From: Oscillospiraceae bacterium
GTDB taxonomy: Bacteria; Bacillota; Clostridia; Oscillospirales; SIG627
Length of the DNA: 64,000 bases
NCBI GenBank assembly: GCA_034925865.1
Contig: JAYFRN010000005.1
Span: forward strand, 5,964 to 69,963
Direction: 5' to 3'
Part shown: positions 1 through 64,000 of the stretch, piece by piece
How positions within the stretch are numbered: position 1 is the stretch's first letter
Layout of the letters: each line of letters begins with the position of its first letter
Program-made: the position numbers and the translations under genes
Notes under the pieces: generated by a model
Seen by the model: only the letters and a program-made list of their open reading frames with translations
Database searches by the model: none
Told to the model about the DNA's origin: nothing

Positions 1-181
1 CCTTTTACACTGTTTCTTTTTTTGCCGCAAACATAAAAAGGGATGTATTGAATTCAACATAAAACAGCAGATAAATGAAGGCATACCTGCTGCCGGTAAT
101 GAAATATTTGAAAAATCCTTTTAATTTTTATGATTTTATGATATAATACAAAATGAAATTTTAAATGCGGAGGCAAACTTT

Positions 182-1006
182 ATGAATGATATAAAGCGGT
201 TCTATGACGACGCAATGAGTCTGTTCAGAGATAATTATGTCGTAAACTGGCACGAACACGTCTGGGAAACGAGCCCCGGAGTGCTCAGCGAGCAGACATG
301 TGAGTCTCTTTATGAAGGTGCCGTCAATACATATATGGATTATGTATTGATTTCCACTCCGGTAACAGGTGAAGCGGTTTGTTCACCGGAGCGGTTTATA
401 CAAGCGAACAACGTTGTCGCGGAGGCAATAAAACGTCATCCTGACAAATATATAGGCATGTGCTTTGTTGACGGCGGCTTTCAAAAAGAAGCTGTTGAAG
501 AGGTGAAACGCTGCGTGGACATGGGCTTTGCGGGAGTGAAGCTGTATCACCAGCATTTCATCAATGACCCTGTGATGTACCCTTTGATCGAGGCCTGTAT
601 CAAGCTTGATGTGCCTATTCTCGAACACGCAGGCAAGCTTACTTACGAGCCCTCGTCACAGCCGAGGCTTTCCGGCGGACAGCATTTTGCGGACATTGGC
701 AAAAGATATCCCGAAGCTAATATCATAATGGCGCATATAACCGGCGGCGGAGATTGGCAATGGCAGCTTAAAGCTATCAGAGACGTAAAAAATATTTATA
801 CAGACTTAAGCGGAAGTATAATTGATAATCCTGTTATCGAAGAAACGGTAAGGCTGCTCGGAGCTGACAGAGTGCTTTTCGGCACCGACGGAACGCTTTT
901 CGCAGGAGTAGGTAAAATGCTTGCCGCCGATATTTCTTACGCCGATAAGGTTAAAATTTTAGGCGGCGGAGCATATGACAGATTTGTAAGGAGGGTTAGA
1001 AAATAA
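182..1006 (+). CDS. Amidohydrolase-family (TIM-barrel metal-dependent hydrolase) protein
   Basis: 274-aa ORF with GGAGG 8 nt upstream of the ATG. Motifs NWHEHVW, GFAGVKLY and LFGTDG are typical of COG2159-type amidohydrolases. Confidence 0.7.
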   Translation: MNDIKRFYDDAMSLFRDNYVVNWHEHVWETSPGVLSEQTCESLYEGAVNTYMDYVLISTPVTGEAVCSPERFIQANNVVAEAIKRHPDKYIGMCFVDGGFQKEAVEEVKRCVDMGFAGVKLYHQHFINDPVMYPLIEACIKLDVPILEHAGKLTYEPSSQPRLSGGQHFADIGKRYPEANIIMAHITGGGDWQWQLKAIRDVKNIYTDLSGSIIDNPVIEETVRLLGADRVLFGTDGTLFAGVGKMLAADISYADKVKILGGGAYDRFVRRVRK

Positions 1007-1788
1007 TGCTTATTGATACCTGTACATATATCGGGCACTGGCCCTTCAGAAAGCTTCCGCAGGAGACTTTGCCGGAGCTCTGTGAGTATGCGTCAAAGCG
1101 CATGGTTACGCACATGTTTGTCACAAATCTGAACGCTGTTTTTTATAAGGATACATGCGAAGGGAATATCGAGCTAATCAAGGCTGTAAAGGCATATAAA
1201 GGTGATATGAAGATATATCCGTTTGCCGTTGTAAATCCCGCTTATATTTGCTTTGAACGCGAAATCAAAGAATATAAAGAAATGGGCTTCGCCGGAATAG
1301 AGCTTACTCCGTGCTATCATGCCTATTCGCTTGATTCTGACTGCGCAAGAAAAGCATATGTACTTGCCGGAGAAAACGGCCTGATGGTAAAGGTTTCCGC
1401 CGGCTTTGAAAATATCCGGCAGCGTCACTGGATGGATAACTTCAGCGAGCCGACCGGAGATCAGATCTGCTCAATGGCAAAAGCAAGCGATAAAACCGTT
1501 ACAGTTATCAACGCTCAGTTCCCTGCTTCATTAGGCGGCGGATTCGCGACACTCTGTAAGGAACGTGCCAATGTTTTCGCGGATGTAATGAGATGCGATT
1601 CATTCGTCGGTAAGAATTTTGACGACGCAATATCCGTTCTCGGCGCAGAGCATCTGGTATTTGGCACAATGGCTCCGTTCAAATATATAGAGCCGCAGTT
1701 TGTGAAGCTGTTTTCTACAAAAGCGACAAACGATATTCAAAAGAGTCAGATTTTATATCAGAACATGCAGAAAATACTCGGAATATAA
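1006..1788 (+). CDS. Amidohydrolase-like protein (paralogue of the upstream gene)
   Basis: 260-aa ORF whose start overlaps the upstream stop (ATGA). GFAGIEL and LVFGT motifs parallel the upstream protein. Confidence 0.55.
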   Translation: MLIDTCTYIGHWPFRKLPQETLPELCEYASKRMVTHMFVTNLNAVFYKDTCEGNIELIKAVKAYKGDMKIYPFAVVNPAYICFEREIKEYKEMGFAGIELTPCYHAYSLDSDCARKAYVLAGENGLMVKVSAGFENIRQRHWMDNFSEPTGDQICSMAKASDKTVTVINAQFPASLGGGFATLCKERANVFADVMRCDSFVGKNFDDAISVLGAEHLVFGTMAPFKYIEPQFVKLFSTKATNDIQKSQILYQNMQKILGI

Positions 1789-1806
1789 TGCGTTTAACAT
1801 GTTTGC

Positions 1807-1936
1807 TATTATTAACAGTAATTAAATAATCGCTGCTTGTGAGAGAAAAGACTCTGATATACGGGCTTTTCTCTTGCTGTCTGAGTCACATAAAATAACT
1901 TTTTTACTTACTGTTTAATAATCTTCGTTTAATAAT
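1807..1936 (+). repeat. Nested-palindrome intergenic element, copy E (variant subfamily)
   Basis: Core hairpin GAGAGAAAAG-N15-CTTTTCTCT at 1841-1874. It is flanked by TATTATTAACAGTAATTAAATAAT on the left and TTACTTACTGTTTAATAAT on the right. Alignable to the copies at 19484, 28191, 29410 and 30270. Confidence 0.6.
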
Positions 1937-1995
1937 ATTTTTCTGCCAGGCAGATATTCAATTTCTACAAATATATAAAATTATTTATTATTCTA

Positions 1996-2024
1996 TTGAC
2001 AAATCTGTTTGGCGGTGGTATACT
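1996..2024 (+). promoter_or_regulatory. Sigma-70-type promoter of asnA-glnA
   Basis: TTGACA (1996-2001), 17-bp spacer, TATACT (2019-2024). Confidence 0.6.
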
Positions 2025-2106
2025 GCTTCCTAACAGCAAAGGTGCTGTAGGTGAGGCCTACGCACCTTATTTTGTTATTATTATTTATTATAGGAGTGAT
2101 TGTCAT

Positions 2107-3114
2107 ATGAGCAAAATTCAGATTCCAACAGATTATTCGTCAAAGCTCACAGTTTATCAAACTCAGACCGCAATTGGTCAGCTTAAGAGATACTTTGAGG
2201 ACAATTTGTCTAACGCGCTCAATTTAAAGCGCATATCCGCGCCGCTGTTTGTCGACGCAAAAACGGGGCTCAATGACAATCTTAACGGAGTTGAGCGTCC
2301 TGTAAAATTTGATATTCTTGAAACCGGCACAGACGCCGAGGTTGTTCATTCACTCGCCAAATGGAAAAGGCTTGCGCTTTGGAAATATGGTTTTAAACAT
2401 GGTGAAGGTCTATATACCGATATGAATGCCATCCGCCGTGACGAAACAATGGACAACCTTCATTCTATATATGTCGACCAATGGGACTGGGAAAAGGTTA
2501 TAACTGCAGAAGACAGAAATGAGGAATATCTGCGTGAAACCGTTTGCGATATCGTTTGCGCGATATGTGACACACTTGATGAAATGAAGGCTCAGTATCC
2601 TATTATTAATACAGAGCTTTGCCGTGAGGTAGCTTTTATTACCTCTCAGGAACTCGAAGATATGTATCCCGATTTGACATCGAAACAACGCGAGGACGAA
2701 TTTGTAAAGCTGCATAAAACCGCGTTTGTTATGCAAATAGGTGACAAGCTCAAATCAGGTGAAAAGCATGACGGGCGCGCACCGGATTACGATGACTGGA
2801 AGCTGAACGGAGATATTATTTTCTGGAATGACCTTCTCGGATGTGCCTTCGAGGTGTCCAGCATGGGAATCCGCGTAGATCCCGCGTCACTTGATACGCA
2901 GCTGACCAAGGCCGGATGTGATAATCGCCGTTCGCTTCCGTTTCACAAAATGCTTCTTGAAGGGAAACTTCCGCTTACTATGGGCGGAGGAATCGGACAG
3001 TCGCGTCTTTGCATGTTGATTCTTCAAAAGGCTCATATAGGAGAAGTACAGGTGTCTGTCTGGGACGACGCCACATTGGATACATGCAAAAAAGCGGGAA
3101 TAGCCATTCTCTGA
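2107..3114 (+). CDS. asnA: Aspartate-ammonia ligase (asparagine synthetase A)
   Basis: From [12 protein letters not shown] onward the translation is full-length AsnA-like (class II aaRS-like fold, about 335 aa). AGGAG lies 10 nt upstream of ATG 2107. The track ORF start at 1996 coincides with the promoter -35 box. Confidence 0.9.
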
Positions 3115-3141
3115 AAATATATTTGAAAGGCAAATAAGCGT

Positions 3142-5223
3142 ATGGATATACAATCAGTTTTCGGATCGATGGTATTCAGCGACAGCGTCATGAAAGAACG
3201 TCTGCCGCGCGAAATATACGATGAATTTCAGAACTCGATCAAACAGGGAAAAAGTCTCGAGCTTCCGGTCGCTAATATAATTGCCCGCGAAATGAAGGAT
3301 TGGGCAATCGAAAAAGGAGCGACACATTATACTCATTGGTTTCAGCCAATGACAGGAATGACCGCCGAAAAACATGACAGCTTCATAACAGTCTCCGCAA
3401 ACGGCGTGATTATGGATTTTTCCGGGAAAGAATTGATTAAAGGAGAGCCGGATGCGTCCAGTTTTCCTTCGGGCGGTTTGCGCGCCACATTTGAAGCACG
3501 CGGTTATACAAGCTGGGATCCTACTTCATACGCGTTTATTAAAGACGGAACGCTCTGCATTCCTACCGCATTTTGTTCATACAGCGGAGAAGCTCTTGAT
3601 AAGAAGACGCCTCTTCTGCGCTCAATGGAAGCGATTGGCAATGAAGTAAAACGCCTGATGAAAGCCATCGGCGACGAATGCGATTCCGTTCAGACTACAA
3701 TAGGAGCGGAACAGGAATATTTTCTTGTCGACCGCGCCGCATTTAAAAAGCGCCGCGACTTAATATTTACAGGAAGGACGCTTTTCGGAGCAATGCCGCC
3801 TAAAGGGCAGGAGCTCGAGGATCATTATTTCGGCGCGATCCGTCCGCGTGTCTCCCTTTATATGAAAGCGCTTGACGAGGAGCTTTGGAAACTGGGGGTT
3901 TTTGCGAAAACCGAGCATAACGAGGTTGCTCCGTCTCAGCATGAGCTTGCTCCGATATTCACCACCGCGAACGTTGCGGTAGACCACAATCAGCTTACAA
4001 TGGAAATGATGAAAAAGGTAGCCGCAAAATTTGATCTCGCCTGCCTTCTTCATGAAAAGCCTTTTGCCGGAGTCAATGGCTCGGGAAAGCATGAAAACTG
4101 GTCTGTCGGCATAAACGATAAAGTAAATTTATTTAAACCCGGTGACAATCCGAGAAAGAATTACCGTTACCTTCTTTCAATTTGCGCGGTAATATCTGCC
4201 GTGGACGAGTATCAGGAACTATTGCGTCTTACCTGCGCAAGCGCCGGAAACGATCACCGCCTCGGAGCGAACGAAGCGCCGCCGGCAATTATCAGCATGT
4301 TTATCGGCGATGAGCTGTGCGAAATATTTGATTCGATCTGCCAGGGCAGTGAATATATAAACCGCGACCGCGCGGCAATGGAAACCGGTGTTCATGTTCT
4401 GCCTCAGTTCAAGCGTGATTCCACAGACAGAAACCGTACGTCGCCCTTTGCGTATACAGGGAATAAATTCGAATTCCGTATGCCTGGTTCTTCATTTTCC
4501 GTCGCGGATTCGACGACTGTATTGAATACTATTGTCGCTGATGTACTGATGAGATTTTCTGATGAACTTGAGAATGCGTCCGACATTCCGTTGGCCATAG
4601 AAAAGCTTATTGCCCGTGAATACACTGCTCATAAGAGAATAGTATTCAACGGCAACAACTACGCTCCGGAATGGCTTGAGGAAGCAAAGAAACGCGGATT
4701 ATTAAATCTGCCGTCAGTTTCTGACGCCATACCGTATTTAATATCTGAAAAGAGCATAAAGCTATTTAAGCGCCATAAGATATTCACTGAAAACGAGCTA
4801 CGTTCCCGCTGTGAAATATATCTTGAAAATTATTGCAAGGTCGTCAATATCGAAGCTCTCACTATGATTTCAATGACACATCAGGAAATTATCCCTGCTA
4901 TTGAAAAATATACGGCTCAAATCTGCAACGCCGGAAAAGTAAAAAAAGAGCTTTCAGGCAGTATCTCAACGAAATTTGAAGAAAACTACGCAAATAGACT
5001 TTCCGATAATATGCTCACTATTTCTGAAAGGCTTGAAATACTCGAAAAATGCGTCGCAAAAATTAAAGAGATTCAAAATACACTTGATTGCGCGCGTTAT
5101 TACAAGTCTGATGTGATTCCCGCTATGGATTCGCTGCGTGAAATCTGCGACGAGCAGGAAACGCTGGTAAGCCGTGAAGCATGGCCGTTCCCCTCATACG
5201 GCGAAATATTGTTCAGCTTCTGA
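3142..5223 (+). CDS. glnA: Glutamine synthetase, type III
   Basis: 693-aa ORF. Length and sequence (N-terminal GSIII domain, [18 protein letters not shown] catalytic region) fit type III GS. It starts 27 nt after asnA. Confidence 0.9.
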
Positions 5224-5294
5224 TTAAATCGGGCGCTGCCGCAGCAATGTGTGCAGCGTCCGGTTAGTTTTAATGTAAGATTGAATCCCATCTA

Positions 5295-5323
5295 TTGACG
5301 TTTCAGAAAATATATGCTACAAT
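5295..5323 (+). promoter_or_regulatory. Sigma-70-type promoter (extended -10)
   Basis: TTGACG (5295-5300), 17-bp spacer, TGcTACAAT (-10 hexamer at 5318-5323). Confidence 0.6.
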
Positions 5324-5353
5324 ATTTAAAATCTATGGAGAGGAAAGCACGTC

Positions 5354-5440
5354 ATGACATCCGTATACAATCGTAATAATCAACAGCAGCAGCAACTCGT
5401 GATCAAATCGATAACGGGCTTTTGTTGTTGTATTCTATAG
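5354..5440 (+). CDS. 28-codon mini-ORF MTSVYNRNNQQQQQLVIKSITGFCCCIL (leader peptide or small Cys-rich peptide)
   Basis: ATG preceded by GGAGAGGAAAG with 6-nt spacing. It lies between a strong promoter and an intrinsic terminator. Too short for the ORF track. Confidence 0.35.
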   Translation: MTSVYNRNNQQQQQLVIKSITGFCCCIL

Positions 5441-5470
5441 ATCGCACAAAAATATAGCTATTAGAATTAA

Positions 5471-5509
5471 CGGTTAAAGTCCAAAAAAGGATTTTGACCG
5501 TTTTTTTTT
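5471..5509 (+). terminator. Intrinsic terminator in the leader of the MetRS-family gene
   Basis: 12-bp stem CGGTTAAAGTCC / GGATTTTGACCG (two G-U pairs), A6 loop, then a run of nine T. Confidence 0.6.
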
Positions 5510-5548
5510 CGAAGAAGACTTAATATTATTTTAATGGGAGCAATAATC

Positions 5549-7474
5549 ATGGAAAGCAAAAAAGCATCAGAAAGACCTTCTTTTCCAAAAAGAGCACTGG
5601 TGACAGGCGGTATGCCATACGGTGAGAAAGAATTGTATTTTCATCATATCGGAGGAGTTTTTGTTCATGCCGATATATTTGCACGCTTCATGCGCGATCG
5701 TATCGGAAAAGAAAATGTTTTGTTCATATCAGGAACTGACTGTTACGGTGCCGGTGTTGAGCTCGGCTATAAAAAAGCTTTGTGTGCCGGATTTATCGGA
5801 AGCATAAACGATTTTGTTTTACAAAAACACAATAAGCAAAAAGAAGTGCTTGAAAAGTATCAAATATCTCTTGATATATATTCAGGTTCAGCATTAGACG
5901 ATGCTGCAAAAATTCACAATGATTTATCCGCAGAAATATTTAATGCTCTTTATAACAATGGCTATTTGAAACTGGAACGAACCATGCAGTTTTTTGACAC
6001 TGAAAAGGGCGTTTATCTTAATGGGCGGCAAGTCAAAGGCCGTTGCCCAATACAAGGTTGTAAATCAGAAAATGCATATGCCGACGAATGCTCTCTCGGT
6101 CATCAATATAGCCCAGATGAGCTTATAGATCCAATAAGTGTTCTTTCAGTAAAAACACCGGAGCGTGTTCCTGTTGATAACTGGTTTTTTGACTTGCCTG
6201 CAATTTCTGAACAACTAAACAACCTGTTGGAAGAATGGGAAAATAATCCGTCTTGCAGAAAAACATTAACAACAGTAGTACGAGAATTTTTACGTAAGCC
6301 TGCAATTTATATAAAAAATGAATTAATTGATGAAGTACGAAAATATGATGAAATGCCTTCTTATGTTCTGATTAAAGATGAAACAAAAGCATCATCAGCA
6401 CTGGAGTTTGATACTTTAATTGAAAGAGATAAAGCAATTCTGCTATTAACAAAAAAAGGAATACATTTTAGAACGGGTAAAACAATCGTACCATTCAGGT
6501 TATCAGGTAATGTAAGTTGGGGTGTTCCTGTCCCGAGCAAAGATGGATTAGAGGGTCTGACATTCTGGGTATGGCCAGAATCATTATGGGCACCAATATC
6601 TTTTACAAAAGCGGTATGCCGTGAAAAAGGCTGCAATACAGGTTGGTCGGAATGGTGGAAATCGGATGATTCAAAGGTATATCAATTTATTGGTGAAGAT
6701 AATATGTATTTTTATGCTATAGCTGAAATGGGAATATTTATGGCATTGAACGAAGGTTATAAAATGCCGGAGATAGTACCTAATCGCCACATTCTATACG
6801 GAAAGACAAAGGCTTCAAGCAGCGGCGATAATAAACCTCCCAAAGCGGATGAACTGCTTGATTATTATACTCCAGAACAACTAAGATTACATTTTATGAA
6901 CACCAGTTTAAGCGATAGAAGTGTAGGCTTTGAGCCAAAAGCATTTATGAAAGGTAACAGCGGTTTTGATAATGTTTTAAATGAGGGTAATTTGGCGACA
7001 AATGTTTTTAATCGGCTTTTACGTTCTTGCTTCTATACCATTCAGAAATATAATAATGGCATTCTGCCTGAATATGCGGTAAGCAGTGAGGTAAAAAGGA
7101 GAGCAGATGATGTGATATTGGAATATGAAAAATTAATGTCGATATTTGCGTTCGATAAGGTTTTTGAGCTGTTGAATTTATATCTTCGCGATGCCAACAA
7201 AGACTGGTCGACAAGAAGCAAAAATGATAATCCTGATGATATTAAGAAATTAATATCCGATAGCATCCATGTTATCAGAACAGCTGCTGCCTTGTTTCAT
7301 CCCATAACACCTGTCAGTTGTGAGATGATCCGGGAGTATTTGAATGTTGATGATAGAATCTGGGATTGGAAGTATATTTTTGAACCCTTAAACTTTTTTA
7401 TTGATCGAAATCATACATTGAAGTTCCTTGAACCTCGCATTGACTTTTTTAAAAAGCATGAATCACAATTATAA
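5549..7474 (+). CDS. Class I aminoacyl-tRNA synthetase family protein, MetRS-like, with divergent signature motifs
   Basis: Alignable by eye to MetRS: MPYGEKELYFHHIGG, a Cys knuckle GRCPIQGCKSENAYADECSLGH, FWVWPESLWAP, YQFIGEDNMYFY. GGGAG lies 8 nt before ATG 5549 (the track start at 5534 is less likely). HIGH reads HIGG and KMSKS reads KASSS. Confidence 0.75.
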   Translation: MESKKASERPSFPKRALVTGGMPYGEKELYFHHIGGVFVHADIFARFMRDRIGKENVLFISGTDCYGAGVELGYKKALCAGFIGSINDFVLQKHNKQKEVLEKYQISLDIYSGSALDDAAKIHNDLSAEIFNALYNNGYLKLERTMQFFDTEKGVYLNGRQVKGRCPIQGCKSENAYADECSLGHQYSPDELIDPISVLSVKTPERVPVDNWFFDLPAISEQLNNLLEEWENNPSCRKTLTTVVREFLRKPAIYIKNELIDEVRKYDEMPSYVLIKDETKASSALEFDTLIERDKAILLLTKKGIHFRTGKTIVPFRLSGNVSWGVPVPSKDGLEGLTFWVWPESLWAPISFTKAVCREKGCNTGWSEWWKSDDSKVYQFIGEDNMYFYAIAEMGIFMALNEGYKMPEIVPNRHILYGKTKASSSGDNKPPKADELLDYYTPEQLRLHFMNTSLSDRSVGFEPKAFMKGNSGFDNVLNEGNLATNVFNRLLRSCFYTIQKYNNGILPEYAVSSEVKRRADDVILEYEKLMSIFAFDKVFELLNLYLRDANKDWSTRSKNDNPDDIKKLISDSIHVIRTAAALFHPITPVSCEMIREYLNVDDRIWDWKYIFEPLNFFIDRNHTLKFLEPRIDFFKKHESQL

Positions 7475-7629
7475 TGAGTAAATATCACGCTGATAAATTA
7501 AAAGATGCAACTGATGCTTTACCTTCAGTCTGTTTTATCAAACAACATCGCCTTATGCTCCGGAACATTGACCCGAAAGATAGAGGAGTTCGTTTTCGTA
7601 TTGAACAGGTATACGAAGCGTTTGGATAA
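7474..7629 (+). CDS. 51-codon ORF MSKYHADKLKDATDALPSVCFIKQHRLMLRNIDPKDRGVRFRIEQVYEAFG, function unknown
   Basis: Its ATG overlaps the TAA of the MetRS-family gene (TAATG), which suggests translational coupling. Composition looks like a soluble protein. Too short for the track. Confidence 0.35.
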   Translation: MSKYHADKLKDATDALPSVCFIKQHRLMLRNIDPKDRGVRFRIEQVYEAFG

Positions 7630-7800
7630 CTCGTTATAACAAAAATGTAGCTTCGTTTTTGCTGCTGCACAAATGTGATATTCTTTTAGTGGCTACCGTT
7701 AGAGCTAAACTTGTGTAAACAGTGTCTGACTGATAACTGCGACAATTAAACTAGTAATTTTCACCGCAATGAAATAAATTTGTATGTTTATGTGTTGCTA

Positions 7801-7829
7801 TTTACAAAAAAGTGTTTTTCTGTTATAAT
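7801..7829 (+). promoter_or_regulatory. Sigma-70-type promoter upstream of the yybS-gdpP-rplI-dnaB block
   Basis: TTTACA (7801-7806), 17-bp spacer, TATAAT (7824-7829). Confidence 0.5.
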
Positions 7830-7957
7830 ATTAAAATCAATACTGTTGTATAATGGAAAAAACATGTAAACTCTATTTATACTGCGACCGCATTGCTTGT
7901 GAACCATACCGATTCGGAACAGCTTTTGCGGCGCCGGCATAGGGAACAGAATATAAA

Positions 7958-9049
7958 ATGAACGATTTTCAAAACGGCTCTCCCGTCGGCGATAACGCCG
8001 GCGCGCATGCGGATCAAACGAACCGCGGACTTTCGGAACCCGGGCGCTTTATAATATATGAAATTCTGTTGTTTTTTCTCGCCTTTGCGGGTGTGATAAA
8101 ATACGGTGTTTTAACTTATATTTTCGCCTCCCTTTCTGTAGGACTGCTTGCGGCAATGACTGTATTGCGTTTTACTCCCGTCAACCTTATCGGTACACTG
8201 CTCGGCTTGATAACAGCCGGAATATTCAACTTTTCGCCGATGATATTCGCTGCGGCGGTGTTGTATATTTTTCCGTTTATTCCGCTTTGCATATGCGTCA
8301 GGCGCTCTGCCGGGCGCGGAATCACCGCGCTCCTGACGTCTGCGGCGTTTTTATTATCGCTCGGAGTGATGCTCTGCGTCGATGTTATAATGACAAAAGG
8401 GTCATTGAGTATCCAGTCTTTTTCGGGCTATTTTTCCGATATCGCATATGCTTTGAGCGAATATATAACAACCATATATAAACAATATTATACATTGCTG
8501 GAGGAGAATACGTCTGCCGGCGCTCTTGATGCGCTGAAGCTTAATGAAATCGCGTCTTCGGCTGAGGAGTTTTCCAAACAGATAATATCACAGGTCTATT
8601 TTTCTTCAGTAGCTGCCGTATCTGTCATATGTCTGGCCCTCGGATATGCTTCCACTTATATCCTCCGTACGCATCTTTTAAAAAGCAACATGCTTTTGTC
8701 GCGTTTCCGTGACGGCTGGAAGCTGTCTCTTTCACTCGCGTCAGCTATAGTGTTATTCGCTTCATCTGTTGCGGCGGTTTTATTCACGCTTGACAGTTCT
8801 CCGGTAATATATGTGACAGCATTAAATATCCGCATCATAATGAGCAGTATATATTTGGTATATGGCTTTAATGTGCTGTGCTCATATATTTCAAAGCGTG
8901 AAGAAGTATTAGGCGGGTATTTTAAAGTGACCGCTATAATTATGATGATTTTGTTTTGCAGCTCGATATATATTGTTTTGCCTGTTATCGGATTTATCGC
9001 CGTTGTTTCCAATGAATACAACAAGCGCAAAAACGCGCATAAACACTGA
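7958..9049 (+). CDS. Polytopic membrane protein, YybS/DUF2232-like
   Basis: 363-aa multi-TM ORF directly upstream of gdpP-rplI-dnaB. This is the conserved Firmicute position of yybS. Confidence 0.6.
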   Translation: MNDFQNGSPVGDNAGAHADQTNRGLSEPGRFIIYEILLFFLAFAGVIKYGVLTYIFASLSVGLLAAMTVLRFTPVNLIGTLLGLITAGIFNFSPMIFAAAVLYIFPFIPLCICVRRSAGRGITALLTSAAFLLSLGVMLCVDVIMTKGSLSIQSFSGYFSDIAYALSEYITTIYKQYYTLLEENTSAGALDALKLNEIASSAEEFSKQIISQVYFSSVAAVSVICLALGYASTYILRTHLLKSNMLLSRFRDGWKLSLSLASAIVLFASSVAAVLFTLDSSPVIYVTALNIRIIMSSIYLVYGFNVLCSYISKREEVLGGYFKVTAIIMMILFCSSIYIVLPVIGFIAVVSNEYNKRKNAHKH

Positions 9050-9160
9050 TATTATATTATATTTGTTTTACGTACACGTTTATTTTGACTAATACTTATA
9101 CTGCTTATCGGGTTTCGTACCGTTGACATGCAATCATTAATAGAAAAGGAGGTTCGTACA

Positions 9161-11149
9161 ATGAAAAAGAGCGGTTCTTCGCTGAACGGAACTCGCAGAT
9201 TGATATTGATATCTCTGCTTGTGCTTATCTGCTTTTCGCTTATATGCGCTTCAGTTGACATAAGACTTACTCTTATCGGAATGATATTTGCCGTTTTTGA
9301 GCTCACGGCATTTTTAATTTACAGCGGATTCGTCGCAAAAAGAAATGCGATCAATGAAGAAAATATATCGCTTCTTGGTAATATCACTCTTGATTTTTTG
9401 ATGCAGTTTACATTCCCGCTTGTCATTCTTGACGCAGAAGGCGGTATTGTCTGGTACAATCGGAGCTTTTCCGATAAAACAGGCACGAAAGCTGTGCTGT
9501 ACGGTCTCAATATAAACGAATTTCTTCCGGAAAAGCTCAACACAAAAAAGCTTTTTGACGAGGATTCGGACAGATGTGCCCGTGCTGTTCTTTCTGATGT
9601 GACATATGATATAACGTCATATTCGCTCGGTTCATATCAAAAGCTTTATTATCTGACTGTATGGCAGGACAAGACCGAGCTGATCGCACGCGAGGAAGAG
9701 CTTCGTGCGAAGAACCCTGTCATCAGCTATATCGCTGTCGATAACTACTCGGAAGCTTCCGGATACCATCAGAACGATTATCGCGCCGTCACCGCTAAAA
9801 TTTCGATCCTCCTGCAGCAGTGGGCATCCGGGCTTGACGGAATACTCGGCGAGGTCGAACGCGACAGATATATACTTATCATAGATGAAAGCCACCTTTC
9901 CGCGATTACCGATAAGAAATTCGACATCCTTGACGAAGTCCGCGATATATCGAAGGATAATGTCGATATACCGGTTACGGTTTCGATCGGCACTGCCTGT
10001 GTGGACGGGACATTTGCCGAAAAGGAAGCCGTTGCTCATACCGCGCTTGATCTTGCTCTTCAGCGCGGAGGTGATCAGGCGGTCGTCAAAACCAGAGGCG
10101 TGACAGAATTTTACGGAGGCAAGACGAAAACGGTTCAAAAACGAACCAAAATTCGCTCGCGTATAATTGCCGGAGAGCTTACCGGTCTTATGAAAAAAGC
10201 ATCAAACGTGCTGATTATGGGACACAGATACGCGGATCACGATTCAGTCGGAGCTTGCGTCGGCATAGCGAGGCTGGCGTTCGTCTGCTGCGATAAGATA
10301 AATATTATTGTAAATCTCAATGATTATAACCTGAAACCCATATTTCAAAAGCTTCGCGGCATTGACGAATATAAAACAATTTTTATTGATTCGTCCTCCG
10401 CGCAGGATCTGATCACTCCAGACACTCTGCTTGTGATTTTAGATGTGAACAACTGCGAGCATTTTGAATCCATTGAGCTTTATGAAAATACCGCCAATGT
10501 AGTGATCATCGATCACCACAGGAAAACCGGTGAATTCACAAATACGCCGAAAGTCACATATATAGAGCCGTCGGCGTCATCGGCAAGCGAACTTGTCGCG
10601 GAAATACTTGAACAGGCGATAGCTCCGGGCGGACTTTTGAAAGAAGAAGCGGAAATTCTGTTTTCGGGTATAATTCTTGATACAAAGCAGTTTACCCGCA
10701 ATACAGGCACGCGAACTTTCGCCGCCGCGTTGTATTTGAGAGGAGAAGGCGCTAATCCCGCCGAAGCTCAGATGCTTTCAAAAATCGACCTCAAGGAATT
10801 CATTAGAGAAATAAAATTCGAAAATAACGTTGTAATATACAGAAATATAATAGCGATATCCGTCTATGACGGAAAAGTCTTTGCGGCGGACAAAATCGCG
10901 GCCGCAAAGGCGGCGGACAGATTATTGAATGTGGACGGAGTTCTCGCTTCGTTCGTCCTTTGTGAAATAGAGGACGCGATACATATATCATCGCGTTCTT
11001 CCGGAAGCGTTAATGTACAGCTCATTCTTGAAAGACTTGATGGCGGAGGTCATTACGATGCCGCCGGAGCGCAATTGAAAAATATGCCGATGAAAACCGC
11101 GCTTTCAATGCTGAAGGAAGCGATAGACTATTATCTGAATCAGGGCTGA
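9161..11149 (+). CDS. gdpP: Cyclic-di-AMP phosphodiesterase GdpP (DHH/DHHA1 family)
   Basis: Two N-terminal TM helices, a PAS-like and degenerate GGDEF region, DHH motifs (GHRYADHD, IIDHHRK) and DHHA1 GGGH. AAAGGAGG lies 7 nt before ATG 9161. Confidence 0.85.
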   Translation: MKKSGSSLNGTRRLILISLLVLICFSLICASVDIRLTLIGMIFAVFELTAFLIYSGFVAKRNAINEENISLLGNITLDFLMQFTFPLVILDAEGGIVWYNRSFSDKTGTKAVLYGLNINEFLPEKLNTKKLFDEDSDRCARAVLSDVTYDITSYSLGSYQKLYYLTVWQDKTELIAREEELRAKNPVISYIAVDNYSEASGYHQNDYRAVTAKISILLQQWASGLDGILGEVERDRYILIIDESHLSAITDKKFDILDEVRDISKDNVDIPVTVSIGTACVDGTFAEKEAVAHTALDLALQRGGDQAVVKTRGVTEFYGGKTKTVQKRTKIRSRIIAGELTGLMKKASNVLIMGHRYADHDSVGACVGIARLAFVCCDKINIIVNLNDYNLKPIFQKLRGIDEYKTIFIDSSSAQDLITPDTLLVILDVNNCEHFESIELYENTANVVIIDHHRKTGEFTNTPKVTYIEPSASSASELVAEILEQAIAPGGLLKEEAEILFSGIILDTKQFTRNTGTRTFAAALYLRGEGANPAEAQMLSKIDLKEFIREIKFENNVVIYRNIIAISVYDGKVFAADKIAAAKAADRLLNVDGVLASFVLCEIEDAIHISSRSSGSVNVQLILERLDGGGHYDAAGAQLKNMPMKTALSMLKEAIDYYLNQG

Positions 11150-11213
11150 CCTGACGCTATTTGTAATTTATCGGGTAAAATACTAAACGAGAAAAAGCAA
11201 AAAGGGGATAAAT

Positions 11214-11660
11214 ATGAAAGTATTTTTAAAGGAAGATGTAAAATCGCTCGGAAAAAAGGGCGATATAGTAAATGTCTCAGACGGATACGCGAGAAATTTT
11301 CTTTTTCCGCGCGGAATAGCCGCCATAGCGGATGCCAAAGCGGAAAACGAACATAAGGCCAAAGCGGAAAGCGAGAAATTCCGTCTTGCCGCAGAGCTTG
11401 ACGAAGCAAAGGGAACCGCGAAAAAGCTTGAAAGTCTCACTGTTAAGCTGGTTGCCTCAGCCGGCGCGGACGGAAAGCTTTACGGAAGCATAACAAACTC
11501 AAAGGTTTCGGAGGCACTCGCGCAACAGTACGGCATATATATTGAACGTAGAAAAATAGCTGTAGACGAACCGATCAAAGCATACGGAGCGTACAAGCTT
11601 GAGGTAAAGCTGTATCCCGGTGTTGGCGCGTCGCTTAACATATTGGTAACTGATAAATAA
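11214..11660 (+). CDS. rplI: 50S ribosomal protein L9
   Basis: 148 aa. [32 protein letters not shown] is a canonical L9 N-terminus. Confidence 0.95.
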
Positions 11661-11677
11661 AACCGGAGATAAATAAA

Positions 11678-13051
11678 GTGGATCGAAAAACAGCTGTTTC
11701 CGCCTCCGACCTTACAGTAAGACAGCTGCCTTATTCGCCGGAGGCCGAGCAGGCGGTGTTAGGTGCGCTGATTCTCGACGGAACAAAAATCAACGAAATC
11801 GCCGGTAAAATTTCTCCGGAAGATTTTTATATTGATAAACATGTCGGCATATACGAGGCTGTCACGGAACTGTTTGTACAGTCGCGTACAATCGATGCCG
11901 TCACGCTTGTGGATCTTCTTGTGAAGCGCGGGTTATATAACGAAGCCGGAGCGAGCAGCTATATTCACCGGCTTGCTGAGACTGTTCCGAGCATCGCAAA
12001 TATCGGCGATTATGTGAGAATCGTCAGAGATAAGGCGATGCTACGCAGATTGATCGGAATCTGCTCCGAAATTGAGGAAAGCGCTTATGAGCAGTCCGAG
12101 GACGCAAGAGCAATAGTCGATTGCGCCGAAGCCAAAATATTTGAGCTCTCACAGGGAAACATAACTCAGGATTTCGCGCATGTCCGCGACATAATAATGC
12201 AGTTCATGGCGAATCTGAATTTTACGCGCACAAACAAGGAGGAAGCTAAGGGACTGCCGACATATTTCGGCGGTATCGACAACTTTCTCGTCGGAATGGG
12301 CAAGGGCGATCTCGTAGTTGTCGGCGCGCGCCCAGGAATGGGCAAAACGAGCTTTGCCATGAATATCGCGACCTCCGCCGCAAAGCACGGAAAGGTTGCC
12401 GCTGTTTTTTCTCTCGAAATGTCAAAAATCCAGCTTGTTTCGAGAATGCTTTCTTCGGAAGCAAGGATTGACAGCTATAATTTACGCACAGGCGAATTGA
12501 ACGCGGACGAGTTTGCCCGTCTTGCCGCCGCTTCAACTATGCTTTCGGGCGCCGAAATATACATAGACGATACGTCTGACATTACGGTTTCTCAGATGAA
12601 AGCTAAGCTTAGAAGACTAAAAAATCTCAGCTTTGTCGTAATAGATTATCTTCAATTGATGAGTTCGGATAAAAGAATAGATAACAGAACTCTGGAAATC
12701 GGAGATATATCGAGAAACCTTAAAATAATGGCCAAGGAATTTGGCGTTCCGGTCATGCTGCTCAGTCAGCTCTCAAGAAATCCGGAGGGACGCCCGGATA
12801 AAAAGCCTCAGCTTTCCGACATGAGAGATTCCGGAGCTATCGAACAGGATGCCGATATCGTCATGTTTTTATACCGTGACGAGTATTATAAAGAAAATAC
12901 CGATATGAAAAACCAGGCGAGCTGTATGATCGCAAAAAACCGTCACGGCGGAACCGGAGCGGTCACGCTCGGATGGGAAGGAAAATATACGCGGTTTTGT
13001 ACAATTGAGCAGAATTTTCAGGAACCTCACGAGGGCTCCGGAGACGCGTAA
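11678..13051 (+). CDS. dnaB: Replicative DNA helicase
   Basis: 457 aa. Contains the DnaB N-terminal domain (PYSPEAEQAVLGALI) and Walker A GARPGMGKTSFA. Confidence 0.95.
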   Translation: MDRKTAVSASDLTVRQLPYSPEAEQAVLGALILDGTKINEIAGKISPEDFYIDKHVGIYEAVTELFVQSRTIDAVTLVDLLVKRGLYNEAGASSYIHRLAETVPSIANIGDYVRIVRDKAMLRRLIGICSEIEESAYEQSEDARAIVDCAEAKIFELSQGNITQDFAHVRDIIMQFMANLNFTRTNKEEAKGLPTYFGGIDNFLVGMGKGDLVVVGARPGMGKTSFAMNIATSAAKHGKVAAVFSLEMSKIQLVSRMLSSEARIDSYNLRTGELNADEFARLAAASTMLSGAEIYIDDTSDITVSQMKAKLRRLKNLSFVVIDYLQLMSSDKRIDNRTLEIGDISRNLKIMAKEFGVPVMLLSQLSRNPEGRPDKKPQLSDMRDSGAIEQDADIVMFLYRDEYYKENTDMKNQASCMIAKNRHGGTGAVTLGWEGKYTRFCTIEQNFQEPHEGSGDA

Positions 13052-13078
13052 GCTGCTGTTGTACCGCTTGATAATCAA

Positions 13079-14461
13079 ATGGACATTAAAAAGATTATAT
13101 CAAAAATCGACGGAGCGGTCGAAGAATATTCGATGCTTGCGGGCTGCCGCGGCGTACTGGTCGGGCTGTCCGGAGGCAAGGACTCCGTATGCCTTTTACA
13201 TTATCTTGCTTCGCAATTCAGTTCGGGGAGCTGTGAAATTAACGTATACGCATGTCACCTGAATCACATGATCCGCGGCGCGGAGGCTGACGCAGACGAA
13301 AATTTCTGCCGTGATCTCTGCCGTTCGCTCGGTGTTGATTTCATTTCTGAAAAGCGCGATATCCCCGTGATTGCCGAAAAAACCAAAAAATCCATAGAAG
13401 AAGCGGCGAGAGATGCGCGATATGATCTTTTTGACCGAGCGGCGGGTATATCTGGCTGTGACAGGATTGCCACGGCGCACACGGCGAGTGATAATGCCGA
13501 AACCATAATATTTCGGATTGCCCGCGGAACGTCTGTTTCTGGTCTGTGCGGTATCCCGCCTGTCAGAGACAATATTATCCGTCCGTTAATAGATTTAAAT
13601 TCTGATGAAGTAATCGCGTATTGTAATTATTTCGGTCTCGAATTCCGCACAGACAGCACAAATGCGGATATATCGTATCCGCGCAATCTGATCCGTGCGG
13701 AGATAATTCCGCAGCTTGAAAGAATAAATCCTTCATTTGCAAATGCCGCACGCAGGCTTTCGCGGTCAGCTTCTGAACAAAGGAAATATATTATATCGCA
13801 GGCGGACAAATATAATAACGAATGCAGTAAGAACCGCATACCAATAGAGCTCGCGCAGAGGCTGAATGCGGGAACGGAAAAATGCATACTGTATGAGCTG
13901 ATCGTCCGCGCGATCGCCGGGGAAACATCGGTGCCGGTCACGACTGAACGTTTTGATGCGCTTTCAGCGTTAATCGCAGAGCCGAAGCCCGATAAGGTTA
14001 TAGAAATTACAAACGGGTTAAGCGCATATCCGGATGCTGACATGAGATATCTCGAATTCGGGACGCCTCCTGACAATATAAATTATACGGTTATGCTTTG
14101 CGAAGGAGTAAATCGCATCAAAGAAACAGGCGTTGTTATTGAAATTGAACGGTGCGGCGGGTATTCTGATTTTAAAAATATTAACAAAATGCACAAGATT
14201 ATATATGTCAATTCTGATATGATAAAAAGCGGTTTAACCGCACGAAGCCGTGCCGAAGGTGATTGTTACATCGCTGGCGGAATGACCCGTAAGGTAAAAA
14301 AAATCATTTCCGGTTCGGATTTTACGCGCTCTGAAAGACAAAAAACACCAGTTATATGCGATGAACAAGGTATAATCTGGATTCCGGGCGGTCCTCTTTG
14401 CGATCGTCTGCGCCCACAAAAAAACTGCGGATTAACAAAGATCATTTTTAATTATCAATAA
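13079..14461 (+). CDS. tilS: tRNA(Ile)-lysidine synthetase
   Basis: 460 aa. Has the PP-loop SGGKDS and sits in the conserved tilS-hpt-ftsH order. Confidence 0.9.
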   Translation: MDIKKIISKIDGAVEEYSMLAGCRGVLVGLSGGKDSVCLLHYLASQFSSGSCEINVYACHLNHMIRGAEADADENFCRDLCRSLGVDFISEKRDIPVIAEKTKKSIEEAARDARYDLFDRAAGISGCDRIATAHTASDNAETIIFRIARGTSVSGLCGIPPVRDNIIRPLIDLNSDEVIAYCNYFGLEFRTDSTNADISYPRNLIRAEIIPQLERINPSFANAARRLSRSASEQRKYIISQADKYNNECSKNRIPIELAQRLNAGTEKCILYELIVRAIAGETSVPVTTERFDALSALIAEPKPDKVIEITNGLSAYPDADMRYLEFGTPPDNINYTVMLCEGVNRIKETGVVIEIERCGGYSDFKNINKMHKIIYVNSDMIKSGLTARSRAEGDCYIAGGMTRKVKKIISGSDFTRSERQKTPVICDEQGIIWIPGGPLCDRLRPQKNCGLTKIIFNYQ

Positions 14462-14474
14462 ATCGGAGAAAACT

Positions 14475-15068
14475 ATGAGCATTGAAAAAGCCATTCCGGT
14501 ATTCGGTGCGCTTACTGACGATATTGATCACGTTCTCCTTACCGCGGAAGAGCTAGATACTATCGTAAAACGCGTCGGATGCGAAATCACGAACAAATTT
14601 TCCGTTGAAACAGGAAATACCGGCAGAAAGCTGTTGGCTGTCTGCATCCTGAAAGGCTCTCTCGTCTTTGTCGCCGATCTGATCCGTGAAATCAAATTAC
14701 CGCTGGAGGTATCGTTTTTACGTGCTACCTCATACGGAAGCGGCACTGTATCCTCGGGAGTGGTTGAAATCAGCCTTGCAATCGACGAAAAGGATTTAAT
14801 CGGAGCCGATGTCCTTGTCGTCGAGGATATTCTCGACAGCGGACACACACTGTCTAATATTTTAAAGTATCTTGCGGGTAAAGGCGCTCACAGCGTTTCA
14901 TTGTGTGTGCTTCTCAACAAACCGTCACGGCGCAAAACAGAAGTCACCATAGATTATGAAGGAAAACAGATACCTGACGAGTTTGTCGTAGGATACGGAC
15001 TTGATTATAATGAAAAATATAGGAATTTACCGTATATCGGAGTTCTGAAAAAAGAATTGTATTCCTGA
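14475..15068 (+). CDS. hpt: Hypoxanthine phosphoribosyltransferase
   Basis: 197 aa. Has the PRPP-binding motif VLVVEDILDSGHT. Confidence 0.9.
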   Translation: MSIEKAIPVFGALTDDIDHVLLTAEELDTIVKRVGCEITNKFSVETGNTGRKLLAVCILKGSLVFVADLIREIKLPLEVSFLRATSYGSGTVSSGVVEISLAIDEKDLIGADVLVVEDILDSGHTLSNILKYLAGKGAHSVSLCVLLNKPSRRKTEVTIDYEGKQIPDEFVVGYGLDYNEKYRNLPYIGVLKKELYS

Positions 15069-15118
15069 AATAAATCGATTTAACGAAAAGCAGACCAAAC
15101 AGCAAGGAGAACTTTTTA

Positions 15119-17140
15119 ATGAAGAGTAATTTTAAGGTTATTTTATTCTATGTTGTTATGATTGCGGTCGTTTTGATGCTTGTCAATTTCCTTGTCGGAG
15201 GGACGGAAACTCAAAAGCCCGTATACAGCGATATAGTTAAGTTATTTGAAAACGAACAGGTCAAGGAATTTAATATTGATATCAACAACAATATTACAAT
15301 ATTGACTCAGGACGGGAAAACGGTTTCTTTCCGCCTGAGAGATCTATACCTATTCGAAGAACATGTCGGAGATCTGATCAAGGATCAATACAAACGCGGC
15401 ATCATTACGAAATATAACTATGAAGAGCCGATCACTTATGCATGGTGGATCAGCCTTATTCCGTATGCGGTGGTCATTATAGGATTTATACTCCTGTATG
15501 TATACATGTTCAATCAGGCGGGCGGCAAGGGCGGAAAAATTTCATCCTTCGGTCGGGCTCATACAAAGCTCGGAAGCGATGAAAAGAAAAAGACGCTGTT
15601 CAGCGATGTCGCCGGAGCGGATGAAGAAAAGGAAGAGCTCTGGGAAATTGTCGATTTTCTGAAAAATCCGGCCAAATATCAGGAACTAGGTGCGAGAATC
15701 CCGCATGGTGTGCTGCTTGTCGGCCCTCCCGGCACAGGTAAAACACTGCTTGCAAAGGCTGTCTCAGGAGAGGCTCAGGTGCCGTTCTATTCGATATCCG
15801 GCTCTGATTTTGTCGAGATGTATGTCGGTGTGGGTGCTTCGCGTGTCAGAGATCTTTTCGAAACAGCGAAAAAGAATTCTCCGAGCATTGTTTTCATCGA
15901 TGAAATTGATGCGGTTGGACGTCACAGAGGCGCAGGACTTGGCGGCGGACACGATGAGCGCGAACAAACTCTGAACCAGCTGCTTGTTGAAATGGACGGC
16001 TTTGGCAGCAATGACGGTGTCATCATTATTGCGGCCACCAACCGCCCAGATATTCTCGACCCAGCGCTTTTGCGTCCCGGCCGTTTTGACCGCCAGATAA
16101 CAGTTAATTATCCGGATATCAAAGGCAGAGAAGATATTCTAAAGGTTCACGCAAAAGGCAAGCCGCTTGAGAAAGACATCAATCTCGCGAACCTCGCGAA
16201 GACTACAGCAGGCTTTACCGGCGCTGATCTTGCTAATGTATTAAACGAAGCGGCTCTTCTTGCCGCTCGCAAAAATAAGAAGCTTATCGGAAATGCGGAT
16301 CTTGAAGAGGCGACTCTGAAGGTTATCGTCGGCACTCCTAAAAAGAGCAAGGTCGTAACGGAAAAGGATAAACGTCTGACCGCATATCACGAGGCCGGAC
16401 ATGCCATTGTCACAAAGCTGCTCAAGACGCAGGATCCTGTTCACCGTATATCTATTACGCCAAGCGGACGCGCCGGAGGCTATACGCTTTCATTGCCGTC
16501 TCATGACAAGCAATACATGTCAAAGACCGAAATGGATGAAGAAATCGTCACGCTGCTCGGCGGGCGTGTTGCCGAAAAGCTGGTGCTTAACGACATATCC
16601 ACCGGAGCATCAAACGATATCGAACGCGCGACACAGCTTGCACGCAGCATGGTGACACAATACGGTATGAGCGAATCTCTCGGACCCATTGTCTACGGCT
16701 CCGGTCATTCTGAAATATTCCTCGGACGTGATTTCAACAACACACGGAATTATTCGGAAAAGATTGCCGCAATGATTGACGATGAAGTTATGAATGTCAT
16801 AGACGGCGCGTACAACAAAGCTCGTTCAATTCTCGAAGATAATATAAAGAAGCTCCACTTTATAGCCGAATTTTTAATTAAAAATGAGGCAATGGACGGA
16901 GAGCAGTTCGAAATGGCCATGACCACGGACGCAACGAACGAAGAAATCGAAGCTGTCAGTGAAAAAAAAGCCAGAACAAGCCGCGACGAAAATGATAAAA
17001 AACGCAATGAGGATGAGCAAAAGCGAAAAGAACTGGCCGAAAAGCTTGCAAAAGATATAGCAAGGCCCTCTGCTCAGAATTATAACGAAAACAGAAGTAA
17101 TGATCCGGCGGAATCCGGAGAAAATAAAGACAATAAATAA
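15119..17140 (+). CDS. ftsH: ATP-dependent zinc metalloprotease FtsH
   Basis: 673 aa. Has an N-terminal TM, AAA Walker A GPPGTGKT and the zinc motif HEAGHA. Confidence 0.95.
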
Positions 17141-17146
17141 AAATAC

Positions 17147-17179
17147 CGCCGCAGGCTGATCTCAGCTTGCGGCGTTTTG
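17147..17179 (+). terminator. Intrinsic terminator after ftsH
   Basis: GC-rich hairpin CGCCGCAGGCTGA / TCAGCTTGCGGCG followed by TTTT. Confidence 0.6.
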
Positions 17180-17195
17180 ACAGAAAGGGAAATAC

Positions 17196-18059
17196 ATGGA
17201 GATAATATACATTGGCACGGCGGCTTCGGAGGGCATACCGGCATTGTTCTGCAAATGCCCGACATGCGTTGAAGCGCGCAAAACGATGGGAAGGGAATTC
17301 AGGGGAAGAGCCGGAGTATGTATAAATAAAAATCTATTGATAGATGCTCCGCCGGATATTTATCACGGCTGTGTCGCGGCGGGTATTGATCTTTCCGAGA
17401 TCAAGGATATTGTCGTTACGCATGCACATGAGGATCATTTTGATGCGTATGAGCTTTCCACACGCCGCACCCCTGTTTATTGTTTCAGACCGGACGAAGA
17501 AAAGATGAGGGTTTGGGGCAATATGCGTTGCGGAAAGCTTTTGGATCAGTATGTGCCAGGTTCCGCCAAGGGTCACGGCGATTCCACGCCGGGTTTATGC
17601 TTTACATATTCGCCGATGTATGAGCCTGTCAAAACCGCGTCGGGCGTAACGGCGTATCCGCTTCCCGCCGATCATGATTATGAGGAGGAATGTAGGATAT
17701 TCCTTCTGGAGGAGGACGCCACAGGAAAAAGATTCCTTTACGGTCACGATACGGGTCTTTTTCCTGATGAAACGATGAAATTTCTAAAAGGGAAATTATG
17801 CGACGTCATTTCGCTCGACTGTACATATGTATATCTGAAGCATGACAGTGGGCACATGGGACTTGAAGGCGATGTAAAAATGAGAAAACGCCTGACAGAG
17901 ATAGGCGCGGCGAATGATAAGACACGCTTTATATGTCACCATTTTTCACATAACGGCTTTGTCGACAACGGCGCGAGAAAAACACAAACGGAGTTTATTT
18001 CAGACGCGGAGAAAATGGGCTTTATCGTCGCCTTTGACGGAATGCGGATAAAAATTTAA
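17196..18059 (+). CDS. MBL-fold metallo-hydrolase
   Basis: 287 aa with the HxHxDH motif (THAHEDHF). Confidence 0.7.
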   Translation: MEIIYIGTAASEGIPALFCKCPTCVEARKTMGREFRGRAGVCINKNLLIDAPPDIYHGCVAAGIDLSEIKDIVVTHAHEDHFDAYELSTRRTPVYCFRPDEEKMRVWGNMRCGKLLDQYVPGSAKGHGDSTPGLCFTYSPMYEPVKTASGVTAYPLPADHDYEEECRIFLLEEDATGKRFLYGHDTGLFPDETMKFLKGKLCDVISLDCTYVYLKHDSGHMGLEGDVKMRKRLTEIGAANDKTRFICHHFSHNGFVDNGARKTQTEFISDAEKMGFIVAFDGMRIKI

Positions 18060-18177
18060 TACTTAAATAAATTACCATTTGGTATTGAAAAAATAATCCA
18101 ACTATGGTATATTTATGTATAATGTATTATCGTTATTAATGTGATAATTTATTATTTAGACATCGGTGGAGGATAAT

Positions 18178-18576
18178 ATGAACATAAATGTAAGATTGGC
18201 AGATAATCATGACATAGAATCATTGATTAAGGCGAGATTCAGTTATTTTGAAGCTGAAAAGTGGGAAGTAACTACAAAACAACAATCGGAAATTGAAAAC
18301 CAATTACGGCAATACTTTTTAAAGCATCTATGCGTTGACTTTTTCGCCAGTATTGTGGAAGATGACAGTATATTAGCTTCAGTAGCATTTTTGGCTATTT
18401 CAGAAATTCCCGCTAATTTAAGCACTCCCACCGGGAAAATCGGTACAGTATTAAATGTCCTTACCTACCCGGAATATCGGAGTCCTGATATTTCTGACAA
18501 AATCCATTACTTTGACCCTTATGTTTGCGTTGCTTTATATGCTTCTGGTAATGGTGACGCCAATACCGAAAGCTAA
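18178..18576 (+). CDS. GNAT-family N-acetyltransferase, apparently C-terminally truncated
   Basis: The N-terminal two thirds look GNAT-like up to VLNVLTYPEYR. The expected R-x-x-G-x-G/A motif and C-terminal strands are missing. GGAGG lies 5 nt before ATG 18178. Confidence 0.4.
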   Translation: MNINVRLADNHDIESLIKARFSYFEAEKWEVTTKQQSEIENQLRQYFLKHLCVDFFASIVEDDSILASVAFLAISEIPANLSTPTGKIGTVLNVLTYPEYRSPDISDKIHYFDPYVCVALYASGNGDANTES

Positions 18577-18741
18577 CTTTATTCTGTATTTAGATAATGA
18601 TATGATTACAACAGCAATGGCCCTTCGTATTTGTCTTCCGCAGTTATTATCAGGGATTATTTTATCCACCATCGGCGTTGTTCTGAACACAAAAGCGCTG
18701 AAGTATCGGTAATTCTTTAAAAACGGAGTTCCATTAATTGA

Positions 18742-18787
18742 AAATTTGCCCGGAGCCTTCAAAACGAAAAGCTCCGGGCAAATTTTT
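18742..18787. terminator. Bidirectional intrinsic terminator
   Basis: AAATTTGCCCGGAGC / GCTCCGGGCAAATTT hairpin flanked by an A-run and a T-run. It abuts the stop codon of the minus-strand gene. Confidence 0.6.
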
Positions 18788-19374
18788 TATATTCCGGTAA
18801 GAAGCAATATCTGTCCGATAGGATAAAACCACCAAATCAACTGATCTTTATTGTTTATATGCCGTCCGCCGACAAAGTCGACAGCGATAAAAACATCGGA
18901 TATCAGGAATGAAATCGCGCCGATACCGGAAAGCCACAGCCATCCGCCCGACGCGGCTGAGCAGGACAATACCGACGTACAGTCAAAGCATATAAAGGCA
19001 AGATATACAACACATAGGATTAGTAATTGTATGTTGCTTCCGCTGGAATTTGTTTTGTTCAGCCAAAATAAAAAGGTAACCAAGATAATAAAAATAAAAG
19101 TTCCCAATACGGTTCCGTAATTAAAGAACATTGTTCCTGACATTCTTTGACGGATTATAAAGGCCGCGCTGTAAAGGCAATGGGCAATAATAAAACTCAT
19201 TGTCCCCGCTTCAAATGAATGCTTTTTTAAAAAAGCTGTCATTATCGGTTCCCATTTGGCCAGAAGTATATCTCCTCCGGATGAAAACAACATACCGAGG
19301 AAACAGAAAAGTCTATATGGGGAAGGGAAAATAACAAATATTATTAAAGAATATGTCAAGATAATCGCCGTCAA
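18787..19374 (-). CDS. YhhN-family (lysoplasmalogenase-like) membrane protein
   Basis: 195-aa polytopic ORF with GGDILLA and ISDVFIA motifs, as in the YhhN family. Confidence 0.5.
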   Translation of the reverse strand: MTAIILTYSLIIFVIFPSPYRLFCFLGMLFSSGGDILLAKWEPIMTAFLKKHSFEAGTMSFIIAHCLYSAAFIIRQRMSGTMFFNYGTVLGTFIFIILVTFLFWLNKTNSSGSNIQLLILCVVYLAFICFDCTSVLSCSAASGGWLWLSGIGAISFLISDVFIAVDFVGGRHINNKDQLIWWFYPIGQILLLTGI

Positions 19375-19483
19375 TACGACACTTCCGCTTATTCTTTTTG
19401 TTTGAAAGAACCGATCCGCTTTTCATCGCCTCTCTTTTTGCATCAATATATCCGTTGAAGAGTCAAATATGAATTCGCGAATA

Positions 19484-19594
19484 TATTAACTCGGCATTTA
19501 ATTAAATAATTACCGCATTAAGTGAGAAAAGACTCTGGTATATAGGCTTTTCTCTTTTATAAAGCAATGGTTATTTAATCGTCATTTTAATAAT
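19484..19594 (+). repeat. Nested-palindrome intergenic element, copy A
   Basis: TATTAACTCGGCATTTAA ... GAGAAAAG-N15-CTTTTCTC ... TTTTAATAAT. The right arm is partly degenerate. Confidence 0.65.
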
Positions 19595-19646
19595 ACTATA
19601 AAATGTAAGCTGTGTCAATGCTGAGCATTGAAGCAGCATTTGCCTC

Positions 19647-21332
19647 TTATGTTTCCCGCATCAACTGAAATGCCTGAAACAGATTAAGACTTCCGTATCC
19701 CCATCTGTTATTGGGATACGTCATATTTTCGCTTCTGTTGCATCCGCGAATCATGTAAGCGCGTATTTGATATGTGCTGATGGCAGGATCGTTTTCTTTG
19801 ACTATGCCCCATTGAAGCATGAGGGCTGCGGCACCGGAGGTTATTGCCGTCGCTGCGCTGGTTCCGTCCATTGTTCCGCGCCCGTAAGGATAAAAGCCTT
19901 CTATATTTACTCCGGGAGCGACAAGATCGGGAGCGAAATTTTCCGTACGAGTGGGTCCCCATGATGAATTTGCGTACAAGCTGTTCAAAGTGGTATTATA
20001 AGCGCCGCATACAATGGCTCCCGTCATTGTCGCTGGACCTGTAATTGTATAATTCGGGCTCGGAGAAAGGAATACAACACTGGGATCGACAAACCCTGTC
20101 AGAGGCAGCCAAGAGTGAAACCTGCCGTTTAGAATTAAGTCGCCGTAAACGGTTATGGTCCAAATGCCCGGAGTAGGATCGATGAGCTTAATTGCCGTCA
20201 GCTGTCCGCCCGATCCTTCTATAGGATAATAATATGACAGCCGGACAGATGATTTCTCCAATATCATTTTAGTCAGTGTAACGTTTCCCGAGCGCGCCGG
20301 TATTCTGGGGATAAATTCACCCGTAGGAGAACGGATGGCTACCGAAATCCTATCCGATACTCCTGTCCAGATCGAAACAAAAAAATCCCCTGCGTTTTCT
20401 CCCACTTTTATATCTATATTCTGCGTTTCCCCTGTCGCCGCAATAACTCCATCCATATGGTGCCGTGCCTGGCTTTCGTTTCCTGCCGCAATGCAAAGAC
20501 ATACGCCGACTAAATCAGATATTCCTCTTAAATATTCCTGGAATATTGAATATTGATCATGACTTCCGAAATTGGTGCCTAATCCTATACATATGACCAC
20601 CGGTCGGTTAAATCGTCTCGCCCTGTCCAGTATATATTCGATGCCAATCATGATTGCACTGGATTCATATGCATATTCCTGTGTTTTTGGCACGGCAAAA
20701 AGCTCAAGGTAATATGGTCTTGCTTTTCTGAGCTTTACGGCAATGATTTCAGCATCAGGCGCCGCACCGATGAAATCGTCCGTTTCCCGCCCGGCGGCCA
20801 CTGATGCCAGAAAGGTTCCGTGCCCGGAAGTGTCTTCTTCGGGAACGATCTGCTTTGGATTGTCGCTTTGAAGAGCCGCGTTGATTTGATCGTTTGTATA
20901 TTCCGTACCAATGTAAAATCCCTCCGGTGGCGGACCCTCTACAGTCTGGTCATAGATTGATATTATTTTGCTGCTTCCGTCCTCGTATTTAAAAACATCC
21001 AAAGTATAATCAATTCCGGTGTCCACAATACCGAAGATAACGCCCTGTCCTCTCAGATTCAGATATGGTTGATCATGAACCTGAGTAATACCGCTTATAT
21101 CAAGAGTACCATTATCCAGCAAGCCGAAAACGAGTGATTGCACACTGATAAGCCCGGAGCCTAAGAGTTTTCTCAATTCTAAAAAAACATTCTCTTTAGA
21201 ATACGCAATCAGATAGCGGCCCGCTAGCTGTTGAGCAATGGCTACTTCATATTGTCTGATTGCCGCCTCAGTAAATTCATTACTTCGTATGATAAAATCC
21301 ACGGTATTAGGATCATAAAGCAGCTTTTGCAA
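19647..21332 (-). CDS. Germination-specific subtilisin-like serine protease (Csp family), paralogue 1
   Basis: S8 triad motifs VDTGIDYT, SGHGTFLASVAAG and DGTSAATAITSGAAALM. Tandem with three paralogues next to sleC. The true start may lie upstream (see findings). Confidence 0.85.
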   Translation of the reverse strand: MQKLLYDPNTVDFIIRSNEFTEAAIRQYEVAIAQQLAGRYLIAYSKENVFLELRKLLGSGLISVQSLVFGLLDNGTLDISGITQVHDQPYLNLRGQGVIFGIVDTGIDYTLDVFKYEDGSSKIISIYDQTVEGPPPEGFYIGTEYTNDQINAALQSDNPKQIVPEEDTSGHGTFLASVAAGRETDDFIGAAPDAEIIAVKLRKARPYYLELFAVPKTQEYAYESSAIMIGIEYILDRARRFNRPVVICIGLGTNFGSHDQYSIFQEYLRGISDLVGVCLCIAAGNESQARHHMDGVIAATGETQNIDIKVGENAGDFFVSIWTGVSDRISVAIRSPTGEFIPRIPARSGNVTLTKMILEKSSVRLSYYYPIEGSGGQLTAIKLIDPTPGIWTITVYGDLILNGRFHSWLPLTGFVDPSVVFLSPSPNYTITGPATMTGAIVCGAYNTTLNSLYANSSWGPTRTENFAPDLVAPGVNIEGFYPYGRGTMDGTSAATAITSGAAALMLQWGIVKENDPAISTYQIRAYMIRGCNRSENMTYPNNRWGYGSLNLFQAFQLMRET

Positions 21333-21459
21333 TAGTTCTTTATTTTCCGGACTGTTAATGTAGCTGTCTATATCAATACACTCCCTTACTTATTTATATG
21401 ACATTTTTACTTATATACTGCATAAATTGATATTCTTCAATATTATGATATTAAAATAT

Positions 21460-23145
21460 CTATGTTTCTCGCATAAGCTGAAAAGCTTGAAACAAATTAA
21501 GGCTTCCGTAACCCCAGCTGTTATTGGGGTATATCATGTTTTCGCTCCGGTTACAGCCTCGTATCATATAGGCGCGTATTTGATATGTGCTCAGAGAAGG
21601 ATCATTTCCTTTGACTATGCCCCATTGAAGCATGAGGGCCGCGGCTCCGGCGGTTATTGCCGCCGCTGCGCTTGTTCCGTCCATTGTTCCTCGCCCGTAA
21701 GGATAAAAGCCTTCTACATTAACGCCGGGTGCGACAAGATCAGGAGCTAAATTCTCTATACGAGTAGGTCCCCGTGACGAATTTGCGTACAAACTGTTCA
21801 AAGTGGTATTATAAGCGCCGCATACAATAGCGCCTGTCATTGTCGCTGGGCCTGTAATCGTATAATTTGGGTTCGGAGAAAGGAATACAACGCTCGGATC
21901 GACAAATCCGGTAAGAGGCAGCCATGAATGGAATTTGCCGTTCAGAATCAGGTCGCCATAAACGGTTATGGTCCAAATTCCCGGTGTCGGACCAAAGAGC
22001 TTAATTGCTGTCAGTTGCCCGCCCGTTCCTTCTATCGGATAATAATACGCTATATCAACAGATGATTTTTCCAAGATCAGTTTGGTTGAAATAATTTCTC
22101 CCGAGCGTGCCGGTATTCTTGGGATAAATTCACCCGCAGGAGAACGGACAGCAACCGAAATTCTGTCAGATACTCCTGTCCATATTGAAACAAAAAAATC
22201 TCCTGCGTTTTCTCCAACTCTTATGTCTATGTTCTGTGTTTCCCCGGTTGCCGTAATAATATCATTCATATGATGTCTTGCCTGACTTTCATTTCCGGCC
22301 GCGACACAAAGGCAGACTCCTACCTGATCGGACACACCGCTCAGATATTCTTGAAATATGGAATATTGATCGTGACTTCCGAAATTCGTGCCTAATCCTA
22401 TACATATGACCACCGGCCGATTTAAACGTCTCGCTCTGTCCAGTATGTATTCGACGCCAACCATTATGGCACTGGATTCATAAGCATATTCCTGCGTTTC
22501 AGGTACAGCATATAAATTAAGATAATAGGGTCTTGCTTTCCTGAGCTTTACGGCTATGATTTCGGCATCAGGTGCCACACCGATGAAATCGTCCGTCTCC
22601 CGTCCGGCGGCCACCGATGCCAGAAAGGTTCCGTGCCCGGAGGTATCTTCTTCGGGAACGATCTGCTTTGGATTGTCGCTTTGAAGGGCCGCGTTGATCT
22701 GTTCGTTTGTATATTCTGTGCCAATGTAAAATCTCTCCGGAGGAGGGCCCTCGACTGTCTGGTCATAGATTGATATTATTTTGCTGCTCCCATCCTCGTA
22801 ACGGAAAACATCCAATGTATAATCTATTCCTGTGTCCACAATTCCGAAGATAACGCCCTGTCCCCTCAGATTCAAGTATGGCTGATCATGTACTTGTGTG
22901 ATACCGCTCGAATTAAGGTTGATATTGTCAAGCAAGCCGTAAACAAGCGATAATATACTGATTAGCCCGGCGCCCAGCAGCTTTCTCATTTCGATAAAAA
23001 CATCCTGTCTGGAATAAGCAATTAAATACCGTCCTCCAAACTGTTTTGCGATAGCAACTTCGTATTTTTTAATTATTGATTCGGTGAATTCATTACTTCG
23101 TATGACAAAATCCACAGTGTCAGGATCATAAAGCAGCTTTTGCAA
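21460..23145 (-). CDS. Csp-family subtilisin-like protease, paralogue 2 (recent duplicate of paralogue 1)
   Basis: Same length as paralogue 1 (561 aa) and near-identical over most of it. The D/H/S motifs are intact. Confidence 0.85.
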   Translation of the reverse strand: MQKLLYDPDTVDFVIRSNEFTESIIKKYEVAIAKQFGGRYLIAYSRQDVFIEMRKLLGAGLISILSLVYGLLDNINLNSSGITQVHDQPYLNLRGQGVIFGIVDTGIDYTLDVFRYEDGSSKIISIYDQTVEGPPPERFYIGTEYTNEQINAALQSDNPKQIVPEEDTSGHGTFLASVAAGRETDDFIGVAPDAEIIAVKLRKARPYYLNLYAVPETQEYAYESSAIMVGVEYILDRARRLNRPVVICIGLGTNFGSHDQYSIFQEYLSGVSDQVGVCLCVAAGNESQARHHMNDIITATGETQNIDIRVGENAGDFFVSIWTGVSDRISVAVRSPAGEFIPRIPARSGEIISTKLILEKSSVDIAYYYPIEGTGGQLTAIKLFGPTPGIWTITVYGDLILNGKFHSWLPLTGFVDPSVVFLSPNPNYTITGPATMTGAIVCGAYNTTLNSLYANSSRGPTRIENLAPDLVAPGVNVEGFYPYGRGTMDGTSAAAAITAGAAALMLQWGIVKGNDPSLSTYQIRAYMIRGCNRSENMIYPNNSWGYGSLNLFQAFQLMRET

Positions 23146-23349
23146 TAATTCTTTGTTTTCCGGACTGTTAATGTAGCTGTCTATATCAATACACTCCTTT
23201 ACTGTTTTTAAACGGTAATAGAATAATGCTTTTATATGATTAAAATCCTATATGTCAAAAGTTTTAAATATGCGGCAGAGGTATATTGAATTGCCTTTTT
23301 AATAATATACGTTAATTGCCACATTAAAAACAATCCAACATGTCGCTAT

Positions 23350-25074
23350 TTACATTTCTTTCATTATTTGAAAGGCCTGTATCAGATTGAGGCTTCCGTA
23401 ACCCCATCTGTTATTGGGATATGTCATATTTTCGCTCCGGTTACATCCACGGATCATATAAGCTTTTATGTGATATGTACTCATGGAAGGATTGTTTGCT
23501 TTGACTATTCCCCATTGAAGCATCAAAGCCGCGGCGCCTGCGGTTATTGCTGCCGCCGCGCTGGTTCCGTCCATTGTTCCGCGCCCATAAGGATAAAAGC
23601 CATCTATATTAACACCGGGCGCAACAAGATCGGGAGATAAATTTCCAATACTTGTCGGTCCCCAGGATGAATATGAGTATAGACTGTTCAGGCTGGAATT
23701 ATAAGCGCCACAGACAATGGCTCCTATCATCGTTGCCGGGATGGTTACGGTATAATTTGGATTGGGAGCAAGGAATATTATACTCGGATCAACAAACCCT
23801 GTCATGGGCAGCCACGCATTGAATTTACCGTTTAAAATGATTTCTCCGAAAACAGTAATCGTCCATGTTCCCGGCGTTGGATTGATGAGTTTAATTGCCG
23901 TAAGCTGTCCGCCCGTACCTTCTATCGGAAAATAATATGATATACCGATGGATGCTCCTTCCAATAACAACTTTGTCGTAAAAATGCTTCCTGAATGAGC
24001 GGGTATTCTCGGTACTAATTCACCGGTTGGCGAACGGATTGAAACTGAAACTCTGTCTGACACACCTGTCCATATTGAAATTAAGGCGTTCCCTGTGTTT
24101 TCACCAACTATTATATCAATATCTTGAGTTTCGCCGGTTGCCGTGATCAGACCTTCTGCATGATGCTTTGCCTGGCTTTCATTTCCCGCCGCAATACAAA
24201 GGCAAACGCCTTTAAGGTTGGATACATTGTTTAGATACTCTTCAAATATTGTATAACCATCATGGCTTCCGAAATTAGTGCCGAGACCAAGACAAATGAC
24301 GACGGGTTTGTTAAGACGACTCGCTTTTTCCAATATGTATTCAATCCCTATCATGACGTTGCTGGATTCAAAAGCATAATTTTGTGCTTCTGGCACGGAA
24401 AATAAATCGAGGTAATAAGGTGCTGCTTTCCTGAGCTTGACGGCTATGATCTCGGCATCCGGTGCAGCGCCGATGAAATCGGCCGTTTCCCGTCCGGCAG
24501 CCACCGATGCCAGAAAGGTTCCGTGGCCGGAGACATCTTCCTCCGGGATAAGCTGTTTAGGATTATCGCTTTTAAGAGCAGCGTTGATTTGATTGTTTGT
24601 ATATTCCGTACCGAAATAAAATCCTTCCGGAGGACGGTCTTCAATTGTTTGGTCATAAATTGATACTATCTTGCTGCTTCCATCCTCATACCGAAAGATA
24701 TCCAATGTGTAATCAATTCCGGTGTCTACAAACCCGATAATGACTCCTTCACCTCTTAAATTCAGATATGGCTGATCATGAACTTGAGTAATACCGCTTG
24801 ATTTAAGGCTTATATTATCAAGTAATCCGAGAATTACTCCCCTGATACTTATCACCCCTGCGCCCAGCTTTTTTCTTATATCTGAAAAAATATCCTGCTT
24901 GGAATAACATATTGTATATTGTCCTAAAAGTGTTTTCGCCAATGCTATATCATATTTATTTATTAATGTTTCTGAATACTGGTTTTTGCGTATGACAAAA
25001 GCCACTGAGTCCGGATCCAAAAGCAACTTCTGTAATAAGCATTTATTCTTTTCGCAATCTATATAGCTGTCCAA
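23350..25074 (-). CDS. Csp-family subtilisin-like protease, paralogue 3
   Basis: 574 aa. VDTGIDYT, SGHGTFLASVAAG and DGTSAAAAITAGAAALM are present. AAGGGAG lies 9 nt before the TTG start. Confidence 0.85.
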   Translation of the reverse strand: MDSYIDCEKNKCLLQKLLLDPDSVAFVIRKNQYSETLINKYDIALAKTLLGQYTICYSKQDIFSDIRKKLGAGVISIRGVILGLLDNISLKSSGITQVHDQPYLNLRGEGVIIGFVDTGIDYTLDIFRYEDGSSKIVSIYDQTIEDRPPEGFYFGTEYTNNQINAALKSDNPKQLIPEEDVSGHGTFLASVAAGRETADFIGAAPDAEIIAVKLRKAAPYYLDLFSVPEAQNYAFESSNVMIGIEYILEKASRLNKPVVICLGLGTNFGSHDGYTIFEEYLNNVSNLKGVCLCIAAGNESQAKHHAEGLITATGETQDIDIIVGENTGNALISIWTGVSDRVSVSIRSPTGELVPRIPAHSGSIFTTKLLLEGASIGISYYFPIEGTGGQLTAIKLINPTPGTWTITVFGEIILNGKFNAWLPMTGFVDPSIIFLAPNPNYTVTIPATMIGAIVCGAYNSSLNSLYSYSSWGPTSIGNLSPDLVAPGVNIDGFYPYGRGTMDGTSAAAAITAGAAALMLQWGIVKANNPSMSTYHIKAYMIRGCNRSENMTYPNNRWGYGSLNLIQAFQIMKEM

Positions 25075-25088
25075 AATGATATACTCCC

Positions 25089-26780
25089 TTACTGGTTATA
25101 TAACACGAGATCATCCATGGTATCACATAGATTAAGTGTTCCGTATCCCCATATAGGATTAGGATATTTTATGGGGAATTTTCTTTCGGCGTTTCTGCAT
25201 AAAAAGGCTTTTATTCTCTGCCCGTACAGGAAGAAGTCGTTTTTCTGATTTTCACCCCATTCCATCATGAGTGCTGCCGCTCCGGTAACAAAAGGCGCGG
25301 CAATACTCGTGCCGCTGAAGCTGTCATATCCTCCGCCGACAGCGGCAGTTGTTATATCTATTGCCGGAGCAACCAGATCCGGCTTTTGCCCATATGTCCA
25401 ATATCCTGTGCCTCGTCCGGAAAATTCGGCGCAGGTATTTAGAATTGCGGAATATCCGCCGACAGCGATAACTCTGAATGATGTAGCAGGAAGTGTTATT
25501 GTGTTTTCAATACTTGGCACAAGAAAAGCGGTTTTTTCTGTGACCATATCAGTCATAGGAAGCCATATATCAAAATTGCCGTCTACAATTTTCGTCCCGG
25601 TAATTGCGAGCCGCCATATTTCCTGATTCATTGAACCGGATACGCTTTGCAGCGAAATATATATTTCCTGATTGAAGTTATAATGATTTGGCTGACCGTA
25701 AAGGATCATTATTTTAACATTGCCTAATGTTACTTGTTTCACGCGTTCAAAAGCGTTTATTACTCCTGTTGAAATTCCTGACGGAGTAAATAACTCAATT
25801 TGAAATGAATCGGCAAAATTTTTCCATAAGGTCATATAAAGCTGACTTATATTTTCACCGATGGAGAATTCTACATTGTCAGTTTGCAGTTGCTTCAATT
25901 GGTTGTGATAATGATGCCCCGCGCTTCCTTCATTTCCGGAGGCCACACAGATGACGTTTTTCCATCTCTGCGCGGCTGAATCAAGGTAACCCTCGAAAAG
26001 TGAAGTGCCGTTATGCGCCCCGTCATTTGTTCCGTAGCTTATATTAATCGCAATCGGTTTCTCTACGCCTTGCGCTATATCAATGCAGAATTTCACTCCC
26101 CGCATGATTTCCGTACTTTTTGCAAAACCGGGTTTATCAGAACCGAGTTTTACTATTATTATTTCAGCTTGTGGAGCCACTCCGATGTTATCTCCATTGC
26201 TGGCTCTGCCGTTTCCCGCTGCGACTCCGGCGACAGCTGTTCCGTGTCCAAAAAAATCCTGTTCAGGTACAATTGATAATGGATTATCGCTCGCAAGCGC
26301 CAGATCAATATCAGCTTTTGTATAAAGGTGACCGTTTTTGAATCCCGAGGGCGGAGAGATGTCGGCAGCAGTTTGATCCCACAGGTACATAATACGGCTT
26401 GTTCCGTCAGGTTGTCGAAAATCCGGATGCGTATAATCAATGCCGGAATCTATTATTCCGATAAATACTCCTTTGCCTGACAGATTATAACCGCTTTCAA
26501 GCTGAACAGGACTGATGCAGGCGGCGTCAAGGCTGCGTTCCAATTGATAAGTGACCGTTTTTGGCAGCTCATAATATTCAATTTGACTTAGTTGTATAAT
26601 TGTGGGAATACGATAAGCGGGCAATGTCAAGATTGCGTAATTTTCATTTAATTCTTCAGCGGAGGCTTCCAGTTTTTCTGCGATTTCATCAAGGCTGCCG
26701 TGATATTTTATTATAACTTCTATATTTTGTTCCGGATCGAAGCCCTGGAATTGCCTTATTAATTGTTCCCGTATATCCAT
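25089..26780 (-). CDS. Csp-family subtilisin-like protease, divergent paralogue 4 (CspB-like)
   Basis: IDSGIDYTHPDF, FGHGTAVAGVAAG and SGTSIAAPFVTGAAALM are present. AAAGGAG lies 7 nt before ATG 26780 (the track start at 26831 is less likely). Confidence 0.85.
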   Translation of the reverse strand: MDIREQLIRQFQGFDPEQNIEVIIKYHGSLDEIAEKLEASAEELNENYAILTLPAYRIPTIIQLSQIEYYELPKTVTYQLERSLDAACISPVQLESGYNLSGKGVFIGIIDSGIDYTHPDFRQPDGTSRIMYLWDQTAADISPPSGFKNGHLYTKADIDLALASDNPLSIVPEQDFFGHGTAVAGVAAGNGRASNGDNIGVAPQAEIIIVKLGSDKPGFAKSTEIMRGVKFCIDIAQGVEKPIAINISYGTNDGAHNGTSLFEGYLDSAAQRWKNVICVASGNEGSAGHHYHNQLKQLQTDNVEFSIGENISQLYMTLWKNFADSFQIELFTPSGISTGVINAFERVKQVTLGNVKIMILYGQPNHYNFNQEIYISLQSVSGSMNQEIWRLAITGTKIVDGNFDIWLPMTDMVTEKTAFLVPSIENTITLPATSFRVIAVGGYSAILNTCAEFSGRGTGYWTYGQKPDLVAPAIDITTAAVGGGYDSFSGTSIAAPFVTGAAALMMEWGENQKNDFFLYGQRIKAFLCRNAERKFPIKYPNPIWGYGTLNLCDTMDDLVLYNQ

Positions 26781-26949
26781 TGTTTTTCTCCTTTGGTAAT
26801 AATCCCGTGTTATGGACACGTTTATTTCCACGCAAATATTATCTATAAGACAACTTTAAAAATTGCCGATAATAAACTGTGACTGTAATTAATAAAAAGT
26901 AATAATAAGAAAGCAACAGTCATAAAATTCAATTACGGAGGTGATAATT

Positions 26950-28185
26950 ATGAATAGAAATAATGAGGAAGTGGACACCGGTTATCTAAATGTCAGTGTT
27001 AAGTCTGTTCGCAACGCACAGCCTATTCCAGATGCAAAAGTAACTGTATCCAAACCAAATACGGTTGTTGAAGTGTTGAATACAGACTCTGCCGGTCAAA
27101 CTGAAACCATTCCGCTCGGAGCGCCGCCTGTGGAATATTCAGAGGAAGTGCTCGGCGTGAAACCTTATTCGGAATATCAGGTAGATGTTGAGGCTCCCGG
27201 ATATGAACGTGTCACAGTTAACGGAGTACAGCTGTTTTCAGAGAGTACCGCGATACAGGATATACGTCTTTTTGCGACCAATACACCCGGGACGCAGGAA
27301 ATAACTATCGAGCAACATACATTATGGGGAACATTCCCGCCAAAGATACCCGAGGCTGAGGTCAAGCCGCTTCCCGACGGCAATGGCTATATCGTGCTTC
27401 CCCAACCGGCAATTCCTGAATATATGGTCGTACATTTGGGAGTGCCGAATGATAAAACCGCAAGAAATGTCTGGATTCCTTTCAAGGATTATATTACAAA
27501 CGTTACCTGCTCGGAAATTTATTCCACTTGGCCAGTACAAACTATACGCGCCAATATTTTAGCTATATTATCTTTTGCGTTGAATCGTGTATATACCGAA
27601 TGGTATCGTGGGAAGGGCTATGATTTTACAATAACAAACAGCACCGCTTATGATCTCATGTTTGTTTACGGACGCAATTATTATTACAATATACAAAATA
27701 TTGTCGATGATTTGTTTACAACTTATGTAACCAAACCCGGTATACGACAACCGCTTTTTACTCAATTTTGTGACGGTTCACGGGTAACCTGCGATGGCCT
27801 TGAGCAATGGGGCTCAAAAAGTATGGGAGACCAGGGAAAGGATGCCCTCACGATCCTGCGTTCATATTATGGCTCAAATGTATACCTGAAGCAGGCCGAT
27901 AAGGTTCAGGGCGTCCCGATTTCTTATCCCGGTGAAGCGCTCAGAATCGGATCCTCCGGTATGGATGTACGTACTATTCAAACACAGCTGAACAGCATAT
28001 CCGATAACTATCCGATGATTCCGAAGATCAAGGTAGACGGTATCTACGGTCCGAAAACCGCCAATGCGGTAAAAACCTTTCAGAAAATATTTTATTTGCC
28101 GGCTACAGGAGTTGTAGATTTCGCGACATGGTATAAAATATCCAATATTTATGTTGCCGTTAATCGTTTGTCTGAATTAGGATGA
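26950..28185 (+). CDS. sleC: Spore cortex-lytic enzyme SleC-like (pre-pro form) with a C-terminal peptidoglycan-binding domain
   Basis: About 410 aa. The C-terminal PG_binding_1 signature is SSGMDVRTIQTQLN...DGIYGPKTANAVKTFQ. It is divergently adjacent to the csp genes, as in Clostridium csp-sleC loci. GGAGG precedes ATG 26950. Confidence 0.75.
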   Translation: MNRNNEEVDTGYLNVSVKSVRNAQPIPDAKVTVSKPNTVVEVLNTDSAGQTETIPLGAPPVEYSEEVLGVKPYSEYQVDVEAPGYERVTVNGVQLFSESTAIQDIRLFATNTPGTQEITIEQHTLWGTFPPKIPEAEVKPLPDGNGYIVLPQPAIPEYMVVHLGVPNDKTARNVWIPFKDYITNVTCSEIYSTWPVQTIRANILAILSFALNRVYTEWYRGKGYDFTITNSTAYDLMFVYGRNYYYNIQNIVDDLFTTYVTKPGIRQPLFTQFCDGSRVTCDGLEQWGSKSMGDQGKDALTILRSYYGSNVYLKQADKVQGVPISYPGEALRIGSSGMDVRTIQTQLNSISDNYPMIPKIKVDGIYGPKTANAVKTFQKIFYLPATGVVDFATWYKISNIYVAVNRLSELG

Positions 28186-28190
28186 TATAC

Positions 28191-28296
28191 TATTAACTCG
28201 GCATTTGAATAATTACCGCTCACAGAGAGAAAAGGCTCTAATATATAGGTTTTTTCTTTTATAAAAACAAAAATTGTTTAATGCCGTTTTAATAAT
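28191..28296 (+). repeat. Nested-palindrome intergenic element, copy B
   Basis: It fills essentially the whole gap between the convergent sleC and amidase genes. TATTAACTCGGCATTTGAATAATTACCGC ... GAGAGAAAAG ... TTTAATGCCGTTTTAATAAT. Confidence 0.7.
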
Positions 28297-29240
28297 TACT
28301 TATGTCTTTCAACAAGCTCAATCGTTTCATACATGATTTTCCTGCTGTCGATATTTATCCAATGATTATTAGGCAAATACTCCGGATGGCGTACGCATAT
28401 GCAATACATGATTCTATTTCCGCTTGATTTGTCAACGGTATCAGAATCTATTGCGTCATATAAAGGCAGCTCGACCGGTATTGTGCGTCCGGACAAATCG
28501 GTTTGTCCGTGATAGATAACGATATGATTTCCGCACATACCGCGGTAAACAATAACATCAGCTTTTGATACCGGATTATGTCTCTTGTCTTGAGAATACA
28601 CTTCGATAAACAGGCGGCATACTCCTTTGTTATTATCGGGATACAGCTGGTAAAACGGAGTGGGAGCCGGATCATATGCTTCGGACATTGTGGCTAAATG
28701 AAAATAAAATATTATACCGTTTGAAATGCCAAACGCAAATTGATCGGGATGATCGAACATCAGATCGGCATCACCCTTGTTTGTTATAAATCCCATTTCG
28801 ATAAGGATTACGGGTATGGCATTTCTAACGGAAGAATGAAAGCCCGGATTTATATAAACGCCGCGGTTCTGCAGCTTTGTCGTAATATATAGCTGTTCCA
28901 GAATTGTCTCAGCAAGCGGCTTCGCATCGGGAGAAGATACAATACAATCTGAACCTGTCGCGTACGGATCTGTTGAAGCGTTTGTATGTAAGCTTATAAT
29001 ATAATCCGCTCCCCACCTCCTTGCATCGTCGATCCGCACAGACGACGAGCTTGATCTTGAATAACCCAGCTGTATATCAGGTGAATTTCGCGATAAACGA
29101 GTTTCAAAACCGTTATCATTCAGTATTGCGGCAATCAGCAGCCCGATTTCATATGTAAGCTCATGTTCACGGTATCCGTGACCTTCTGCTCCGGCATCAG
29201 TATTATTAGGGTTATGCCCCTGATCAATATATATTTTCAT
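28296..29240 (-). CDS. N-acetylmuramoyl-L-alanine amidase (Amidase_3) with an extra C-terminal domain
   Basis: From MKIYIDQGHNP the sequence reads ...GAEGHGYREHELT...ISLHTNAS, typical of Amidase_3. GGAGG lies 10 nt before ATG 29240. Confidence 0.8.
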   Translation of the reverse strand: MKIYIDQGHNPNNTDAGAEGHGYREHELTYEIGLLIAAILNDNGFETRLSRNSPDIQLGYSRSSSSSVRIDDARRWGADYIISLHTNASTDPYATGSDCIVSSPDAKPLAETILEQLYITTKLQNRGVYINPGFHSSVRNAIPVILIEMGFITNKGDADLMFDHPDQFAFGISNGIIFYFHLATMSEAYDPAPTPFYQLYPDNNKGVCRLFIEVYSQDKRHNPVSKADVIVYRGMCGNHIVIYHGQTDLSGRTIPVELPLYDAIDSDTVDKSSGNRIMYCICVRHPEYLPNNHWINIDSRKIMYETIELVERHK

Positions 29241-29409
29241 GACTAGATAACCTCCGGCATAGTTTCTATAATAAGTATATGGTAAAACGGACATTATGTT
29301 AAACGAGAGCGCGATAAAAAATCGGCTGTATCTTTGCGCATGATTTGCGCTTTGACACAGCCGGTTCTTAAGCTATTATCTATAACAATCGATTAAAACC
29401 CTATCACAT

Positions 29410-29497
29410 ATTATTAAAACGGCATTTAGAGAGAAAAGCCCATATACCAGAGTCTTTTCTCTCATTAAGCTATAATTATTTAAATGCCGAGTTAATA
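29410..29497 (-). repeat. Nested-palindrome intergenic element, copy C (shortest, inverted orientation)
   Basis: ATTATTAAAACGGCATTTA GAGAGAAAAG-N15-CTTTTCTCTC ... ATTTAAATGCCGAGTTAATA. Confidence 0.7.
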
Positions 29498-29515
29498 AAT
29501 AAATTTATAATACTA

Positions 29516-29558
29516 TTGCAAAATGGTCATTGGTGTGCTATAATTATAACGAACGTTA
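29516..29558 (+). promoter_or_regulatory. tetR promoter with an overlapping palindromic operator
   Basis: TTGCAA (29516-29521), 17-bp spacer, TATAAT (29539-29544). The palindrome TAACGAACGTTA follows at 29547-29558. Confidence 0.55.
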
Positions 29559-29577
29559 AATATAAGGAATATGTATT

Positions 29578-30138
29578 ATGGTCGATAAAGATTTAAAAGA
29601 GCGAATTAAAGAAGTGGCTGTTGAGCATTTCAACAGAACAGGATACTATGGAACAACCATACGCAACATAGCAAGCGATGTGAATTGTTCCTTGCCGATG
29701 ATTTATTATTATTACAAGAATAAAAAAGAATTGTTTGATGAAATTATAAAAAAAGATTATTTTAATCTTTTAAAAAGGCAAGCTTTGCTCTTGAAAATCA
29801 ACAATATAATAGATTTTTATACGAAGTTCGTATATGATCTGAACGACCTGAGCAACTATGATAAACAAGTTTACCGACTTGGTATCAAGGTTTATCTGTC
29901 CTTTGACGGAGATGAGGAACTAATGAAACTCATGGATGAGTGGGAAAAGACCATACTTCCCAGACACTATAAAATTCTGCAGCCATATCTGATGAATACG
30001 AATAACGATACGGTAATTACTCGAACTCTGGTGCACTTATTGGAAACAATGATCGAAAACATCATCGTGAAAAATAGATATCTGTCTGAAAAAGAGATTC
30101 GGGAAGAAATCGATGTTGTCCTTCGCGGATGCGAATAA
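29578..30138 (+). CDS. TetR/AcrR-family transcriptional regulator
   Basis: 186 aa with the N-terminal HTH FNRTGYYGTTIRNIASDVNCSLPMIYYYYKNKKELF. Confidence 0.85.
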   Translation: MVDKDLKERIKEVAVEHFNRTGYYGTTIRNIASDVNCSLPMIYYYYKNKKELFDEIIKKDYFNLLKRQALLLKINNIIDFYTKFVYDLNDLSNYDKQVYRLGIKVYLSFDGDEELMKLMDEWEKTILPRHYKILQPYLMNTNNDTVITRTLVHLLETMIENIIVKNRYLSEKEIREEIDVVLRGCE

Positions 30139-30173
30139 TTTATATATAAGCTGACAATTTAACGCAAAATCAG

Positions 30174-30205
30174 CCGGCATATGAAAATGCCGGTTAATAT
30201 TTACC
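30174..30205 (+). terminator. Hairpin after tetR (weak terminator)
   Basis: CCGGCAT-atgaaa-ATGCCGG followed by a T/A-rich tract. Confidence 0.4.
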
Positions 30206-30213
30206 TCGATATC

Positions 30214-30225
30214 TAACGAACGTTA
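30214..30225. promoter_or_regulatory. Second copy of the TAACGAACGTTA palindrome (putative TetR operator)
   Basis: Exact repeat of the 12-mer at 29547-29558. It lies upstream of the gene at 30401. Confidence 0.5.
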
Positions 30226-30269
30226 TTAAAAATCAATGAGATATTGGTTTATAATATTTATTGCCGCGC

Positions 30270-30373
30270 TATTAAAACGGCATTTAAATAAGCCTTGTTT
30301 CATAAGAGAGAAAAGCCCATACACCAGAGTTTTTCTCTCTATAAGCGGTAATCATTTAAATGCCGAGTTAATA
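30270..30373 (-). repeat. Nested-palindrome intergenic element, copy D (inverted orientation)
   Basis: TATTAAAACGGCATTTAAAT ... GAGAGAAAAG ... TTTTCTCTC ... GCGGTAATCATTTAAATGCCGAGTTAATA. It ends 28 nt before the start codon at 30401. Confidence 0.7.
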
Positions 30374-30400
30374 ATAATAAATTGAAAAGGAGATGCAGAA

Positions 30401-30850
30401 GTGAAAATTGAAAAAAGGCTTGCATTGCTGCAAAACACATATGCAGCATCAGTCGCAGAAACGGTCAACACATATGAAAAGTTAAAAGCGCTGGAGGTAG
30501 TTGTTGAGCGAAGAAAAGAAAGGCAGATGCAGACAGCGCCTTATCTTAATCAGCAATTGAGCATTGAATGCATTGAAGACGTTTTCTATAAGCTTTCGGA
30601 GGTCTATGGCTGCGCAGACTGGTCTTTGGAGAAAACTGATGATGTTTACATAGCTACTGCAACATCGTGTAAGCTCTGTGCGTTATCAAAGAAGATGGGA
30701 GGAGCAAACCCATGTAATGGATGGTGTCTTGATCCGATGATCGCCATGTTATCCGCCGTTGGTAAAATGGACTCTAAGAAAATTTCAGTTGAAAGCACTT
30801 TAATGAGCAGTGACAGATGCAGAGTTATTATTAAAACAGCAATTCAATAA
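30401..30850 (+). CDS. Cys-containing hypothetical protein, possibly of the L-2-amino-thiazoline-4-carboxylate hydrolase-like family
   Basis: 149 aa with AAAGGAG before the GTG start. The pattern SCKLCALSKKMGGANPCNGWCLDP...DRCRVII resembles that family. Assigned from memory only. Confidence 0.35.
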   Translation: MKIEKRLALLQNTYAASVAETVNTYEKLKALEVVVERRKERQMQTAPYLNQQLSIECIEDVFYKLSEVYGCADWSLEKTDDVYIATATSCKLCALSKKMGGANPCNGWCLDPMIAMLSAVGKMDSKKISVESTLMSSDRCRVIIKTAIQ

Positions 30851-30987
30851 TAATTATTCGGCTCACATTGTGAGACACACATGAAAAAACAGCAGCCAAG
30901 TCATCGCCTTAGCTGTTGTTTTTCGCTTCTTGTTTATACTACATCCATACAGTATGGTGAACCGCTTTGAAATAAAAGCGGTTTGCT

Positions 30988-32820
30988 TTATTTCTTCAAA
31001 TGTTCATACCCATAGTCTTTAGCCGAAATTTCACGATAAACCATAATCATATTGAACGCTGTGTTTTTTAATCCGTTTTCAGGAAAATCAAAGATATTAT
31101 GAAAATGAGAACTATCATTCAGCAAAAAGACAAACTTTGAGCTATCTGATGTATTATAGAACGGAACAATTGTCCCGGTATCAAGCTTTACGCCCGGCCA
31201 GCCTTGAGCCACCATGAACTCTGACCAATTCCATTGAGTCTTATTTTGAATGTGATTCTCGATGAGTGCTCCGATGGAATCATAATCCAGAGCCTTCCAA
31301 TCATTAAATCCTGCATAATTGGAACCGGCAAGCTCGGACATATATGTCGTAACTTGATTTTTCGTTTTGCCTGCCATTATAAAATCATCACCGGAGTTTC
31401 CAAACTCAATATTTTTTGAATAATACATGCCATCCCATTTTGCATCAACAACGATATTTTTCTCTATAGGAAGAACCATGAGCGCTTCTTGCTGTTCCAG
31501 ATGGGATTTATATCGATTAATACAGTCCATTATTATTGCAGCATTGTCCCCGGTTTTTTGTTCTGTGGCGTGATAATACTCAACCTGAAGAATAAGAATA
31601 GCATCCTGATATTGTCTGAAGAAATCGTATTGCGCCTTGACTTTGTTATAGTCATCAGAATCCAGATAGCGGTCTTCATAAACGATCTCGTGCCAAAGAG
31701 TTAGAAGAGGTTTTTCACCGGCCAAACCTACAAGCTGGTTGTGAATCACATCCGCGTTATCGATAATTTTCGATTCAATCCTGTTTATAAGACTCTGTCT
31801 TGCTGTCTCGGGATTTGCGGGCGGATTAGTTATAAAATTGTTTAAATCCCTTCGTATACTGTATACACTAGAAATCAGATCATTTAACTGCAGTACTCGA
31901 TTCCCGTAATCAGACAAAGCCTGCTGATGCGTTAGTTGTTTAAGCATATCTTTCAGCTGTGTGACGATATTGTCAAGCTGATTGCTGATTGCGTCAAGCT
32001 TTATAGACATTTTCGTCATTTCTGCTTTCATATCAGCCATGCCATCCTGGATTTTCGCCAGTTCCTCGGCGGTATGGTCTTCTTCGCCGAAGTTGATCCC
32101 GGCTTTGTCAAGTCCCCAGCCCATCAGTTCGCCGCCGACATAGGACACTGCACCCTCTGCAAGCGTAGTTGCCAGCCAAGAGGCGGCACCTTGCAGCATT
32201 ATGGATTCCTGAAATGGATGAGTTTTACCGGAGTCAATCTCAATCAGAAGCTTTTCTATAAAAGGATTTATTCCGCCGTTTTCACTGGCTTCTTTCAAAA
32301 ATTGATCATTGTTGAAATATTCATTTGAAATCTGCGTCCCGCTCGGAAGATCAAACCATTCCGGTATTTCCAGAAGATTTTTTACCGCAAGAAAAGCGTC
32401 GGTAAGACTTGCTTCAGGATATTTGTCGAGATATGCGCTGACAATGGTTGTGACGGGATTTATGTAGATTGTATCTGATTCAGTGTTATAGTCACGCACA
32501 TCAACGCTCAGTTTTCCTGAGAATTTCTCATTGTATATAGTGCCGTCTTCGGTGACAATTCTGAAGTCAGAGGGAAGAGCTGATGTTTTAATCAGCATTC
32601 TGCCCTGCTCGTCAGTAATAAGGTTATCTGATTTAAGAATTTGCTTGCCGCTTGTGTCGTATACGCTTAAAACAGCGGATGATACAGGCACGCCTGCATA
32701 CACCAAGCTGTTTATCGTGCATTCATTACGGCTGCAACCGACAGATATCATACAAGTGAGCGTGAGAGCAAAGCATAAAGTATAGGAAATAATCTTTTTT
32801 AACCGTTTGATAATCATCAT
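30988..32820 (-). CDS. Large lipoprotein of unknown function with a central coiled-coil-like segment
   Basis: Starts MMIIKRLKK...LTCMISVGC|S (lipobox-like). The central heptad-like stretch is AEELAKIQDGMADMKAEMTKMSIKLDAISNQLDNIVTQLKDMLKQL. I recognise no family. The first 16 track codons overlap an operator-like repeat array. Confidence 0.6.
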   Translation of the reverse strand: MMIIKRLKKIISYTLCFALTLTCMISVGCSRNECTINSLVYAGVPVSSAVLSVYDTSGKQILKSDNLITDEQGRMLIKTSALPSDFRIVTEDGTIYNEKFSGKLSVDVRDYNTESDTIYINPVTTIVSAYLDKYPEASLTDAFLAVKNLLEIPEWFDLPSGTQISNEYFNNDQFLKEASENGGINPFIEKLLIEIDSGKTHPFQESIMLQGAASWLATTLAEGAVSYVGGELMGWGLDKAGINFGEEDHTAEELAKIQDGMADMKAEMTKMSIKLDAISNQLDNIVTQLKDMLKQLTHQQALSDYGNRVLQLNDLISSVYSIRRDLNNFITNPPANPETARQSLINRIESKIIDNADVIHNQLVGLAGEKPLLTLWHEIVYEDRYLDSDDYNKVKAQYDFFRQYQDAILILQVEYYHATEQKTGDNAAIIMDCINRYKSHLEQQEALMVLPIEKNIVVDAKWDGMYYSKNIEFGNSGDDFIMAGKTKNQVTTYMSELAGSNYAGFNDWKALDYDSIGALIENHIQNKTQWNWSEFMVAQGWPGVKLDTGTIVPFYNTSDSSKFVFLLNDSSHFHNIFDFPENGLKNTAFNMIMVYREISAKDYGYEHLKK

Positions 32821-32842
32821 TTTACCTTTTTCAAATATATTT

Positions 32843-32876
32843 GGACAATATTTTGTCCACTTGTCCACTTGTCCAG
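32843..32876. promoter_or_regulatory. Operator-like repeat array in the 5' leader of the lipoprotein gene
   Basis: On the plus strand, GGACAA (32843-32848) is inverted relative to TTGTCC at 32853. TTGTCCAC-type direct repeats follow at 32853, 32861 and 32869 with an 8-bp period. Confidence 0.5.
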
Positions 32877-32919
32877 ATGTATAGCTAAAAGCATATACAC
32901 ATCTAGATTAACAAATAAC

Positions 32920-32948
32920 ATTTTAACACAATATACATAGTCTGTCAA
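32920..32948 (-). promoter_or_regulatory. Sigma-70-type promoter of the lipoprotein gene
   Basis: Minus strand: TTGACA (32948-32943), 17-bp spacer, TAAAAT (32925-32920). Confidence 0.5.
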
Positions 32949-32995
32949 GTAATCTGTAACAAAGCATGACATTTTAAAAATTTCATCAATTATTT

Positions 32996-34207
32996 TTATT
33001 TAGTTGGCTTAAAACTGTGGGTAAGGTCTGACATCCAGAAAAACGGAAGTGCCGCGCACTGCATAACCACTGAAAATATTACCAGCCACATGGGCGATAA
33101 ATCATAAAGAACGCCCATCATCCAGCTTCCCAGAAACCAACATATACCAAAAGCAGTCTGGAAAATACCGAAACCGGAGGAACGGCTTTGCTTTGGTACG
33201 ATACTTGACACAGCAGCTTTTAGTATTGATTCCTGCGCCCCCATGCCGATACCCCATAATGCGACACCGAGAAACAGCGCCCATCGCGACGTAACCGAGA
33301 AAATCAGAATAGCAAACGGCGCAGAAATAAGAGTGGATAACATCAAAACTCTGATACCGCGTTTATCAAACAGCCATCCGAAAAAGAGAGCGGAAAAAGC
33401 GTCCACTGCCATAGCTCCCGCATAAATCAGCGGTAATGTATCAGTAGAAATGAGTCCGGTCCGGGCGGTATGCATAGTTATCATAGTAAAATCCAGAAAG
33501 CCGGCGGCAAATAAGCTGATGGCGATGATATAAAGAATAAACGAACGGTTCATTCTGAAAGGTACAGTTTCTTTCGCGGCAGGTTCGAATTCTTCCGGAT
33601 TCGGATAACGCTGTTTTGCGATCAGCAGTAAAATTACGGTTATTATGGCGGGAATACCGAGTATTGCAAAACAGATTTTATACGTGGTAAAATGATCTTT
33701 GCTTTTATTCAGGAGCATAACTATAAAGAGCAGAACCGGTCCGAGAAACGCGCCGATCTGATCAAGGAACTCCTGTATGGCAAAACCCTTTCCGGCACCG
33801 GTTTGCGATGTGGCGAAGGATAATATCGTATCCTTCGCAGGTTTCTTGATGGCCTTACCTGCGCGCTGCACAACAATCAGCATACATGCCAGCAGCCAGC
33901 CGCCGCGCCCGACCAGAGCCAACGCGGGAATAGCCATACAGTCTATCAGATAACCCAAAACGGTCAACAGCCAGTATTTTTTCGTCCTGTCCGTTATCCA
34001 ACCGGTGACGAGCCGAAGGGAATAGCCTATAAGCTCACCAAGACCGGACACAAAGCCTATGGCCGCAGCGGAAGCTCCTGCAAGACTAAGAAAATCTCCA
34101 AGTATACTTGCCGCTCCTTCGTGGGTCATATCGGAAAACAAGCTTACGATACCCATTAATAAAATAAAACCCAAAGCTGCCTTTTTCATAAATGCTTTTT
34201 TATCCAT
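32996..34207 (-). CDS. MFS transporter
   Basis: About 400 aa with 12 predicted TM segments and the GWITDRTKKYW loop motif. GAGGAAG lies 8 nt before ATG 34207. Confidence 0.8.
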   Translation of the reverse strand: MDKKAFMKKAALGFILLMGIVSLFSDMTHEGAASILGDFLSLAGASAAAIGFVSGLGELIGYSLRLVTGWITDRTKKYWLLTVLGYLIDCMAIPALALVGRGGWLLACMLIVVQRAGKAIKKPAKDTILSFATSQTGAGKGFAIQEFLDQIGAFLGPVLLFIVMLLNKSKDHFTTYKICFAILGIPAIITVILLLIAKQRYPNPEEFEPAAKETVPFRMNRSFILYIIAISLFAAGFLDFTMITMHTARTGLISTDTLPLIYAGAMAVDAFSALFFGWLFDKRGIRVLMLSTLISAPFAILIFSVTSRWALFLGVALWGIGMGAQESILKAAVSSIVPKQSRSSGFGIFQTAFGICWFLGSWMMGVLYDLSPMWLVIFSVVMQCAALPFFWMSDLTHSFKPTK

Positions 34208-34396
34208 GCCGTTCACTTCCTCTATTTTTCATTATATATTATAACATTTATGCCGGTATCATCAATGCTTTTTCATAGCTTCAGTAACGGCAACTGTAAC
34301 CGTAACCACGATGGTAACGCGGTCGTTTACCTGTGCCAAGAAAGTCCATCATGAAATTATTGTGGATTATGCTCATTATGCAAATCTTAACTTACA

Positions 34397-34918
34397 TCAT
34401 TCCCCGAACAGGTTTATTTGCGACATTATAAAGAACAGAGCTGTGCCAATTACTAAAACACAAGTTATTTGCTTCGGGCTTTTATATAAAACCATAATTG
34501 TCGCTGCCCATAGAATCAATTCCGGAATATAGCTGATATCAAAATACCAAAATCCAAAATAGAACGCCTGCCGTGCAAACATCATAAAAACAACTGCCGA
34601 AATACAGACTGATACAACATGAGTTCCTTTTGCGTACCAGCATACTGCTCCTAAAAACAGTGATAATACTGTCATGGCTATCCAAATCATCATATATGAC
34701 TTTGGAAAAAAGCCGGCTATTTTTATTGTATATATATAATAACTGCCTACCATACCTATAAAAAACATAAAGCTATTTAAGGCAGCTCTTAATGGTGTCT
34801 TTGAATAGACAGATATACAGACGCCAATAAACATCCATACACCCATACGTGAAAAGAAATTATTCAAATCCAAAGCTTCTAAAAATGCTGGCAGCAAATT
34901 GCTCGGAGTCACATCCAA
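34397..34918 (-). CDS. Polytopic membrane protein of unknown function (5' end ambiguous, possible pseudogene)
   Basis: 173-aa ORF from a TTG start. The same frame continues upstream through a hydrophobic segment to ATG 35002, but a TAA at 34987-34985 interrupts it. Confidence 0.45.
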   Translation of the reverse strand: MDVTPSNLLPAFLEALDLNNFFSRMGVWMFIGVCISVYSKTPLRAALNSFMFFIGMVGSYYIYTIKIAGFFPKSYMMIWIAMTVLSLFLGAVCWYAKGTHVVSVCISAVVFMMFARQAFYFGFWYFDISYIPELILWAATIMVLYKSPKQITCVLVIGTALFFIMSQINLFGE

Positions 34919-35181
34919 TGCTTTTGAAATTATGCCAAGTGCAATTCCAATAGCAAATATAATTGATGAATATATATAATTTTTTTATAAACAGACAAGC
35001 ATTCTGGCGTTCGGATTTTATTTAAATTCTCTAAAATAACAGCCTCCGGTTACATTAATTATTTCAATTTCATCCTGTTGAATTATAGCATAAATATTTA
35101 CTTTTTCAATAGCTATTCTCTGACAAAGGTACAAAATATAGAACACTAAAGCAATATTTTCTATAAAATGCTCTAAACATA

Positions 35182-35237
35182 TTGACAAAACTTGATTTGA
35201 CGCATATAATAACAACATATCAAATAATTATGATATG
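35182..35237 (+). promoter_or_regulatory. arsR-family promoter plus inverted-repeat operator
   Basis: TTGACA (35182-35187), 17-bp spacer, TATAAT (35205-35210). The inverted repeat CATATCA-N8-TGATATG follows at 35216-35237. Confidence 0.6.
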
Positions 35238-35247
35238 AGGTGATCAC

Positions 35248-35562
35248 TTGGAAACTATATATGAAAAAAACGCAAAGATATTCAAAGCGTTTTGTGATGA
35301 AAAGCGTTTGCAAATTCTTGAGCTACTGCGTGGCGGAGAAAAATGCGCCTGCGTTTTACTTGAGCAACTGGACTTGGGGCAGTCGGGACTTTCTTACCAT
35401 ATGAAGATTCTGGTTGAGTCAGGCGTTGTAGAGAGTAGGCAGAAGGGCAAATGGACACACTATACAATAAGTGAACAAGGCAGTGCTTATGCCGGTATTC
35501 TGCTGAAGGAACTGACGACACCGAATGCGGTTACATTAGAAAAAAATTGCTGCAAAAAATAA
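35248..35562 (+). CDS. ArsR/SmtB-family metal(loid)/redox-responsive transcriptional repressor
   Basis: 104 aa. Winged-HTH FKAFCDEKRLQILELLRGGEKCACVLLEQLDLGQSGLSYHMKIL with a CAC motif in the alpha3 position. Confidence 0.85.
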   Translation: METIYEKNAKIFKAFCDEKRLQILELLRGGEKCACVLLEQLDLGQSGLSYHMKILVESGVVESRQKGKWTHYTISEQGSAYAGILLKELTTPNAVTLEKNCCKK

Positions 35563-35596
35563 GCCATCTGACGATGGCTTTAAAACAGCGAAACAC

Positions 35597-35612
35597 ATCA
35601 AAATTATTTGAT
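35597..35612. promoter_or_regulatory. Second ArsR-type operator-like palindrome
   Basis: ATCAAA-ATTA-TTTGAT. Related to the 35216-35237 site and located just upstream of the permease gene. Confidence 0.4.
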
Positions 35613-35649
35613 ATTATTGTCCTTTTATTGAAAGTGAGGTTTATACGCT

Positions 35650-36663
35650 ATGCAAATACTAAAGTTAATTTGGGATTTTTTCCAGAATCAAATACTTGGA
35701 ATGAAATGGCTAAATGAATTAATCGGCAGCGGTCTTCAAGCATTAGGTTTTGACACCATAAACCGCTGGATTGGAAGCATTCAGTTTTTCGCATATGACG
35801 TTATAAAAATCACGATACTGCTGTGTTTTCTCATATTTCTTATCAGTTATATACAAAGCTATTTTCCACCTGAGCGAAGCAAGAAGATTTTAGGGCGTTT
35901 TCATGGTATCGGAGCGAACTCTGTCGCAGCCTTACTTGGAACAGTAACGCCATTCTGTTCATGCTCATCAATACCGCTATTTATTGGCTTTACATCCGCC
36001 GGACTGCCTTTGGGCGTGACATTTTCATTTTTGATATCTTCTCCAATGGTTGATCTTGGTTCTTTGGTTCTCCTGATGAGTATTTTCGGCGCAAAGGTCG
36101 CTGTCATCTATGTGATTGTAGGGTTAATTGTCGCCATCGTCGGCGGTACACTTATCGAGAAACTACACATGGAAAAGCATGTTGAGAGCTTTATACTAAC
36201 TGCAGGCAGCGTAGATATAGAATCCCCCGATTTGACAAGAAAAGACCGCCTTGTATATGCAAAAGAGCAAATGCTTACAACCTTTAAAAAAGTATTCCCA
36301 TATATCTTGATAGGTGTTGGCATAGGCGCTGTCATCCACAATTGGATACCCGAAGAATGGGTTGCGGCCGTACTTGGCAGCAATAATCCTGTTGGAGTAA
36401 TACTGGCAACACTCATAGGCATACCGATGTATGCCGATATATTCGGTACAATTCCGATTGCGGAAGCACTGCTTTCCAAAGGCGCTCAGCTTGGCACTAT
36501 CCTGTCTTTCATGATGGCGGTCACAACACTGTCTCTGCCGTCAATGATTATGCTGCGAAAAGCTGTTAAACCAAAGCTCCTGGCGTTGTTCATCGCCATA
36601 TGTACCATTGGCATCATCATCGTGGGCTACTTTTTTAACGCAATTCAATCATTTATTATCTAG
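35650..36663 (+). CDS. UPF0718/DUF318-family permease (ArsP-type family)
   Basis: 337-aa polytopic ORF. It has the vicinal-Cys motif TPFCSCSSIPLF characteristic of this permease family. Confidence 0.7.
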   Translation: MQILKLIWDFFQNQILGMKWLNELIGSGLQALGFDTINRWIGSIQFFAYDVIKITILLCFLIFLISYIQSYFPPERSKKILGRFHGIGANSVAALLGTVTPFCSCSSIPLFIGFTSAGLPLGVTFSFLISSPMVDLGSLVLLMSIFGAKVAVIYVIVGLIVAIVGGTLIEKLHMEKHVESFILTAGSVDIESPDLTRKDRLVYAKEQMLTTFKKVFPYILIGVGIGAVIHNWIPEEWVAAVLGSNNPVGVILATLIGIPMYADIFGTIPIAEALLSKGAQLGTILSFMMAVTTLSLPSMIMLRKAVKPKLLALFIAICTIGIIIVGYFFNAIQSFII

Positions 36664-36674
36664 GAGGAACTGTT

Positions 36675-37439
36675 ATGGCTAAAACATGGTATCCCGTTAT
36701 CGATTACTTGACCTGTGTAGAATGCGGCACCTGTATCGCAAAGTGTCCCCATGGTGTATATGACACATCGAAAGCGCCATCACCTGTTGTAAAGAACCCT
36801 GAATCCTGCGCAGACCATTGCTATGGATGCGGCAACCGTTGTCCGGTAGGAGCGATAACTTATGTAGGCGAGGACACAGGCTGGACACCGCCAAACGGAG
36901 AACTACCAGAGGAAGAATCCTGCTGTTCCTGCGGGTGTGAAACGGCTTCTGAAAAGAAGGTTATTATTGAATATCTTTATCTTGATCTGCAGACCTGTGA
37001 CCGCTGTATTGGAACGGACAACGTACTTGACGAGGTCATGATGACGATTACCCCGGCATTAAAAATCTCGGGCTTTGAAGTAGAATATAATAAAATTGAT
37101 ATGAAGACAGCGGAAATTGCAACGCAATATAAGTTCCTTTCTTCTCCTACAATTCGTGTAAACGGTCAGGACATCTGTAAATCGGTTGCTGAAAACAGCT
37201 GCGGCTGCTGCAGTGACATCAGTGGAACCGATGTGGACTGTAGGGTGTTTGAATATAACGGGGAATCGTATGAAGTGCCGCCAAAAGAAATGCTCGCCGA
37301 AGCCATCCTAAGTGTTGTATTTGGGCAACTTGAAACTGGCTGTTCCTGTGGCGAGTATCAACTACCCGAAAATCTGAGAGACTTCTTTAATGGAAAGAAA
37401 AGCAAATCCGGATGTTCATGCGGAGGTAATTGTTGCTGA
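36675..37439 (+). CDS. Fusion protein: 4Fe-4S ferredoxin-type domain plus DUF2703-like domain, with a Cys-rich linker and tail
   Basis: N-terminal CVECGTCIAKCP...CYGCGNRCP. A central thioredoxin-like DUF2703 segment reads IEYLYLDLQTCDRCIGT...SSPTIRVNG. Cys clusters are CCSCGCE, GCSCGEY and GCSCGGNCC at the C-terminus. Confidence 0.6.
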   Translation: MAKTWYPVIDYLTCVECGTCIAKCPHGVYDTSKAPSPVVKNPESCADHCYGCGNRCPVGAITYVGEDTGWTPPNGELPEEESCCSCGCETASEKKVIIEYLYLDLQTCDRCIGTDNVLDEVMMTITPALKISGFEVEYNKIDMKTAEIATQYKFLSSPTIRVNGQDICKSVAENSCGCCSDISGTDVDCRVFEYNGESYEVPPKEMLAEAILSVVFGQLETGCSCGEYQLPENLRDFFNGKKSKSGCSCGGNCC

Positions 37440-37975
37440 TGGATAATAAAAAAACTGATAAGAAAAAGCTATTCGTTAAAATATTGGTTCCGGTATTGAT
37501 TGCGGTGTCTCTTACTGTTATCTGGATAGTAAAAACGCATCCGACACCTACTCAGATTGATGAAAACGGAAACATAGCAGACTTTGTTCTTGAGGCGGAA
37601 TCAATCGACCTTGAAGCATTAAAAGCTTATGGCTTGCCGATTATTATTGATTTCGGATCGGACTCATGTATCCCGTGCAAGGCAATGGCCCCCGTTCTTC
37701 AGACCATGAACGCCGAAATGCAGGGCAAGGTCATTATTAAGTTTGTTGACGTCTGGAAGCATGCCGGAGCGGCGGACGGTTACCCGATACAGTATATTCC
37801 GACGCAGATTTTTTTCAACACAGACGGGATACCATACGTTCCGAGCAACAATATTGGTATTGAATTTACTATGTATGATTACAAAGATACCGGGGCACAT
37901 GCCTTCACGGTACATCAAGGCGGTCTGACCGAAGATCAGATGCGGGTAATTCTTGCTGACATGGGAATTAAATGA
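37439..37975 (+). CDS. Membrane-anchored thioredoxin-like protein (TlpA/ResA-like)
   Basis: N-terminal TM, then the CxxC motif DSCIPCKAMAP. The start overlaps the upstream stop (TGATG). The alternative TTG start at 37430 cannot be excluded. Confidence 0.7.
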   Translation: MDNKKTDKKKLFVKILVPVLIAVSLTVIWIVKTHPTPTQIDENGNIADFVLEAESIDLEALKAYGLPIIIDFGSDSCIPCKAMAPVLQTMNAEMQGKVIIKFVDVWKHAGAADGYPIQYIPTQIFFNTDGIPYVPSNNIGIEFTMYDYKDTGAHAFTVHQGGLTEDQMRVILADMGIK

Positions 37976-38664
37976 TGACAGAATTACTTGAAAACTTATC
38001 AAACCTTATTAACACAAGCGGCTGGCTGGCGCCGATTCTCGCCCTTTTTGCTGGTATTCTTACTTCATTTACTCCCTGTTCGCTGTCAAGTATTCCCCTT
38101 GTTATCGGCTATGTGGGTGGTATCGGTCAGAGGAACACGAAAAAAGCTTTTTGGCTTTCTGTGACCTTCGCCGCGGGTGCTGCGGTTACTTTCACCGTAC
38201 TTGGAGTTTTTGCTTCCCTCGCCGGGAAGATGATCGGATACGGGGCTTCATGGTGGTACATCATTCTGGGGGTTCTTATGATTTTGATGGCGCTGCAAAC
38301 CTGGGGCATATTTGAGATTATCCCGTCAAGTTATCTCATATCGAAGAACACAAAAAAGGGTTTTATAGGCGCGTTCATCGCTGGTATACTTGGCGGCATC
38401 TTTTCGTCGCCCTGCTCCACGCCTGTACTTATTGCGCTACTTGCCATTGTTGCCGGAAAAGGCAATATTATTTGGGGTATACTATTATTACTACTTTATT
38501 CTATCGGACACGGAATACTCGCCATTGTCGCCGGAACATCGATAGGCTTTATGCAAAAGCTGTCTTCCAGCGAAAAATATGGTAAGGCAAGTATCATGTT
38601 AAAAATAGTGATGGGTTCATTGATTTTACTCATTGGTTTTTATCTATTCTATCTTGGAATCTAA
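37972..38664 (+). CDS. ccdA: Cytochrome c biogenesis/thiol-disulfide transporter CcdA (DsbD-family)
   Basis: 230 aa, six TM. The two conserved Cys motifs FTPCSLSSIPL and SSPCSTPVL are present. ATGA overlap with the upstream gene. Confidence 0.8.
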   Translation: MMTELLENLSNLINTSGWLAPILALFAGILTSFTPCSLSSIPLVIGYVGGIGQRNTKKAFWLSVTFAAGAAVTFTVLGVFASLAGKMIGYGASWWYIILGVLMILMALQTWGIFEIIPSSYLISKNTKKGFIGAFIAGILGGIFSSPCSTPVLIALLAIVAGKGNIIWGILLLLLYSIGHGILAIVAGTSIGFMQKLSSSEKYGKASIMLKIVMGSLILLIGFYLFYLGI

Positions 38665-38688
38665 TAATTTATAAAGGAGATATTGATT

Positions 38689-39039
38689 ATGGCACTGTTC
38701 GGAAAGAAAGACAAAGAGGAAAAAACAACTTCATGCTGCTGCGGCGGTAATTGTAATGCGGAAAGCATGGCAAAAGCTGAAAACGCAAAAACAGAGGGTG
38801 CGGGCGTTAAGGTCTTAGGCAGCGGCTGCGCGAAATGTAATCAACTTGAAGCAGCTACAAAAGCCGCTTTAGAACAGCTTGGCATGGACACGACGATCGA
38901 CCATGTGACTGATTTTTCACAGATCGCGGCATATGGCGTTATGTCTACCCCTGCACTCGTTGTAGATGGTAAAGTGGTTTCCTACGGCAAGGTTCTTAAA
39001 ACAGAAGAGGTTGTAAAAATTCTACAAAAGGTCAGATAA
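38689..39039 (+). CDS. Thioredoxin-fold protein (redox-active disulfide protein 2-like) with a Cys-rich N-terminal extension
   Basis: The core VKVLGSGCAKCNQLEAATKAALEQLG...VMSTPALVVDGKVV is typical of the small CxxC glutaredoxin-like family. The N-terminus reads SCCCGGNCN. AAAGGAG lies 9 nt before ATG 38689. Confidence 0.7.
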   Translation: MALFGKKDKEEKTTSCCCGGNCNAESMAKAENAKTEGAGVKVLGSGCAKCNQLEAATKAALEQLGMDTTIDHVTDFSQIAAYGVMSTPALVVDGKVVSYGKVLKTEEVVKILQKVR

Positions 39040-39047
39040 TTGGTCAC

Positions 39048-39091
39048 CCCGGAAAGAACATCAGATCCTTTCCGGGTATTCCATTTTTATC
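39048..39091 (+). terminator. Intrinsic terminator of the ArsR-controlled operon
   Basis: Perfect 9-bp stem CCCGGAAAG / CTTTCCGGG with an 11-nt loop and a T-rich tail. Confidence 0.55.
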
Positions 39092-39142
39092 GGTCTTGCG
39101 CTGGCAATTCTGAGTACCGAAACAATTACAAATTTTCTCGGA

Positions 39143-39418
39143 ATGCGCTCAGAAATTTGGGGCGTGCTCGGAGCTACGATTATTGAGTCTGTTACGCTGA
39201 TACCGGGATTAATCGCGTTCCCGTTGGTTGTCGCGCTACTTAAGAACGGTGCGGGATACATGCAGATCGCAGCGTTCGTCTCCACGCTCATGACGGTTGG
39301 CGTTGTAACACTGCCGCTTGAGATAAAGACCTTTGGAAAACGTGCCACGATAGTTAGAAATATTGCAGCTTTTGTGTTTTCTTTGATTGCCGCGGTTGTG
39401 ATTGGAGTGGTGCTGTAA
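39143..39418 (+). pseudogene. C-terminal fragment of a second DUF318-type permease
   Basis: The 91-aa ORF aligns by eye with the C-terminal third of the permease at 35650-36663 (ALLKNGAGYMQIAAF vs ALLSKGAQLGTILSF). No N-terminal part is present and the upstream frame runs into the terminator. Confidence 0.45.
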
Positions 39419-39554
39419 TGATAGTGTTTATTAAGCGGTACAAAGCATTTCTACTGATTCTCATTAATATAGCGGTAGGCACTGCTTTGCCGGATATTGC
39501 ACTGAAATCTCTAAGTCTTACGAAACAGAACTTCATCGAAAATACAATCAGGCA

Positions 39555-40098
39555 ATGAAAGCCGCCGAGGAATCGGCGGTAAACAAGGTAAACAAAGAAT
39601 ACGCCGATAAAAAAGTAAGCCCGGAATTTTCGCAGGCAGTCGAAACGGTTCGATATAAAAATGTAATGGCGGACGCTTTCAATGTGTTCACATCGTCGGC
39701 GGTCATTTTGCTCGACCACTATATCAGCACTGTGTTTACAAATGGCTTCAAAGCACAAGTTGTCGGCGTCAGCAAAGAAGCTGCGCACCGCTATAAGCTT
39801 ACACTCGATTGCCTGTTGTAGCGTAGAATTTACGAGTTTGGGAAATATAGTCCCCTTAACATTGACATTGAACAGCTCAAAAAGCTCAAGGTTGCTTGTG
39901 TTATTTCAACGGCGGCAAATGATGACCCGCGTCAGAAATATTACACACTTCACTTTTGTGGAGCGCGCTTCATTTTAGACATGAGATGTAGATGCCTATA
40001 CCAGTGATGATATAATCGCAAATATACATGAGTTTGAAAAACATTGTGGCACAACGGTTGAACGAATCAATCAAGCCTGGTTGGCCACCATTGCATAA
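39555..40098 (+). pseudogene. Fragments of a type I restriction R-subunit (HsdR)/SF2-helicase-like gene in several frames
   Basis: GFKAQVVGVSKEAAHRYKLTLDCLL and, in another frame, LKVACVISTAANDDPRQKYY resemble internal HsdR segments. There are stops and frame changes and no intact ORF. Confidence 0.4.
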
Positions 40099-40237
40099 TT
40101 GCATTTTTATCAAAGTGGATGGTTAGACTTTGCTGCAAAAAAATGTTTATAAACTCACAAGATGATTAAAATCAACGACTAAGCTGTGAATCATTTACGT
40201 TAACTTCTAAATTAATTCATGCTATAAATTATGGGTT

Positions 40238-40286
40238 GCAGCAAAAAAATTACAAGAACCCCCGGCGCGATTGCGCCGGGGGTTCT
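40238..40286 (-). terminator. Intrinsic terminator of the hydrogenase operon
   Basis: Minus strand: GAACCCCCGGCGCAATCGCGCCGGGGGTTC hairpin followed by TTGTAATTTTTTTG. Confidence 0.8.
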
Positions 40287-40310
40287 CTATGTGAATTGAA
40301 TTAACTCACA

Positions 40311-42059
40311 TTATTTATTGTTATATTTGCTTCTCTTTACATAAGAGGTATGGAGAATTTCATGCGACTTGTGGCTTCCTGGAGCGCCGAGATATGTGTC
40401 GTATATTTCCTTGATCACCGGATTTTCATGGCTCTTGCGGAGCGTCATCGCTTCATCCTCGCTGTAGAGCGCTTTCGCGCGGAGCGAACGTATATCGGTG
40501 AAGTTGCGGACGTAACCTGGCTGATAAGGCTGACCGCCGCCGTTTACGCATCCGCCCGGGCATGCCATGACCTCGATGAAGTCATACTGCGATTCGCCGG
40601 ATTTTACTCTGTCAAGAAGCTTTGAAGCGTTTTCAAGGCCCGAGGTTACGGCAACGCGAACTTTCTGTCCGTTGAGGTCGTATTGGGCTTCCTTTACGCC
40701 TGCTATGCCGCGTACTTCGGTGAATTCGGGCTTGTCAAGCGTTTTGCCTGTGACGATCTCGTATACCGTACGTAAAGCCGCTTCCATAACACCGCCTGTC
40801 GCGCCAAAGATGTGTCCGGCGCCTGATGCGATGCCGAAGACGGGATCGCAGGTTTCGTCAGGAAGCTCCGTAAACATAATGCCGGCTTTTTTGATCATTT
40901 CGGCAAGCTCGCGGGTAGTGAGAGAAACGTCGATATCCGGATATCCGGAGGCGTTCTCATCTTCGCGTTGGATCTCATATTTCTTTGCCGTGCAGGGCAT
41001 GATGCTGACGGTAAATATATCTTTGGGATCGATACCGGCTTTTTCGGCATAGTATGTCTTTGTCATCGCGCCGAACATCTGTTGCGGGCTCTTGCAGGAT
41101 GAAAGGTTGTCGATGAATTCGGGATAATAATGCTCGCAGAACTTGATCCAACCGGGAGAGCAGGAGGTGATAAGCGGAAGCTTTCCTCCGTTCTTAATAC
41201 GGTTGAGAAGCTCCGTGCCTTCCTCAAGAATCGTAAGATCGGCGGCAGTATCAACGTCGAACACTTTGTCAAAGCCGAGTCTGCGGAGAGCGGCGATCAT
41301 TTTTCCTTCGACGTTGGTGCCTATCGGCATGCCGAAGCATTCGCCGAGCTGTGCTCTGACAGAGGGAGCGGGCGCGACGATGACATGCTTTGTCGGATCG
41401 TTAAGCGCGGCCCAAACCTTTCCGGTGTCGTCTCTTTCGGTGAGAGCGCCGGTTGGGCATACGGCGATGCACTGGCCGCAGTTTACGCAGGAGGTTTCGG
41501 CAAGCGGCATATCGAATGGGCTGGCGATGTGGGTGTCATAGCCTCTTTCGACCGCGCCTATCACGCCGACATGCTGGTTCTGACGGCAGACCGCAACACA
41601 GCGGCGGCAAAGTATGCATTTGGAATTATCTCTGACGAGATGAATCGCGCTGTCTTCGATGTCTGGCTTTTTTGTGTCGGCATGGAATTTGTTCATGTCG
41701 ACGCTGTAGTCACGGCAGAGAGCCTGAAGCTCGCAGTTGGTGTTTCTTGCGCAGGAAAGACAGTCGGTTCTGTGGTTTGAGAGCATAAGCTCAAGAGTTG
41801 TTTTGCGCGCAGTTACTATTTTGGGAGTGTTGGTGAAAACCTCCATCCCTTGGGTAACCGGATATACACAGGCGGCGGCAAAGCTGCGGGCGCCCTTGAC
41901 TTCGACAACGCACATTCTGCATGCGCCGATGGCGTTGATATCTTTAAGATAGCAGAGAGTCGGAATCTTGACGCCTGCAATGCGTGCGGCTTCAAGAATC
42001 GTGGAACCGGCGGGCGCCTCTACCTCGGTGCCGTTAATTTTTAAAGTAACGGTATTCAT
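40311..42059 (-). CDS. hydA: [FeFe]-hydrogenase catalytic subunit (HydA/HndD-type, multimeric NAD(P)-linked class)
   Basis: 582 aa. Has an N-terminal 2Fe-2S domain, 4Fe-4S domains, and H-cluster motifs TSCSPGW, MPCTAKKYE and EVMACPGGCVNGGGQP. Confidence 0.9.
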   Translation of the reverse strand: MNTVTLKINGTEVEAPAGSTILEAARIAGVKIPTLCYLKDINAIGACRMCVVEVKGARSFAAACVYPVTQGMEVFTNTPKIVTARKTTLELMLSNHRTDCLSCARNTNCELQALCRDYSVDMNKFHADTKKPDIEDSAIHLVRDNSKCILCRRCVAVCRQNQHVGVIGAVERGYDTHIASPFDMPLAETSCVNCGQCIAVCPTGALTERDDTGKVWAALNDPTKHVIVAPAPSVRAQLGECFGMPIGTNVEGKMIAALRRLGFDKVFDVDTAADLTILEEGTELLNRIKNGGKLPLITSCSPGWIKFCEHYYPEFIDNLSSCKSPQQMFGAMTKTYYAEKAGIDPKDIFTVSIMPCTAKKYEIQREDENASGYPDIDVSLTTRELAEMIKKAGIMFTELPDETCDPVFGIASGAGHIFGATGGVMEAALRTVYEIVTGKTLDKPEFTEVRGIAGVKEAQYDLNGQKVRVAVTSGLENASKLLDRVKSGESQYDFIEVMACPGGCVNGGGQPYQPGYVRNFTDIRSLRAKALYSEDEAMTLRKSHENPVIKEIYDTYLGAPGSHKSHEILHTSYVKRSKYNNK

Positions 42060-42087
42060 ATAATTAGCATCCTTTCTGATAATCGGC

Positions 42088-43881
42088 TCACGCCTTGGAG
42101 ATTGCGCCGAACTTGCATTTTTCCATGCAGGCTCCGCATTTTATACACTTGGATTGATCTATGACATGCGGATTTTTAACGGTACCGGAAATGGCACCGA
42201 CCGGGCATATCTTAGCGCAGAGCGTACAGCCCTTGCATTTTTCAGGATCTATTGTAATCCGTGCAAGAGCCTTGCATTGTCCGGCGGGGCAGCGTTTTTC
42301 ATATACATGCGCTTCGTATTCATCTCTGAAATAACGGAGCGTGCTGAGAACGGGGTTGGGAGCGGTCTGACCGAGACCGCAGAGAGCGCTGGCCTTGATG
42401 CTGTAAGCGAGCTCTTCAAGCTTTTCAATATCTCCGTCCTCGCCGTTACCGGAGGTGATCTTTTCAAGGATTTCGAGCATCTTGCGTGTTCCGATACGGC
42501 ACGGAGTGCATTTACCGCAGGATTCATCGACGGTAAATTCCAGGAAGAATTTTGCGATATCGACCATACAGTTATCTTCATCCATTACGATAAGTCCGCC
42601 GGAGCCCATCATGGAGCCTATTGATATCAGTGAATCGTAATCGATCGGAGTGTCAAGGTGAGATGCGGGAATGCATCCTCCGGAGGGACCGCCGGTTTGC
42701 GCGGCTTTAAATTTCTTTCCGTTGGGTATGCCTCCGCCGATATCGTATATAATCTCACGCAGCGTCGTACCCATCGGTATTTCGACAAGACCGGTATTGG
42801 TTATCTTGCCGCCGAGCGCGAAGACCTTTGTGCCCTTTGATTTTTCAGTACCGATGGAATTGAACCACTTGGCGCCTTTAAGAATTATTTGCGGAATATT
42901 CGCGAGCGTTTCGACATTGTTTATTATCGTTGGCTGACCGAAAAGACCTTTTACAGCCGGGAACGGAGGACGGGGGCGGGGCTCTCCGCGCTTGCCTTCA
43001 ATGGAAGTGAGAAGCGCCGTCTCCTCGCCGCAGACGAAAGCGCCCGCGCCGAAGCGAAGCTGTATATCAAAATTAAAGCCCGTGGAGAATATGTCTTTTC
43101 CGAGCAGGCCGTATTCTCTTGCCTGAGCGATGGCTATTTCAAGACGCTTGATTGCGATAGGATATTCCGCGCGGACATAAATATATCCTTCGTCGGCACC
43201 TATAGCGTATCCGGCTATTGCCATCGCTTCAATGACGGCGTGCGGGTCTCCTTCGAGTATTGATCTGTCCATGAATGCGCCCGGGTCGCCTTCATCGGCG
43301 TTGCATACGACATATTTTTTATCGGAAACGCTCTTGGCGGCAAAGTCCCATTTTGTTCCTGTTGGGAATCCTGCGCCGCCTCTGCCGCGCAGCCCGCTGT
43401 CCTTCATGAGCTGAATGACATCAACAGGCTTCATTTCGGTGAGAACCTTTCCGAGAGCCATATATCCGTCAAGCGCTATGTATTCGTCGATGACTTCGGG
43501 GTTGATAACACCGCAGTTGCGGAGCGCGAGACGCATTTGCTTTTTATAAAATGCGGTGTCGGAAAGACTGGTGACCCCGTGGGTATCCTTGTCGGCCGCC
43601 TCATCATAAACAAGGCGCGTAACGGGTCTGCCCTTGAGCAGATGCTCTTCGACGATTTCGGGGACGTCTCCTACCGTGACCTTGCTATAAAATGTGCCGT
43701 CCGGATAGACGATCATGACAGGTCCGAGCGCGCAAAGGCCGAAGCATCCGGTTCTGACGACTTTTATTTCATCAGCAAGCCCCTTTGCGGCGAGTTCTTT
43801 TTCCATTGCTTCCGCTATTGCGGGGCTGTTTGAGGAGGTACAGCCGGTACCGCCGCAAACCAATACATGTGCACGAATCAT
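42088..43881 (-). CDS. hydB: NuoF-like flavoprotein subunit of the hydrogenase (HydB/HndC)
   Basis: 597 aa. Has an N-terminal thioredoxin-like 2Fe-2S domain, the FMN/NADH site GRGGAGFPTG, a SLBB domain and C-terminal 2x[4Fe-4S]. Confidence 0.9.
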   Translation of the reverse strand: MIRAHVLVCGGTGCTSSNSPAIAEAMEKELAAKGLADEIKVVRTGCFGLCALGPVMIVYPDGTFYSKVTVGDVPEIVEEHLLKGRPVTRLVYDEAADKDTHGVTSLSDTAFYKKQMRLALRNCGVINPEVIDEYIALDGYMALGKVLTEMKPVDVIQLMKDSGLRGRGGAGFPTGTKWDFAAKSVSDKKYVVCNADEGDPGAFMDRSILEGDPHAVIEAMAIAGYAIGADEGYIYVRAEYPIAIKRLEIAIAQAREYGLLGKDIFSTGFNFDIQLRFGAGAFVCGEETALLTSIEGKRGEPRPRPPFPAVKGLFGQPTIINNVETLANIPQIILKGAKWFNSIGTEKSKGTKVFALGGKITNTGLVEIPMGTTLREIIYDIGGGIPNGKKFKAAQTGGPSGGCIPASHLDTPIDYDSLISIGSMMGSGGLIVMDEDNCMVDIAKFFLEFTVDESCGKCTPCRIGTRKMLEILEKITSGNGEDGDIEKLEELAYSIKASALCGLGQTAPNPVLSTLRYFRDEYEAHVYEKRCPAGQCKALARITIDPEKCKGCTLCAKICPVGAISGTVKNPHVIDQSKCIKCGACMEKCKFGAISKA

Positions 43882-43933
43882 AAATTATACTCCTTTATGC
43901 CTTTGTATTTATGCTTTTGCATTTCCCATGAAT

Positions 43934-44305
43934 TCATGCTTTTACATTTCCGATCGTGTATTCCTCGACCGGCTTGCCGCCCTTGAGGTGTTCGGCGACG
44001 ACGCGCTTCGCCTTGACCGGCGTCATTTTTACGTATGTGATCTTTTCCTTGCCGCCCTGGAAGACTTCGACGACCGGCTCGAACTGGCAGATGCCGATAC
44101 AGCCTGTCTGAGTGACGGTGACTGCGCCGGAAAGACCTTCTTTGGCGACTTCCTCTACGAGTGTGTTGAGAACGGGGCGCGCACCGGCGGAAATGCCGCA
44201 GGTTGCCATGCCGACGACGACACGAATGTCGTTAACTCCCTCGCGAAGAGAAACTTTATCCTTCATTTTCTCTCTGATTGCCGCAAGCTCTTGCAGTGAT
44301 TTCAT
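43934..44305 (-). CDS. Thioredoxin-like [2Fe-2S] ferredoxin (HndB-like)
   Basis: 123 aa with MATCGISAGA and TGCIGICQFEP Cys motifs. Confidence 0.75.
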   Translation of the reverse strand: MKSLQELAAIREKMKDKVSLREGVNDIRVVVGMATCGISAGARPVLNTLVEEVAKEGLSGAVTVTQTGCIGICQFEPVVEVFQGGKEKITYVKMTPVKAKRVVAEHLKGGKPVEEYTIGNVKA

Positions 44306-44375
44306 GATTTATTCCTTTCTGTTTGGTCATAATGAATAATATATGTAAATAATATATTGTTTCTGATGTTGTGAA

Positions 44376-44912
44376 TCAGCCGGGATTGCCTTCATACTGA
44401 TCGCTGAGATATTCCTTTAAAAAGGTTATTACCTCCGCGTTTGACAGCGGGACATCGCCCAAAACCTTTCTGATATCTTTCGTTGAAAAAAATATCACTC
44501 TATCGGTCATATTATGTCTGAATATGAAATCTATATCCGGGCTTCCATTAATCAAGGTGATAATTGTTGAAGTGATATCGCCCAATGGAGTATAATCAAT
44601 ATTATGCTTTATGAATTCTGCTCTTACGGTTGTACCTTTACCCGGTTGAGAGGTGATTTTTACGCTTCCGCCGGTTTGCTCGGCGGCAAGAACCAAAAAT
44701 GGTATGCCCATGCCGACTTTTCGCGTCGTGCGGGAGGTTACAAACGGACTTGTGACCTTTTTGACAGTATCCTCGCTCATGCCGCAACCGTCATCTGTTA
44801 TTGTAAAAACAAGCTTGTCATCGTCCTCGTCAAGCGTTATTTCAATGTTTTTTGAGTTTGCTTTAACCGAGTTCATTGCGATATCGAGTATGTTCAGAGA
44901 TAACTCTTTCAT
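44376..44912 (-). CDS. GHKL/HATPase_c ATP-binding protein
   Basis: 178 aa. Has N-box NILDIAMNS, G1 DDGCGM and G2 GMGIP. Confidence 0.7.
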   Translation of the reverse strand: MKELSLNILDIAMNSVKANSKNIEITLDEDDDKLVFTITDDGCGMSEDTVKKVTSPFVTSRTTRKVGMGIPFLVLAAEQTGGSVKITSQPGKGTTVRAEFIKHNIDYTPLGDITSTIITLINGSPDIDFIFRHNMTDRVIFFSTKDIRKVLGDVPLSNAEVITFLKEYLSDQYEGNPG

Positions 44913-44931
44913 TTCGGAGTGCCTCCAGATA

Positions 44932-45675
44932 TTATTGTTGACTTAATGATCGGAGATATTCGATAATGCCGCTGCGGATAGTGTCGGAATTTTCGCCTGC
45001 AGGGACAGAAATCTCGAACGCATTCCGCGCTTCTTTCATTGTTTCAAGAGAATGAGCATCGCTGTCGGAAATAAAGCGGCATCCGGAAAGAAGCGGGTGC
45101 TTTTTAATATATCCGTTAATTTTAGATATGTCGCTGATTTCGCACAGACCGAACCTTGGATACGGTGGCATATCGCCGAGTATCGCAATGATTCCGCCGG
45201 AGTCGCGGTCAATATGAGCTGGAAAGCATATGCCTCCGATTGAACGGACGGTGTCGGCGGCATTTTCAAGTGAAAGCGAGGCGGCGTTTATAAGTAAAAG
45301 TTCCTCTTCGCCGGCAGGTATATCTCCGGGAGCATATATGATTTGTCTGCCGAAAATATCCGGACGGTTTTTTATTCCCGGCAGAACTCTTTTCACGATT
45401 CTTCCGAATTCGTCGGCCTGTTCGAGAGATGAAAACAGACAAACAAGATGAATTTCCTCCGATGTCGTAAGCTCCATGCCCGGGATTGGCACTATTCCGT
45501 ATATTTCGCACGCTTCAAAAAAGGCGTTGCAATTCGCGACGGAATTATGATCGGTGAGCGCGATAATATCAAGCCCGAGAATTTTTGCCATTCCGGCGAT
45601 ATTCATCGGGGTCATTTCATCGTCGCCGCACGGAGACAGACACGAATGAAGGTGCAGATCGTAAAAAAGACGCAT
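44932..45675 (-). CDS. PHP-domain (polymerase/histidinol-phosphatase-like) protein
   Basis: 247 aa with YDLHLHSCLSPCGD and ALTDHNS motifs. Confidence 0.75.
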   Translation of the reverse strand: MRLFYDLHLHSCLSPCGDDEMTPMNIAGMAKILGLDIIALTDHNSVANCNAFFEACEIYGIVPIPGMELTTSEEIHLVCLFSSLEQADEFGRIVKRVLPGIKNRPDIFGRQIIYAPGDIPAGEEELLLINAASLSLENAADTVRSIGGICFPAHIDRDSGGIIAILGDMPPYPRFGLCEISDISKINGYIKKHPLLSGCRFISDSDAHSLETMKEARNAFEISVPAGENSDTIRSGIIEYLRSLSQQ

Positions 45676-45682
45676 TACGGTG

Positions 45683-46048
45683 TTAAATCAATCTGGATAT
45701 CGAGGCGCAGGTTTCGTATGCGCCCGTTTTACAGCGCAGAAGAGTTACATCGCGTACCTTTGCGGCCGAAACTACGTTATCATCAATTTCAGAACCGTCG
45801 CATACGATTATACAGCTCGTTCCGACAAGCAAAGCAACCGCTATTATATTGATGTTAGTCATGATTGTGACCCAGGCGTTGCCGTGTTCCGCGTTGCCCA
45901 TTACATAGCTGAGCAGATCACCGGTATATGCGCCGTCAACCTCGGCCGCAGCTCCGCGGTCGGACATAGCGAGAATCTCAGCGCCAAGGCCTTTCGCAAG
46001 CTCTTTTGCAGTCATAGCTTTGATCCCTTCAATTGTTTTTAATATCAT
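45683..46048 (-). CDS. DRTGG-domain protein
   Basis: 121 aa. Small alpha/beta protein with a GDLLSYVMGNA...WVTIMTNINIIAV pattern similar to the ORF at 48063-48404. Overlaps the upstream gene by 20 nt. Confidence 0.55.
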   Translation of the reverse strand: MILKTIEGIKAMTAKELAKGLGAEILAMSDRGAAAEVDGAYTGDLLSYVMGNAEHGNAWVTIMTNINIIAVALLVGTSCIIVCDGSEIDDNVVSAAKVRDVTLLRCKTGAYETCASISRLI

Positions 46049-47324
46049 TTTTATCGATTTGGTTTTTAAGCTTTGCTCGCATTTTCACTACACATTCGTC
46101 CGCAGACACCTCGCCTTTTACTATATCTTCAGCGAAGGCGCGGCATGATGGAGACCCACATGAGCCGCAGTCGATCATAGGAAGCTCCTGAAGGATTTTT
46201 TCAAGTGCCGCCATTTTTTTCATTGCTTCGCCGCGGTCGCTGTCAAGCTGAGAAACAGGCTGATATGTCAGGCCGTGTTTTAAGAAAAACCCGTCAGGAA
46301 TATATCCTTCGTTTTTTCCGGGAGAAGTGTATACCTGATTAAGAGAGACGGGAAGATAACGCCTGAGAGTCTGAAGCCTGGCCTGTGCTATATATGGGTT
46401 TTCGACTGTCAGGACTCCGCCCACACAGCCTCCGCTGCATGCGTTGAGCTCAATAAAATCAAGCTCTGGAATATTTCCGTTGTCGATCTCCTCCAGCACG
46501 CGTATCACGTTTTCAATACCGTCGGCAGCCAGATAACGGTCGCGGAAAATTGCTGTCGCTTCTCCTCCGGTCGACGCCCAGCCTATGCCGATCATACCGA
46601 CCGACGAAACGGGCGGCGGAGCTTTGGATTTACGCATAACGCCAAGAAGCGCGAAATAAGCGTCGTTCATCGATACCACAGAGTCAATATTGGTATTCCC
46701 GGAAAGGTTGTTTTTTACATAGCTGACTTTTGCCGGACATGGTGAGATAAAACAAACGTTTATATCCTCAGCCCTGAGCTCCGGATGCTTTTCCATTGCC
46801 TGCTGCCGCGCTTTAAGTCCGGCAATCTCGATCGGCGGAAGTATCGGCATTACGTTTTCACACAGGAAAGGAAACCTCAGACTGATGAGCCTGACCACCA
46901 CAGGACACGCGCTGCTTATTATGGGGCGGGGAATATCGTCCCGCTTTAAATACCGGCGAGTATAACCCGTTACGATTTCGGCGGCGGCGCCTACCTCGTA
47001 CACTTCGTCAAATCCGCAGTCAAGCAGTCCTTGAATAACATAATCAATATCATCAAGATTGTCAAATTGTCCGTAAAGCGACGGCGCCGGAAGCGCGATT
47101 TTATACTTGGATTTCATAACCTCGGACAGGTCGTCGGTTATGGCTTTTTTTGCTTTGTATGGACATACTCTTATGCATTCGCCGCAATCGACACATCGCT
47201 TGGCGTTTATTTGAGCATGCCCGTCGCGTATTCTGATAGCCTCGACCGGGCATCGCTTGAGACAGGTGGTGCAGCCCTTGCATTTCGAGACATCAAGCGA
47301 TACCGAATGCTTGTAATCAGGCAT
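46029..47324 (-). CDS. HydS-like putative sensory [FeFe]-hydrogenase homologue
   Basis: 431 aa. Has N-terminal 2x[4Fe-4S] (CKGCTTCLKRCP, CVDCGECIRVCP). The H-domain motifs are altered to SSACP, SPCPAK and ELNACSGGCVGG. The C-terminal Fe-S motif is CGSCGSPSCRAF. Confidence 0.75.
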   Translation of the reverse strand: MPDYKHSVSLDVSKCKGCTTCLKRCPVEAIRIRDGHAQINAKRCVDCGECIRVCPYKAKKAITDDLSEVMKSKYKIALPAPSLYGQFDNLDDIDYVIQGLLDCGFDEVYEVGAAAEIVTGYTRRYLKRDDIPRPIISSACPVVVRLISLRFPFLCENVMPILPPIEIAGLKARQQAMEKHPELRAEDINVCFISPCPAKVSYVKNNLSGNTNIDSVVSMNDAYFALLGVMRKSKAPPPVSSVGMIGIGWASTGGEATAIFRDRYLAADGIENVIRVLEEIDNGNIPELDFIELNACSGGCVGGVLTVENPYIAQARLQTLRRYLPVSLNQVYTSPGKNEGYIPDGFFLKHGLTYQPVSQLDSDRGEAMKKMAALEKILQELPMIDCGSCGSPSCRAFAEDIVKGEVSADECVVKMRAKLKNQIDKNDIKNN

Positions 47325-47644
47325 GATGACTATCTCCCATGTGTTTTTAGGTAACCTATGAAAACACGATAATTCGCAACGTTGTATTTAAAATCGATTG
47401 TGCAGCAGCGACAGCTGCTTCTCATTTTGTTGTAAGTTTTTGTTATCAGAGGTTCCTTTTAATTTATAATCAGGTAATTTAATAATCGTGCTTCATAAGG
47501 GAAATAGCTTTGATATATGCATTATCCTAAATAAAGTGATTACTATGTAATAAATTGCCGATTAAATATCGATTTACCTGAAACCATTTTACTGTTATAT
47601 GGACTTTGACATACAAAAAGAATGCACAATTACTCTGTTGACTT

Positions 47645-48070
47645 TTATTTGATATTTACTGTCATTGTGATTTTCGTACCCTTGCCGACCTCGGTTTCTA
47701 TAATCATATCATCAGTATAGCGCTTCATATTAGGAAGCCCCATGCCGGCTCCGAAGCCGAGCGCCCGGATACGTTCCGGCGCGGTTGAATATCCTTCCTG
47801 CATGGCGAGATCCACATCGGCAATTCCCGGGCCGTGATCCTCAAGCACGATGGTAATATCATTTTCTGTGATATATACATCGGCCGCTCCCCCTCCGGCA
47901 TGAATGACCATATTGATTTCGCCCTCGTACATTGCGATTGAAACGCGGCGGATGGTTTCGGGATCAAAATTGAGCTGACGGAGCTTTTTTTTCAAAAGTA
48001 TTGCCGCTTCTCCGGCTGATGAAAAATTTTCGCCATCTACATTATAGTGAAATTTTAAAGATTCACTCAT
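47645..48070 (-). CDS. Anti-sigma-factor-type serine kinase / GHKL ATPase
   Basis: The core EGEINMVIHAGGG...LEDHGPGI...GFGAGMGLPNMKR is typical of SpoIIAB/RsbW-like HATPase_c proteins. The start MSESLKFHY overlaps the upstream gene by 8 nt. Confidence 0.7.
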   Translation of the reverse strand: MSESLKFHYNVDGENFSSAGEAAILLKKKLRQLNFDPETIRRVSIAMYEGEINMVIHAGGGAADVYITENDITIVLEDHGPGIADVDLAMQEGYSTAPERIRALGFGAGMGLPNMKRYTDDMIIETEVGKGTKITMTVNIK

Positions 48071-48404
48071 ATTTGAGTCCCGAGGAAAACAAGACGCCGC
48101 AAGCCTCATACATACGCATATCGGTCGCCATTACCACGATACCGCAGTCTATCGCATATGATATCATTTCCGGTGAAGGACGTTTGCTTCTTACAAAGAC
48201 GACGCATTTCATATCCATCATCTCTGCTGTCCGTATGACCTGCGGATTGACAAGCCCGGTAAGAAGAACGGCCTGCTCCTTTACATAAGCGAGCACATCG
48301 CTCATCATATCGCTTCCGCAGGCGGAGCTTACTTCGCTTTCGGCTTTGTCCGCGCCGCAAAGTATCTCGGCGTTGAGCAGTTCTCTGATACGGCTGATCT
48401 TCAT
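48063..48404 (-). CDS. DRTGG-domain protein
   Basis: 113 aa with SDMMSDVLAYV...LLTGLVNPQVIRTAEMMD. Confidence 0.6.
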   Translation of the reverse strand: MKISRIRELLNAEILCGADKAESEVSSACGSDMMSDVLAYVKEQAVLLTGLVNPQVIRTAEMMDMKCVVFVRSKRPSPEMISYAIDCGIVVMATDMRMYEACGVLFSSGLKYE

Positions 48405-48450
48405 ATTATGTGCCTTTCTTAGTCACATCCCGACAGTCCATAATGCCGGA

Positions 48451-48945
48451 TTATTTAATGGCGCTGATAATTCTTTTGATATCGGAAGCAACAAGTCTTC
48501 CGTGAACCTCGCCGTTGACAACCATGACGGGCGCGAGTCCGCAGCAGCCGAGGCAGCGGGTTTCCTGGAAAGTATACTTGCCGTCTGCAGTTGTTTTGCC
48601 GAGACCGATGCCGAGCTCTTTGCCAACAGCTTCGACTATGAGCTTCGCGCCTCTTACATAGCAGGCTGTGCCTGTGCAGACGCTGATTACGTTTTCACCC
48701 TTCGGAACGAGAGCAAACTGAGAATAGAATGTAGAAACTCCGTACACCTCTGAAAGCGGAACATTGAGAGCCTCCGCGATTATGATTTGTACTTCAACAG
48801 GAAGATAGCCGTAGATATCCTGTGCTTTTTGCATTATGGGCATGAGCGCACCCTTTTCATTCTTATGCTGTGCGATTATCTCATTGAGCTTTTGCTCCTG
48901 CTCTGGCGTACCATTAAACGGTACATTCGATTTAATTTTTGCCAC
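48451..48945 (-). CDS. hydC: NuoE-like [2Fe-2S] subunit of the hydrogenase (HydC/HndA)
   Basis: 164 aa with the ALMPIMQKAQDIYGYLP and CTGTACYVRG...CLGCCGLAP signature. Confidence 0.9.
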   Translation of the reverse strand: MAKIKSNVPFNGTPEQEQKLNEIIAQHKNEKGALMPIMQKAQDIYGYLPVEVQIIIAEALNVPLSEVYGVSTFYSQFALVPKGENVISVCTGTACYVRGAKLIVEAVGKELGIGLGKTTADGKYTFQETRCLGCCGLAPVMVVNGEVHGRLVASDIKRIISAIK

Positions 48946-48971
48946 GGATAAAGTCCTCCTTGGGTATATGT

Positions 48972-48989
48972 TTGTTATTTTCTTAACGA
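48972..48989. promoter_or_regulatory. Rex-like operator in the hydrogenase 5' UTR
   Basis: TTGTTATTTTCTTAACGA matches the clostridial Rex consensus TTGTTAANNNNTTAACAA at 12 of 14 specified positions. It lies between the -10 box and the hydC start. Confidence 0.55.
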
Positions 48990-49029
48990 TGTTATGACGA
49001 AATTATCTCACTTCTGAGCATACTGTTGT

Positions 49030-49058
49030 ATTATAACACTTATGTATTTTTAATTCAA
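49030..49058 (-). promoter_or_regulatory. Sigma-70-type promoter of the hydrogenase operon
   Basis: Minus strand: TTGAAT (49058-49053), 17-bp spacer, TATAAT (49035-49030). Confidence 0.6.
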
Positions 49059-49102
49059 GTAGAAAATACAAGAAAAAAGCCGTATTATGGACTATAACGT
49101 AA

Positions 49103-49134
49103 AAAAGGCGGCATCCATTGAGAAACCGCCTTTT
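49103..49134 (-). terminator. Intrinsic terminator after the 49151-49564 gene
   Basis: AAAAGGCGG / CCGCCTTTT hairpin with flanking A and T runs. Confidence 0.6.
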
Positions 49135-49150
49135 CAGAAGTATTTATATT

Positions 49151-49564
49151 TCATATTTCGTAATTTATTTCGCTTTTATCAACCCATGAACATATTTCTC
49201 TTAATAAAAGCACGCCGTTATTTTCCGCAGATACGGTAAGCGGCACACCGATATAACGTGCCGGAACCGGTATACCGTTGATATAAACGGCGTCACGCTT
49301 TAAAGTAACGATATCACCGGTCTTTTTTTCAATGCCGATTGAATCATCTTCTTCGCCTTTGCTTCGTAAAAATGCATTACTTTGGGAAAATGCATTACTT
49401 TCGGAGATATATGCGGAACAATCGATATACTCGTTCCCTTTTGGTCCCACTTTTATTAATCCTGATTTATCAATATCCATTGTATGCTCCGATGTATCGG
49501 AAGGCGTCATGCCGCCGGCCTGGTTTATTATATAATTATTTCCTTTTTCATATTGTTTTTTCAT
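49151..49564 (-). CDS. Hypothetical protein
   Basis: 137-aa ORF with its own terminator. I recognise no family. It contains an 18-bp in-frame tandem duplication. Confidence 0.45.
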   Translation of the reverse strand: MKKQYEKGNNYIINQAGGMTPSDTSEHTMDIDKSGLIKVGPKGNEYIDCSAYISESNAFSQSNAFLRSKGEEDDSIGIEKKTGDIVTLKRDAVYINGIPVPARYIGVPLTVSAENNGVLLLREICSWVDKSEINYEI

Positions 49565-49680
49565 TACGCTACCGCTTCTTTCAAAAAGAACTGATGGAGG
49601 CGCTATAATTCGCGCCCTATATATAATATGAATTCGAGGCGTGTTTTGACAGGCATAATGTCAAATCATGGCGATGATTG

Positions 49681-49709
49681 TTGCCAACGTCCGTTTTATG
49701 TGCTATAAT
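49681..49709 (+). promoter_or_regulatory. Sigma-70-type promoter (extended -10) upstream of comM/yifB
   Basis: TTGCCA (49681-49686), 17-bp spacer, TGcTATAAT (-10 hexamer at 49704-49709). Confidence 0.55.
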
Positions 49710-49839
49710 AAATTACTGATGAATAATATAGTATGGATTTTGCCCGAATATACACAGGACAGTCGAGCTAAGCAATATAATTATATTTTACATAAAACCA
49801 CGTTAAACGAAAACAAAATTACGGAGGAAAGCATCGATC

Positions 49840-51363
49840 ATGCTTACAACAGTATATTCAGCATCGCTTTCCGGGCTAGAAGGATTCACCGTTACAGTTG
49901 AATGCTTTTCCGACAGAGGATTGCCGTCGATAGAAATAATCGGTCTGCCCGACGCGGCCATCAAGGAAGCGATAGAACGCATACATGCCGTGACCTCAAA
50001 TAATTCACTTCCGTTTATCAAGGGACGCACTACCGTAAACCTCGCGCCTGCCGACCGCAAGAAGAGCGGAAGCGGATTCGACCTCGCGATCATCGTCGCG
50101 ATCGTGGCTCAGAGCGTGATGCCCTCGGCCGAGCTTTCGGACGCCTGTTTTATCGGAGAGCTGTCTCTGACGGGTGATGTGCGTCCGTGCAAAGGCGTTT
50201 TGCCTATGTGTCTCGCGGCCAAGGCCGACGGTAAACGCCGGGTGTTCATCCCGGCGGAAAATGCCGCGGAAGGAGCCGTCGTCGACGGGATAGACGTTTA
50301 CGGCGTAAAAAATATTATACAATTAATTGCACATCTCAACGGTGCGGAGCAGATAGAAAAAGCAGTGTTCGAAAAGGAATCGGCTTTCGGGTTCGTTGCC
50401 CCGGCGATAGATTTCGCGGATATAAAGGGACAGGAAACCGCAAAGCGCGCAATAGAAATTGCCGCCGCCGGGGCGCACAATGTGCTGCTTATCGGTCCTC
50501 CCGGAAGCGGGAAGAGCATGATATCAAAGGCAATACCGGGCATTCTTCCTCAAATGAGCTTCAGTGAAATGATAGAAACCACGAAAATCCATTCGGTAAG
50601 CGGAATTTTGCCACCGAACGAATCGTTGGTTCGGGTACGTCCGTTCCGCGCGCCGCATCATACCATGTCCTTCGCCGGTCTTGCGGGCGGCGGAGCCGTT
50701 CCTATGCCGGGTGAAATATCTCTGTGTCACAATGGCGTCCTTTTCCTTGACGAGCTCCCGGAATTCGATAAAAGAGCGCTTGAGGTGCTGCGCCAGCCGC
50801 TTGAGGACCGCGTCATTACAATAACACGCGCCGCAGGAAAGATCACGTTTCCCGCGTCGTTCATGGTGGTTTGCGCAATGAATCCCTGTCCATGCGGTTA
50901 TTACGGAAGCGAAAAGCGCAAATGCACATGCACAAAGGCAGCTGTTGAAAAATATCTGTCTAAAATTTCCGGTCCTCTGCTTGACAGGATAGATATCCAG
51001 ATCGAGGTTCCGGCGGTCTCATTTGACGAGATCACCGCTCCGGTTTCGTCCGAATCCTCTTTTGAAATTAGGAAACGCGTCGAAAAAGCGCGTGAGATCG
51101 CTGCGGAAAGATATAAGGAGATCGGCGTTTTTGCAAACGGTTTGCTCGGTCCGTCACACGCGAAAAAATACTGTAATTACAGTGAAGCCGCGAAAAACGT
51201 GCTTGAGACCGCCTTTGAACGCCTTAACTTGTCAGCGAGGGGATACGACAGAATCCTGCGGGTTTCAAGGACTATTGCCGATCTTGAAGGAGAGGACATG
51301 ATCGGGTCTGATCATGTGCTTGAGGCTGTTCAGCTGCGGAGCCTTGACAGAAAGTACTTTTAA
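49840..51363 (+). CDS. comM: YifB/ComM-family Mg-chelatase-like AAA+ ATPase
   Basis: 507 aa. Has an N-terminal Lon-like domain, Walker A GPPGSGKS and GVLFLDELPEF. Confidence 0.9.
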   Translation: MLTTVYSASLSGLEGFTVTVECFSDRGLPSIEIIGLPDAAIKEAIERIHAVTSNNSLPFIKGRTTVNLAPADRKKSGSGFDLAIIVAIVAQSVMPSAELSDACFIGELSLTGDVRPCKGVLPMCLAAKADGKRRVFIPAENAAEGAVVDGIDVYGVKNIIQLIAHLNGAEQIEKAVFEKESAFGFVAPAIDFADIKGQETAKRAIEIAAAGAHNVLLIGPPGSGKSMISKAIPGILPQMSFSEMIETTKIHSVSGILPPNESLVRVRPFRAPHHTMSFAGLAGGGAVPMPGEISLCHNGVLFLDELPEFDKRALEVLRQPLEDRVITITRAAGKITFPASFMVVCAMNPCPCGYYGSEKRKCTCTKAAVEKYLSKISGPLLDRIDIQIEVPAVSFDEITAPVSSESSFEIRKRVEKAREIAAERYKEIGVFANGLLGPSHAKKYCNYSEAAKNVLETAFERLNLSARGYDRILRVSRTIADLEGEDMIGSDHVLEAVQLRSLDRKYF

Positions 51364-51400
51364 ATGGCATTTAATTTGCTTTGTTATGGAAAGGAGGAAA

Positions 51401-51640
51401 ATGGAGGTGAGATTATCTCGTATTAATAATAAGTCTGTATTCCTTTTTGCTATTCTGTTTTTACTTTTCTCAGGAGGAATATTCGTGATATGCTTGTTAT
51501 ATTCTGATGGTTCATTAAAAGCTGTAGATAAATCGCCTTATTCGTCTTATTTCGAGAATCAGCGTTGTTTTTCAATTAAGGGAAACCAGAATGGTCCCAT
51601 GATAACATTTAAAGATGGCTCAAATTATTCAAAACGGTAA
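51401..51640 (+). CDS. Small membrane-anchored hypothetical protein
   Basis: 79 aa from MEVRLSRINNK. AAGGAGG lies just upstream. One TM segment. Confidence 0.3.
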   Translation: MEVRLSRINNKSVFLFAILFLLFSGGIFVICLLYSDGSLKAVDKSPYSSYFENQRCFSIKGNQNGPMITFKDGSNYSKR

Positions 51641-51739
51641 TTATATACGGAAGTGCGCAGCCTTTCGGCTACGCCATTTTAAGGTTATTTTGTAAATAAG
51701 GTACACATGTTTAAATATTTAACTATCTATAAAATGCTG

Positions 51740-52180
51740 TCATTGGCATAACTTATCATGTATTTCCTTTATCAATACATCATCTTTCATGTTTTGACAT
51801 AGACGGTTTAATTTTTGAATTATATAAGCATCAAGAGAGTCATATAGCTTATCATCTTCGCTCAGGTTATATAATTTAAGAATTATATCATTCATATACT
51901 TGTTGTTTGAATATGTCGTGCTGTTAAACACAGTAAAGCACAAGTACGCATGTTTGCAGTTCTCCACATACAACCGTTGTTTATCGCTTGCATCGGTGGC
52001 TTTATTATTTAAATTATTGCATAATTGAATAAAACTATTCCTGAAAGCAATATCGATATTATCAGACTGAAATTGCTTTTGGGATAATGTAAATAGTGTA
52101 TTTATATGTACTATAATAAGAATAATAAACGCCGCACCGATAAAAAGAGTCAGCCACTTTTTGATACTTACAATTTTCAT
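51740..52180 (-). CDS. Hypothetical N-terminally anchored protein
   Basis: AGGTGG lies 9 nt before ATG 52180. One TM segment. AT-rich gene with no recognisable family. Confidence 0.4.
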   Translation of the reverse strand: MKIVSIKKWLTLFIGAAFIILIIVHINTLFTLSQKQFQSDNIDIAFRNSFIQLCNNLNNKATDASDKQRLYVENCKHAYLCFTVFNSTTYSNNKYMNDIILKLYNLSEDDKLYDSLDAYIIQKLNRLCQNMKDDVLIKEIHDKLCQ

Positions 52181-52497
52181 ATGCCAAAACCACCTTAAAT
52201 TTTTCAAAGAAAGTTACAACAAAGTTGATGCATGACTTATCATAATTAAAATTTTTATAACTTTGTATATATTATAATAAAATAATGCTTTTATGTTAAT
52301 AAATTTAATAGGATTCAATTTTAATTCAAAAACTTATGAAACTCACCTCAAATACTACTAAAAATCGCTTTATATGATTCTGTTTTGAGAGTTGTACGGT
52401 AATCGGGAGTTATAAAGTTTATAAATCATACTGGTATTACAATTCGGGAGACATCATATAAATATACGTTATAATCTGTTAAAGTGTTAAATCGGTA

Positions 52498-52526
52498 TTG
52501 CTTTTTTTGATTAAATCATATATAAT
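52498..52526 (+). promoter_or_regulatory. Sigma-70-type promoter of the ABC transporter operon
   Basis: TTGCTT (52498-52503), 17-bp spacer, TATAAT (52521-52526). Confidence 0.5.
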
Positions 52527-52585
52527 CAATTTGTAATATGATTCTGCGCGAATCGCGCTACATTTTTATAAGGAGCTTTAAAGCA

Positions 52586-53428
52586 ATGAAAAAAATACTT
52601 ATGTTGATTCTTGCCGCGGCGATGCTTACGTGCGTCCTCTCCGCGTGCGGTGACAATTCCCAAAAATTTGTCATACTTGACGAGAATTTCGGAGAAGAAG
52701 AATATGCCATCGGCTTCCGCAAAGGCGAAAACGCGCTTGCCGAAAAGGTACAGGAGATTCTCGACGGACTTTATACCGACGGTACCGCCAAAAATATCGC
52801 CGTAAAATGGTTCGGCAGCGACGTTATACTTAAAGGAAATGACTTTGCCTCCAAGGGAGAAGCGAATTCTCCTGATGATTCGCTTACCTATATCACTGGG
52901 AAAGGTACCTTTGTTCTCGGGTTTGACAAGGAATATCCTCCGATGGGTTTTGTCGATGATAAGACCGGCGAATATACCGGCTTTGATATCGATCTTGCGA
53001 AGGCTCTTTGCGCAAAATGGGGAGTAGAGCTGAAGCTTCAGCCTGTGGATTGGGAAACGAAGGAGCTCGAGCTTTCCTCCAAGAATATCGACTGCATCTG
53101 GAGCGGAATGTCTGTCCGTGACGACAGGAAAGAAATATTCACAATGTCAAAGCCGTATCTTGCAAACGCTCAGGTCATTCTCGTCGGAAAAGACAGCGGT
53201 ATAACTAAGAAAGCTGATCTCGCCGGTAAAAAGGTCGGCACTCAAGCCGGCAGCGCAGCGCTTGACGAAATCAATACCGATGCCAACAAGGAACTCAAGG
53301 ACAGCTTTGCGGGTCTTCAGGAATATTCGACATTTTATGAAGCTTATCTTGATCTCCAGGCCGGACGTATCGATGCCATTATCGGAGACAAGACATTCCT
53401 CGAATATATAATCGCCAACCAGAAATAA
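52586..53428 (+). CDS. Amino-acid ABC transporter substrate-binding lipoprotein
   Basis: Lipobox LSACG after MKKILMLILAAAMLTCV. Family 3 SBP pattern (GFDIDLAKALC, WSGMS). Confidence 0.85.
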   Translation: MKKILMLILAAAMLTCVLSACGDNSQKFVILDENFGEEEYAIGFRKGENALAEKVQEILDGLYTDGTAKNIAVKWFGSDVILKGNDFASKGEANSPDDSLTYITGKGTFVLGFDKEYPPMGFVDDKTGEYTGFDIDLAKALCAKWGVELKLQPVDWETKELELSSKNIDCIWSGMSVRDDRKEIFTMSKPYLANAQVILVGKDSGITKKADLAGKKVGTQAGSAALDEINTDANKELKDSFAGLQEYSTFYEAYLDLQAGRIDAIIGDKTFLEYIIANQK

Positions 53429-53485
53429 GACGTATGATAGGCGGAGAGCGGAAGCCTTTCTTCCGCTCTCCAGAATTTTGTTGAT

Positions 53486-54196
53486 ATGACCTTAGAAAGC
53501 ATTTTAAACACGATCAAAATAATCCTTCCGGATTTAAAACATACCGCAGAAAGCATTTTAAACACGATCAAAATTATCCTTCCGGGTTTACAATATACCA
53601 TCGGGCTGTTCGCCGTCACCATTATTCTCTCGATTCCGTTGGGGCTGTTGATGGCGTTTGTAATGCACGGAAAAAGCAAAATATTAAAGTTCATATTGCG
53701 TTTTTATGTGCTGATCATGCGCGGAACTCCGCTTATGCTTCAGCTGTTTTTCATTTATTTCGGTCTTCCTAAGTTACCGGGAATAGGGAAATTCCTGGTT
53801 ATGGATCGATTTCCGGCCGCATGTGTCGCCTTTGTGCTGAATTACGCGGCATATTTCTGTGAAATATTCCGCGGCGGACTTTTATCGGTTGAAAAAGGTC
53901 AGTATGAGGCCGCAAAAGTGCTCGGGTTCACAAAGACGCAGACTATGCTTCGCGTCGTGATACCTCAGATGTTCCGCGTCGTGCTGCCTCCGGTATCAAA
54001 CGAAACAATAACGCTTGTAAAAGACACGTCGCTTGTCACCGCGATAAGTCTTTCTGACCTTATGAATCTTACAAAGGCTCTCGTTACGAGCACATCGAAT
54101 GTCTTTCCGTTTTTTATCGCGGCATTGTTTTATCTTGTTATGACGTATGCGCTGACAAAGCTGTTTAATTATCTAGAACATAAATTTGCGTATTGA
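53486..54196 (+). CDS. Amino-acid ABC transporter permease (His/Glu/Gln/Arg/opine family)
   Basis: 236 aa with the EAA-type loop [21 protein letters not shown]. Confidence 0.85.
53495..53602 (+). repeat. 54-bp in-frame tandem duplication at the 5' end of the permease gene
   Basis: [18 protein letters not shown] followed by [18 protein letters not shown]. The DNA units start at 53495 and 53549. Confidence 0.85.
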
Positions 54197-54210
54197 AAGG
54201 GGCGGTGTGC

Positions 54211-54990
54211 ATGAACATTCAGAATTCCGGAATAATGATTGAAGCTGTCGGGCTTGAAAAGAGCTTCGGCGATAATAATGTCCTGCGCGGCGTAAATTTT
54301 TCGGTGCGCCGCAATGAAATAATTGCCGTGATCGGTTCCTCCGGCAGCGGGAAAAGCACGCTTTTGCGCTGCCTTATTGATCTCGAACGAGTTGAAAAAG
54401 GCTCGATAATAATAGAAAACGAGCATATAGTCCGCGATGGCGTTTATACGCATCAGAAGGATATCGCAAGGATTATATCAAAAATGGGAATGGTTTTTCA
54501 ATCGTTCAATCTTTTTCCTCATCTTTCTGTACGTGCCAATCTCGAGCTGCCGCTGATAATAGCAAATAAAAATTTGCCGTCAAATGCCGTGCCGCGTGAG
54601 GAAATATGTGCACGCGCCGAGGAGCTTTTAAAAAAAGTGGGGCTTTCAGATAAACCGGACGCAATGCCCGGGACGCTTTCCGGAGGTCAGAAGCAGAGAG
54701 TAGCCATAGCCAGGGCGCTTATGAAAAAGCCGGACATAATGCTCTTTGACGAACCCACATCCTCTCTTGATCCCGAGCTGACCGTTGAGGTATTGCAGAC
54801 AATGAAAGCCTTGGCCGAGGAAAAAATGACGATGGTGGTCGTTACTCACGAGATGAGCTTTGCCAGAGATGTCGCGGACAGAATTATTTTCATGAACAAT
54901 GGCATTATCCTCGAAGAAGGAACGCCGGATGAGATATTCTGTCATCCGAAATTCGACCGCACGAGGGAATTTCTTGCGTCGGTAAAATAA
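54211..54990 (+). CDS. Amino-acid ABC transporter ATP-binding protein
   Basis: Walker [10 protein letters not shown], signature LSGGQKQR, Walker [10 protein letters not shown]. Confidence 0.9.
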
Positions 54991-55071
54991 AAGATACTAG
55001 GCAGTAAACTAGATACTATGAAAATGAGCTGTTGCATGTTCTGAATCGAACAAGCAGCAGCCTTTTGTATG

Positions 55072-55785
55072 TCATAAAACACTATTATTTAAAATTTTTA
55101 CTTTATTTGTCCGCAGATATACTTTCTGCTTATCGGAGATTCGATAGCTTTCGACGGCTTTTTGTATGGTTTTATTGTGCGTCCATGCATCAAGCCTGTG
55201 TTGCTCGATATAGGGCAGGGTGGCATCATATTGCTTGGCCAACGCCGTGGCAAAATACCAGGCGATCATCATGTTGATATAATATTCCAGTGATCTTATT
55301 CCCGCAACCAGCTCGTTGTATTCCGGCGCAAACTGATCATCAAGATAAAAGCTCATAAGCATTTCGATGCCGAACCGCACGGTATATATTTGATCGGATT
55401 TCAGCCATTCTTTTATTTTTTCAAGAAGCTTCGGCAAATACTTTATGAATATTCCAGGGCTAATCAGGTCGCAGGTCGCCCAATTATCCACATAAGGGAG
55501 AAACGTATCCAGCGCCGCGATGCAGGTGTCATAATCTTTTATTTGCTCAATCAGAAATCCGTGTAAATTGTTTTCCTCATAATACCTGTGCGGCAGGCTT
55601 TTCAGAAACTCAGATGCCTCTGGCGTTTTACTGAGATCTCTCGCCAGCTTGCGTAATTCCGGTGTGCGCACTCCGATCATCGTTTTTGGGTTCACTGTCG
55701 GAATGAGCTTGCATTGAAAATCGCGGTATTTTATATCCTGCAGAGCGAATAGACGGTTTTGCAATGTTTCTTCAATGCTGCTCAT
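55072..55785 (-). CDS. DNA alkylation repair protein (AlkD-like HEAT-repeat family)
   Basis: 237 aa with a pattern typical of the DNA_alkylation family (FLPYVDNWATCD). Confidence 0.7.
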   Translation of the reverse strand: MSSIEETLQNRLFALQDIKYRDFQCKLIPTVNPKTMIGVRTPELRKLARDLSKTPEASEFLKSLPHRYYEENNLHGFLIEQIKDYDTCIAALDTFLPYVDNWATCDLISPGIFIKYLPKLLEKIKEWLKSDQIYTVRFGIEMLMSFYLDDQFAPEYNELVAGIRSLEYYINMMIAWYFATALAKQYDATLPYIEQHRLDAWTHNKTIQKAVESYRISDKQKVYLRTNKVKILNNSVL

Positions 55786-55787
55786 GA

Positions 55788-56396
55788 TTAATATTTCCTT
55801 ATATCGACCAAGCCTGATCCGGGCTTCATTCTTCGCTTTTCCTGAACGGTTCGCAGATTTATGAGGTCGTAGCTGCGGATAAAGTTGTCTGTGTTTATTC
55901 CGTTATCCATGTAGAGCATCAAAAGCTGTGCGCTGGCACGGCTGTCGCTGCCGGCATTGTGATGATGTAAATCAATGTCGAAATAATCGCATAGGGTATT
56001 CAGCTTATGATTCGTCAGCTCCGGGAAGCAGAACCGTCCCATGTTGCAGGTACATGCGTAATATGTATACGGACGCCAGCTTATCTGATAATGGCACAGG
56101 CATTTTGCCAGAACGCTCATATCAAACGGAGCATTATGAGCTATCAGCAATCCGCTTCCCATCAGAGGTTCTATGGTTTTCCATAGTTTGGGGAAAGCCG
56201 GCTTGTCCGCAACCGAATCGGGAGTAATACCGGTTAAATTTATGTTAAAATAATCAAAGCGTTCCTCGGGATTTACGAGAAAGTATAAATCTTCGGAAAT
56301 TTTTCCGTTTTCCACAACGGTAATACCAATCGCGCTCATGCGGTCGTTGGCAGAGTTAGGTGTTTCGACATCGAATACAATATACTTATTTTGCAT
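55788..56396 (-). CDS. DnaQ-like 3'-5' exonuclease
   Basis: Exo motifs FDVETPN, LIAHNAPFDMSVL and HHNAGSDS. Confidence 0.8.
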   Translation of the reverse strand: MQNKYIVFDVETPNSANDRMSAIGITVVENGKISEDLYFLVNPEERFDYFNINLTGITPDSVADKPAFPKLWKTIEPLMGSGLLIAHNAPFDMSVLAKCLCHYQISWRPYTYYACTCNMGRFCFPELTNHKLNTLCDYFDIDLHHHNAGSDSRASAQLLMLYMDNGINTDNFIRSYDLINLRTVQEKRRMKPGSGLVDIRKY

Positions 56397-56418
56397 AATG
56401 TTTAAAATTCATTGTTAT

Positions 56419-56601
56419 TTACTTTCTGGTTAAATCTTCGATATTACTTTTTGTTGATTTAAATTCTGCTTTTGTTTTTTTTAATTTATAACGGTTGTTT
56501 AATATTACGACAATGATAACTGTTGCACATATTATAAATATACAGCAAATAACCATGGATAACAGCATTATCGGACTAAATGAAAATATGGATCTACTCA
56601 T
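56419..56601 (-). CDS. Small single-TM hypothetical protein
   Basis: 60 aa. AAGAGG lies 9 nt before the ATG. Confidence 0.35.
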   Translation of the reverse strand: MSRSIFSFSPIMLLSMVICCIFIICATVIIVVILNNRYKLKKTKAEFKSTKSNIEDLTRK

Positions 56602-56832
56602 TAATCATTACCTCTTGATTCGATTTATACCTTTTCCCATTTGATTTTAAGCTTTACTCAAACTGAGCATTGTCTGCTGCAAATTCAATTATACCGCGTT
56701 TTTCCATGTTAAGCAATATAAAATTTGAAATTGTATAAAAATTATTTTAAGAAAGCTGTTTGTTGCTTTCCTATTCTAACGTAGAAATTCGTTCGTATTA
56801 TATCAAACATACTGCCTTATACCGATATAAAA

Positions 56833-56861
56833 GGCCACCATAGCTGCGCGCTACGGTGGCC
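56833..56861 (-). terminator. Intrinsic terminator after vanT
   Basis: GGCCACCGTAGC / GCTATGGTGGCC hairpin followed on the minus strand by TTTTAT. Confidence 0.65.
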
Positions 56862-56962
56862 AATATTCTGTTATTTAATAATAATCAAAAAGTTATTTTG
56901 ATATGAATTATGTGTAACTCTCAGTTGTGAAAACAATGATTATTATTAAATAGCAATTATAT

Positions 56963-59092
56963 TTATGTTATAATTCTTTCCAACCGCGTTCCCATCCGGC
57001 TGAGGATTTCATTTGTAATTGTGCCTGCTTTTTCGGCAATATCTCCGACGGAAATGCTTTCATTTCCGGATTTGCCGATCAGCACAGCGATGTCTCCTGT
57101 TTTAACTCTGGGGATTCCGGTAATATCTACCATAAGCTGATCCATACAAATCCTTCCGACAATAGGAGCTCGACACCCGTTTATCAGCACCTCGCCTGCT
57201 CCGTTTGAAAGGATGCGGGGATAACCATCCGCATACCCTATTGCCAGGGTGGCGATTTTCATTTCATGCTCGGCTATGAAATCACGTCCGTATCCGACAG
57301 ACTCGCCGCAATGCATTTCTCTTACCGAAGCGATCCGCGTTTTCAGAGAAAGAACAGGCCAGAGCGGAATACGGCTATTATCCGTATCAGTTTTCAAACT
57401 GAACACGCCGTAAAGCGCAATTCCTACTCGTGCATAATCCTCCAGAAGCTCCGGATAATTCAACAAGCCATAGCTTGCGGTAAGGTGCAGCCTCGGGCAA
57501 TAACCTTCCGCTTTTAACTGGTCAACAACCTTATAAAAAGCGGACGCCTGCGCCTTTGTGAAAGCTATGTCCTCCGGGGCATCGGTATCGTCGGCGCACA
57601 GATGTGTGAACAAACCATCAACTTTCAAATGCTTCATATGAAAAATAGCGCAAATATTTTCAATATTTTCGCTGCGTTCTCCGAGCCGTCGCATGCCCGT
57701 GTCGATGCCGATATGTACATGAAACATTTTCCCATAACAATTTAGCTTTTCCGCATATGCAAAATCGACTACCGTTTGGCTAAGATTATAGCGGCGGAGA
57801 AGCCGGAATTGGCTGGGATGGGTATATCCAAGCACAAGAATTTCACCGAAAATCCCGTTTTTTCGAAGCTCCGCGCCCTCTGCGGCAGAGGCCACACAGA
57901 AGCAATCCACATCCATTCGGTTCAACTCCCGGGCAATCAGTACCGCGCCATGTCCGTAGGCTTCCGCTTTGACAACCGGCATTAAACGGCAGTTTTGAGG
58001 CAGAAAGGAACGAAGCATTGATACATTGTACCGCAGAGCCTCCTGATTTAATTCGATCCATGCCCGGGCACGCGGATCAAAGGATTTTCTTATATGTCTG
58101 GCACAGCAGATAAGCCCAAAAGCCATCACAAAAGATGACACACAAACCAATGAGTAATAAACGAGGCTGTTTGTCACAAACAACTGGGTCATATGAATTG
58201 CTTTTGCCGCGCCGCGGATAGCGACAATCATTGCCGGATGTATGATATACATCAGCATTGATAATGACCTCAATGATTTTATTTTTTTCGTTTTCCAAGA
58301 TAAAAGCAATTGGTATAGGAAGAACATACAAGGCAGCAGGGCTATATACATGCTGTCATGACGCTGCATTTGAAAATGATGCAGCACAAAGGCTTCAGCT
58401 GTCATAATGACAAAAGATACGGTAAAGCCTATTACGGAATAACCCGGTTTTATAGTGCGTTTATTCCGTCCGAAGTATGCGCCTAAAAGCAGAAAGACGG
58501 GTGCCAGAAATAAACCGTTTCGAGTATAGGTGAAAATTTGAAAGCCGAAATCATAAGCGGATTTTATGCCGGAGACGCCGGAAATAAGCCCGTAATAACT
58601 GTCACCAAATAATCCGATCAGATACAAAACACCGGATACCGCAAAGGTCGCCCTGACAGATAAAAAGCGACATAACAGACAAACAAGCAGAATTCCGAGA
58701 ATACAAGCCGGAAAATACCACAGATGATAAAAAGTGCCGTCAAATAAAAGCATACGCAGCAGATCAGATATTCCGATATCTTTATAATGTCCTGCATAAA
58801 TACCCAGCGGGAGATAGACAAGTATTGAAATGCCGTAAAGCACAGCGAGCTTTTTAAGCTGCTTCCATATTCCGTACATGCTTTTATATTCACATAAAAC
58901 ATACTCGGAAAGGACGAATTGCCCCGTAATCATCAAAAAGAAGGGGACAGCAAGCCTTGCAAGAATGCGTGTAAGAAAAAAATCCGCATTCATATCAATG
59001 CTTGAAAGTGGCGAGGTGTGTATGGCAATAACTAAAAAAGCTGCAATCAACCGGAAGGAGTCAAGCCCGCTGTAATCTCTTTTGCCCGTCAT
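56963..59092 (-). CDS. vanT: Membrane-bound serine/alanine racemase VanT
   Basis: About 709 aa. An N-terminal acyltransferase_3-type polytopic domain is fused to a C-terminal PLP alanine-racemase domain (VVKAEAYGHG). GGAGG lies 7 nt before ATG 59092. Confidence 0.85.
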   Translation of the reverse strand: MTGKRDYSGLDSFRLIAAFLVIAIHTSPLSSIDMNADFFLTRILARLAVPFFLMITGQFVLSEYVLCEYKSMYGIWKQLKKLAVLYGISILVYLPLGIYAGHYKDIGISDLLRMLLFDGTFYHLWYFPACILGILLVCLLCRFLSVRATFAVSGVLYLIGLFGDSYYGLISGVSGIKSAYDFGFQIFTYTRNGLFLAPVFLLLGAYFGRNKRTIKPGYSVIGFTVSFVIMTAEAFVLHHFQMQRHDSMYIALLPCMFFLYQLLLSWKTKKIKSLRSLSMLMYIIHPAMIVAIRGAAKAIHMTQLFVTNSLVYYSLVCVSSFVMAFGLICCARHIRKSFDPRARAWIELNQEALRYNVSMLRSFLPQNCRLMPVVKAEAYGHGAVLIARELNRMDVDCFCVASAAEGAELRKNGIFGEILVLGYTHPSQFRLLRRYNLSQTVVDFAYAEKLNCYGKMFHVHIGIDTGMRRLGERSENIENICAIFHMKHLKVDGLFTHLCADDTDAPEDIAFTKAQASAFYKVVDQLKAEGYCPRLHLTASYGLLNYPELLEDYARVGIALYGVFSLKTDTDNSRIPLWPVLSLKTRIASVREMHCGESVGYGRDFIAEHEMKIATLAIGYADGYPRILSNGAGEVLINGCRAPIVGRICMDQLMVDITGIPRVKTGDIAVLIGKSGNESISVGDIAEKAGTITNEILSRMGTRLERIIT

Positions 59093-59849
59093 CGGCATTC
59101 CTCCATTCCGTTATGATGAATCCGTCTACGTTGTTGCCTGAAATGGAGTATGGCAATTCTGTGTTGATATCTATTTTAGTTTCACCCGCAAAATCAGCCG
59201 GCAGATAAGAAATATCCACGACAATTCCATTTTTTTTGTATCTGAATGGCAGCTGTCCATATGGGTATTTTTTTAAAAACGGGATGTATTCCTCCAGCGT
59301 CATATTAAGCTCATCCATAATGTCGGCATGCGGAACGCCCACATATCGAAAATGCCATGGTTCATGACCGATCCCGGTGATCGCCTCTTTCCCGGATGGA
59401 TAACGCTCTATAAAGCCGTATGAAGTCGCTTTCCGGCGAAAGATCTGACAAATTCCTGTATACGGGAAGTCCGGACAGATGAAGTCGATCTGCTTGCTTT
59501 CCAGAGCAAGATCAATGGCAAGCCCGGTTTGGTGTTCGCTGTGTCCCGGGACCGCCACAAATTTTTTTGTGAATTCCTCTCCGCTTTCTGCCATGGTATC
59601 ATCCCATATTTTCTGTTGTTCCTGCACTGGACGCCAGCCGCTTACCGGCACAATATTTTTCCAGCCATGTATCTTCTCCATAAGACTGGACAGCAATACG
59701 ACAGCGGCACGGTTCAATAAAACAGACTCATTTTGATCAATTACCGGAACAAGAGACCGCTCGGTATTATTTTGGCAGGAATAGCTTTGATTAACCAGAA
59801 TCAGATTTCCGGCGTGAAAGCTGCCGTTTGATAATTTTACCAAGCTCAT
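59061..59849 (-). CDS. vanXY: D,D-dipeptidase/D,D-carboxypeptidase VanXY
   Basis: 262 aa with no TM. Zinc motifs SEHQTGLAIDL and EPWHFRYVG. ATGA overlap with vanG. Confidence 0.8.
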   Translation of the reverse strand: MSLVKLSNGSFHAGNLILVNQSYSCQNNTERSLVPVIDQNESVLLNRAAVVLLSSLMEKIHGWKNIVPVSGWRPVQEQQKIWDDTMAESGEEFTKKFVAVPGHSEHQTGLAIDLALESKQIDFICPDFPYTGICQIFRRKATSYGFIERYPSGKEAITGIGHEPWHFRYVGVPHADIMDELNMTLEEYIPFLKKYPYGQLPFRYKKNGIVVDISYLPADFAGETKIDINTELPYSISGNNVDGFIITEWRNADDGQKRLQRA

Positions 59850-60895
59850 TTTGACACCGCCCCGTCTATGACGAAAGAAAGGACTTCGGAAAACGAAATT
59901 CCGGCGGCTTTCATCATCCCCGGAAACCGGCTGTGTTCGGTAAATCCGGGGATGGTGTTGACTTCATTAAAAACAATTGTTCCATCTGGGGTCAGGAAGA
60001 GATCCACCCGAGCGAAGCCGGAACATCCCAGCGCTTTATAAATTTTCCGCGCTGTTTCTTTTATTTCATCTGATTTTTTTTGGTTGATTCGGGCAGGCAC
60101 ATGAATCGCAGATGTTTTCAATGTATATTTTTCGACAAAATCAAAAAATCCGCTTGAAAGCTCAATCTCATCAAGCTCTCCGATTGTCAGCGTATCGCTT
60201 CCCATTATTGCGCAGCCCACCTCAAAGCCGGCTATATTTTCCTCGACAATAACCTGATCATCATACCGGAATGCATTGCTGACTGCATCCGCAAGCTCTG
60301 AGTTATTCTGTACTTTTGTAACGCCATAAGAGGAGCCGGATTTAACTGGCTTTACAAACAGCGGATATCCGATTAAATCGGCAAAGGAAGAAATTACATT
60401 TAATGAAGTTTGTTGTGATATAGACAGTGCCCTCGGAACGGCAACGCCTGAAAGAGAAGCCAGCCTATGCGCCTTGTCCTTATCCATACATAGCGCGGAT
60501 GACAGAACACCACAGCCTATCAGAGGAAGTCCGGCAAGCGTCACCAGCCCCTGAACCGTGCCGTCTTCACCGTTTTTACCATGTAAAACCGGAAATACGG
60601 CATCAATTTCGACAATTTCAATTTTTGCTTTTCCGAAAACGAGTAGCCTGTGTTCGTTGCGGTTCGGCGGCAGTATGACAGGACGGCAGTCCGTTTTGTT
60701 CAGCCATGTATTTTCTATTATTTTGTTATAATCTCCGGAAAATAAATACCATTCACCGCTTTCTGTAATACCGACCGGAATGGGATTATATTTTTTGGAA
60801 TCCATATTCGAAATGACAGAGTATGCGGATTCAAGCGAAACGCCGTACTCTGAAGAGCATCCGCCAAACAATATGACGATGTTGAGCTTGTTCAT
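59846..60895 (-). CDS. vanG: D-alanine--D-serine ligase, VanG-type
   Basis: From MNKLNIVILFGGCSSEYGVSL it is alignable along its whole length to VanG as I recall it (FPVLHGKNGEDGT, EKYTLK, NEVNTIPGFT). AAGGAAG lies 9 nt before ATG 60895. Confidence 0.85.
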   Translation of the reverse strand: MNKLNIVILFGGCSSEYGVSLESAYSVISNMDSKKYNPIPVGITESGEWYLFSGDYNKIIENTWLNKTDCRPVILPPNRNEHRLLVFGKAKIEIVEIDAVFPVLHGKNGEDGTVQGLVTLAGLPLIGCGVLSSALCMDKDKAHRLASLSGVAVPRALSISQQTSLNVISSFADLIGYPLFVKPVKSGSSYGVTKVQNNSELADAVSNAFRYDDQVIVEENIAGFEVGCAIMGSDTLTIGELDEIELSSGFFDFVEKYTLKTSAIHVPARINQKKSDEIKETARKIYKALGCSGFARVDLFLTPDGTIVFNEVNTIPGFTEHSRFPGMMKAAGISFSEVLSFVIDGAVSK

Positions 60896-61188
60896 GATGT
60901 TGTACTTCCTTTTACTGATTAGAAAATTTATTTTTATTTTTATCTCTGCTTGAAAAACAGCGCCGAGTGCCATTTGTTATAACGGCAATCAAATATTAAT
61001 TGGCTCATGATGTAGCTTGTGATGTGAGTCACAATTTATAGAGAAAAGTAATATAACAAAAACTTTTCTCAAATATGGGTGCGTTTATTGACGTGCTTAT
61101 TAAAAGACAGCGCAAATAGTTATGTATATTGCTATTTATTCTTCGCGGTAATATGAAGCCGTCATAATTATAAAATTTTCGGAGTATT

Positions 61189-62028
61189 TCAATTTGTTTT
61201 ATTCAAATATTCCTCAAGGCAAATACCTCGATTATGTATCTCTGTTGCCACATTAATTCCTACATATCGATAATGCCAGGGTTCATTAATGACGCCGGTA
61301 ATTTTTGTTTTATCAGCCGGATATCGACAAATAAAGCCATATCGATAACTATTCTTGTTCAGCCAATCATAAACTTCATAACCGGCGGAATGAATTCCGT
61401 CAGCATTGATATCCACAGCCAGTCCGATCTGATGCTCGCTTGTTCCCGGAACAGCGACCCATGCTTCAGCCAACGCTTTTGCCTCGTCGTTACCATATCC
61501 CTGATCTTTATATGCCGCAACCTTATTGTCTAATAAATCTTGCTGTATGGCGGATGTTCTATAACCGGAGACGACAACGGCATATACTCCGTCTTTTTTT
61601 GCCGTATCAAGCATTTCCTGTAATGCGGGGTATATGCGGGAATCAACTGACTCTCCGCCGCTTAATTTGGTCAGATTGAACTGGTATCCATCCGGTATAA
61701 TGTTCCATTTATTAACCAGCATTAAATACCATTTGTTATCAACGCTTACTGTATTTTCACTGCTTGCGGTGTTATTTACAGAATCGGTGGAGATATCGTT
61801 TATACCGGTGGATGATAATGAATGTTTTTGTTTATCCGGATTAATTATCTTGAGAAGATAAACCGCTCCGATAATTATTATAGCAGTAATAATACAGCGG
61901 AATAATGCAGAAGACAAATTTCCGCTTCGATTGCGGTGTTTTACGGAATGTGATTTTATTCGTTGATAAGGCTTTCTTTTATTCATATTCTCCTTCATTC
62001 TTTTGAGCTTAGAGACAGTACATACCAA
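61189..62028 (-). CDS. vanY: D-alanyl-D-alanine carboxypeptidase VanY
   Basis: N-terminal TM anchor with SEHQIGLAVDI and EPWHYRYVG. The start is uncertain (61986 has AAGGAG upstream). Confidence 0.8.
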   Translation of the reverse strand: MVCTVSKLKRMKENMNKRKPYQRIKSHSVKHRNRSGNLSSALFRCIITAIIIIGAVYLLKIINPDKQKHSLSSTGINDISTDSVNNTASSENTVSVDNKWYLMLVNKWNIIPDGYQFNLTKLSGGESVDSRIYPALQEMLDTAKKDGVYAVVVSGYRTSAIQQDLLDNKVAAYKDQGYGNDEAKALAEAWVAVPGTSEHQIGLAVDINADGIHSAGYEVYDWLNKNSYRYGFICRYPADKTKITGVINEPWHYRYVGINVATEIHNRGICLEEYLNKTN

Positions 62029-62099
62029 TTTATTATGAAACTGTTATTATAAAAAGCATATTAAATATAACCGATATCTTGAGTTATAAAAACGCCGGA

Positions 62100-62146
62100 G
62101 AAAAGCGCCTCGTTTTGACATGTTTATAATATCAAAACGAGGCGCT
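62100..62146 (-). terminator. Strong hairpin/terminator between vanS and vanY
   Basis: Perfect 15-bp stem AGCGCCTCGTTTTGA / TCAAAACGAGGCGCT with a 13-nt loop. On the minus strand TTTTCTCC follows. Confidence 0.6.
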
Positions 62147-62195
62147 GAATGCTTTCGGTTTATATTTTGAAATTCTTATCATTTTCTATGATAAA

Positions 62196-63323
62196 TCATA
62201 CGATTTTCTGACGATTTACGGGAAGCCGGACAGTAAAAATAATGTCATCATCAGAACTTTGCACGGTGATTATTCCGCCGTGTAATTTGACGATTTCTTT
62301 CGAAATGGCAAGCCCTAAACCGGCTCCGCCGGTAGCGGTTGAACGCGAGGAATCAAGCCGGTAGAATTGTTCAAAGATCCGATTCAATTTTTCAGGCGCG
62401 ATTGTTTTTCCTCGGTTGCATACTTGTATTTCCACATTGTTTTCCTTTAGAAGCATTGAAAGCCGGATATCTGTTTGAGGATAACTGTAGTTGACAGCAT
62501 TGCGGATCAGGTTGTCAAATACGCGTTCCAGCTTGCCCGGATCACAGCTGATATCAATATTCGGTTGTACAGCCGTATTCCAGCGCAGCCCTTTTTCCGC
62601 CAGAATGGGATTGAATTCGTTGATAATTTGCTCAAGCATACGGCTTAGATTGATGTTTTCATAATCCAAAGTAATTGCAGTGAGATTAAAACGGGTAATA
62701 TCAAAAAACTCGTTGATCAAATCCTCCAGCCGTTCTGCCTTGTCAAGCGCGATCCCCGTATATTTCGCGCGCAGCTCCTGTGAAATATCGGGCTCGTCCC
62801 GCAGCAGTGTCAGATAACCGATAACGCTGGTCAGCGGCGTTTTTAAGTCATGCGCAAGATATACAATCAAATCATTCTTTCTTTGTTCTTCATCCCTTGC
62901 AAGTTTCGCATTGCGCAGAGCGCTTTCCCGGACTTGATTCAATTCATCCTGTATGTTCTTCATTGCATCTGGTAAAAGAATTTGTGTGTCAGTGGGGTTG
63001 GCCAAAGCTTCGGATGCTGTTATAATATCATCAAGAAAGCGAAGCGGCTTGCCCATAAAATAATAAGTGATCCATGCCCATCCGGCAAAAATCGGGATGC
63101 CGATAAACACCACAATATATGTTTTTATAAATTGGAAAAAGACATAAAGCGGATCGTATGGCTGCCAGGTAAACGCGCTTAAAAACTTCCATGCTGATAA
63201 AGCAAGCAAAAAAAAGCCCGCGACAAAACCGGCAAGCGCAAAAACATATTGAATTGCAAATCGGCGTGCAATCTGGCTCCTGTAGTTTTTTCTTTTGCTT
63301 TTTAATTTATCATTGCTATTCAA
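62196..63323 (-). CDS. vanS: Sensor histidine kinase VanS
   Basis: 375 aa. Has two TM segments, H-box YLAHDLKTPLTS and an HATPase_c domain (GGAGLGLAI). 8-nt overlap with vanR. Confidence 0.85.
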   Translation of the reverse strand: MNSNDKLKSKRKNYRSQIARRFAIQYVFALAGFVAGFFLLALSAWKFLSAFTWQPYDPLYVFFQFIKTYIVVFIGIPIFAGWAWITYYFMGKPLRFLDDIITASEALANPTDTQILLPDAMKNIQDELNQVRESALRNAKLARDEEQRKNDLIVYLAHDLKTPLTSVIGYLTLLRDEPDISQELRAKYTGIALDKAERLEDLINEFFDITRFNLTAITLDYENINLSRMLEQIINEFNPILAEKGLRWNTAVQPNIDISCDPGKLERVFDNLIRNAVNYSYPQTDIRLSMLLKENNVEIQVCNRGKTIAPEKLNRIFEQFYRLDSSRSTATGGAGLGLAISKEIVKLHGGIITVQSSDDDIIFTVRLPVNRQKIV

Positions 63324-64000
63324 TGGTATAGCCTACCCCCCAGACAGTTTTAATTATTTTCGGCTTTCTTGCCGGCTCTTGAAGCTTTTCACGCAGCCGG
63401 GCAATATGTGCCATGACTGTGTTGTTGTTGTCCAGATATTTTTCACACCAGACTGATTCGAATAATTTCTCCGATGATACAACGGTTCCCCTGTGCTCGC
63501 AAAGATACCATAAGATATTGAATTCAATCGGTGTAAGAGATAGTTCCTTGCTGTTCAATGTGCATTTGTGGCTGCTGTGAGAAATGTGTAATGCCTTAAT
63601 GTCATATTCATCGACAATTTGTGTGCCTTGATCTCCGGTGTTGTACCGTTTATACCTGCGGAGTTGAGTTTTTACACGGGCGATCAGCTCCAGCGGATTA
63701 AAGGGCTTTGTAATATAGTCGTCAGCCCCCAATGTAAGGCCTGTTATTTTGTCGATATCCTCGATCTTTGCCGTCAGCATGATAATCGGAAACAGATGAT
63801 TCGCTCTGATTTTTTGACATAACGTAAAGCCGTCCATATCAGGCAGCATAACATCCAGTATTGCAAGACTGAGAGATGTGTGCTCCGTACAAAATAACGC
63901 TTCTTTTGCCGAGTAAAATTTATGTACCTCATAACCGTCATTTTGTAAATATACCTCTACCAGGTCCGCAATTTCTTTTTCGTCGTCAACTATTAAAACG
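63316..64000 (-). CDS. vanR: OmpR-family response regulator VanR (N-terminus cut by the window edge)
   Basis: The frame stays open to position 64000 (VLIVDDEKEIADLVEVYL...DVMLPDMDG). The C-terminal winged helix ends in TVWGVGYTIE. Confidence 0.85.
   Translation of the reverse strand, partial: VLIVDDEKEIADLVEVYLQNDGYEVHKFYSAKEALFCTEHTSLSLAILDVMLPDMDGFTLCQKIRANHLFPIIMLTAKIEDIDKITGLTLGADDYITKPFNPLELIARVKTQLRRYKRYNTGDQGTQIVDEYDIKALHISHSSHKCTLNSKELSLTPIEFNILWYLCEHRGTVVSSEKLFESVWCEKYLDNNNTVMAHIARLREKLQEPARKPKIIKTVWGVGYTIE

Follow-up and report, generated by a model that had tools for sequence, protein, structure and literature searches.

In Streptococcus pneumoniae, the Repeat Unit of Pneumococcus (RUP) is a MITE of 107 bp whose ends resemble those of IS630-Spn1; its GC content is 27.5% against 39.5% for its host, and a TA duplication has been reported for it (PMC3049150). 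When copies of the Correia elements of Neisseria and the ERIC elements of enterobacteria are co-transcribed, their hairpins are cut by RNase III or modify mRNA decay (PMC10969869). Within the window, the 64,000-nt stretch of DNA analysed here, five intergenic segments form a single family with a similarity far beyond chance, and this family probably consists of small mobile DNA elements that are non-autonomous, MITE-like dispersed repeats of the RUP/Correia type.

The covariance model R1 gave the five window copies 87–118 bits (E 1e-14 to 1e-20), and since their opposite strands reached only 45–61 bits, the element has a polarity. The central pattern occurs four times in the window and the arm pattern ten times, compared with 0.00 and 0.09 occurrences expected from shuffles. 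All five segments aligned in the original prediction were recovered within 1–2 nt, except that the right end of copy 1, formerly placed at 1936, is better set at 1921. Two copies were described as inverted relative to the other three, and indeed copies 4 and 5 are on the minus strand and copies 1–3 on the plus strand; the copies are also free of credible ORFs as proposed, with no ORF of ≥80 aa overlapping any of them. Copy 1 (1809–1921, plus strand, 86.8 bits, E 1.9e-14) is the most diverged of the intact copies, with 79% identity to the consensus, a 10-nt insertion 3′ of the inner stem, and CAGTAA/TTACTG replacing CGGCAT/ATGCCG in the arms, which represents three compensating changes; it is located 20 nt past the stop of ORF 1006–1788 and upstream of the asnA promoter, and is identical in Logan contig L001. 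Copy 2 (19483–19593, plus strand, 111 nt, 107.3 bits, E 1.4e-18) is flanked by a yhhN-like gene (18787–19374, minus strand) and the last csp paralogue (19647–21332, minus strand), and is antisense to local transcription. Copy 3 (28190–28295, plus strand, 106 nt, 105.6 bits) fills the spacer between the convergent stop codons of a sleC-like gene (28183–28185) and an amidase gene (28296–28298), the latter directly abutting the copy, with the left arm at ~28190–28212, the inner stem-loop at ~28224–28262 and the right arm at ~28273–28295. Copy 4 (29411–29498, minus strand, 88 nt, 98.3 bits), an internal-deletion variant, is located in the divergent promoter region of the amidase gene and a TetR-family gene, and has a predicted fold of −31.7 kcal/mol (z −7.0). 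Finally, copy 5 (30269–30374, minus strand, 106 nt, 117.5 bits, E 1.2e-20) is flanked by the TetR-family gene (stop 30138) and ORF 30401–30850, ends 15 nt ahead of the GGAG ribosome-binding site of this ORF, and has a predicted fold of −38.7 kcal/mol (z −6.6).

The consensus is 107 nt long with 30% GC, compared with ~43% in the window, and reads TTATTAACTCGGCATTTAAATAA-TTACCGC-TTAAAGAGAGAAAAG-RCTCTGGTATATGGG-CTTTTCTCTCTTATAA-AACAAGGC-TTATTTAAATGCCGTTTTAATAA. Two arms of 23 nt each, which are inverted repeats save for a fixed 2-nt asymmetry, enclose a 16-bp inner stem-loop. The right arm had been described as the inverted complement of the left, but the complementarity is imperfect, as most copies have TTAA-CT-CGGC in the left and GCCG-TT-TTAA in the right arm; perfect complementarity is confined to a minority right-arm variant, GCCG-AG-TTAA. 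The part originally seen as a variable filler of 0–25 nt is instead a conserved segment, TTATAAAACAAGGCTTATT, which extends the inner stem; copy 4 has lost it, and in copy 1 it is expanded. Copies range from 88 to 113 nt with a GC content of 0.26–0.35, against 0.37–0.51 in the window, and their identity to the consensus is star-like (79–96%), with a mean pairwise identity of ~83%. In an alignment of 18 sequences, 86% of the arm cells are paired, and a T-A/A-T subfamily is recognisable at alignment columns 15/112. Of the five window copies, four have strong predicted folds (z about −2.1 to −7.0). Internal-deletion variants comprise copy 4, two copies on other contigs (L010b and L011b) and a 42-nt form consisting of arms only.

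Further pieces of the window resemble the element to different degrees. A probable decayed copy at 23205–23305 (minus strand), between two csp paralogues, has 57% identity to the consensus (R1 24.4 bits, E 0.075), a local alignment z of 5.7 that exceeds 300/300 shuffles, and a still recognisable right arm TATTGAATTGCCTTTTTAATAA, while a possible decayed copy at 47464–47568 (plus strand) has 63% identity (R1 22.9 bits, E 0.15) and an alignment z of 4.5, also exceeding 300/300 shuffles. A solo arm, TTATTATTAAAACAGCAATTCAAT (30826–30848, minus strand), matches the right arm at 20/23 positions and overlaps the final codons and TAA stop of ORF 30401–30850. The hairpin GAGAAAAG-N14-CTTTTCTC at 61041–61070 does lie between vanG and vanY, as first reported, but its proposed kinship with the family was not sustained, as it has no arms, shares only the GAGAAAAG/CTTTTCTC stem, and has a score inside the shuffled range (alignment z 3.1, with the top shuffle scoring higher; R1 E 0.077).

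When metagenome contigs were scanned for the central pattern, 12 matched, all of them from one assembly (VSSQ01, a bioreactor metagenome); one of the 12 carries window copies 3 and 4, and the 70-nt flanks of these copies are the same as in the window. The original prediction suggested a genome-wide search with a covariance model, and R1 detected 14 further copies on the remaining VSSQ01 contigs, at unrelated loci of the same organism, bringing the family to at least 19 distinct copies, including internally deleted forms and the arms-only form. Seven of the short-read contigs begin or stop within a copy, as expected for a multi-copy repeat. All copies sit between ORFs, in both orientations, several of them 0–20 nt from a stop codon and one within a terminator loop. 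The genes next to the further copies are unrelated housekeeping genes (nadA, GAPDH, SpoU methylase, ABC transporter and methyltransferases), with no transposase among them. The three datasets VSSQ01, SRR27243484 and SRR27243495, which are all those holding the organism, do not differ from the window wherever compared. Outside this organism, the central pattern was absent from 185,579 GTDB species representatives, R1 gave no significant match in 598 kb from the nearest relatives or in contigs L061–L065, and no copies were present in IMG/VR, plasmids or phages. The view that this is not a recognised named family is supported by the absence of a matching family from Rfam and of a matching repeat from the searched literature. 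Amplification of the family took place in the lineage of a single uncultured bioreactor Clostridia bacterium and was followed by decay to the present mean pairwise identity.

The comparison of empty and filled sites focused on copy 3, which accounts for 106 of the 110 nt between the amidase and sleC-like genes. The orthologous convergent spacer is 1 nt in relative L061 and 13 nt in relative L062, both of which retain the same ...SELG* C-terminus and lack the element; this comparison covers one site and two relatives, with an amidase just 49–55% identical. The empty orthologous site shows either a gain in this lineage or a loss in both relatives, but does not give the exact junction. Target-site duplications had been proposed as a further test, and none was visible outside the conserved termini, but the palindromic ends could mask a duplication of TA or TTAA. 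The accompanying search for a full-length autonomous IS with matching termini gave none in GTDB species representatives, IMG/VR, plasmids, phages or the genes neighbouring the copies.

The dispersed copies in both orientations, the deletion derivatives and the empty orthologous site uphold the earlier likening to MITE/REP/RUP-type elements. The 23-bp terminal inverted repeats are the parts required for spread, and the middle of the element is a passenger hairpin. A 42-nt derivative persists that consists of arms only, and decayed copies are marked by solo arms. The most likely mechanism would be cut-and-paste mobilisation in trans, in which the two arms would serve as binding sites for a transposase whose gene lies elsewhere in this genome, with insertion presumably into AT-rich spots at gene boundaries. 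Copies co-transcribed with their neighbours should, according to the predicted folds, give the mRNA a highly stable hairpin (−22 to −39 kcal/mol), and by analogy with Correia, ERIC and pneumococcal repeats this could influence termination, processing or stability.

A structured RNA or terminator module was at first considered equally plausible, but we now regard it as unlikely that the copies are RNA modules fixed because the hairpin is useful to the host, whether as an intrinsic terminator with a long stem, a small RNA or a stabiliser of mRNA 3′ ends, and either not mobile or fully domesticated as proposed for SPRITE. Such a role would fit the very stable folds (z down to −7), and in the plus orientation the GCCG of the outer stem is followed by TTTTAATAAT, resembling a long-stem terminator; pairing is also kept via changes on both sides of arm pairs more often than in shuffles (11 pairs versus 5.9 expected), which selection for a hairpin would also yield. 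Several copies (copies 1 and 3, L007, L011b and L012) are located 0–20 nt past stop codons, and the two convergent genes with copy 3 exactly between them lack any further terminator-like site. However, orientation relative to transcription is mixed (sense, antisense, convergent and promoter-side), with copies 2 and 5 antisense to the upstream gene and copy 4, L005 and L011a on the promoter side, and neighbouring genes have terminator-like hairpins of their own, for example at 30174–30193 and 30956–30987. A simple terminator consensus scan does not call the copies as terminators, Rfam has no matching family, and neither strand is favoured by the variable G-U (24) versus A-C (22) cells. The element-free orthologous site in two relatives also speaks against a fixed module, and the arms-only derivative and solo arms better fit DNA ends.

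It is very unlikely that the copies are recombination sites of another type, be they integron attC-like sites around cassettes or palindromes of the REP/BIME class that a RAYT (IS200/IS605-like) enzyme has spread. Copies do bracket single genes (copies 3 and 4 the amidase gene, copies 4 and 5 the TetR gene, and others ORF 407–991 on L010 and ORF 1077–2036 on L011), and the elements resemble attC sites in length, in being imperfect palindromes and in having AAC...GTT at their ends like attC core sites, but the copies are dispersed in both orientations without a one-direction array, and the bracketed amidase gene is syntenic with sleC and csp in element-free relatives and is therefore no cassette. 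No integrase, recombinase or HUH enzyme was found among the window ORFs scanned (copy neighbours and most larger ORFs), and 107 nt with 23-nt terminal inverted repeats is unlike the 20–40-nt REP hairpins. We consider it highly improbable that the arms, which contain the perfect palindrome ATTTAAAT, are operators defining the regulon of a DNA-binding regulator such as the adjacent TetR-family protein, despite a copy on each side of its gene, as all 107 nt are conserved including non-palindromic parts, positions past stop codons and between convergent genes make no sense for operators, and no function is shared by the neighbouring genes. Local duplication of a single intergenic region inside the csp/sleC/amidase germination cluster, without genome-wide dispersal, could be suspected from the location of four of the five copies, a relic and the solo arm within 11.4 kb (19.5–30.9 kb) that also carry four tandemly duplicated csp genes, but is refuted by the 14 copies beside unrelated genes on other contigs of the same organism, and is further opposed by copy 1 being 17.6 kb distant beside asnA, by similarity ending sharply at the element boundaries, and by the lack of a copy downstream of the third csp paralogue.

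When the probable MITE-like element is set against described systems, integron attC sites (e.g. the Vibrio cholerae repeats) are similar in being imperfect palindromes of ~60–140 nt with AAC...GTT near the ends and highly similar copies inside one genome, but the copies described here are not in a one-orientation array, have no integrase nearby, and flank syntenic core genes. SPRITE is likewise an orphan repeat for which neither an IS partner nor a target-site duplication can be made out; it too has a T-rich run after a long stem and is often located near gene 3′ ends, but its terminal repeats are only 4 nt and its T tract is long, in contrast to the 23-nt arms and short TTTT inside the outer stem of the present element, the orientation of which is independent of the upstream gene. 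Correia and ERIC elements are also small, non-coding, bounded by ~25 bp inverted repeats and found near genes in both orientations (PMC10969869), and their co-transcribed copies form long hairpins, as predicted here, but they have no sequence relation to the present element, in which no promoter or IHF site was recognised. The likeness to RUP extends to a length of ~107 bp, AT-richness relative to the host (here ~30% versus ~43% GC), terminal inverted repeats, a highly base-paired predicted fold, and an intergenic, dispersed but clustered distribution limited to one species or lineage. RUP nevertheless belongs to another sequence family, as the central pattern found here has no match in GTDB species representatives, and it differs in its TA duplication, which is not visible for the present element, and in its matching IS, for which no counterpart is known here; the present host is an uncultured Clostridia bacterium, and a distinct nested inner hairpin belongs to its element. 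The family itself is previously undescribed, but represents a kind of element, the orphan MITE-like repeat, that is already known.

The five intergenic segments of the window align with one another over long invariant blocks (mean column identity 68%, MAFFT alignment), and their similarity is far beyond chance: a search pattern from the inner hairpin (central pattern) occurred four times in the window versus 0.00 expected in shuffled sequences, and a pattern from the terminal inverted repeats (arm pattern) ten times versus 0.09 expected. A covariance model of the family, R1, built from 14 copies, placed copies 1–3 on the plus strand at 1809–1921, 19483–19593 and 28190–28295, and copies 4 and 5 on the minus strand at 29411–29498 and 30269–30374, with scores of 87–118 bits (E 1e-14 to 1e-20). 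On their reverse strand, these copies scored no more than 45–61 bits, and the near-palindromic element therefore has a polarity. The layout in the original prediction, in which two arms enclose a GAGAGAAAAG...CTTTTCTCTC hairpin, was present in 5/5 segments, and the predicted boundaries held to within 1–2 nt for all ends except the right end of copy 1. None of the window ORFs of ≥80 aa overlapped a copy, in line with the predicted absence of credible ORFs.

A probable decayed copy was found at 23205–23305 on the minus strand (alignment z 5.7) and a probable or possible one at 47464–47568 on the plus strand (z 4.5), both exceeding all 300 shuffles, and a solo arm lies at 30826–30848. The hairpin at 61041–61070 is located between vanG and vanY as first described, but its proposed kinship with the family was not upheld, as only an 8-bp stem is common to both, the alignment score falls inside the shuffled range and R1 gives no support. 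Some element ends meet the ends of reading frames: an unannotated 149 aa ORF (30401–30850) takes its final ~8 codons and its TAA stop from the solo arm (30826–30850), an ORF at 443–811 on metagenome contig L012 has its stop codon within an element end, and copy 3 adjoins the stop codon of the amidase.

The consensus, derived from 16 good copies, is 107 nt long and consists, in order, of TTATTAACTCGGCATTTAAATAA, TTACCGC, TTAAAGAGAGAAAAG, RCTCTGGTATATGGG, CTTTTCTCTCTTATAA, AACAAGGC and TTATTTAAATGCCGTTTTAATAA, with individual copies measuring 88–113 nt, besides a 42-nt mini form. The arms are 23 nt long and complementary at 21/23 consensus positions, the exception being a constant 2-nt mismatch in which CT of the left arm faces TT of the right one; in minority copies (on L003, and L010a) the right arm has AG instead, and the arms are perfect. 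The segment between inner hairpin and right arm had been regarded as a variable filler, but it is conserved and lengthens the inner stem, being deleted in copy 4 and L010b and carrying a 10-nt insertion in copy 1. Pairwise identity among copies averaged 83% (range 69–97%) and identity to the consensus was 79–96%, in a star-like pattern, while the GC content of the elements (0.26–0.35) was below that of the window (0.37–0.51). Helices 1–3 were 87–94% paired in 18 sequences (86% of cells overall), and the predicted folds of the window copies ranged from -22 to -39 kcal/mol, with z-scores of about -5.6 to -7.0 for copies 3–5, and of -2.8 and -2.1 for the more diverged copies 1 and 2, respectively.

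Changes on both sides of a pair were seen for 11 pairs, versus 5.9 ± 1.8 in shuffles. Copy 1 has three compensating changes in its arms (CAGTAA/TTACTG), and a subfamily is distinguished by a T-A/A-T switch at columns 15/112. This shows that arm symmetry matters, but the paired changes do not tell why, since binding of a transposase to both ends and selection for a hairpin predict the same pattern. The existence of solo arms and of a 42-nt derivative reduced to its arms fits an element whose function resides in its ends. Two copies, at L008:1–70 and L009:2320–2400, have a variant form of the right end, past which they remain similar to each other for another ~50 nt (GTCTGCYGAACAAT..AAACAYATACRACAGTAA), a stretch that could represent a second adjacent repeat or an alternative end; a common flank from preceding rRNA operons was rejected, as Rfam finds no rRNA and the gene downstream on L009 is heparinase II/III-like. 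At L011:2296–2330, a copy with the TT variant at its right end is immediately followed by another right-arm fragment (ATGCCGAGTTAATTA, AG variant), which looks like a partial tandem or abortive event.

The central pattern, present in 4/5 window copies, matched 12 contigs, all from a single bioreactor metagenome assembly (VSSQ01). One of these (L004) contains window copies 3 and 4, whose 70-nt flanks match those in the window exactly, and VSSQ01 thus contains the same strain. R1 detected 14 further copies on other contigs, among them a second on L011 and the 42-nt derivative on L003, which consists of two arms only, and there are at least 19 distinct copies in total. Every copy is located between ORFs, with both orientations present, and the genes next to them are housekeeping genes unrelated to one another (nadA, GAPDH, SpoU methylase, an ABC transporter, methyltransferases, a MerR regulator and others). 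Local duplication of one intergenic region was rejected, given the 14 further copies at unrelated loci. Seven short-read contigs start or stop inside a copy, the expected behaviour of a multi-copy repeat in assembly. Just past the nadA stop codon on L003 (190–270), a terminator-like inverted repeat (AAAAAGCTCT...AGAGCTTTTT) has the mini-element in its loop, which may reflect insertion at a terminator hairpin.

For the amidase there is a 100% identical NCBI protein labelled "bioreactor metagenome", with the next homologue at 55% among 5.8 billion proteins, and the best DnaB match among 185,579 GTDB species representatives was 58% identical, those matches belonging to uncultured Clostridia/Eubacteriales MAGs; the host is therefore an uncultured Clostridia bacterium without a close sequenced relative. 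The gene content of the window is that of ordinary chromosomal DNA (type III glutamine synthetase, MetRS, GdpP, DnaB, TilS and FtsH), and the window also carries a spore-germination cluster (19647–29294), in which the amidase and a SleC-like enzyme accompany four Csp subtilases in tandem, three of these four paralogues having 83–87% DNA identity to each other. On the minus strand, a complete vanG-type cluster (56963–63849) encodes a vanT-like acyltransferase/racemase, vanXY-G, vanG, vanY-G and vanS, with a small upstream ORF that is probably vanR. An [FeFe]-hydrogenase/NADH-dehydrogenase-like cluster (40000–47400) has a GC content of 0.46–0.51, above the rest of the window, and a 54-nt tandem direct repeat (53489–53596, 89% identical) is located at the start of the ORF at 53486–54196. 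Upstream of asnA (1996–2095), a strong promoter-like site (TTGACA-17-TATACT with TG) is followed by a terminator-like hairpin (about 2031–2075) before the likely start codon; this region may be an attenuator or leader, and no Rfam family matched it.

The germination cluster is syntenic in two distant relatives (contigs L061 and L062), in which the amidase, convergent sleC-like and csp genes have the same order as in the window and the SleC-like protein has the same ending (...SELG*). The stop-to-stop spacer between the amidase and sleC-like genes is 1 nt in L061 and 13 nt in L062, versus 110 nt in the window, where 106 nt are copy 3, starting directly after the amidase TAA. R1 had no match in L061 and L062, and no significant match in the dnaB surroundings of 35 related genomes (598 kb). 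The short spacers and the lack of R1 matches in these relatives indicate that the element was gained in the lineage of the window (or lost in both others), the comparison of filled and empty sites being one between species only. No differences from the window were found wherever compared in the three datasets holding the organism (VSSQ01, SRR27243484 and SRR27243495; exact-protein look-ups).

Outside the conserved ends, no flank repeats were detected at 14 copies (all offsets, k = 2–9). The palindromic termini (T-TA-TTAA-C...G-TTAA-TA-A) could conceal a TA or TTAA duplication, which would be inseparable from the arms, and the empty-site comparison is compatible with TA, with TTAA and with no duplication. 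Direct repeats are known to fade in older MITE copies (PMC10969869). The csp paralogues were considered as internal empty sites and are too diverged to define a junction. In the host sequence covered, the window and about 35 kb of contigs, there was no transposase among the ORFs beside copies on L002–L013 or the unannotated window ORFs, nor was an autonomous IS with matching ends found in GTDB representatives, IMG/VR, plasmids or phages. Neither an enzyme nor, at the 14 copies, a duplication came to light, and no recent movement was observed; mobility is what we infer for this element.

Readings of the copies as integron attC sites, REP/BIME sequences or operators fit poorly. Integron attC sites form an array of same orientation between cassettes, next to an intI gene; here, orientations are mixed, loci dispersed and the flanked amidase is a syntenic core gene, with no recombinase among the window ORFs scanned (those beside copies and most larger ones). 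REP/BIME palindromes are 20–40 nt long, share a conserved 5′ tetranucleotide and go along with a genomic RAYT gene; the size of the element and its 23-nt terminal inverted repeats do not fit such palindromes. Promoter function was rejected, as a consensus scan found no recurrent promoter-like site at one element position across copies. The original prediction also allowed for a structured RNA or terminator module. Canonical intrinsic terminators have a short G+C-rich stem, a 3–8-nt loop and a T run, in sense orientation after a gene; the consensus scan called no copy as terminator, orientation to upstream genes is mixed, and neighbouring genes have terminator-like hairpins of their own. As to a strand-specific RNA, variable G-U cells (24) and A-C cells (22) are near-equal, there is no Rfam family match, and orientation does not follow transcription: copy 1 has the sense orientation and copies 2 and 5 the antisense one, copy 3 is flanked by convergent genes, and the promoter side is occupied by copy 4, L005 and L011a. 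These observations argue against the RNA or terminator alternative.

The evidence best supports a non-autonomous transposable element of the type II or orphan MITE kind. It would be mobilised in trans by a transposase encoded in the same genome, through binding to the 23-bp arms, with insertion presumably into AT-rich spots at gene boundaries. Many copies are 0–30 nt from stop codons or ribosome-binding sites, and would thus often be co-transcribed; such copies would add a strong predicted hairpin to the mRNA and, by analogy with Correia, ERIC and pneumococcal repeats, might plausibly alter termination, RNase III cleavage or stability (PMC10969869, PMC3049150). We consider it improbable that the family goes beyond a selfish orphan, either through mobilisation by a transposase type so far not associated with MITEs, in which case the conserved TTA-TTAA...TTAA-TAA ends would stem from site-specific insertion at a palindromic TTATTAATAA target and TTAA duplication, or through co-option as bidirectional terminators or mRNA-stabilising hairpins. 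Candidate examples of co-option are copy 3, which provides the sole hairpin separating the sleC-like and amidase germination genes at their convergent ends, and the mini-copy in the terminator loop past nadA; terminator co-option would gain support from 3′ ends just past GCCGUUUU, in the plus orientation only.

The repeat described here is real and belongs to a previously undescribed family of a well-known kind. The central pattern had 0 matches in the 185,579 GTDB species representatives and 0 in IMG/VR, where the four arm pattern matches were all due to chance (without hairpin or second arm; R1 E ≥0.16), and blastn of the consensus against plasmids and phages gave short chance matches only. 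Rfam had no match in the whole window at the gathering threshold and chance-level matches only at a relaxed threshold in 28100–30500 (E ≥1.2); the literal sequence had 0 matches in papers, consistent with the initial view that this is not a named family. It adds a new small-repeat family from a poorly sampled Clostridia lineage, breaks short-read assemblies of the organism (seven contigs end in copies), is usable as a lineage marker and marks sites of strong predicted hairpins in germination and housekeeping transcripts. It raises no new biological question, as MITE-like repeats with such properties are well known.

Prokaryotic MITEs are described as non-coding elements of <500 bp with terminal inverted repeats of about 4–30 bp, AT-rich, dispersed in intergenic regions and with a stable fold (PMC10969869, PMC3049150). 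The family has the corresponding size, terminal inverted repeats, AT-richness, intergenic dispersal and stable predicted fold, as well as size variants, and these properties together with the orthologous site support the MITE-type interpretation originally offered. It shares with SPRITE the lack of an identifiable IS partner and of a resolvable duplication. The RUP element occurs in S. pneumoniae and S. mitis, with ends like IS630-Spn1 (PMC3049150), and is another sequence family in another host, a distinction made via the absence of the central pattern from GTDB representatives; RUP of S. pneumoniae is nevertheless the known repeat closest to the family in its 107 bp, its composition and its behaviour, including the bunching of copies.

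Follow-up and report, generated by a model that had tools for sequence, protein, structure and literature searches.

Organization of the locus and its leader

The window, that is, the whole 64-kb stretch of DNA analysed, comes from an uncultured Clostridia lineage known from metagenomes alone. The gene at the centre of this analysis lies on the forward strand at 5549–7474 and encodes a protein of 641 AA, a class I synthetase from the MetRS fold family (Pfam tRNA-synt_1g). Its start is most likely ATG 5549, judging by a GGGAG motif 8 nt upstream and by the agreement of the N-termini of homologues. On the upstream side, two amidohydrolase-like genes are followed by asnA (1996–3114; TIGR00669, 322 bits, above the cut-off) and then by a glutamine-synthetase-like gene of 693 AA (3142–5223). 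Downstream of the synthetase-like gene come genes for a membrane protein and a GdpP-like DHH phosphodiesterase, and then rplI, dnaB, tilS, hpt and ftsH. Since related loci do not share these upstream neighbours, the leader described below belongs to the downstream gene.

The leader, also on the forward strand, begins with a sigma-70-type promoter (5295–5323) composed of TTGACG (5295–5300), a 17-nt spacer and an extended -10 element, TGcTACAAT (5315–5323). A promoter scan scored it 10/12 plus the TG extension, and the same arrangement, TTGACN-17-TGnTAnAAT, precedes every homologous leader. The leader transcript would start at about 5330. A Shine-Dalgarno (SD) sequence, GGAGAGG (5337–5343), is followed by a mini-ORF (5354–5440) with ATG at 5354 and TAG at 5438–5440, whose 28 codons plus stop encode MTSVYNRNNQQQQQLVIKSITGFCCCIL. 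Five consecutive Gln codons, CAA CAG CAG CAG CAA, occupy 5381–5395, and three Cys codons are found at 5423–5431. No other mini-ORF with at least three consecutive Gln codons occurs on either strand of the 64-kb window. The promoter, the SD sequence, the 28-codon ORF and the two codon runs were thus all found as given in a preliminary description of this DNA.

The mini-ORF is followed by an intrinsic terminator (5469–5509) with a 14-bp stem (5469–5482/5489–5502), a 6-nt loop and nine U residues (5501–5509). The hairpin of 12 pairs followed by nine T that had been noted earlier is present, and its pairs (5471–5500) lie within this longer stem. The ATG of the regulated gene is located 40 nt after the T-run, with 39 nt between them.

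Four segments of the leader are referred to below as regions 1 to 4. Region 1 comprises the Gln codons with the bases that directly follow, and forms the 5′ strand of a 1:2 helix. Region 2 (5416–5437; GGGCUUUUGUUGUUG(U)AUUCUA) contains the three Cys codons and can take as its partner either region 1 together with the outer helix P0 or region 3. Region 3 (5462–5482; UAGAAUUAACGGUUAAAGUCC) is the antiterminator partner of region 2, and its part 5469–5482 doubles as the 5′ arm of the terminator. Region 4 (5489–5502) is the 3′ arm of the terminator.

Conservation of the mini-ORF among related loci

The whole element is kept at 16 other distinct loci, which together with the window gives 17 distinct leaders. 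At every locus the gene that follows it, in the same direction, is a member of this one family. The leaders related to that of the window fall into two clades. Clade 1 (L001, L028, L029, L111, L116 and L119) precedes proteins 70–79% identical to the window protein, and clade 2 (L072, L073, L077, L078, L080, L082, L091/L109, L092, L094 and L101) precedes proteins that are about 50% identical to it. BLASTN of the leader against upstream regions retrieved the closest four loci only; clade 2 was reached by nhmmer with the clade-1 alignment.

An SD-linked start is present in all 17 distinct leaders. The 19 SD-linked starts all use the frame of the Gln run; the two alternative frames have none. Over the span of the ORF, the 17 leaders together contain 48 and 33 stops in these alternative frames and 0 in the frame of the ORF. 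Three to five consecutive Gln codons are found in frame in 17/17 leaders. The distance from the start to the Gln run is 8, 9, 10, 11 or 12 codons, and since it varies by whole codons, the insertions and deletions in this stretch were whole codons. Both bases that a Gln codon can have at its third position, A and G, can pair with U; the CAR run by itself therefore does not separate a coding constraint from a pairing constraint. Clade-2 peptides are all 30 codons long and have the form M..KFS.TMNKMNQQQQLIVK.DNGLF.LCS. The clade-1 peptide is conserved only in its QQQ(Q)L[VI][IV] core, and the stretch after this core is not kept as protein. Both the leader loop and the N-terminal stretch vary freely among relatives.

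The Cys codons behave differently from the Gln codons. The segment UUGUUGUUG that carries them is kept as RNA, not as codons, and pairs with the Gln codons or with the 5′ arm of the terminator. Three Cys codons in a row are found in L029 as well as in the window. A 1-nt indel in close relatives shifts the frame, and the same segment reads LLL in L028, L116 and L119, LSLC in L111 and CC-stop in L001. The peptides of these leaders accordingly differ in their C-terminal halves (CCCIL, CC-stop, LLLYS, LLSLCIL or LLLHS), and a Pfam search with the mini-ORF peptide gave no match. From this comparison, the Cys codons are a by-product of RNA pairing, being complementary to the Gln codons as well as to the terminator arm, and not a second sensor.

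On this ground we reject both a Cys sensor and a Cys-rich product peptide. The CCC codons of the window and L029 are what such a reading would build on, and it had been proposed that the CCC-containing peptide is itself a product or substrate of the downstream enzyme; the lack of conservation of its C-terminal half as protein in clade 1 speaks against this. A ribosome stalled on the Cys codons, moreover, would mask region 2 and so favour termination. We regard either form of the Cys explanation as hardly credible. A RiPP-like precursor with a conserved Cys core was also considered, and is ruled out by the frame changes in the C-terminal half. The preliminary description had further asked for conservation of the mini-ORF, its Gln and Cys codon runs and the terminator upstream of homologues: the mini-ORF and the Gln runs are conserved in 17/17 leaders, the terminator is kept with them, and the Cys codons are lost through the frame shifts.

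Ground-state fold of the leader RNA

Folding of the RNA 5330–5549 gave a minimum free energy (MFE) of -52.6 kcal/mol. Shuffled sequences had a mean of -37.3 kcal/mol (z = -3.8), and none of 200 shuffles was as stable. The MFE fold holds the helix between the Gln and the Cys codons, an inner hairpin, an outer helix and the terminator. The first of these, 5383–5392/5422–5431, had been predicted from the letters as a 10-bp helix with three G-U pairs, and it is present in exactly this form. The 1:2 structure, which we regard as the anti-antiterminator, has an inner hairpin that spans 5396–5418 (CUCGU.AUC ... GAU.ACGGG). The outer helix, P0, pairs 5331–5339 with 5434–5442, and its 5′ arm overlaps the first bases of the SD sequence. 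Inspection by eye indicated that a P0-like arm pairs also in L029 (CUUAUAGAA/UUCUAUAAG), L111 and L119.

Over 16 aligned leaders, 88.5% of the cells are paired in the ground-state structure, vs. 33–52% with slid partners. Double-sided changes occur at 12 pairs, and none of 500 shuffles matched the observed values for these 16 leaders. The covariation signal is carried by the terminator and the inner hairpin. In the terminator 96% of the cells are paired, with compensatory changes at 8 of the 14 pairs (16 sequences). In the inner hairpin the paired fraction is 93% (16 sequences) and three of the eight pairs show compensatory changes, for example 5402–5412, where A-U is replaced by G-C. The pair map derived from the window fails on clade 2 for the antiterminator and the Gln helix, where the register is shifted by 1 nt.

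Such a conserved, structured domain with covariation is also what one would expect of a switch made of RNA only, in which the 1:2 or the 2:3 helix is stabilised by a ligand or a protein and the mini-ORF is open incidentally. Structured leaders are the norm in Firmicutes, and in some leaders a block around the start codon (AAAGCRCGUCAUG) is able to pair with ACGGGCUUUU, which would fit this explanation as well. An incidental frame is, however, difficult to reconcile with starts that are all in the Gln frame, with the uneven distribution of stops among the three frames and with indels of whole codons, and the free variation of the loop and the N-terminal stretch is not what a ligand-binding RNA would suggest. 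At the gathering score, Rfam searches of the whole window gave nothing, and for 5200–5600 at E ≤ 10 nothing rose above noise. These searches bear out the earlier remark that no T-box is seen here (RF00230 matched neither the window at its gathering score nor 5200–5600 at E ≤ 10). The refuting result named in the preliminary description, a covariance-model match to a known riboswitch or T-box, did not occur, as no Rfam family was found at the locus. Taken with the T-boxes of orthologues described below, which point to tRNA charging, an RNA-only switch is unlikely.

A predicted, mutually exclusive antiterminator

The antiterminator is formed by 5416–5437 paired with 5462–5482. For its prediction the leaders were folded as truncated transcripts from which region 4 is absent. 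With region 1 blocked and the transcript ended at 5482, the 2:3 helix was the predicted fold in 16/16 leaders. Its energy was -15.5 kcal/mol in the window and -13.6 to -26 kcal/mol in the 15 other leaders folded, values that are comparable to those of the terminators (about -18 to -28 kcal/mol). Shuffling of region 2 made the antiterminator less stable than the native helix in 15 of 16 leaders (z = -1.6 to -4.2 for the native sequences). A fold in which terminator and antiterminator exclude each other, as the preliminary description had suggested looking for, is therefore predicted throughout: in 16/16 leaders the 2:3 antiterminator shares a strand with the 3:4 terminator.

In clade 1, 96% of the cells of the antiterminator are paired, vs. 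26–54% with a slid partner. Covariation specific to the antiterminator is weak in this clade; the changes are mostly one-sided, and 126–145 of 500 shuffles do as well. Since the register differs in clade 2, support for the antiterminator there comes from folding. A comparison of L109 with L094 by eye revealed a G to A change in region 2, C to U in region 3 and G to A in region 4, a joint change of three regions as predicted for a strand common to two helices.

In the full transcript the terminator was thermodynamically favoured in every case, also when region 1 was blocked. A purely thermodynamic switch, which we had considered, is ruled out by these full-length folds. Because the terminator wins in the full transcript, the choice between the two structures must be kinetic, as in the classical systems.

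With a strong promoter followed by a strong terminator, the leader would be expected to yield an accumulating RNA of about 180 nt. This would be equally expected if the element were an independent gene for a small protein or small RNA, ending at its own terminator, and if the synthetase gene were served by a separate promoter; at some clade-2 loci the gap of 140–265 nt between the terminator and the gene would leave room for this. The gap is only 39 nt in the window and 23 nt in L111, however, with no credible promoter in either, and independence would account neither for the constant position of the element upstream of this gene family in one orientation nor for a conserved antiterminator that overlaps the terminator. 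We consider an independent gene very unlikely.

Proposed mechanism of attenuation

The reading that we prefer is that 5295–5548 is a ribosome-mediated transcription attenuator that senses the supply of Gln-tRNA(Gln), and we assign it a probability of roughly 75%. Behind it stand the observed sequence elements with their conservation and reading frame, the potential for alternative pairing and the covariation of the leaders; ribosome stalling, coupling of the ribosome with RNA polymerase and the actual response to glutamine are inferred from them. Of the earlier suggestion of an attenuator sensing Gln and/or Cys charging, the attenuator and the Gln part are upheld by the translated-type ORF, the terminator and the mutually exclusive structures, and the Cys part falls with the frame shifts.

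When no ribosome is on the leader, region 1 would pair with region 2, and regions 3 and 4 would form the terminator, so that transcription would end at the U-run. The same outcome is expected when the mini-ORF is translated without delay: an unstalled ribosome at the stop codon (5438) would cover approximately 5423–5452, including most of region 2, and the terminator would form. If Gln-tRNA is scarce, the ribosome would stall on the Gln codons (5381–5395) and cover region 1. With a Gln codon in the A site it would reach to about 5405 and spare 5416–5437, the reach being estimated from the sequence and the standard footprint size. Region 2, left free in this way, would pair with region 3 once the latter is made; the terminator would be blocked and RNA polymerase would read into the synthetase-like gene.

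In Bacillus at least, transcription and translation are reportedly coupled only weakly. Weak coupling of the Bacillus type counts against the attenuator reading.

T-boxes with a Gln specifier on related genes

Other members of the gene family carry T-box leaders. At seven loci (L054, L057, L062, L071, L074, L087 and L100) these exceed the Rfam gathering score of 93 bits, with 97–112 bits, and further family members carry the T-box sequence by motif. An Rfam search at the gathering score over eighteen further loci gave no match. The specifier loop could be read at 12 loci, where it has the form GAA-N-CAA-G, GAA-N-CAG-G or GAA-CAG-G, with A, C or G as N. In T-boxes the specifier is read at positions 2–4 of the bulge, counted from its 3′ end (PMC7778990). 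In this standard frame the specifier is CAA or CAG (Gln) at all readable loci and never AUG; read in either adjacent frame, the loci do not agree on an amino acid.

At the variable position of UGGN, nine loci have C and six have U. The discriminator base is G in tRNA-Gln and A in elongator tRNA-Met. A variable C or U suits the G discriminator of tRNA-Gln, and C is unsuited to the A of elongator tRNA-Met. A search for tRNA-Gln genes, meant to give the discriminator base directly, found none in either the window or 60 loci.

A neighbour-joining tree places the clade-2 attenuator group in a part of the family where the surrounding branches bear T-boxes. Two unrelated sensors on one gene family thus read tRNA-Gln, which supports Gln as the signal at the present leader. 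Many homologues have neither the Gln-codon leader nor a T-box, and this counts against the attenuator reading.

The T-boxes bear also on another possibility, that the leader is indeed translated and stalls ribosomes for a different cause, a drug or the nascent peptide itself, and that the gene encodes a drug-insensitive synthetase. Additional synthetase copies are a known route of resistance, and mobile-element genes lie beside some members of the family, namely an IS transposase at L029 and TnpV with a serine recombinase at L116. Yet the T-boxes of the orthologues sense tRNA, not drugs; the clade-1 peptide is unconserved outside its Gln-containing core and changes frame at its C-terminus; and most family members are found in housekeeping contexts. 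Family genes lie beside a GluRS-like gene (L120), a CysRS gene (L121) and ValRS-like genes (L038, L044), and such frequent synthetase-gene neighbours speak for a housekeeping role. Stalling by a drug or by the peptide is therefore quite unlikely as an explanation, and we retain the supply of Gln-tRNA(Gln) as the signal.

Features of the regulated synthetase-like protein

The regulated protein matches Pfam tRNA-synt_1g with E = 1e-61. All MetRS models score it below their cut-offs (188–233 bits vs. cut-offs of 336–587), the best scores being 233 bits vs. 587 for NF001100 and 188 vs. 336 for TIGR00398. The fold behind the MetRS-family label of the preliminary description is confirmed by the Pfam match; the identity as MetRS is made doubtful by these scores and by the Gln leaders, including the Gln-specifier T-boxes of orthologues. 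In the sources, members of the family are named 'methionine--tRNA ligase' or 'class I tRNA ligase family protein'. The family is found mostly in uncultured Clostridia (Oscillospiraceae, Christensenellales), with at least 586 metagenomic matches.

KASSS replaces KMSKS throughout the family. Class I enzymes lacking the second Lys of KMSKS are known elsewhere. At the HIGH position most of the family has PYGNKxLH[FL]GH, which is a normal HIGH, and YFHH is found in the clade of the window only. Other family-wide motifs are FIGEDN[IVM]YFY and VWPESLWAPISF. Alignment with E. coli MetRS showed that D52, Y15 and W253 are conserved, as are the anticodon-contacting residues N391, R395 and W461, and that H301 is replaced by Tyr. 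The regulated protein has an insertion of about 80 residues near positions 250–330, and a zinc-knuckle CxxC...C is present. Asn at E. coli position 297 was at one stage taken as a mark of a changed pocket and has been withdrawn, as archaeal and eukaryotic MetRS carry KDN at this position. The Gln content of the regulated protein shows no depletion (2.8% vs. a background of 2.75%). A tblastn search for a second MetRS-family gene found none in the 0.9 Mb of DNA covered, which consists of parts of genomes.

We tentatively suggest that the family may be a MetRS-derived supplier of Gln-tRNA(Gln), either as a third kind of GlnRS or as an enzyme that charges tRNA-Gln to feed an amidotransferase; we hold this to be possible and rather less than probable. 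The two Gln-reading leaders, the MetRS scores below cut-off, KASSS and the change to Tyr of His301, a residue of the Met pocket, speak for it. The conserved N391, R395 and W461, which contact the CAU anticodon in E. coli MetRS, speak against it.

Relation to known systems and significance

The E. coli pheST operon with its pheM leader peptide and the trp, his, leu and pheA attenuators are textbook 1:2/2:3/3:4 systems. The leader described here is like them in having an SD-led ORF, a region 1 in which codons for a single amino acid are repeated, mutually exclusive hairpins, a stop codon placed so that an unstalled ribosome would mask region 2, and a terminator before the gene; with pheST it further shares a synthetase as the target of regulation. 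It differs in the regulatory amino acid, which is Gln, in the outer helix upstream of the SD sequence and in its host, an uncultured Clostridia lineage. The Rfam leader-peptide families (Leu, His, Thr, Trp, Phe and others) gave nothing above noise at this leader.

T-boxes are the norm for synthetase genes in Clostridia. Gln T-boxes number 226 in TBDB (PMC7778990, supplement). The Gln T-box (RF00230) occupies the same position before orthologues, likewise converts uncharged tRNA-Gln into antitermination and has the same terminator/antiterminator output. There, Stem I and the T-box bulge make direct contact with the tRNA; here, a stalling ribosome is proposed.

In Clostridium acetobutylicum, genes of tRNA-dependent amidation are under the control of an Asn-specific T-box. 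That system resembles the present one in that the specifier names the end-product tRNA and not the nominal substrate of the synthetase, and differs from it in the amino acid, the enzyme family and the type of leader. With canonical MetRS the family shares tRNA-synt_1g, the zinc knuckle and both sets of aligned residues (D52/Y15/W253 and N391/R395/W461); it departs from it in the scores below cut-off, in KASSS, in Tyr at H301 and in leaders that name Gln and never Met. In the literature accessible to us, with most subscription journals outside its scope, we found no Gln-codon attenuator, no Gln-regulated MetRS-like gene and nothing relevant on a MetRS-like GlnRS.

The attenuator proposed here would extend leader-peptide attenuation to glutamine, and to a Clostridial lineage in which T-boxes would be expected. 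The attenuator and the T-box substitute for each other on one gene family, which makes this family a natural experiment on the exchange of sensors of tRNA charging. The regulatory codon can moreover be read as a label of the gene, and both types of leader say Gln on a protein annotated as MetRS or class I ligase. If this label is true, a large family, with its hundreds of metagenomic matches, would hold a synthetase of reassigned specificity, and the bacterial routes to Gln-tRNA(Gln) would need revising for these lineages.

Signature motif and gene neighbourhood of the synthetase-like family

The MetRS-fold class I synthetase encoded in the window (gene 5549-7474) carries YFHH at residues 30-33, as do its clade-1 homologues (70-79% identical), whereas the remaining family members show the canonical H[FL]GH signature. 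It is thus precisely in the clade bearing the clade-1 attenuator that the HIGH motif has lost its first His.

Other synthetase genes often adjoin the family gene. At two loci, L038 and L044, the family gene overlaps the stop of a ValRS/IleRS-like gene lying upstream of 2171 and 3001, respectively. A GluRS-like gene and a methyltransferase gene both precede it in L120 (1-1972), and in L121 it converges on CysRS (3952-5391).

Inserted elements and a possible remnant of the leader

In several clade-2 loci (about 50% identity to the window protein), an inserted element separates the leader terminator from the synthetase gene (L080, ~2790-2990; L101, ~2800-2990; L092, ~2895-2960; L072, ~2885-2990). 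The element starts with a Shine-Dalgarno sequence and AUGCCGGAACAGUCAGAGCUUCCCC ('MPEQSELP...') and includes inverted repeats; its copy in L092 shares the reading frame of the synthetase gene. At another locus, L105, the stretch separating the Gln T-box from the synthetase-like gene holds a Clostridiales-2 RNA (RF02937; 2785-2865), which scores 80 bits against a gathering threshold of 58.6.

In L035 (~2700-2780), a promoter is followed immediately by a terminator similar to that of the leader (GCGGUCAAAGGUC...GGGUUUUGAC and U6), and no mini-ORF is present at this site. The promoter-terminator pair, located ~250 nt upstream of the synthetase-like gene, may be the remnant of a lost attenuator.

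The asnA/glutamine-synthetase-like operon of the window

This operon has its own promoter, with TTGACA at 1996, a 17-nt spacer and TGGTATACT. Shortly 3′ of it and 5′ of the asnA start, for which ATG 2108 is the likely codon, a hairpin (AAGGUGCUGUAGG...CCUACGCACCUU) is followed by UAUUUUGUU. The asnA upstream region (1995-2110) contains no mini-ORF and gave no Rfam match; its hairpin may represent another attenuator on nitrogen genes. Directly 3′ of the glutamine-synthetase-like gene, an imperfect GC-rich inverted repeat, GGCGCUGC...GCAGCGUCC, precedes a U-rich stretch (5231-5275), and this is probably the operon's own terminator, separate from the leader (5295-5548).

Mobile-element neighbours

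Mobile-element genes adjoin some of the attenuator-bearing loci, namely an IS3-type transposase gene in L029 (1597-2624) and genes for TnpV and a large serine recombinase in L116 (3993-5923). These neighbours hint at joint mobility of the synthetase-like gene and its leader.
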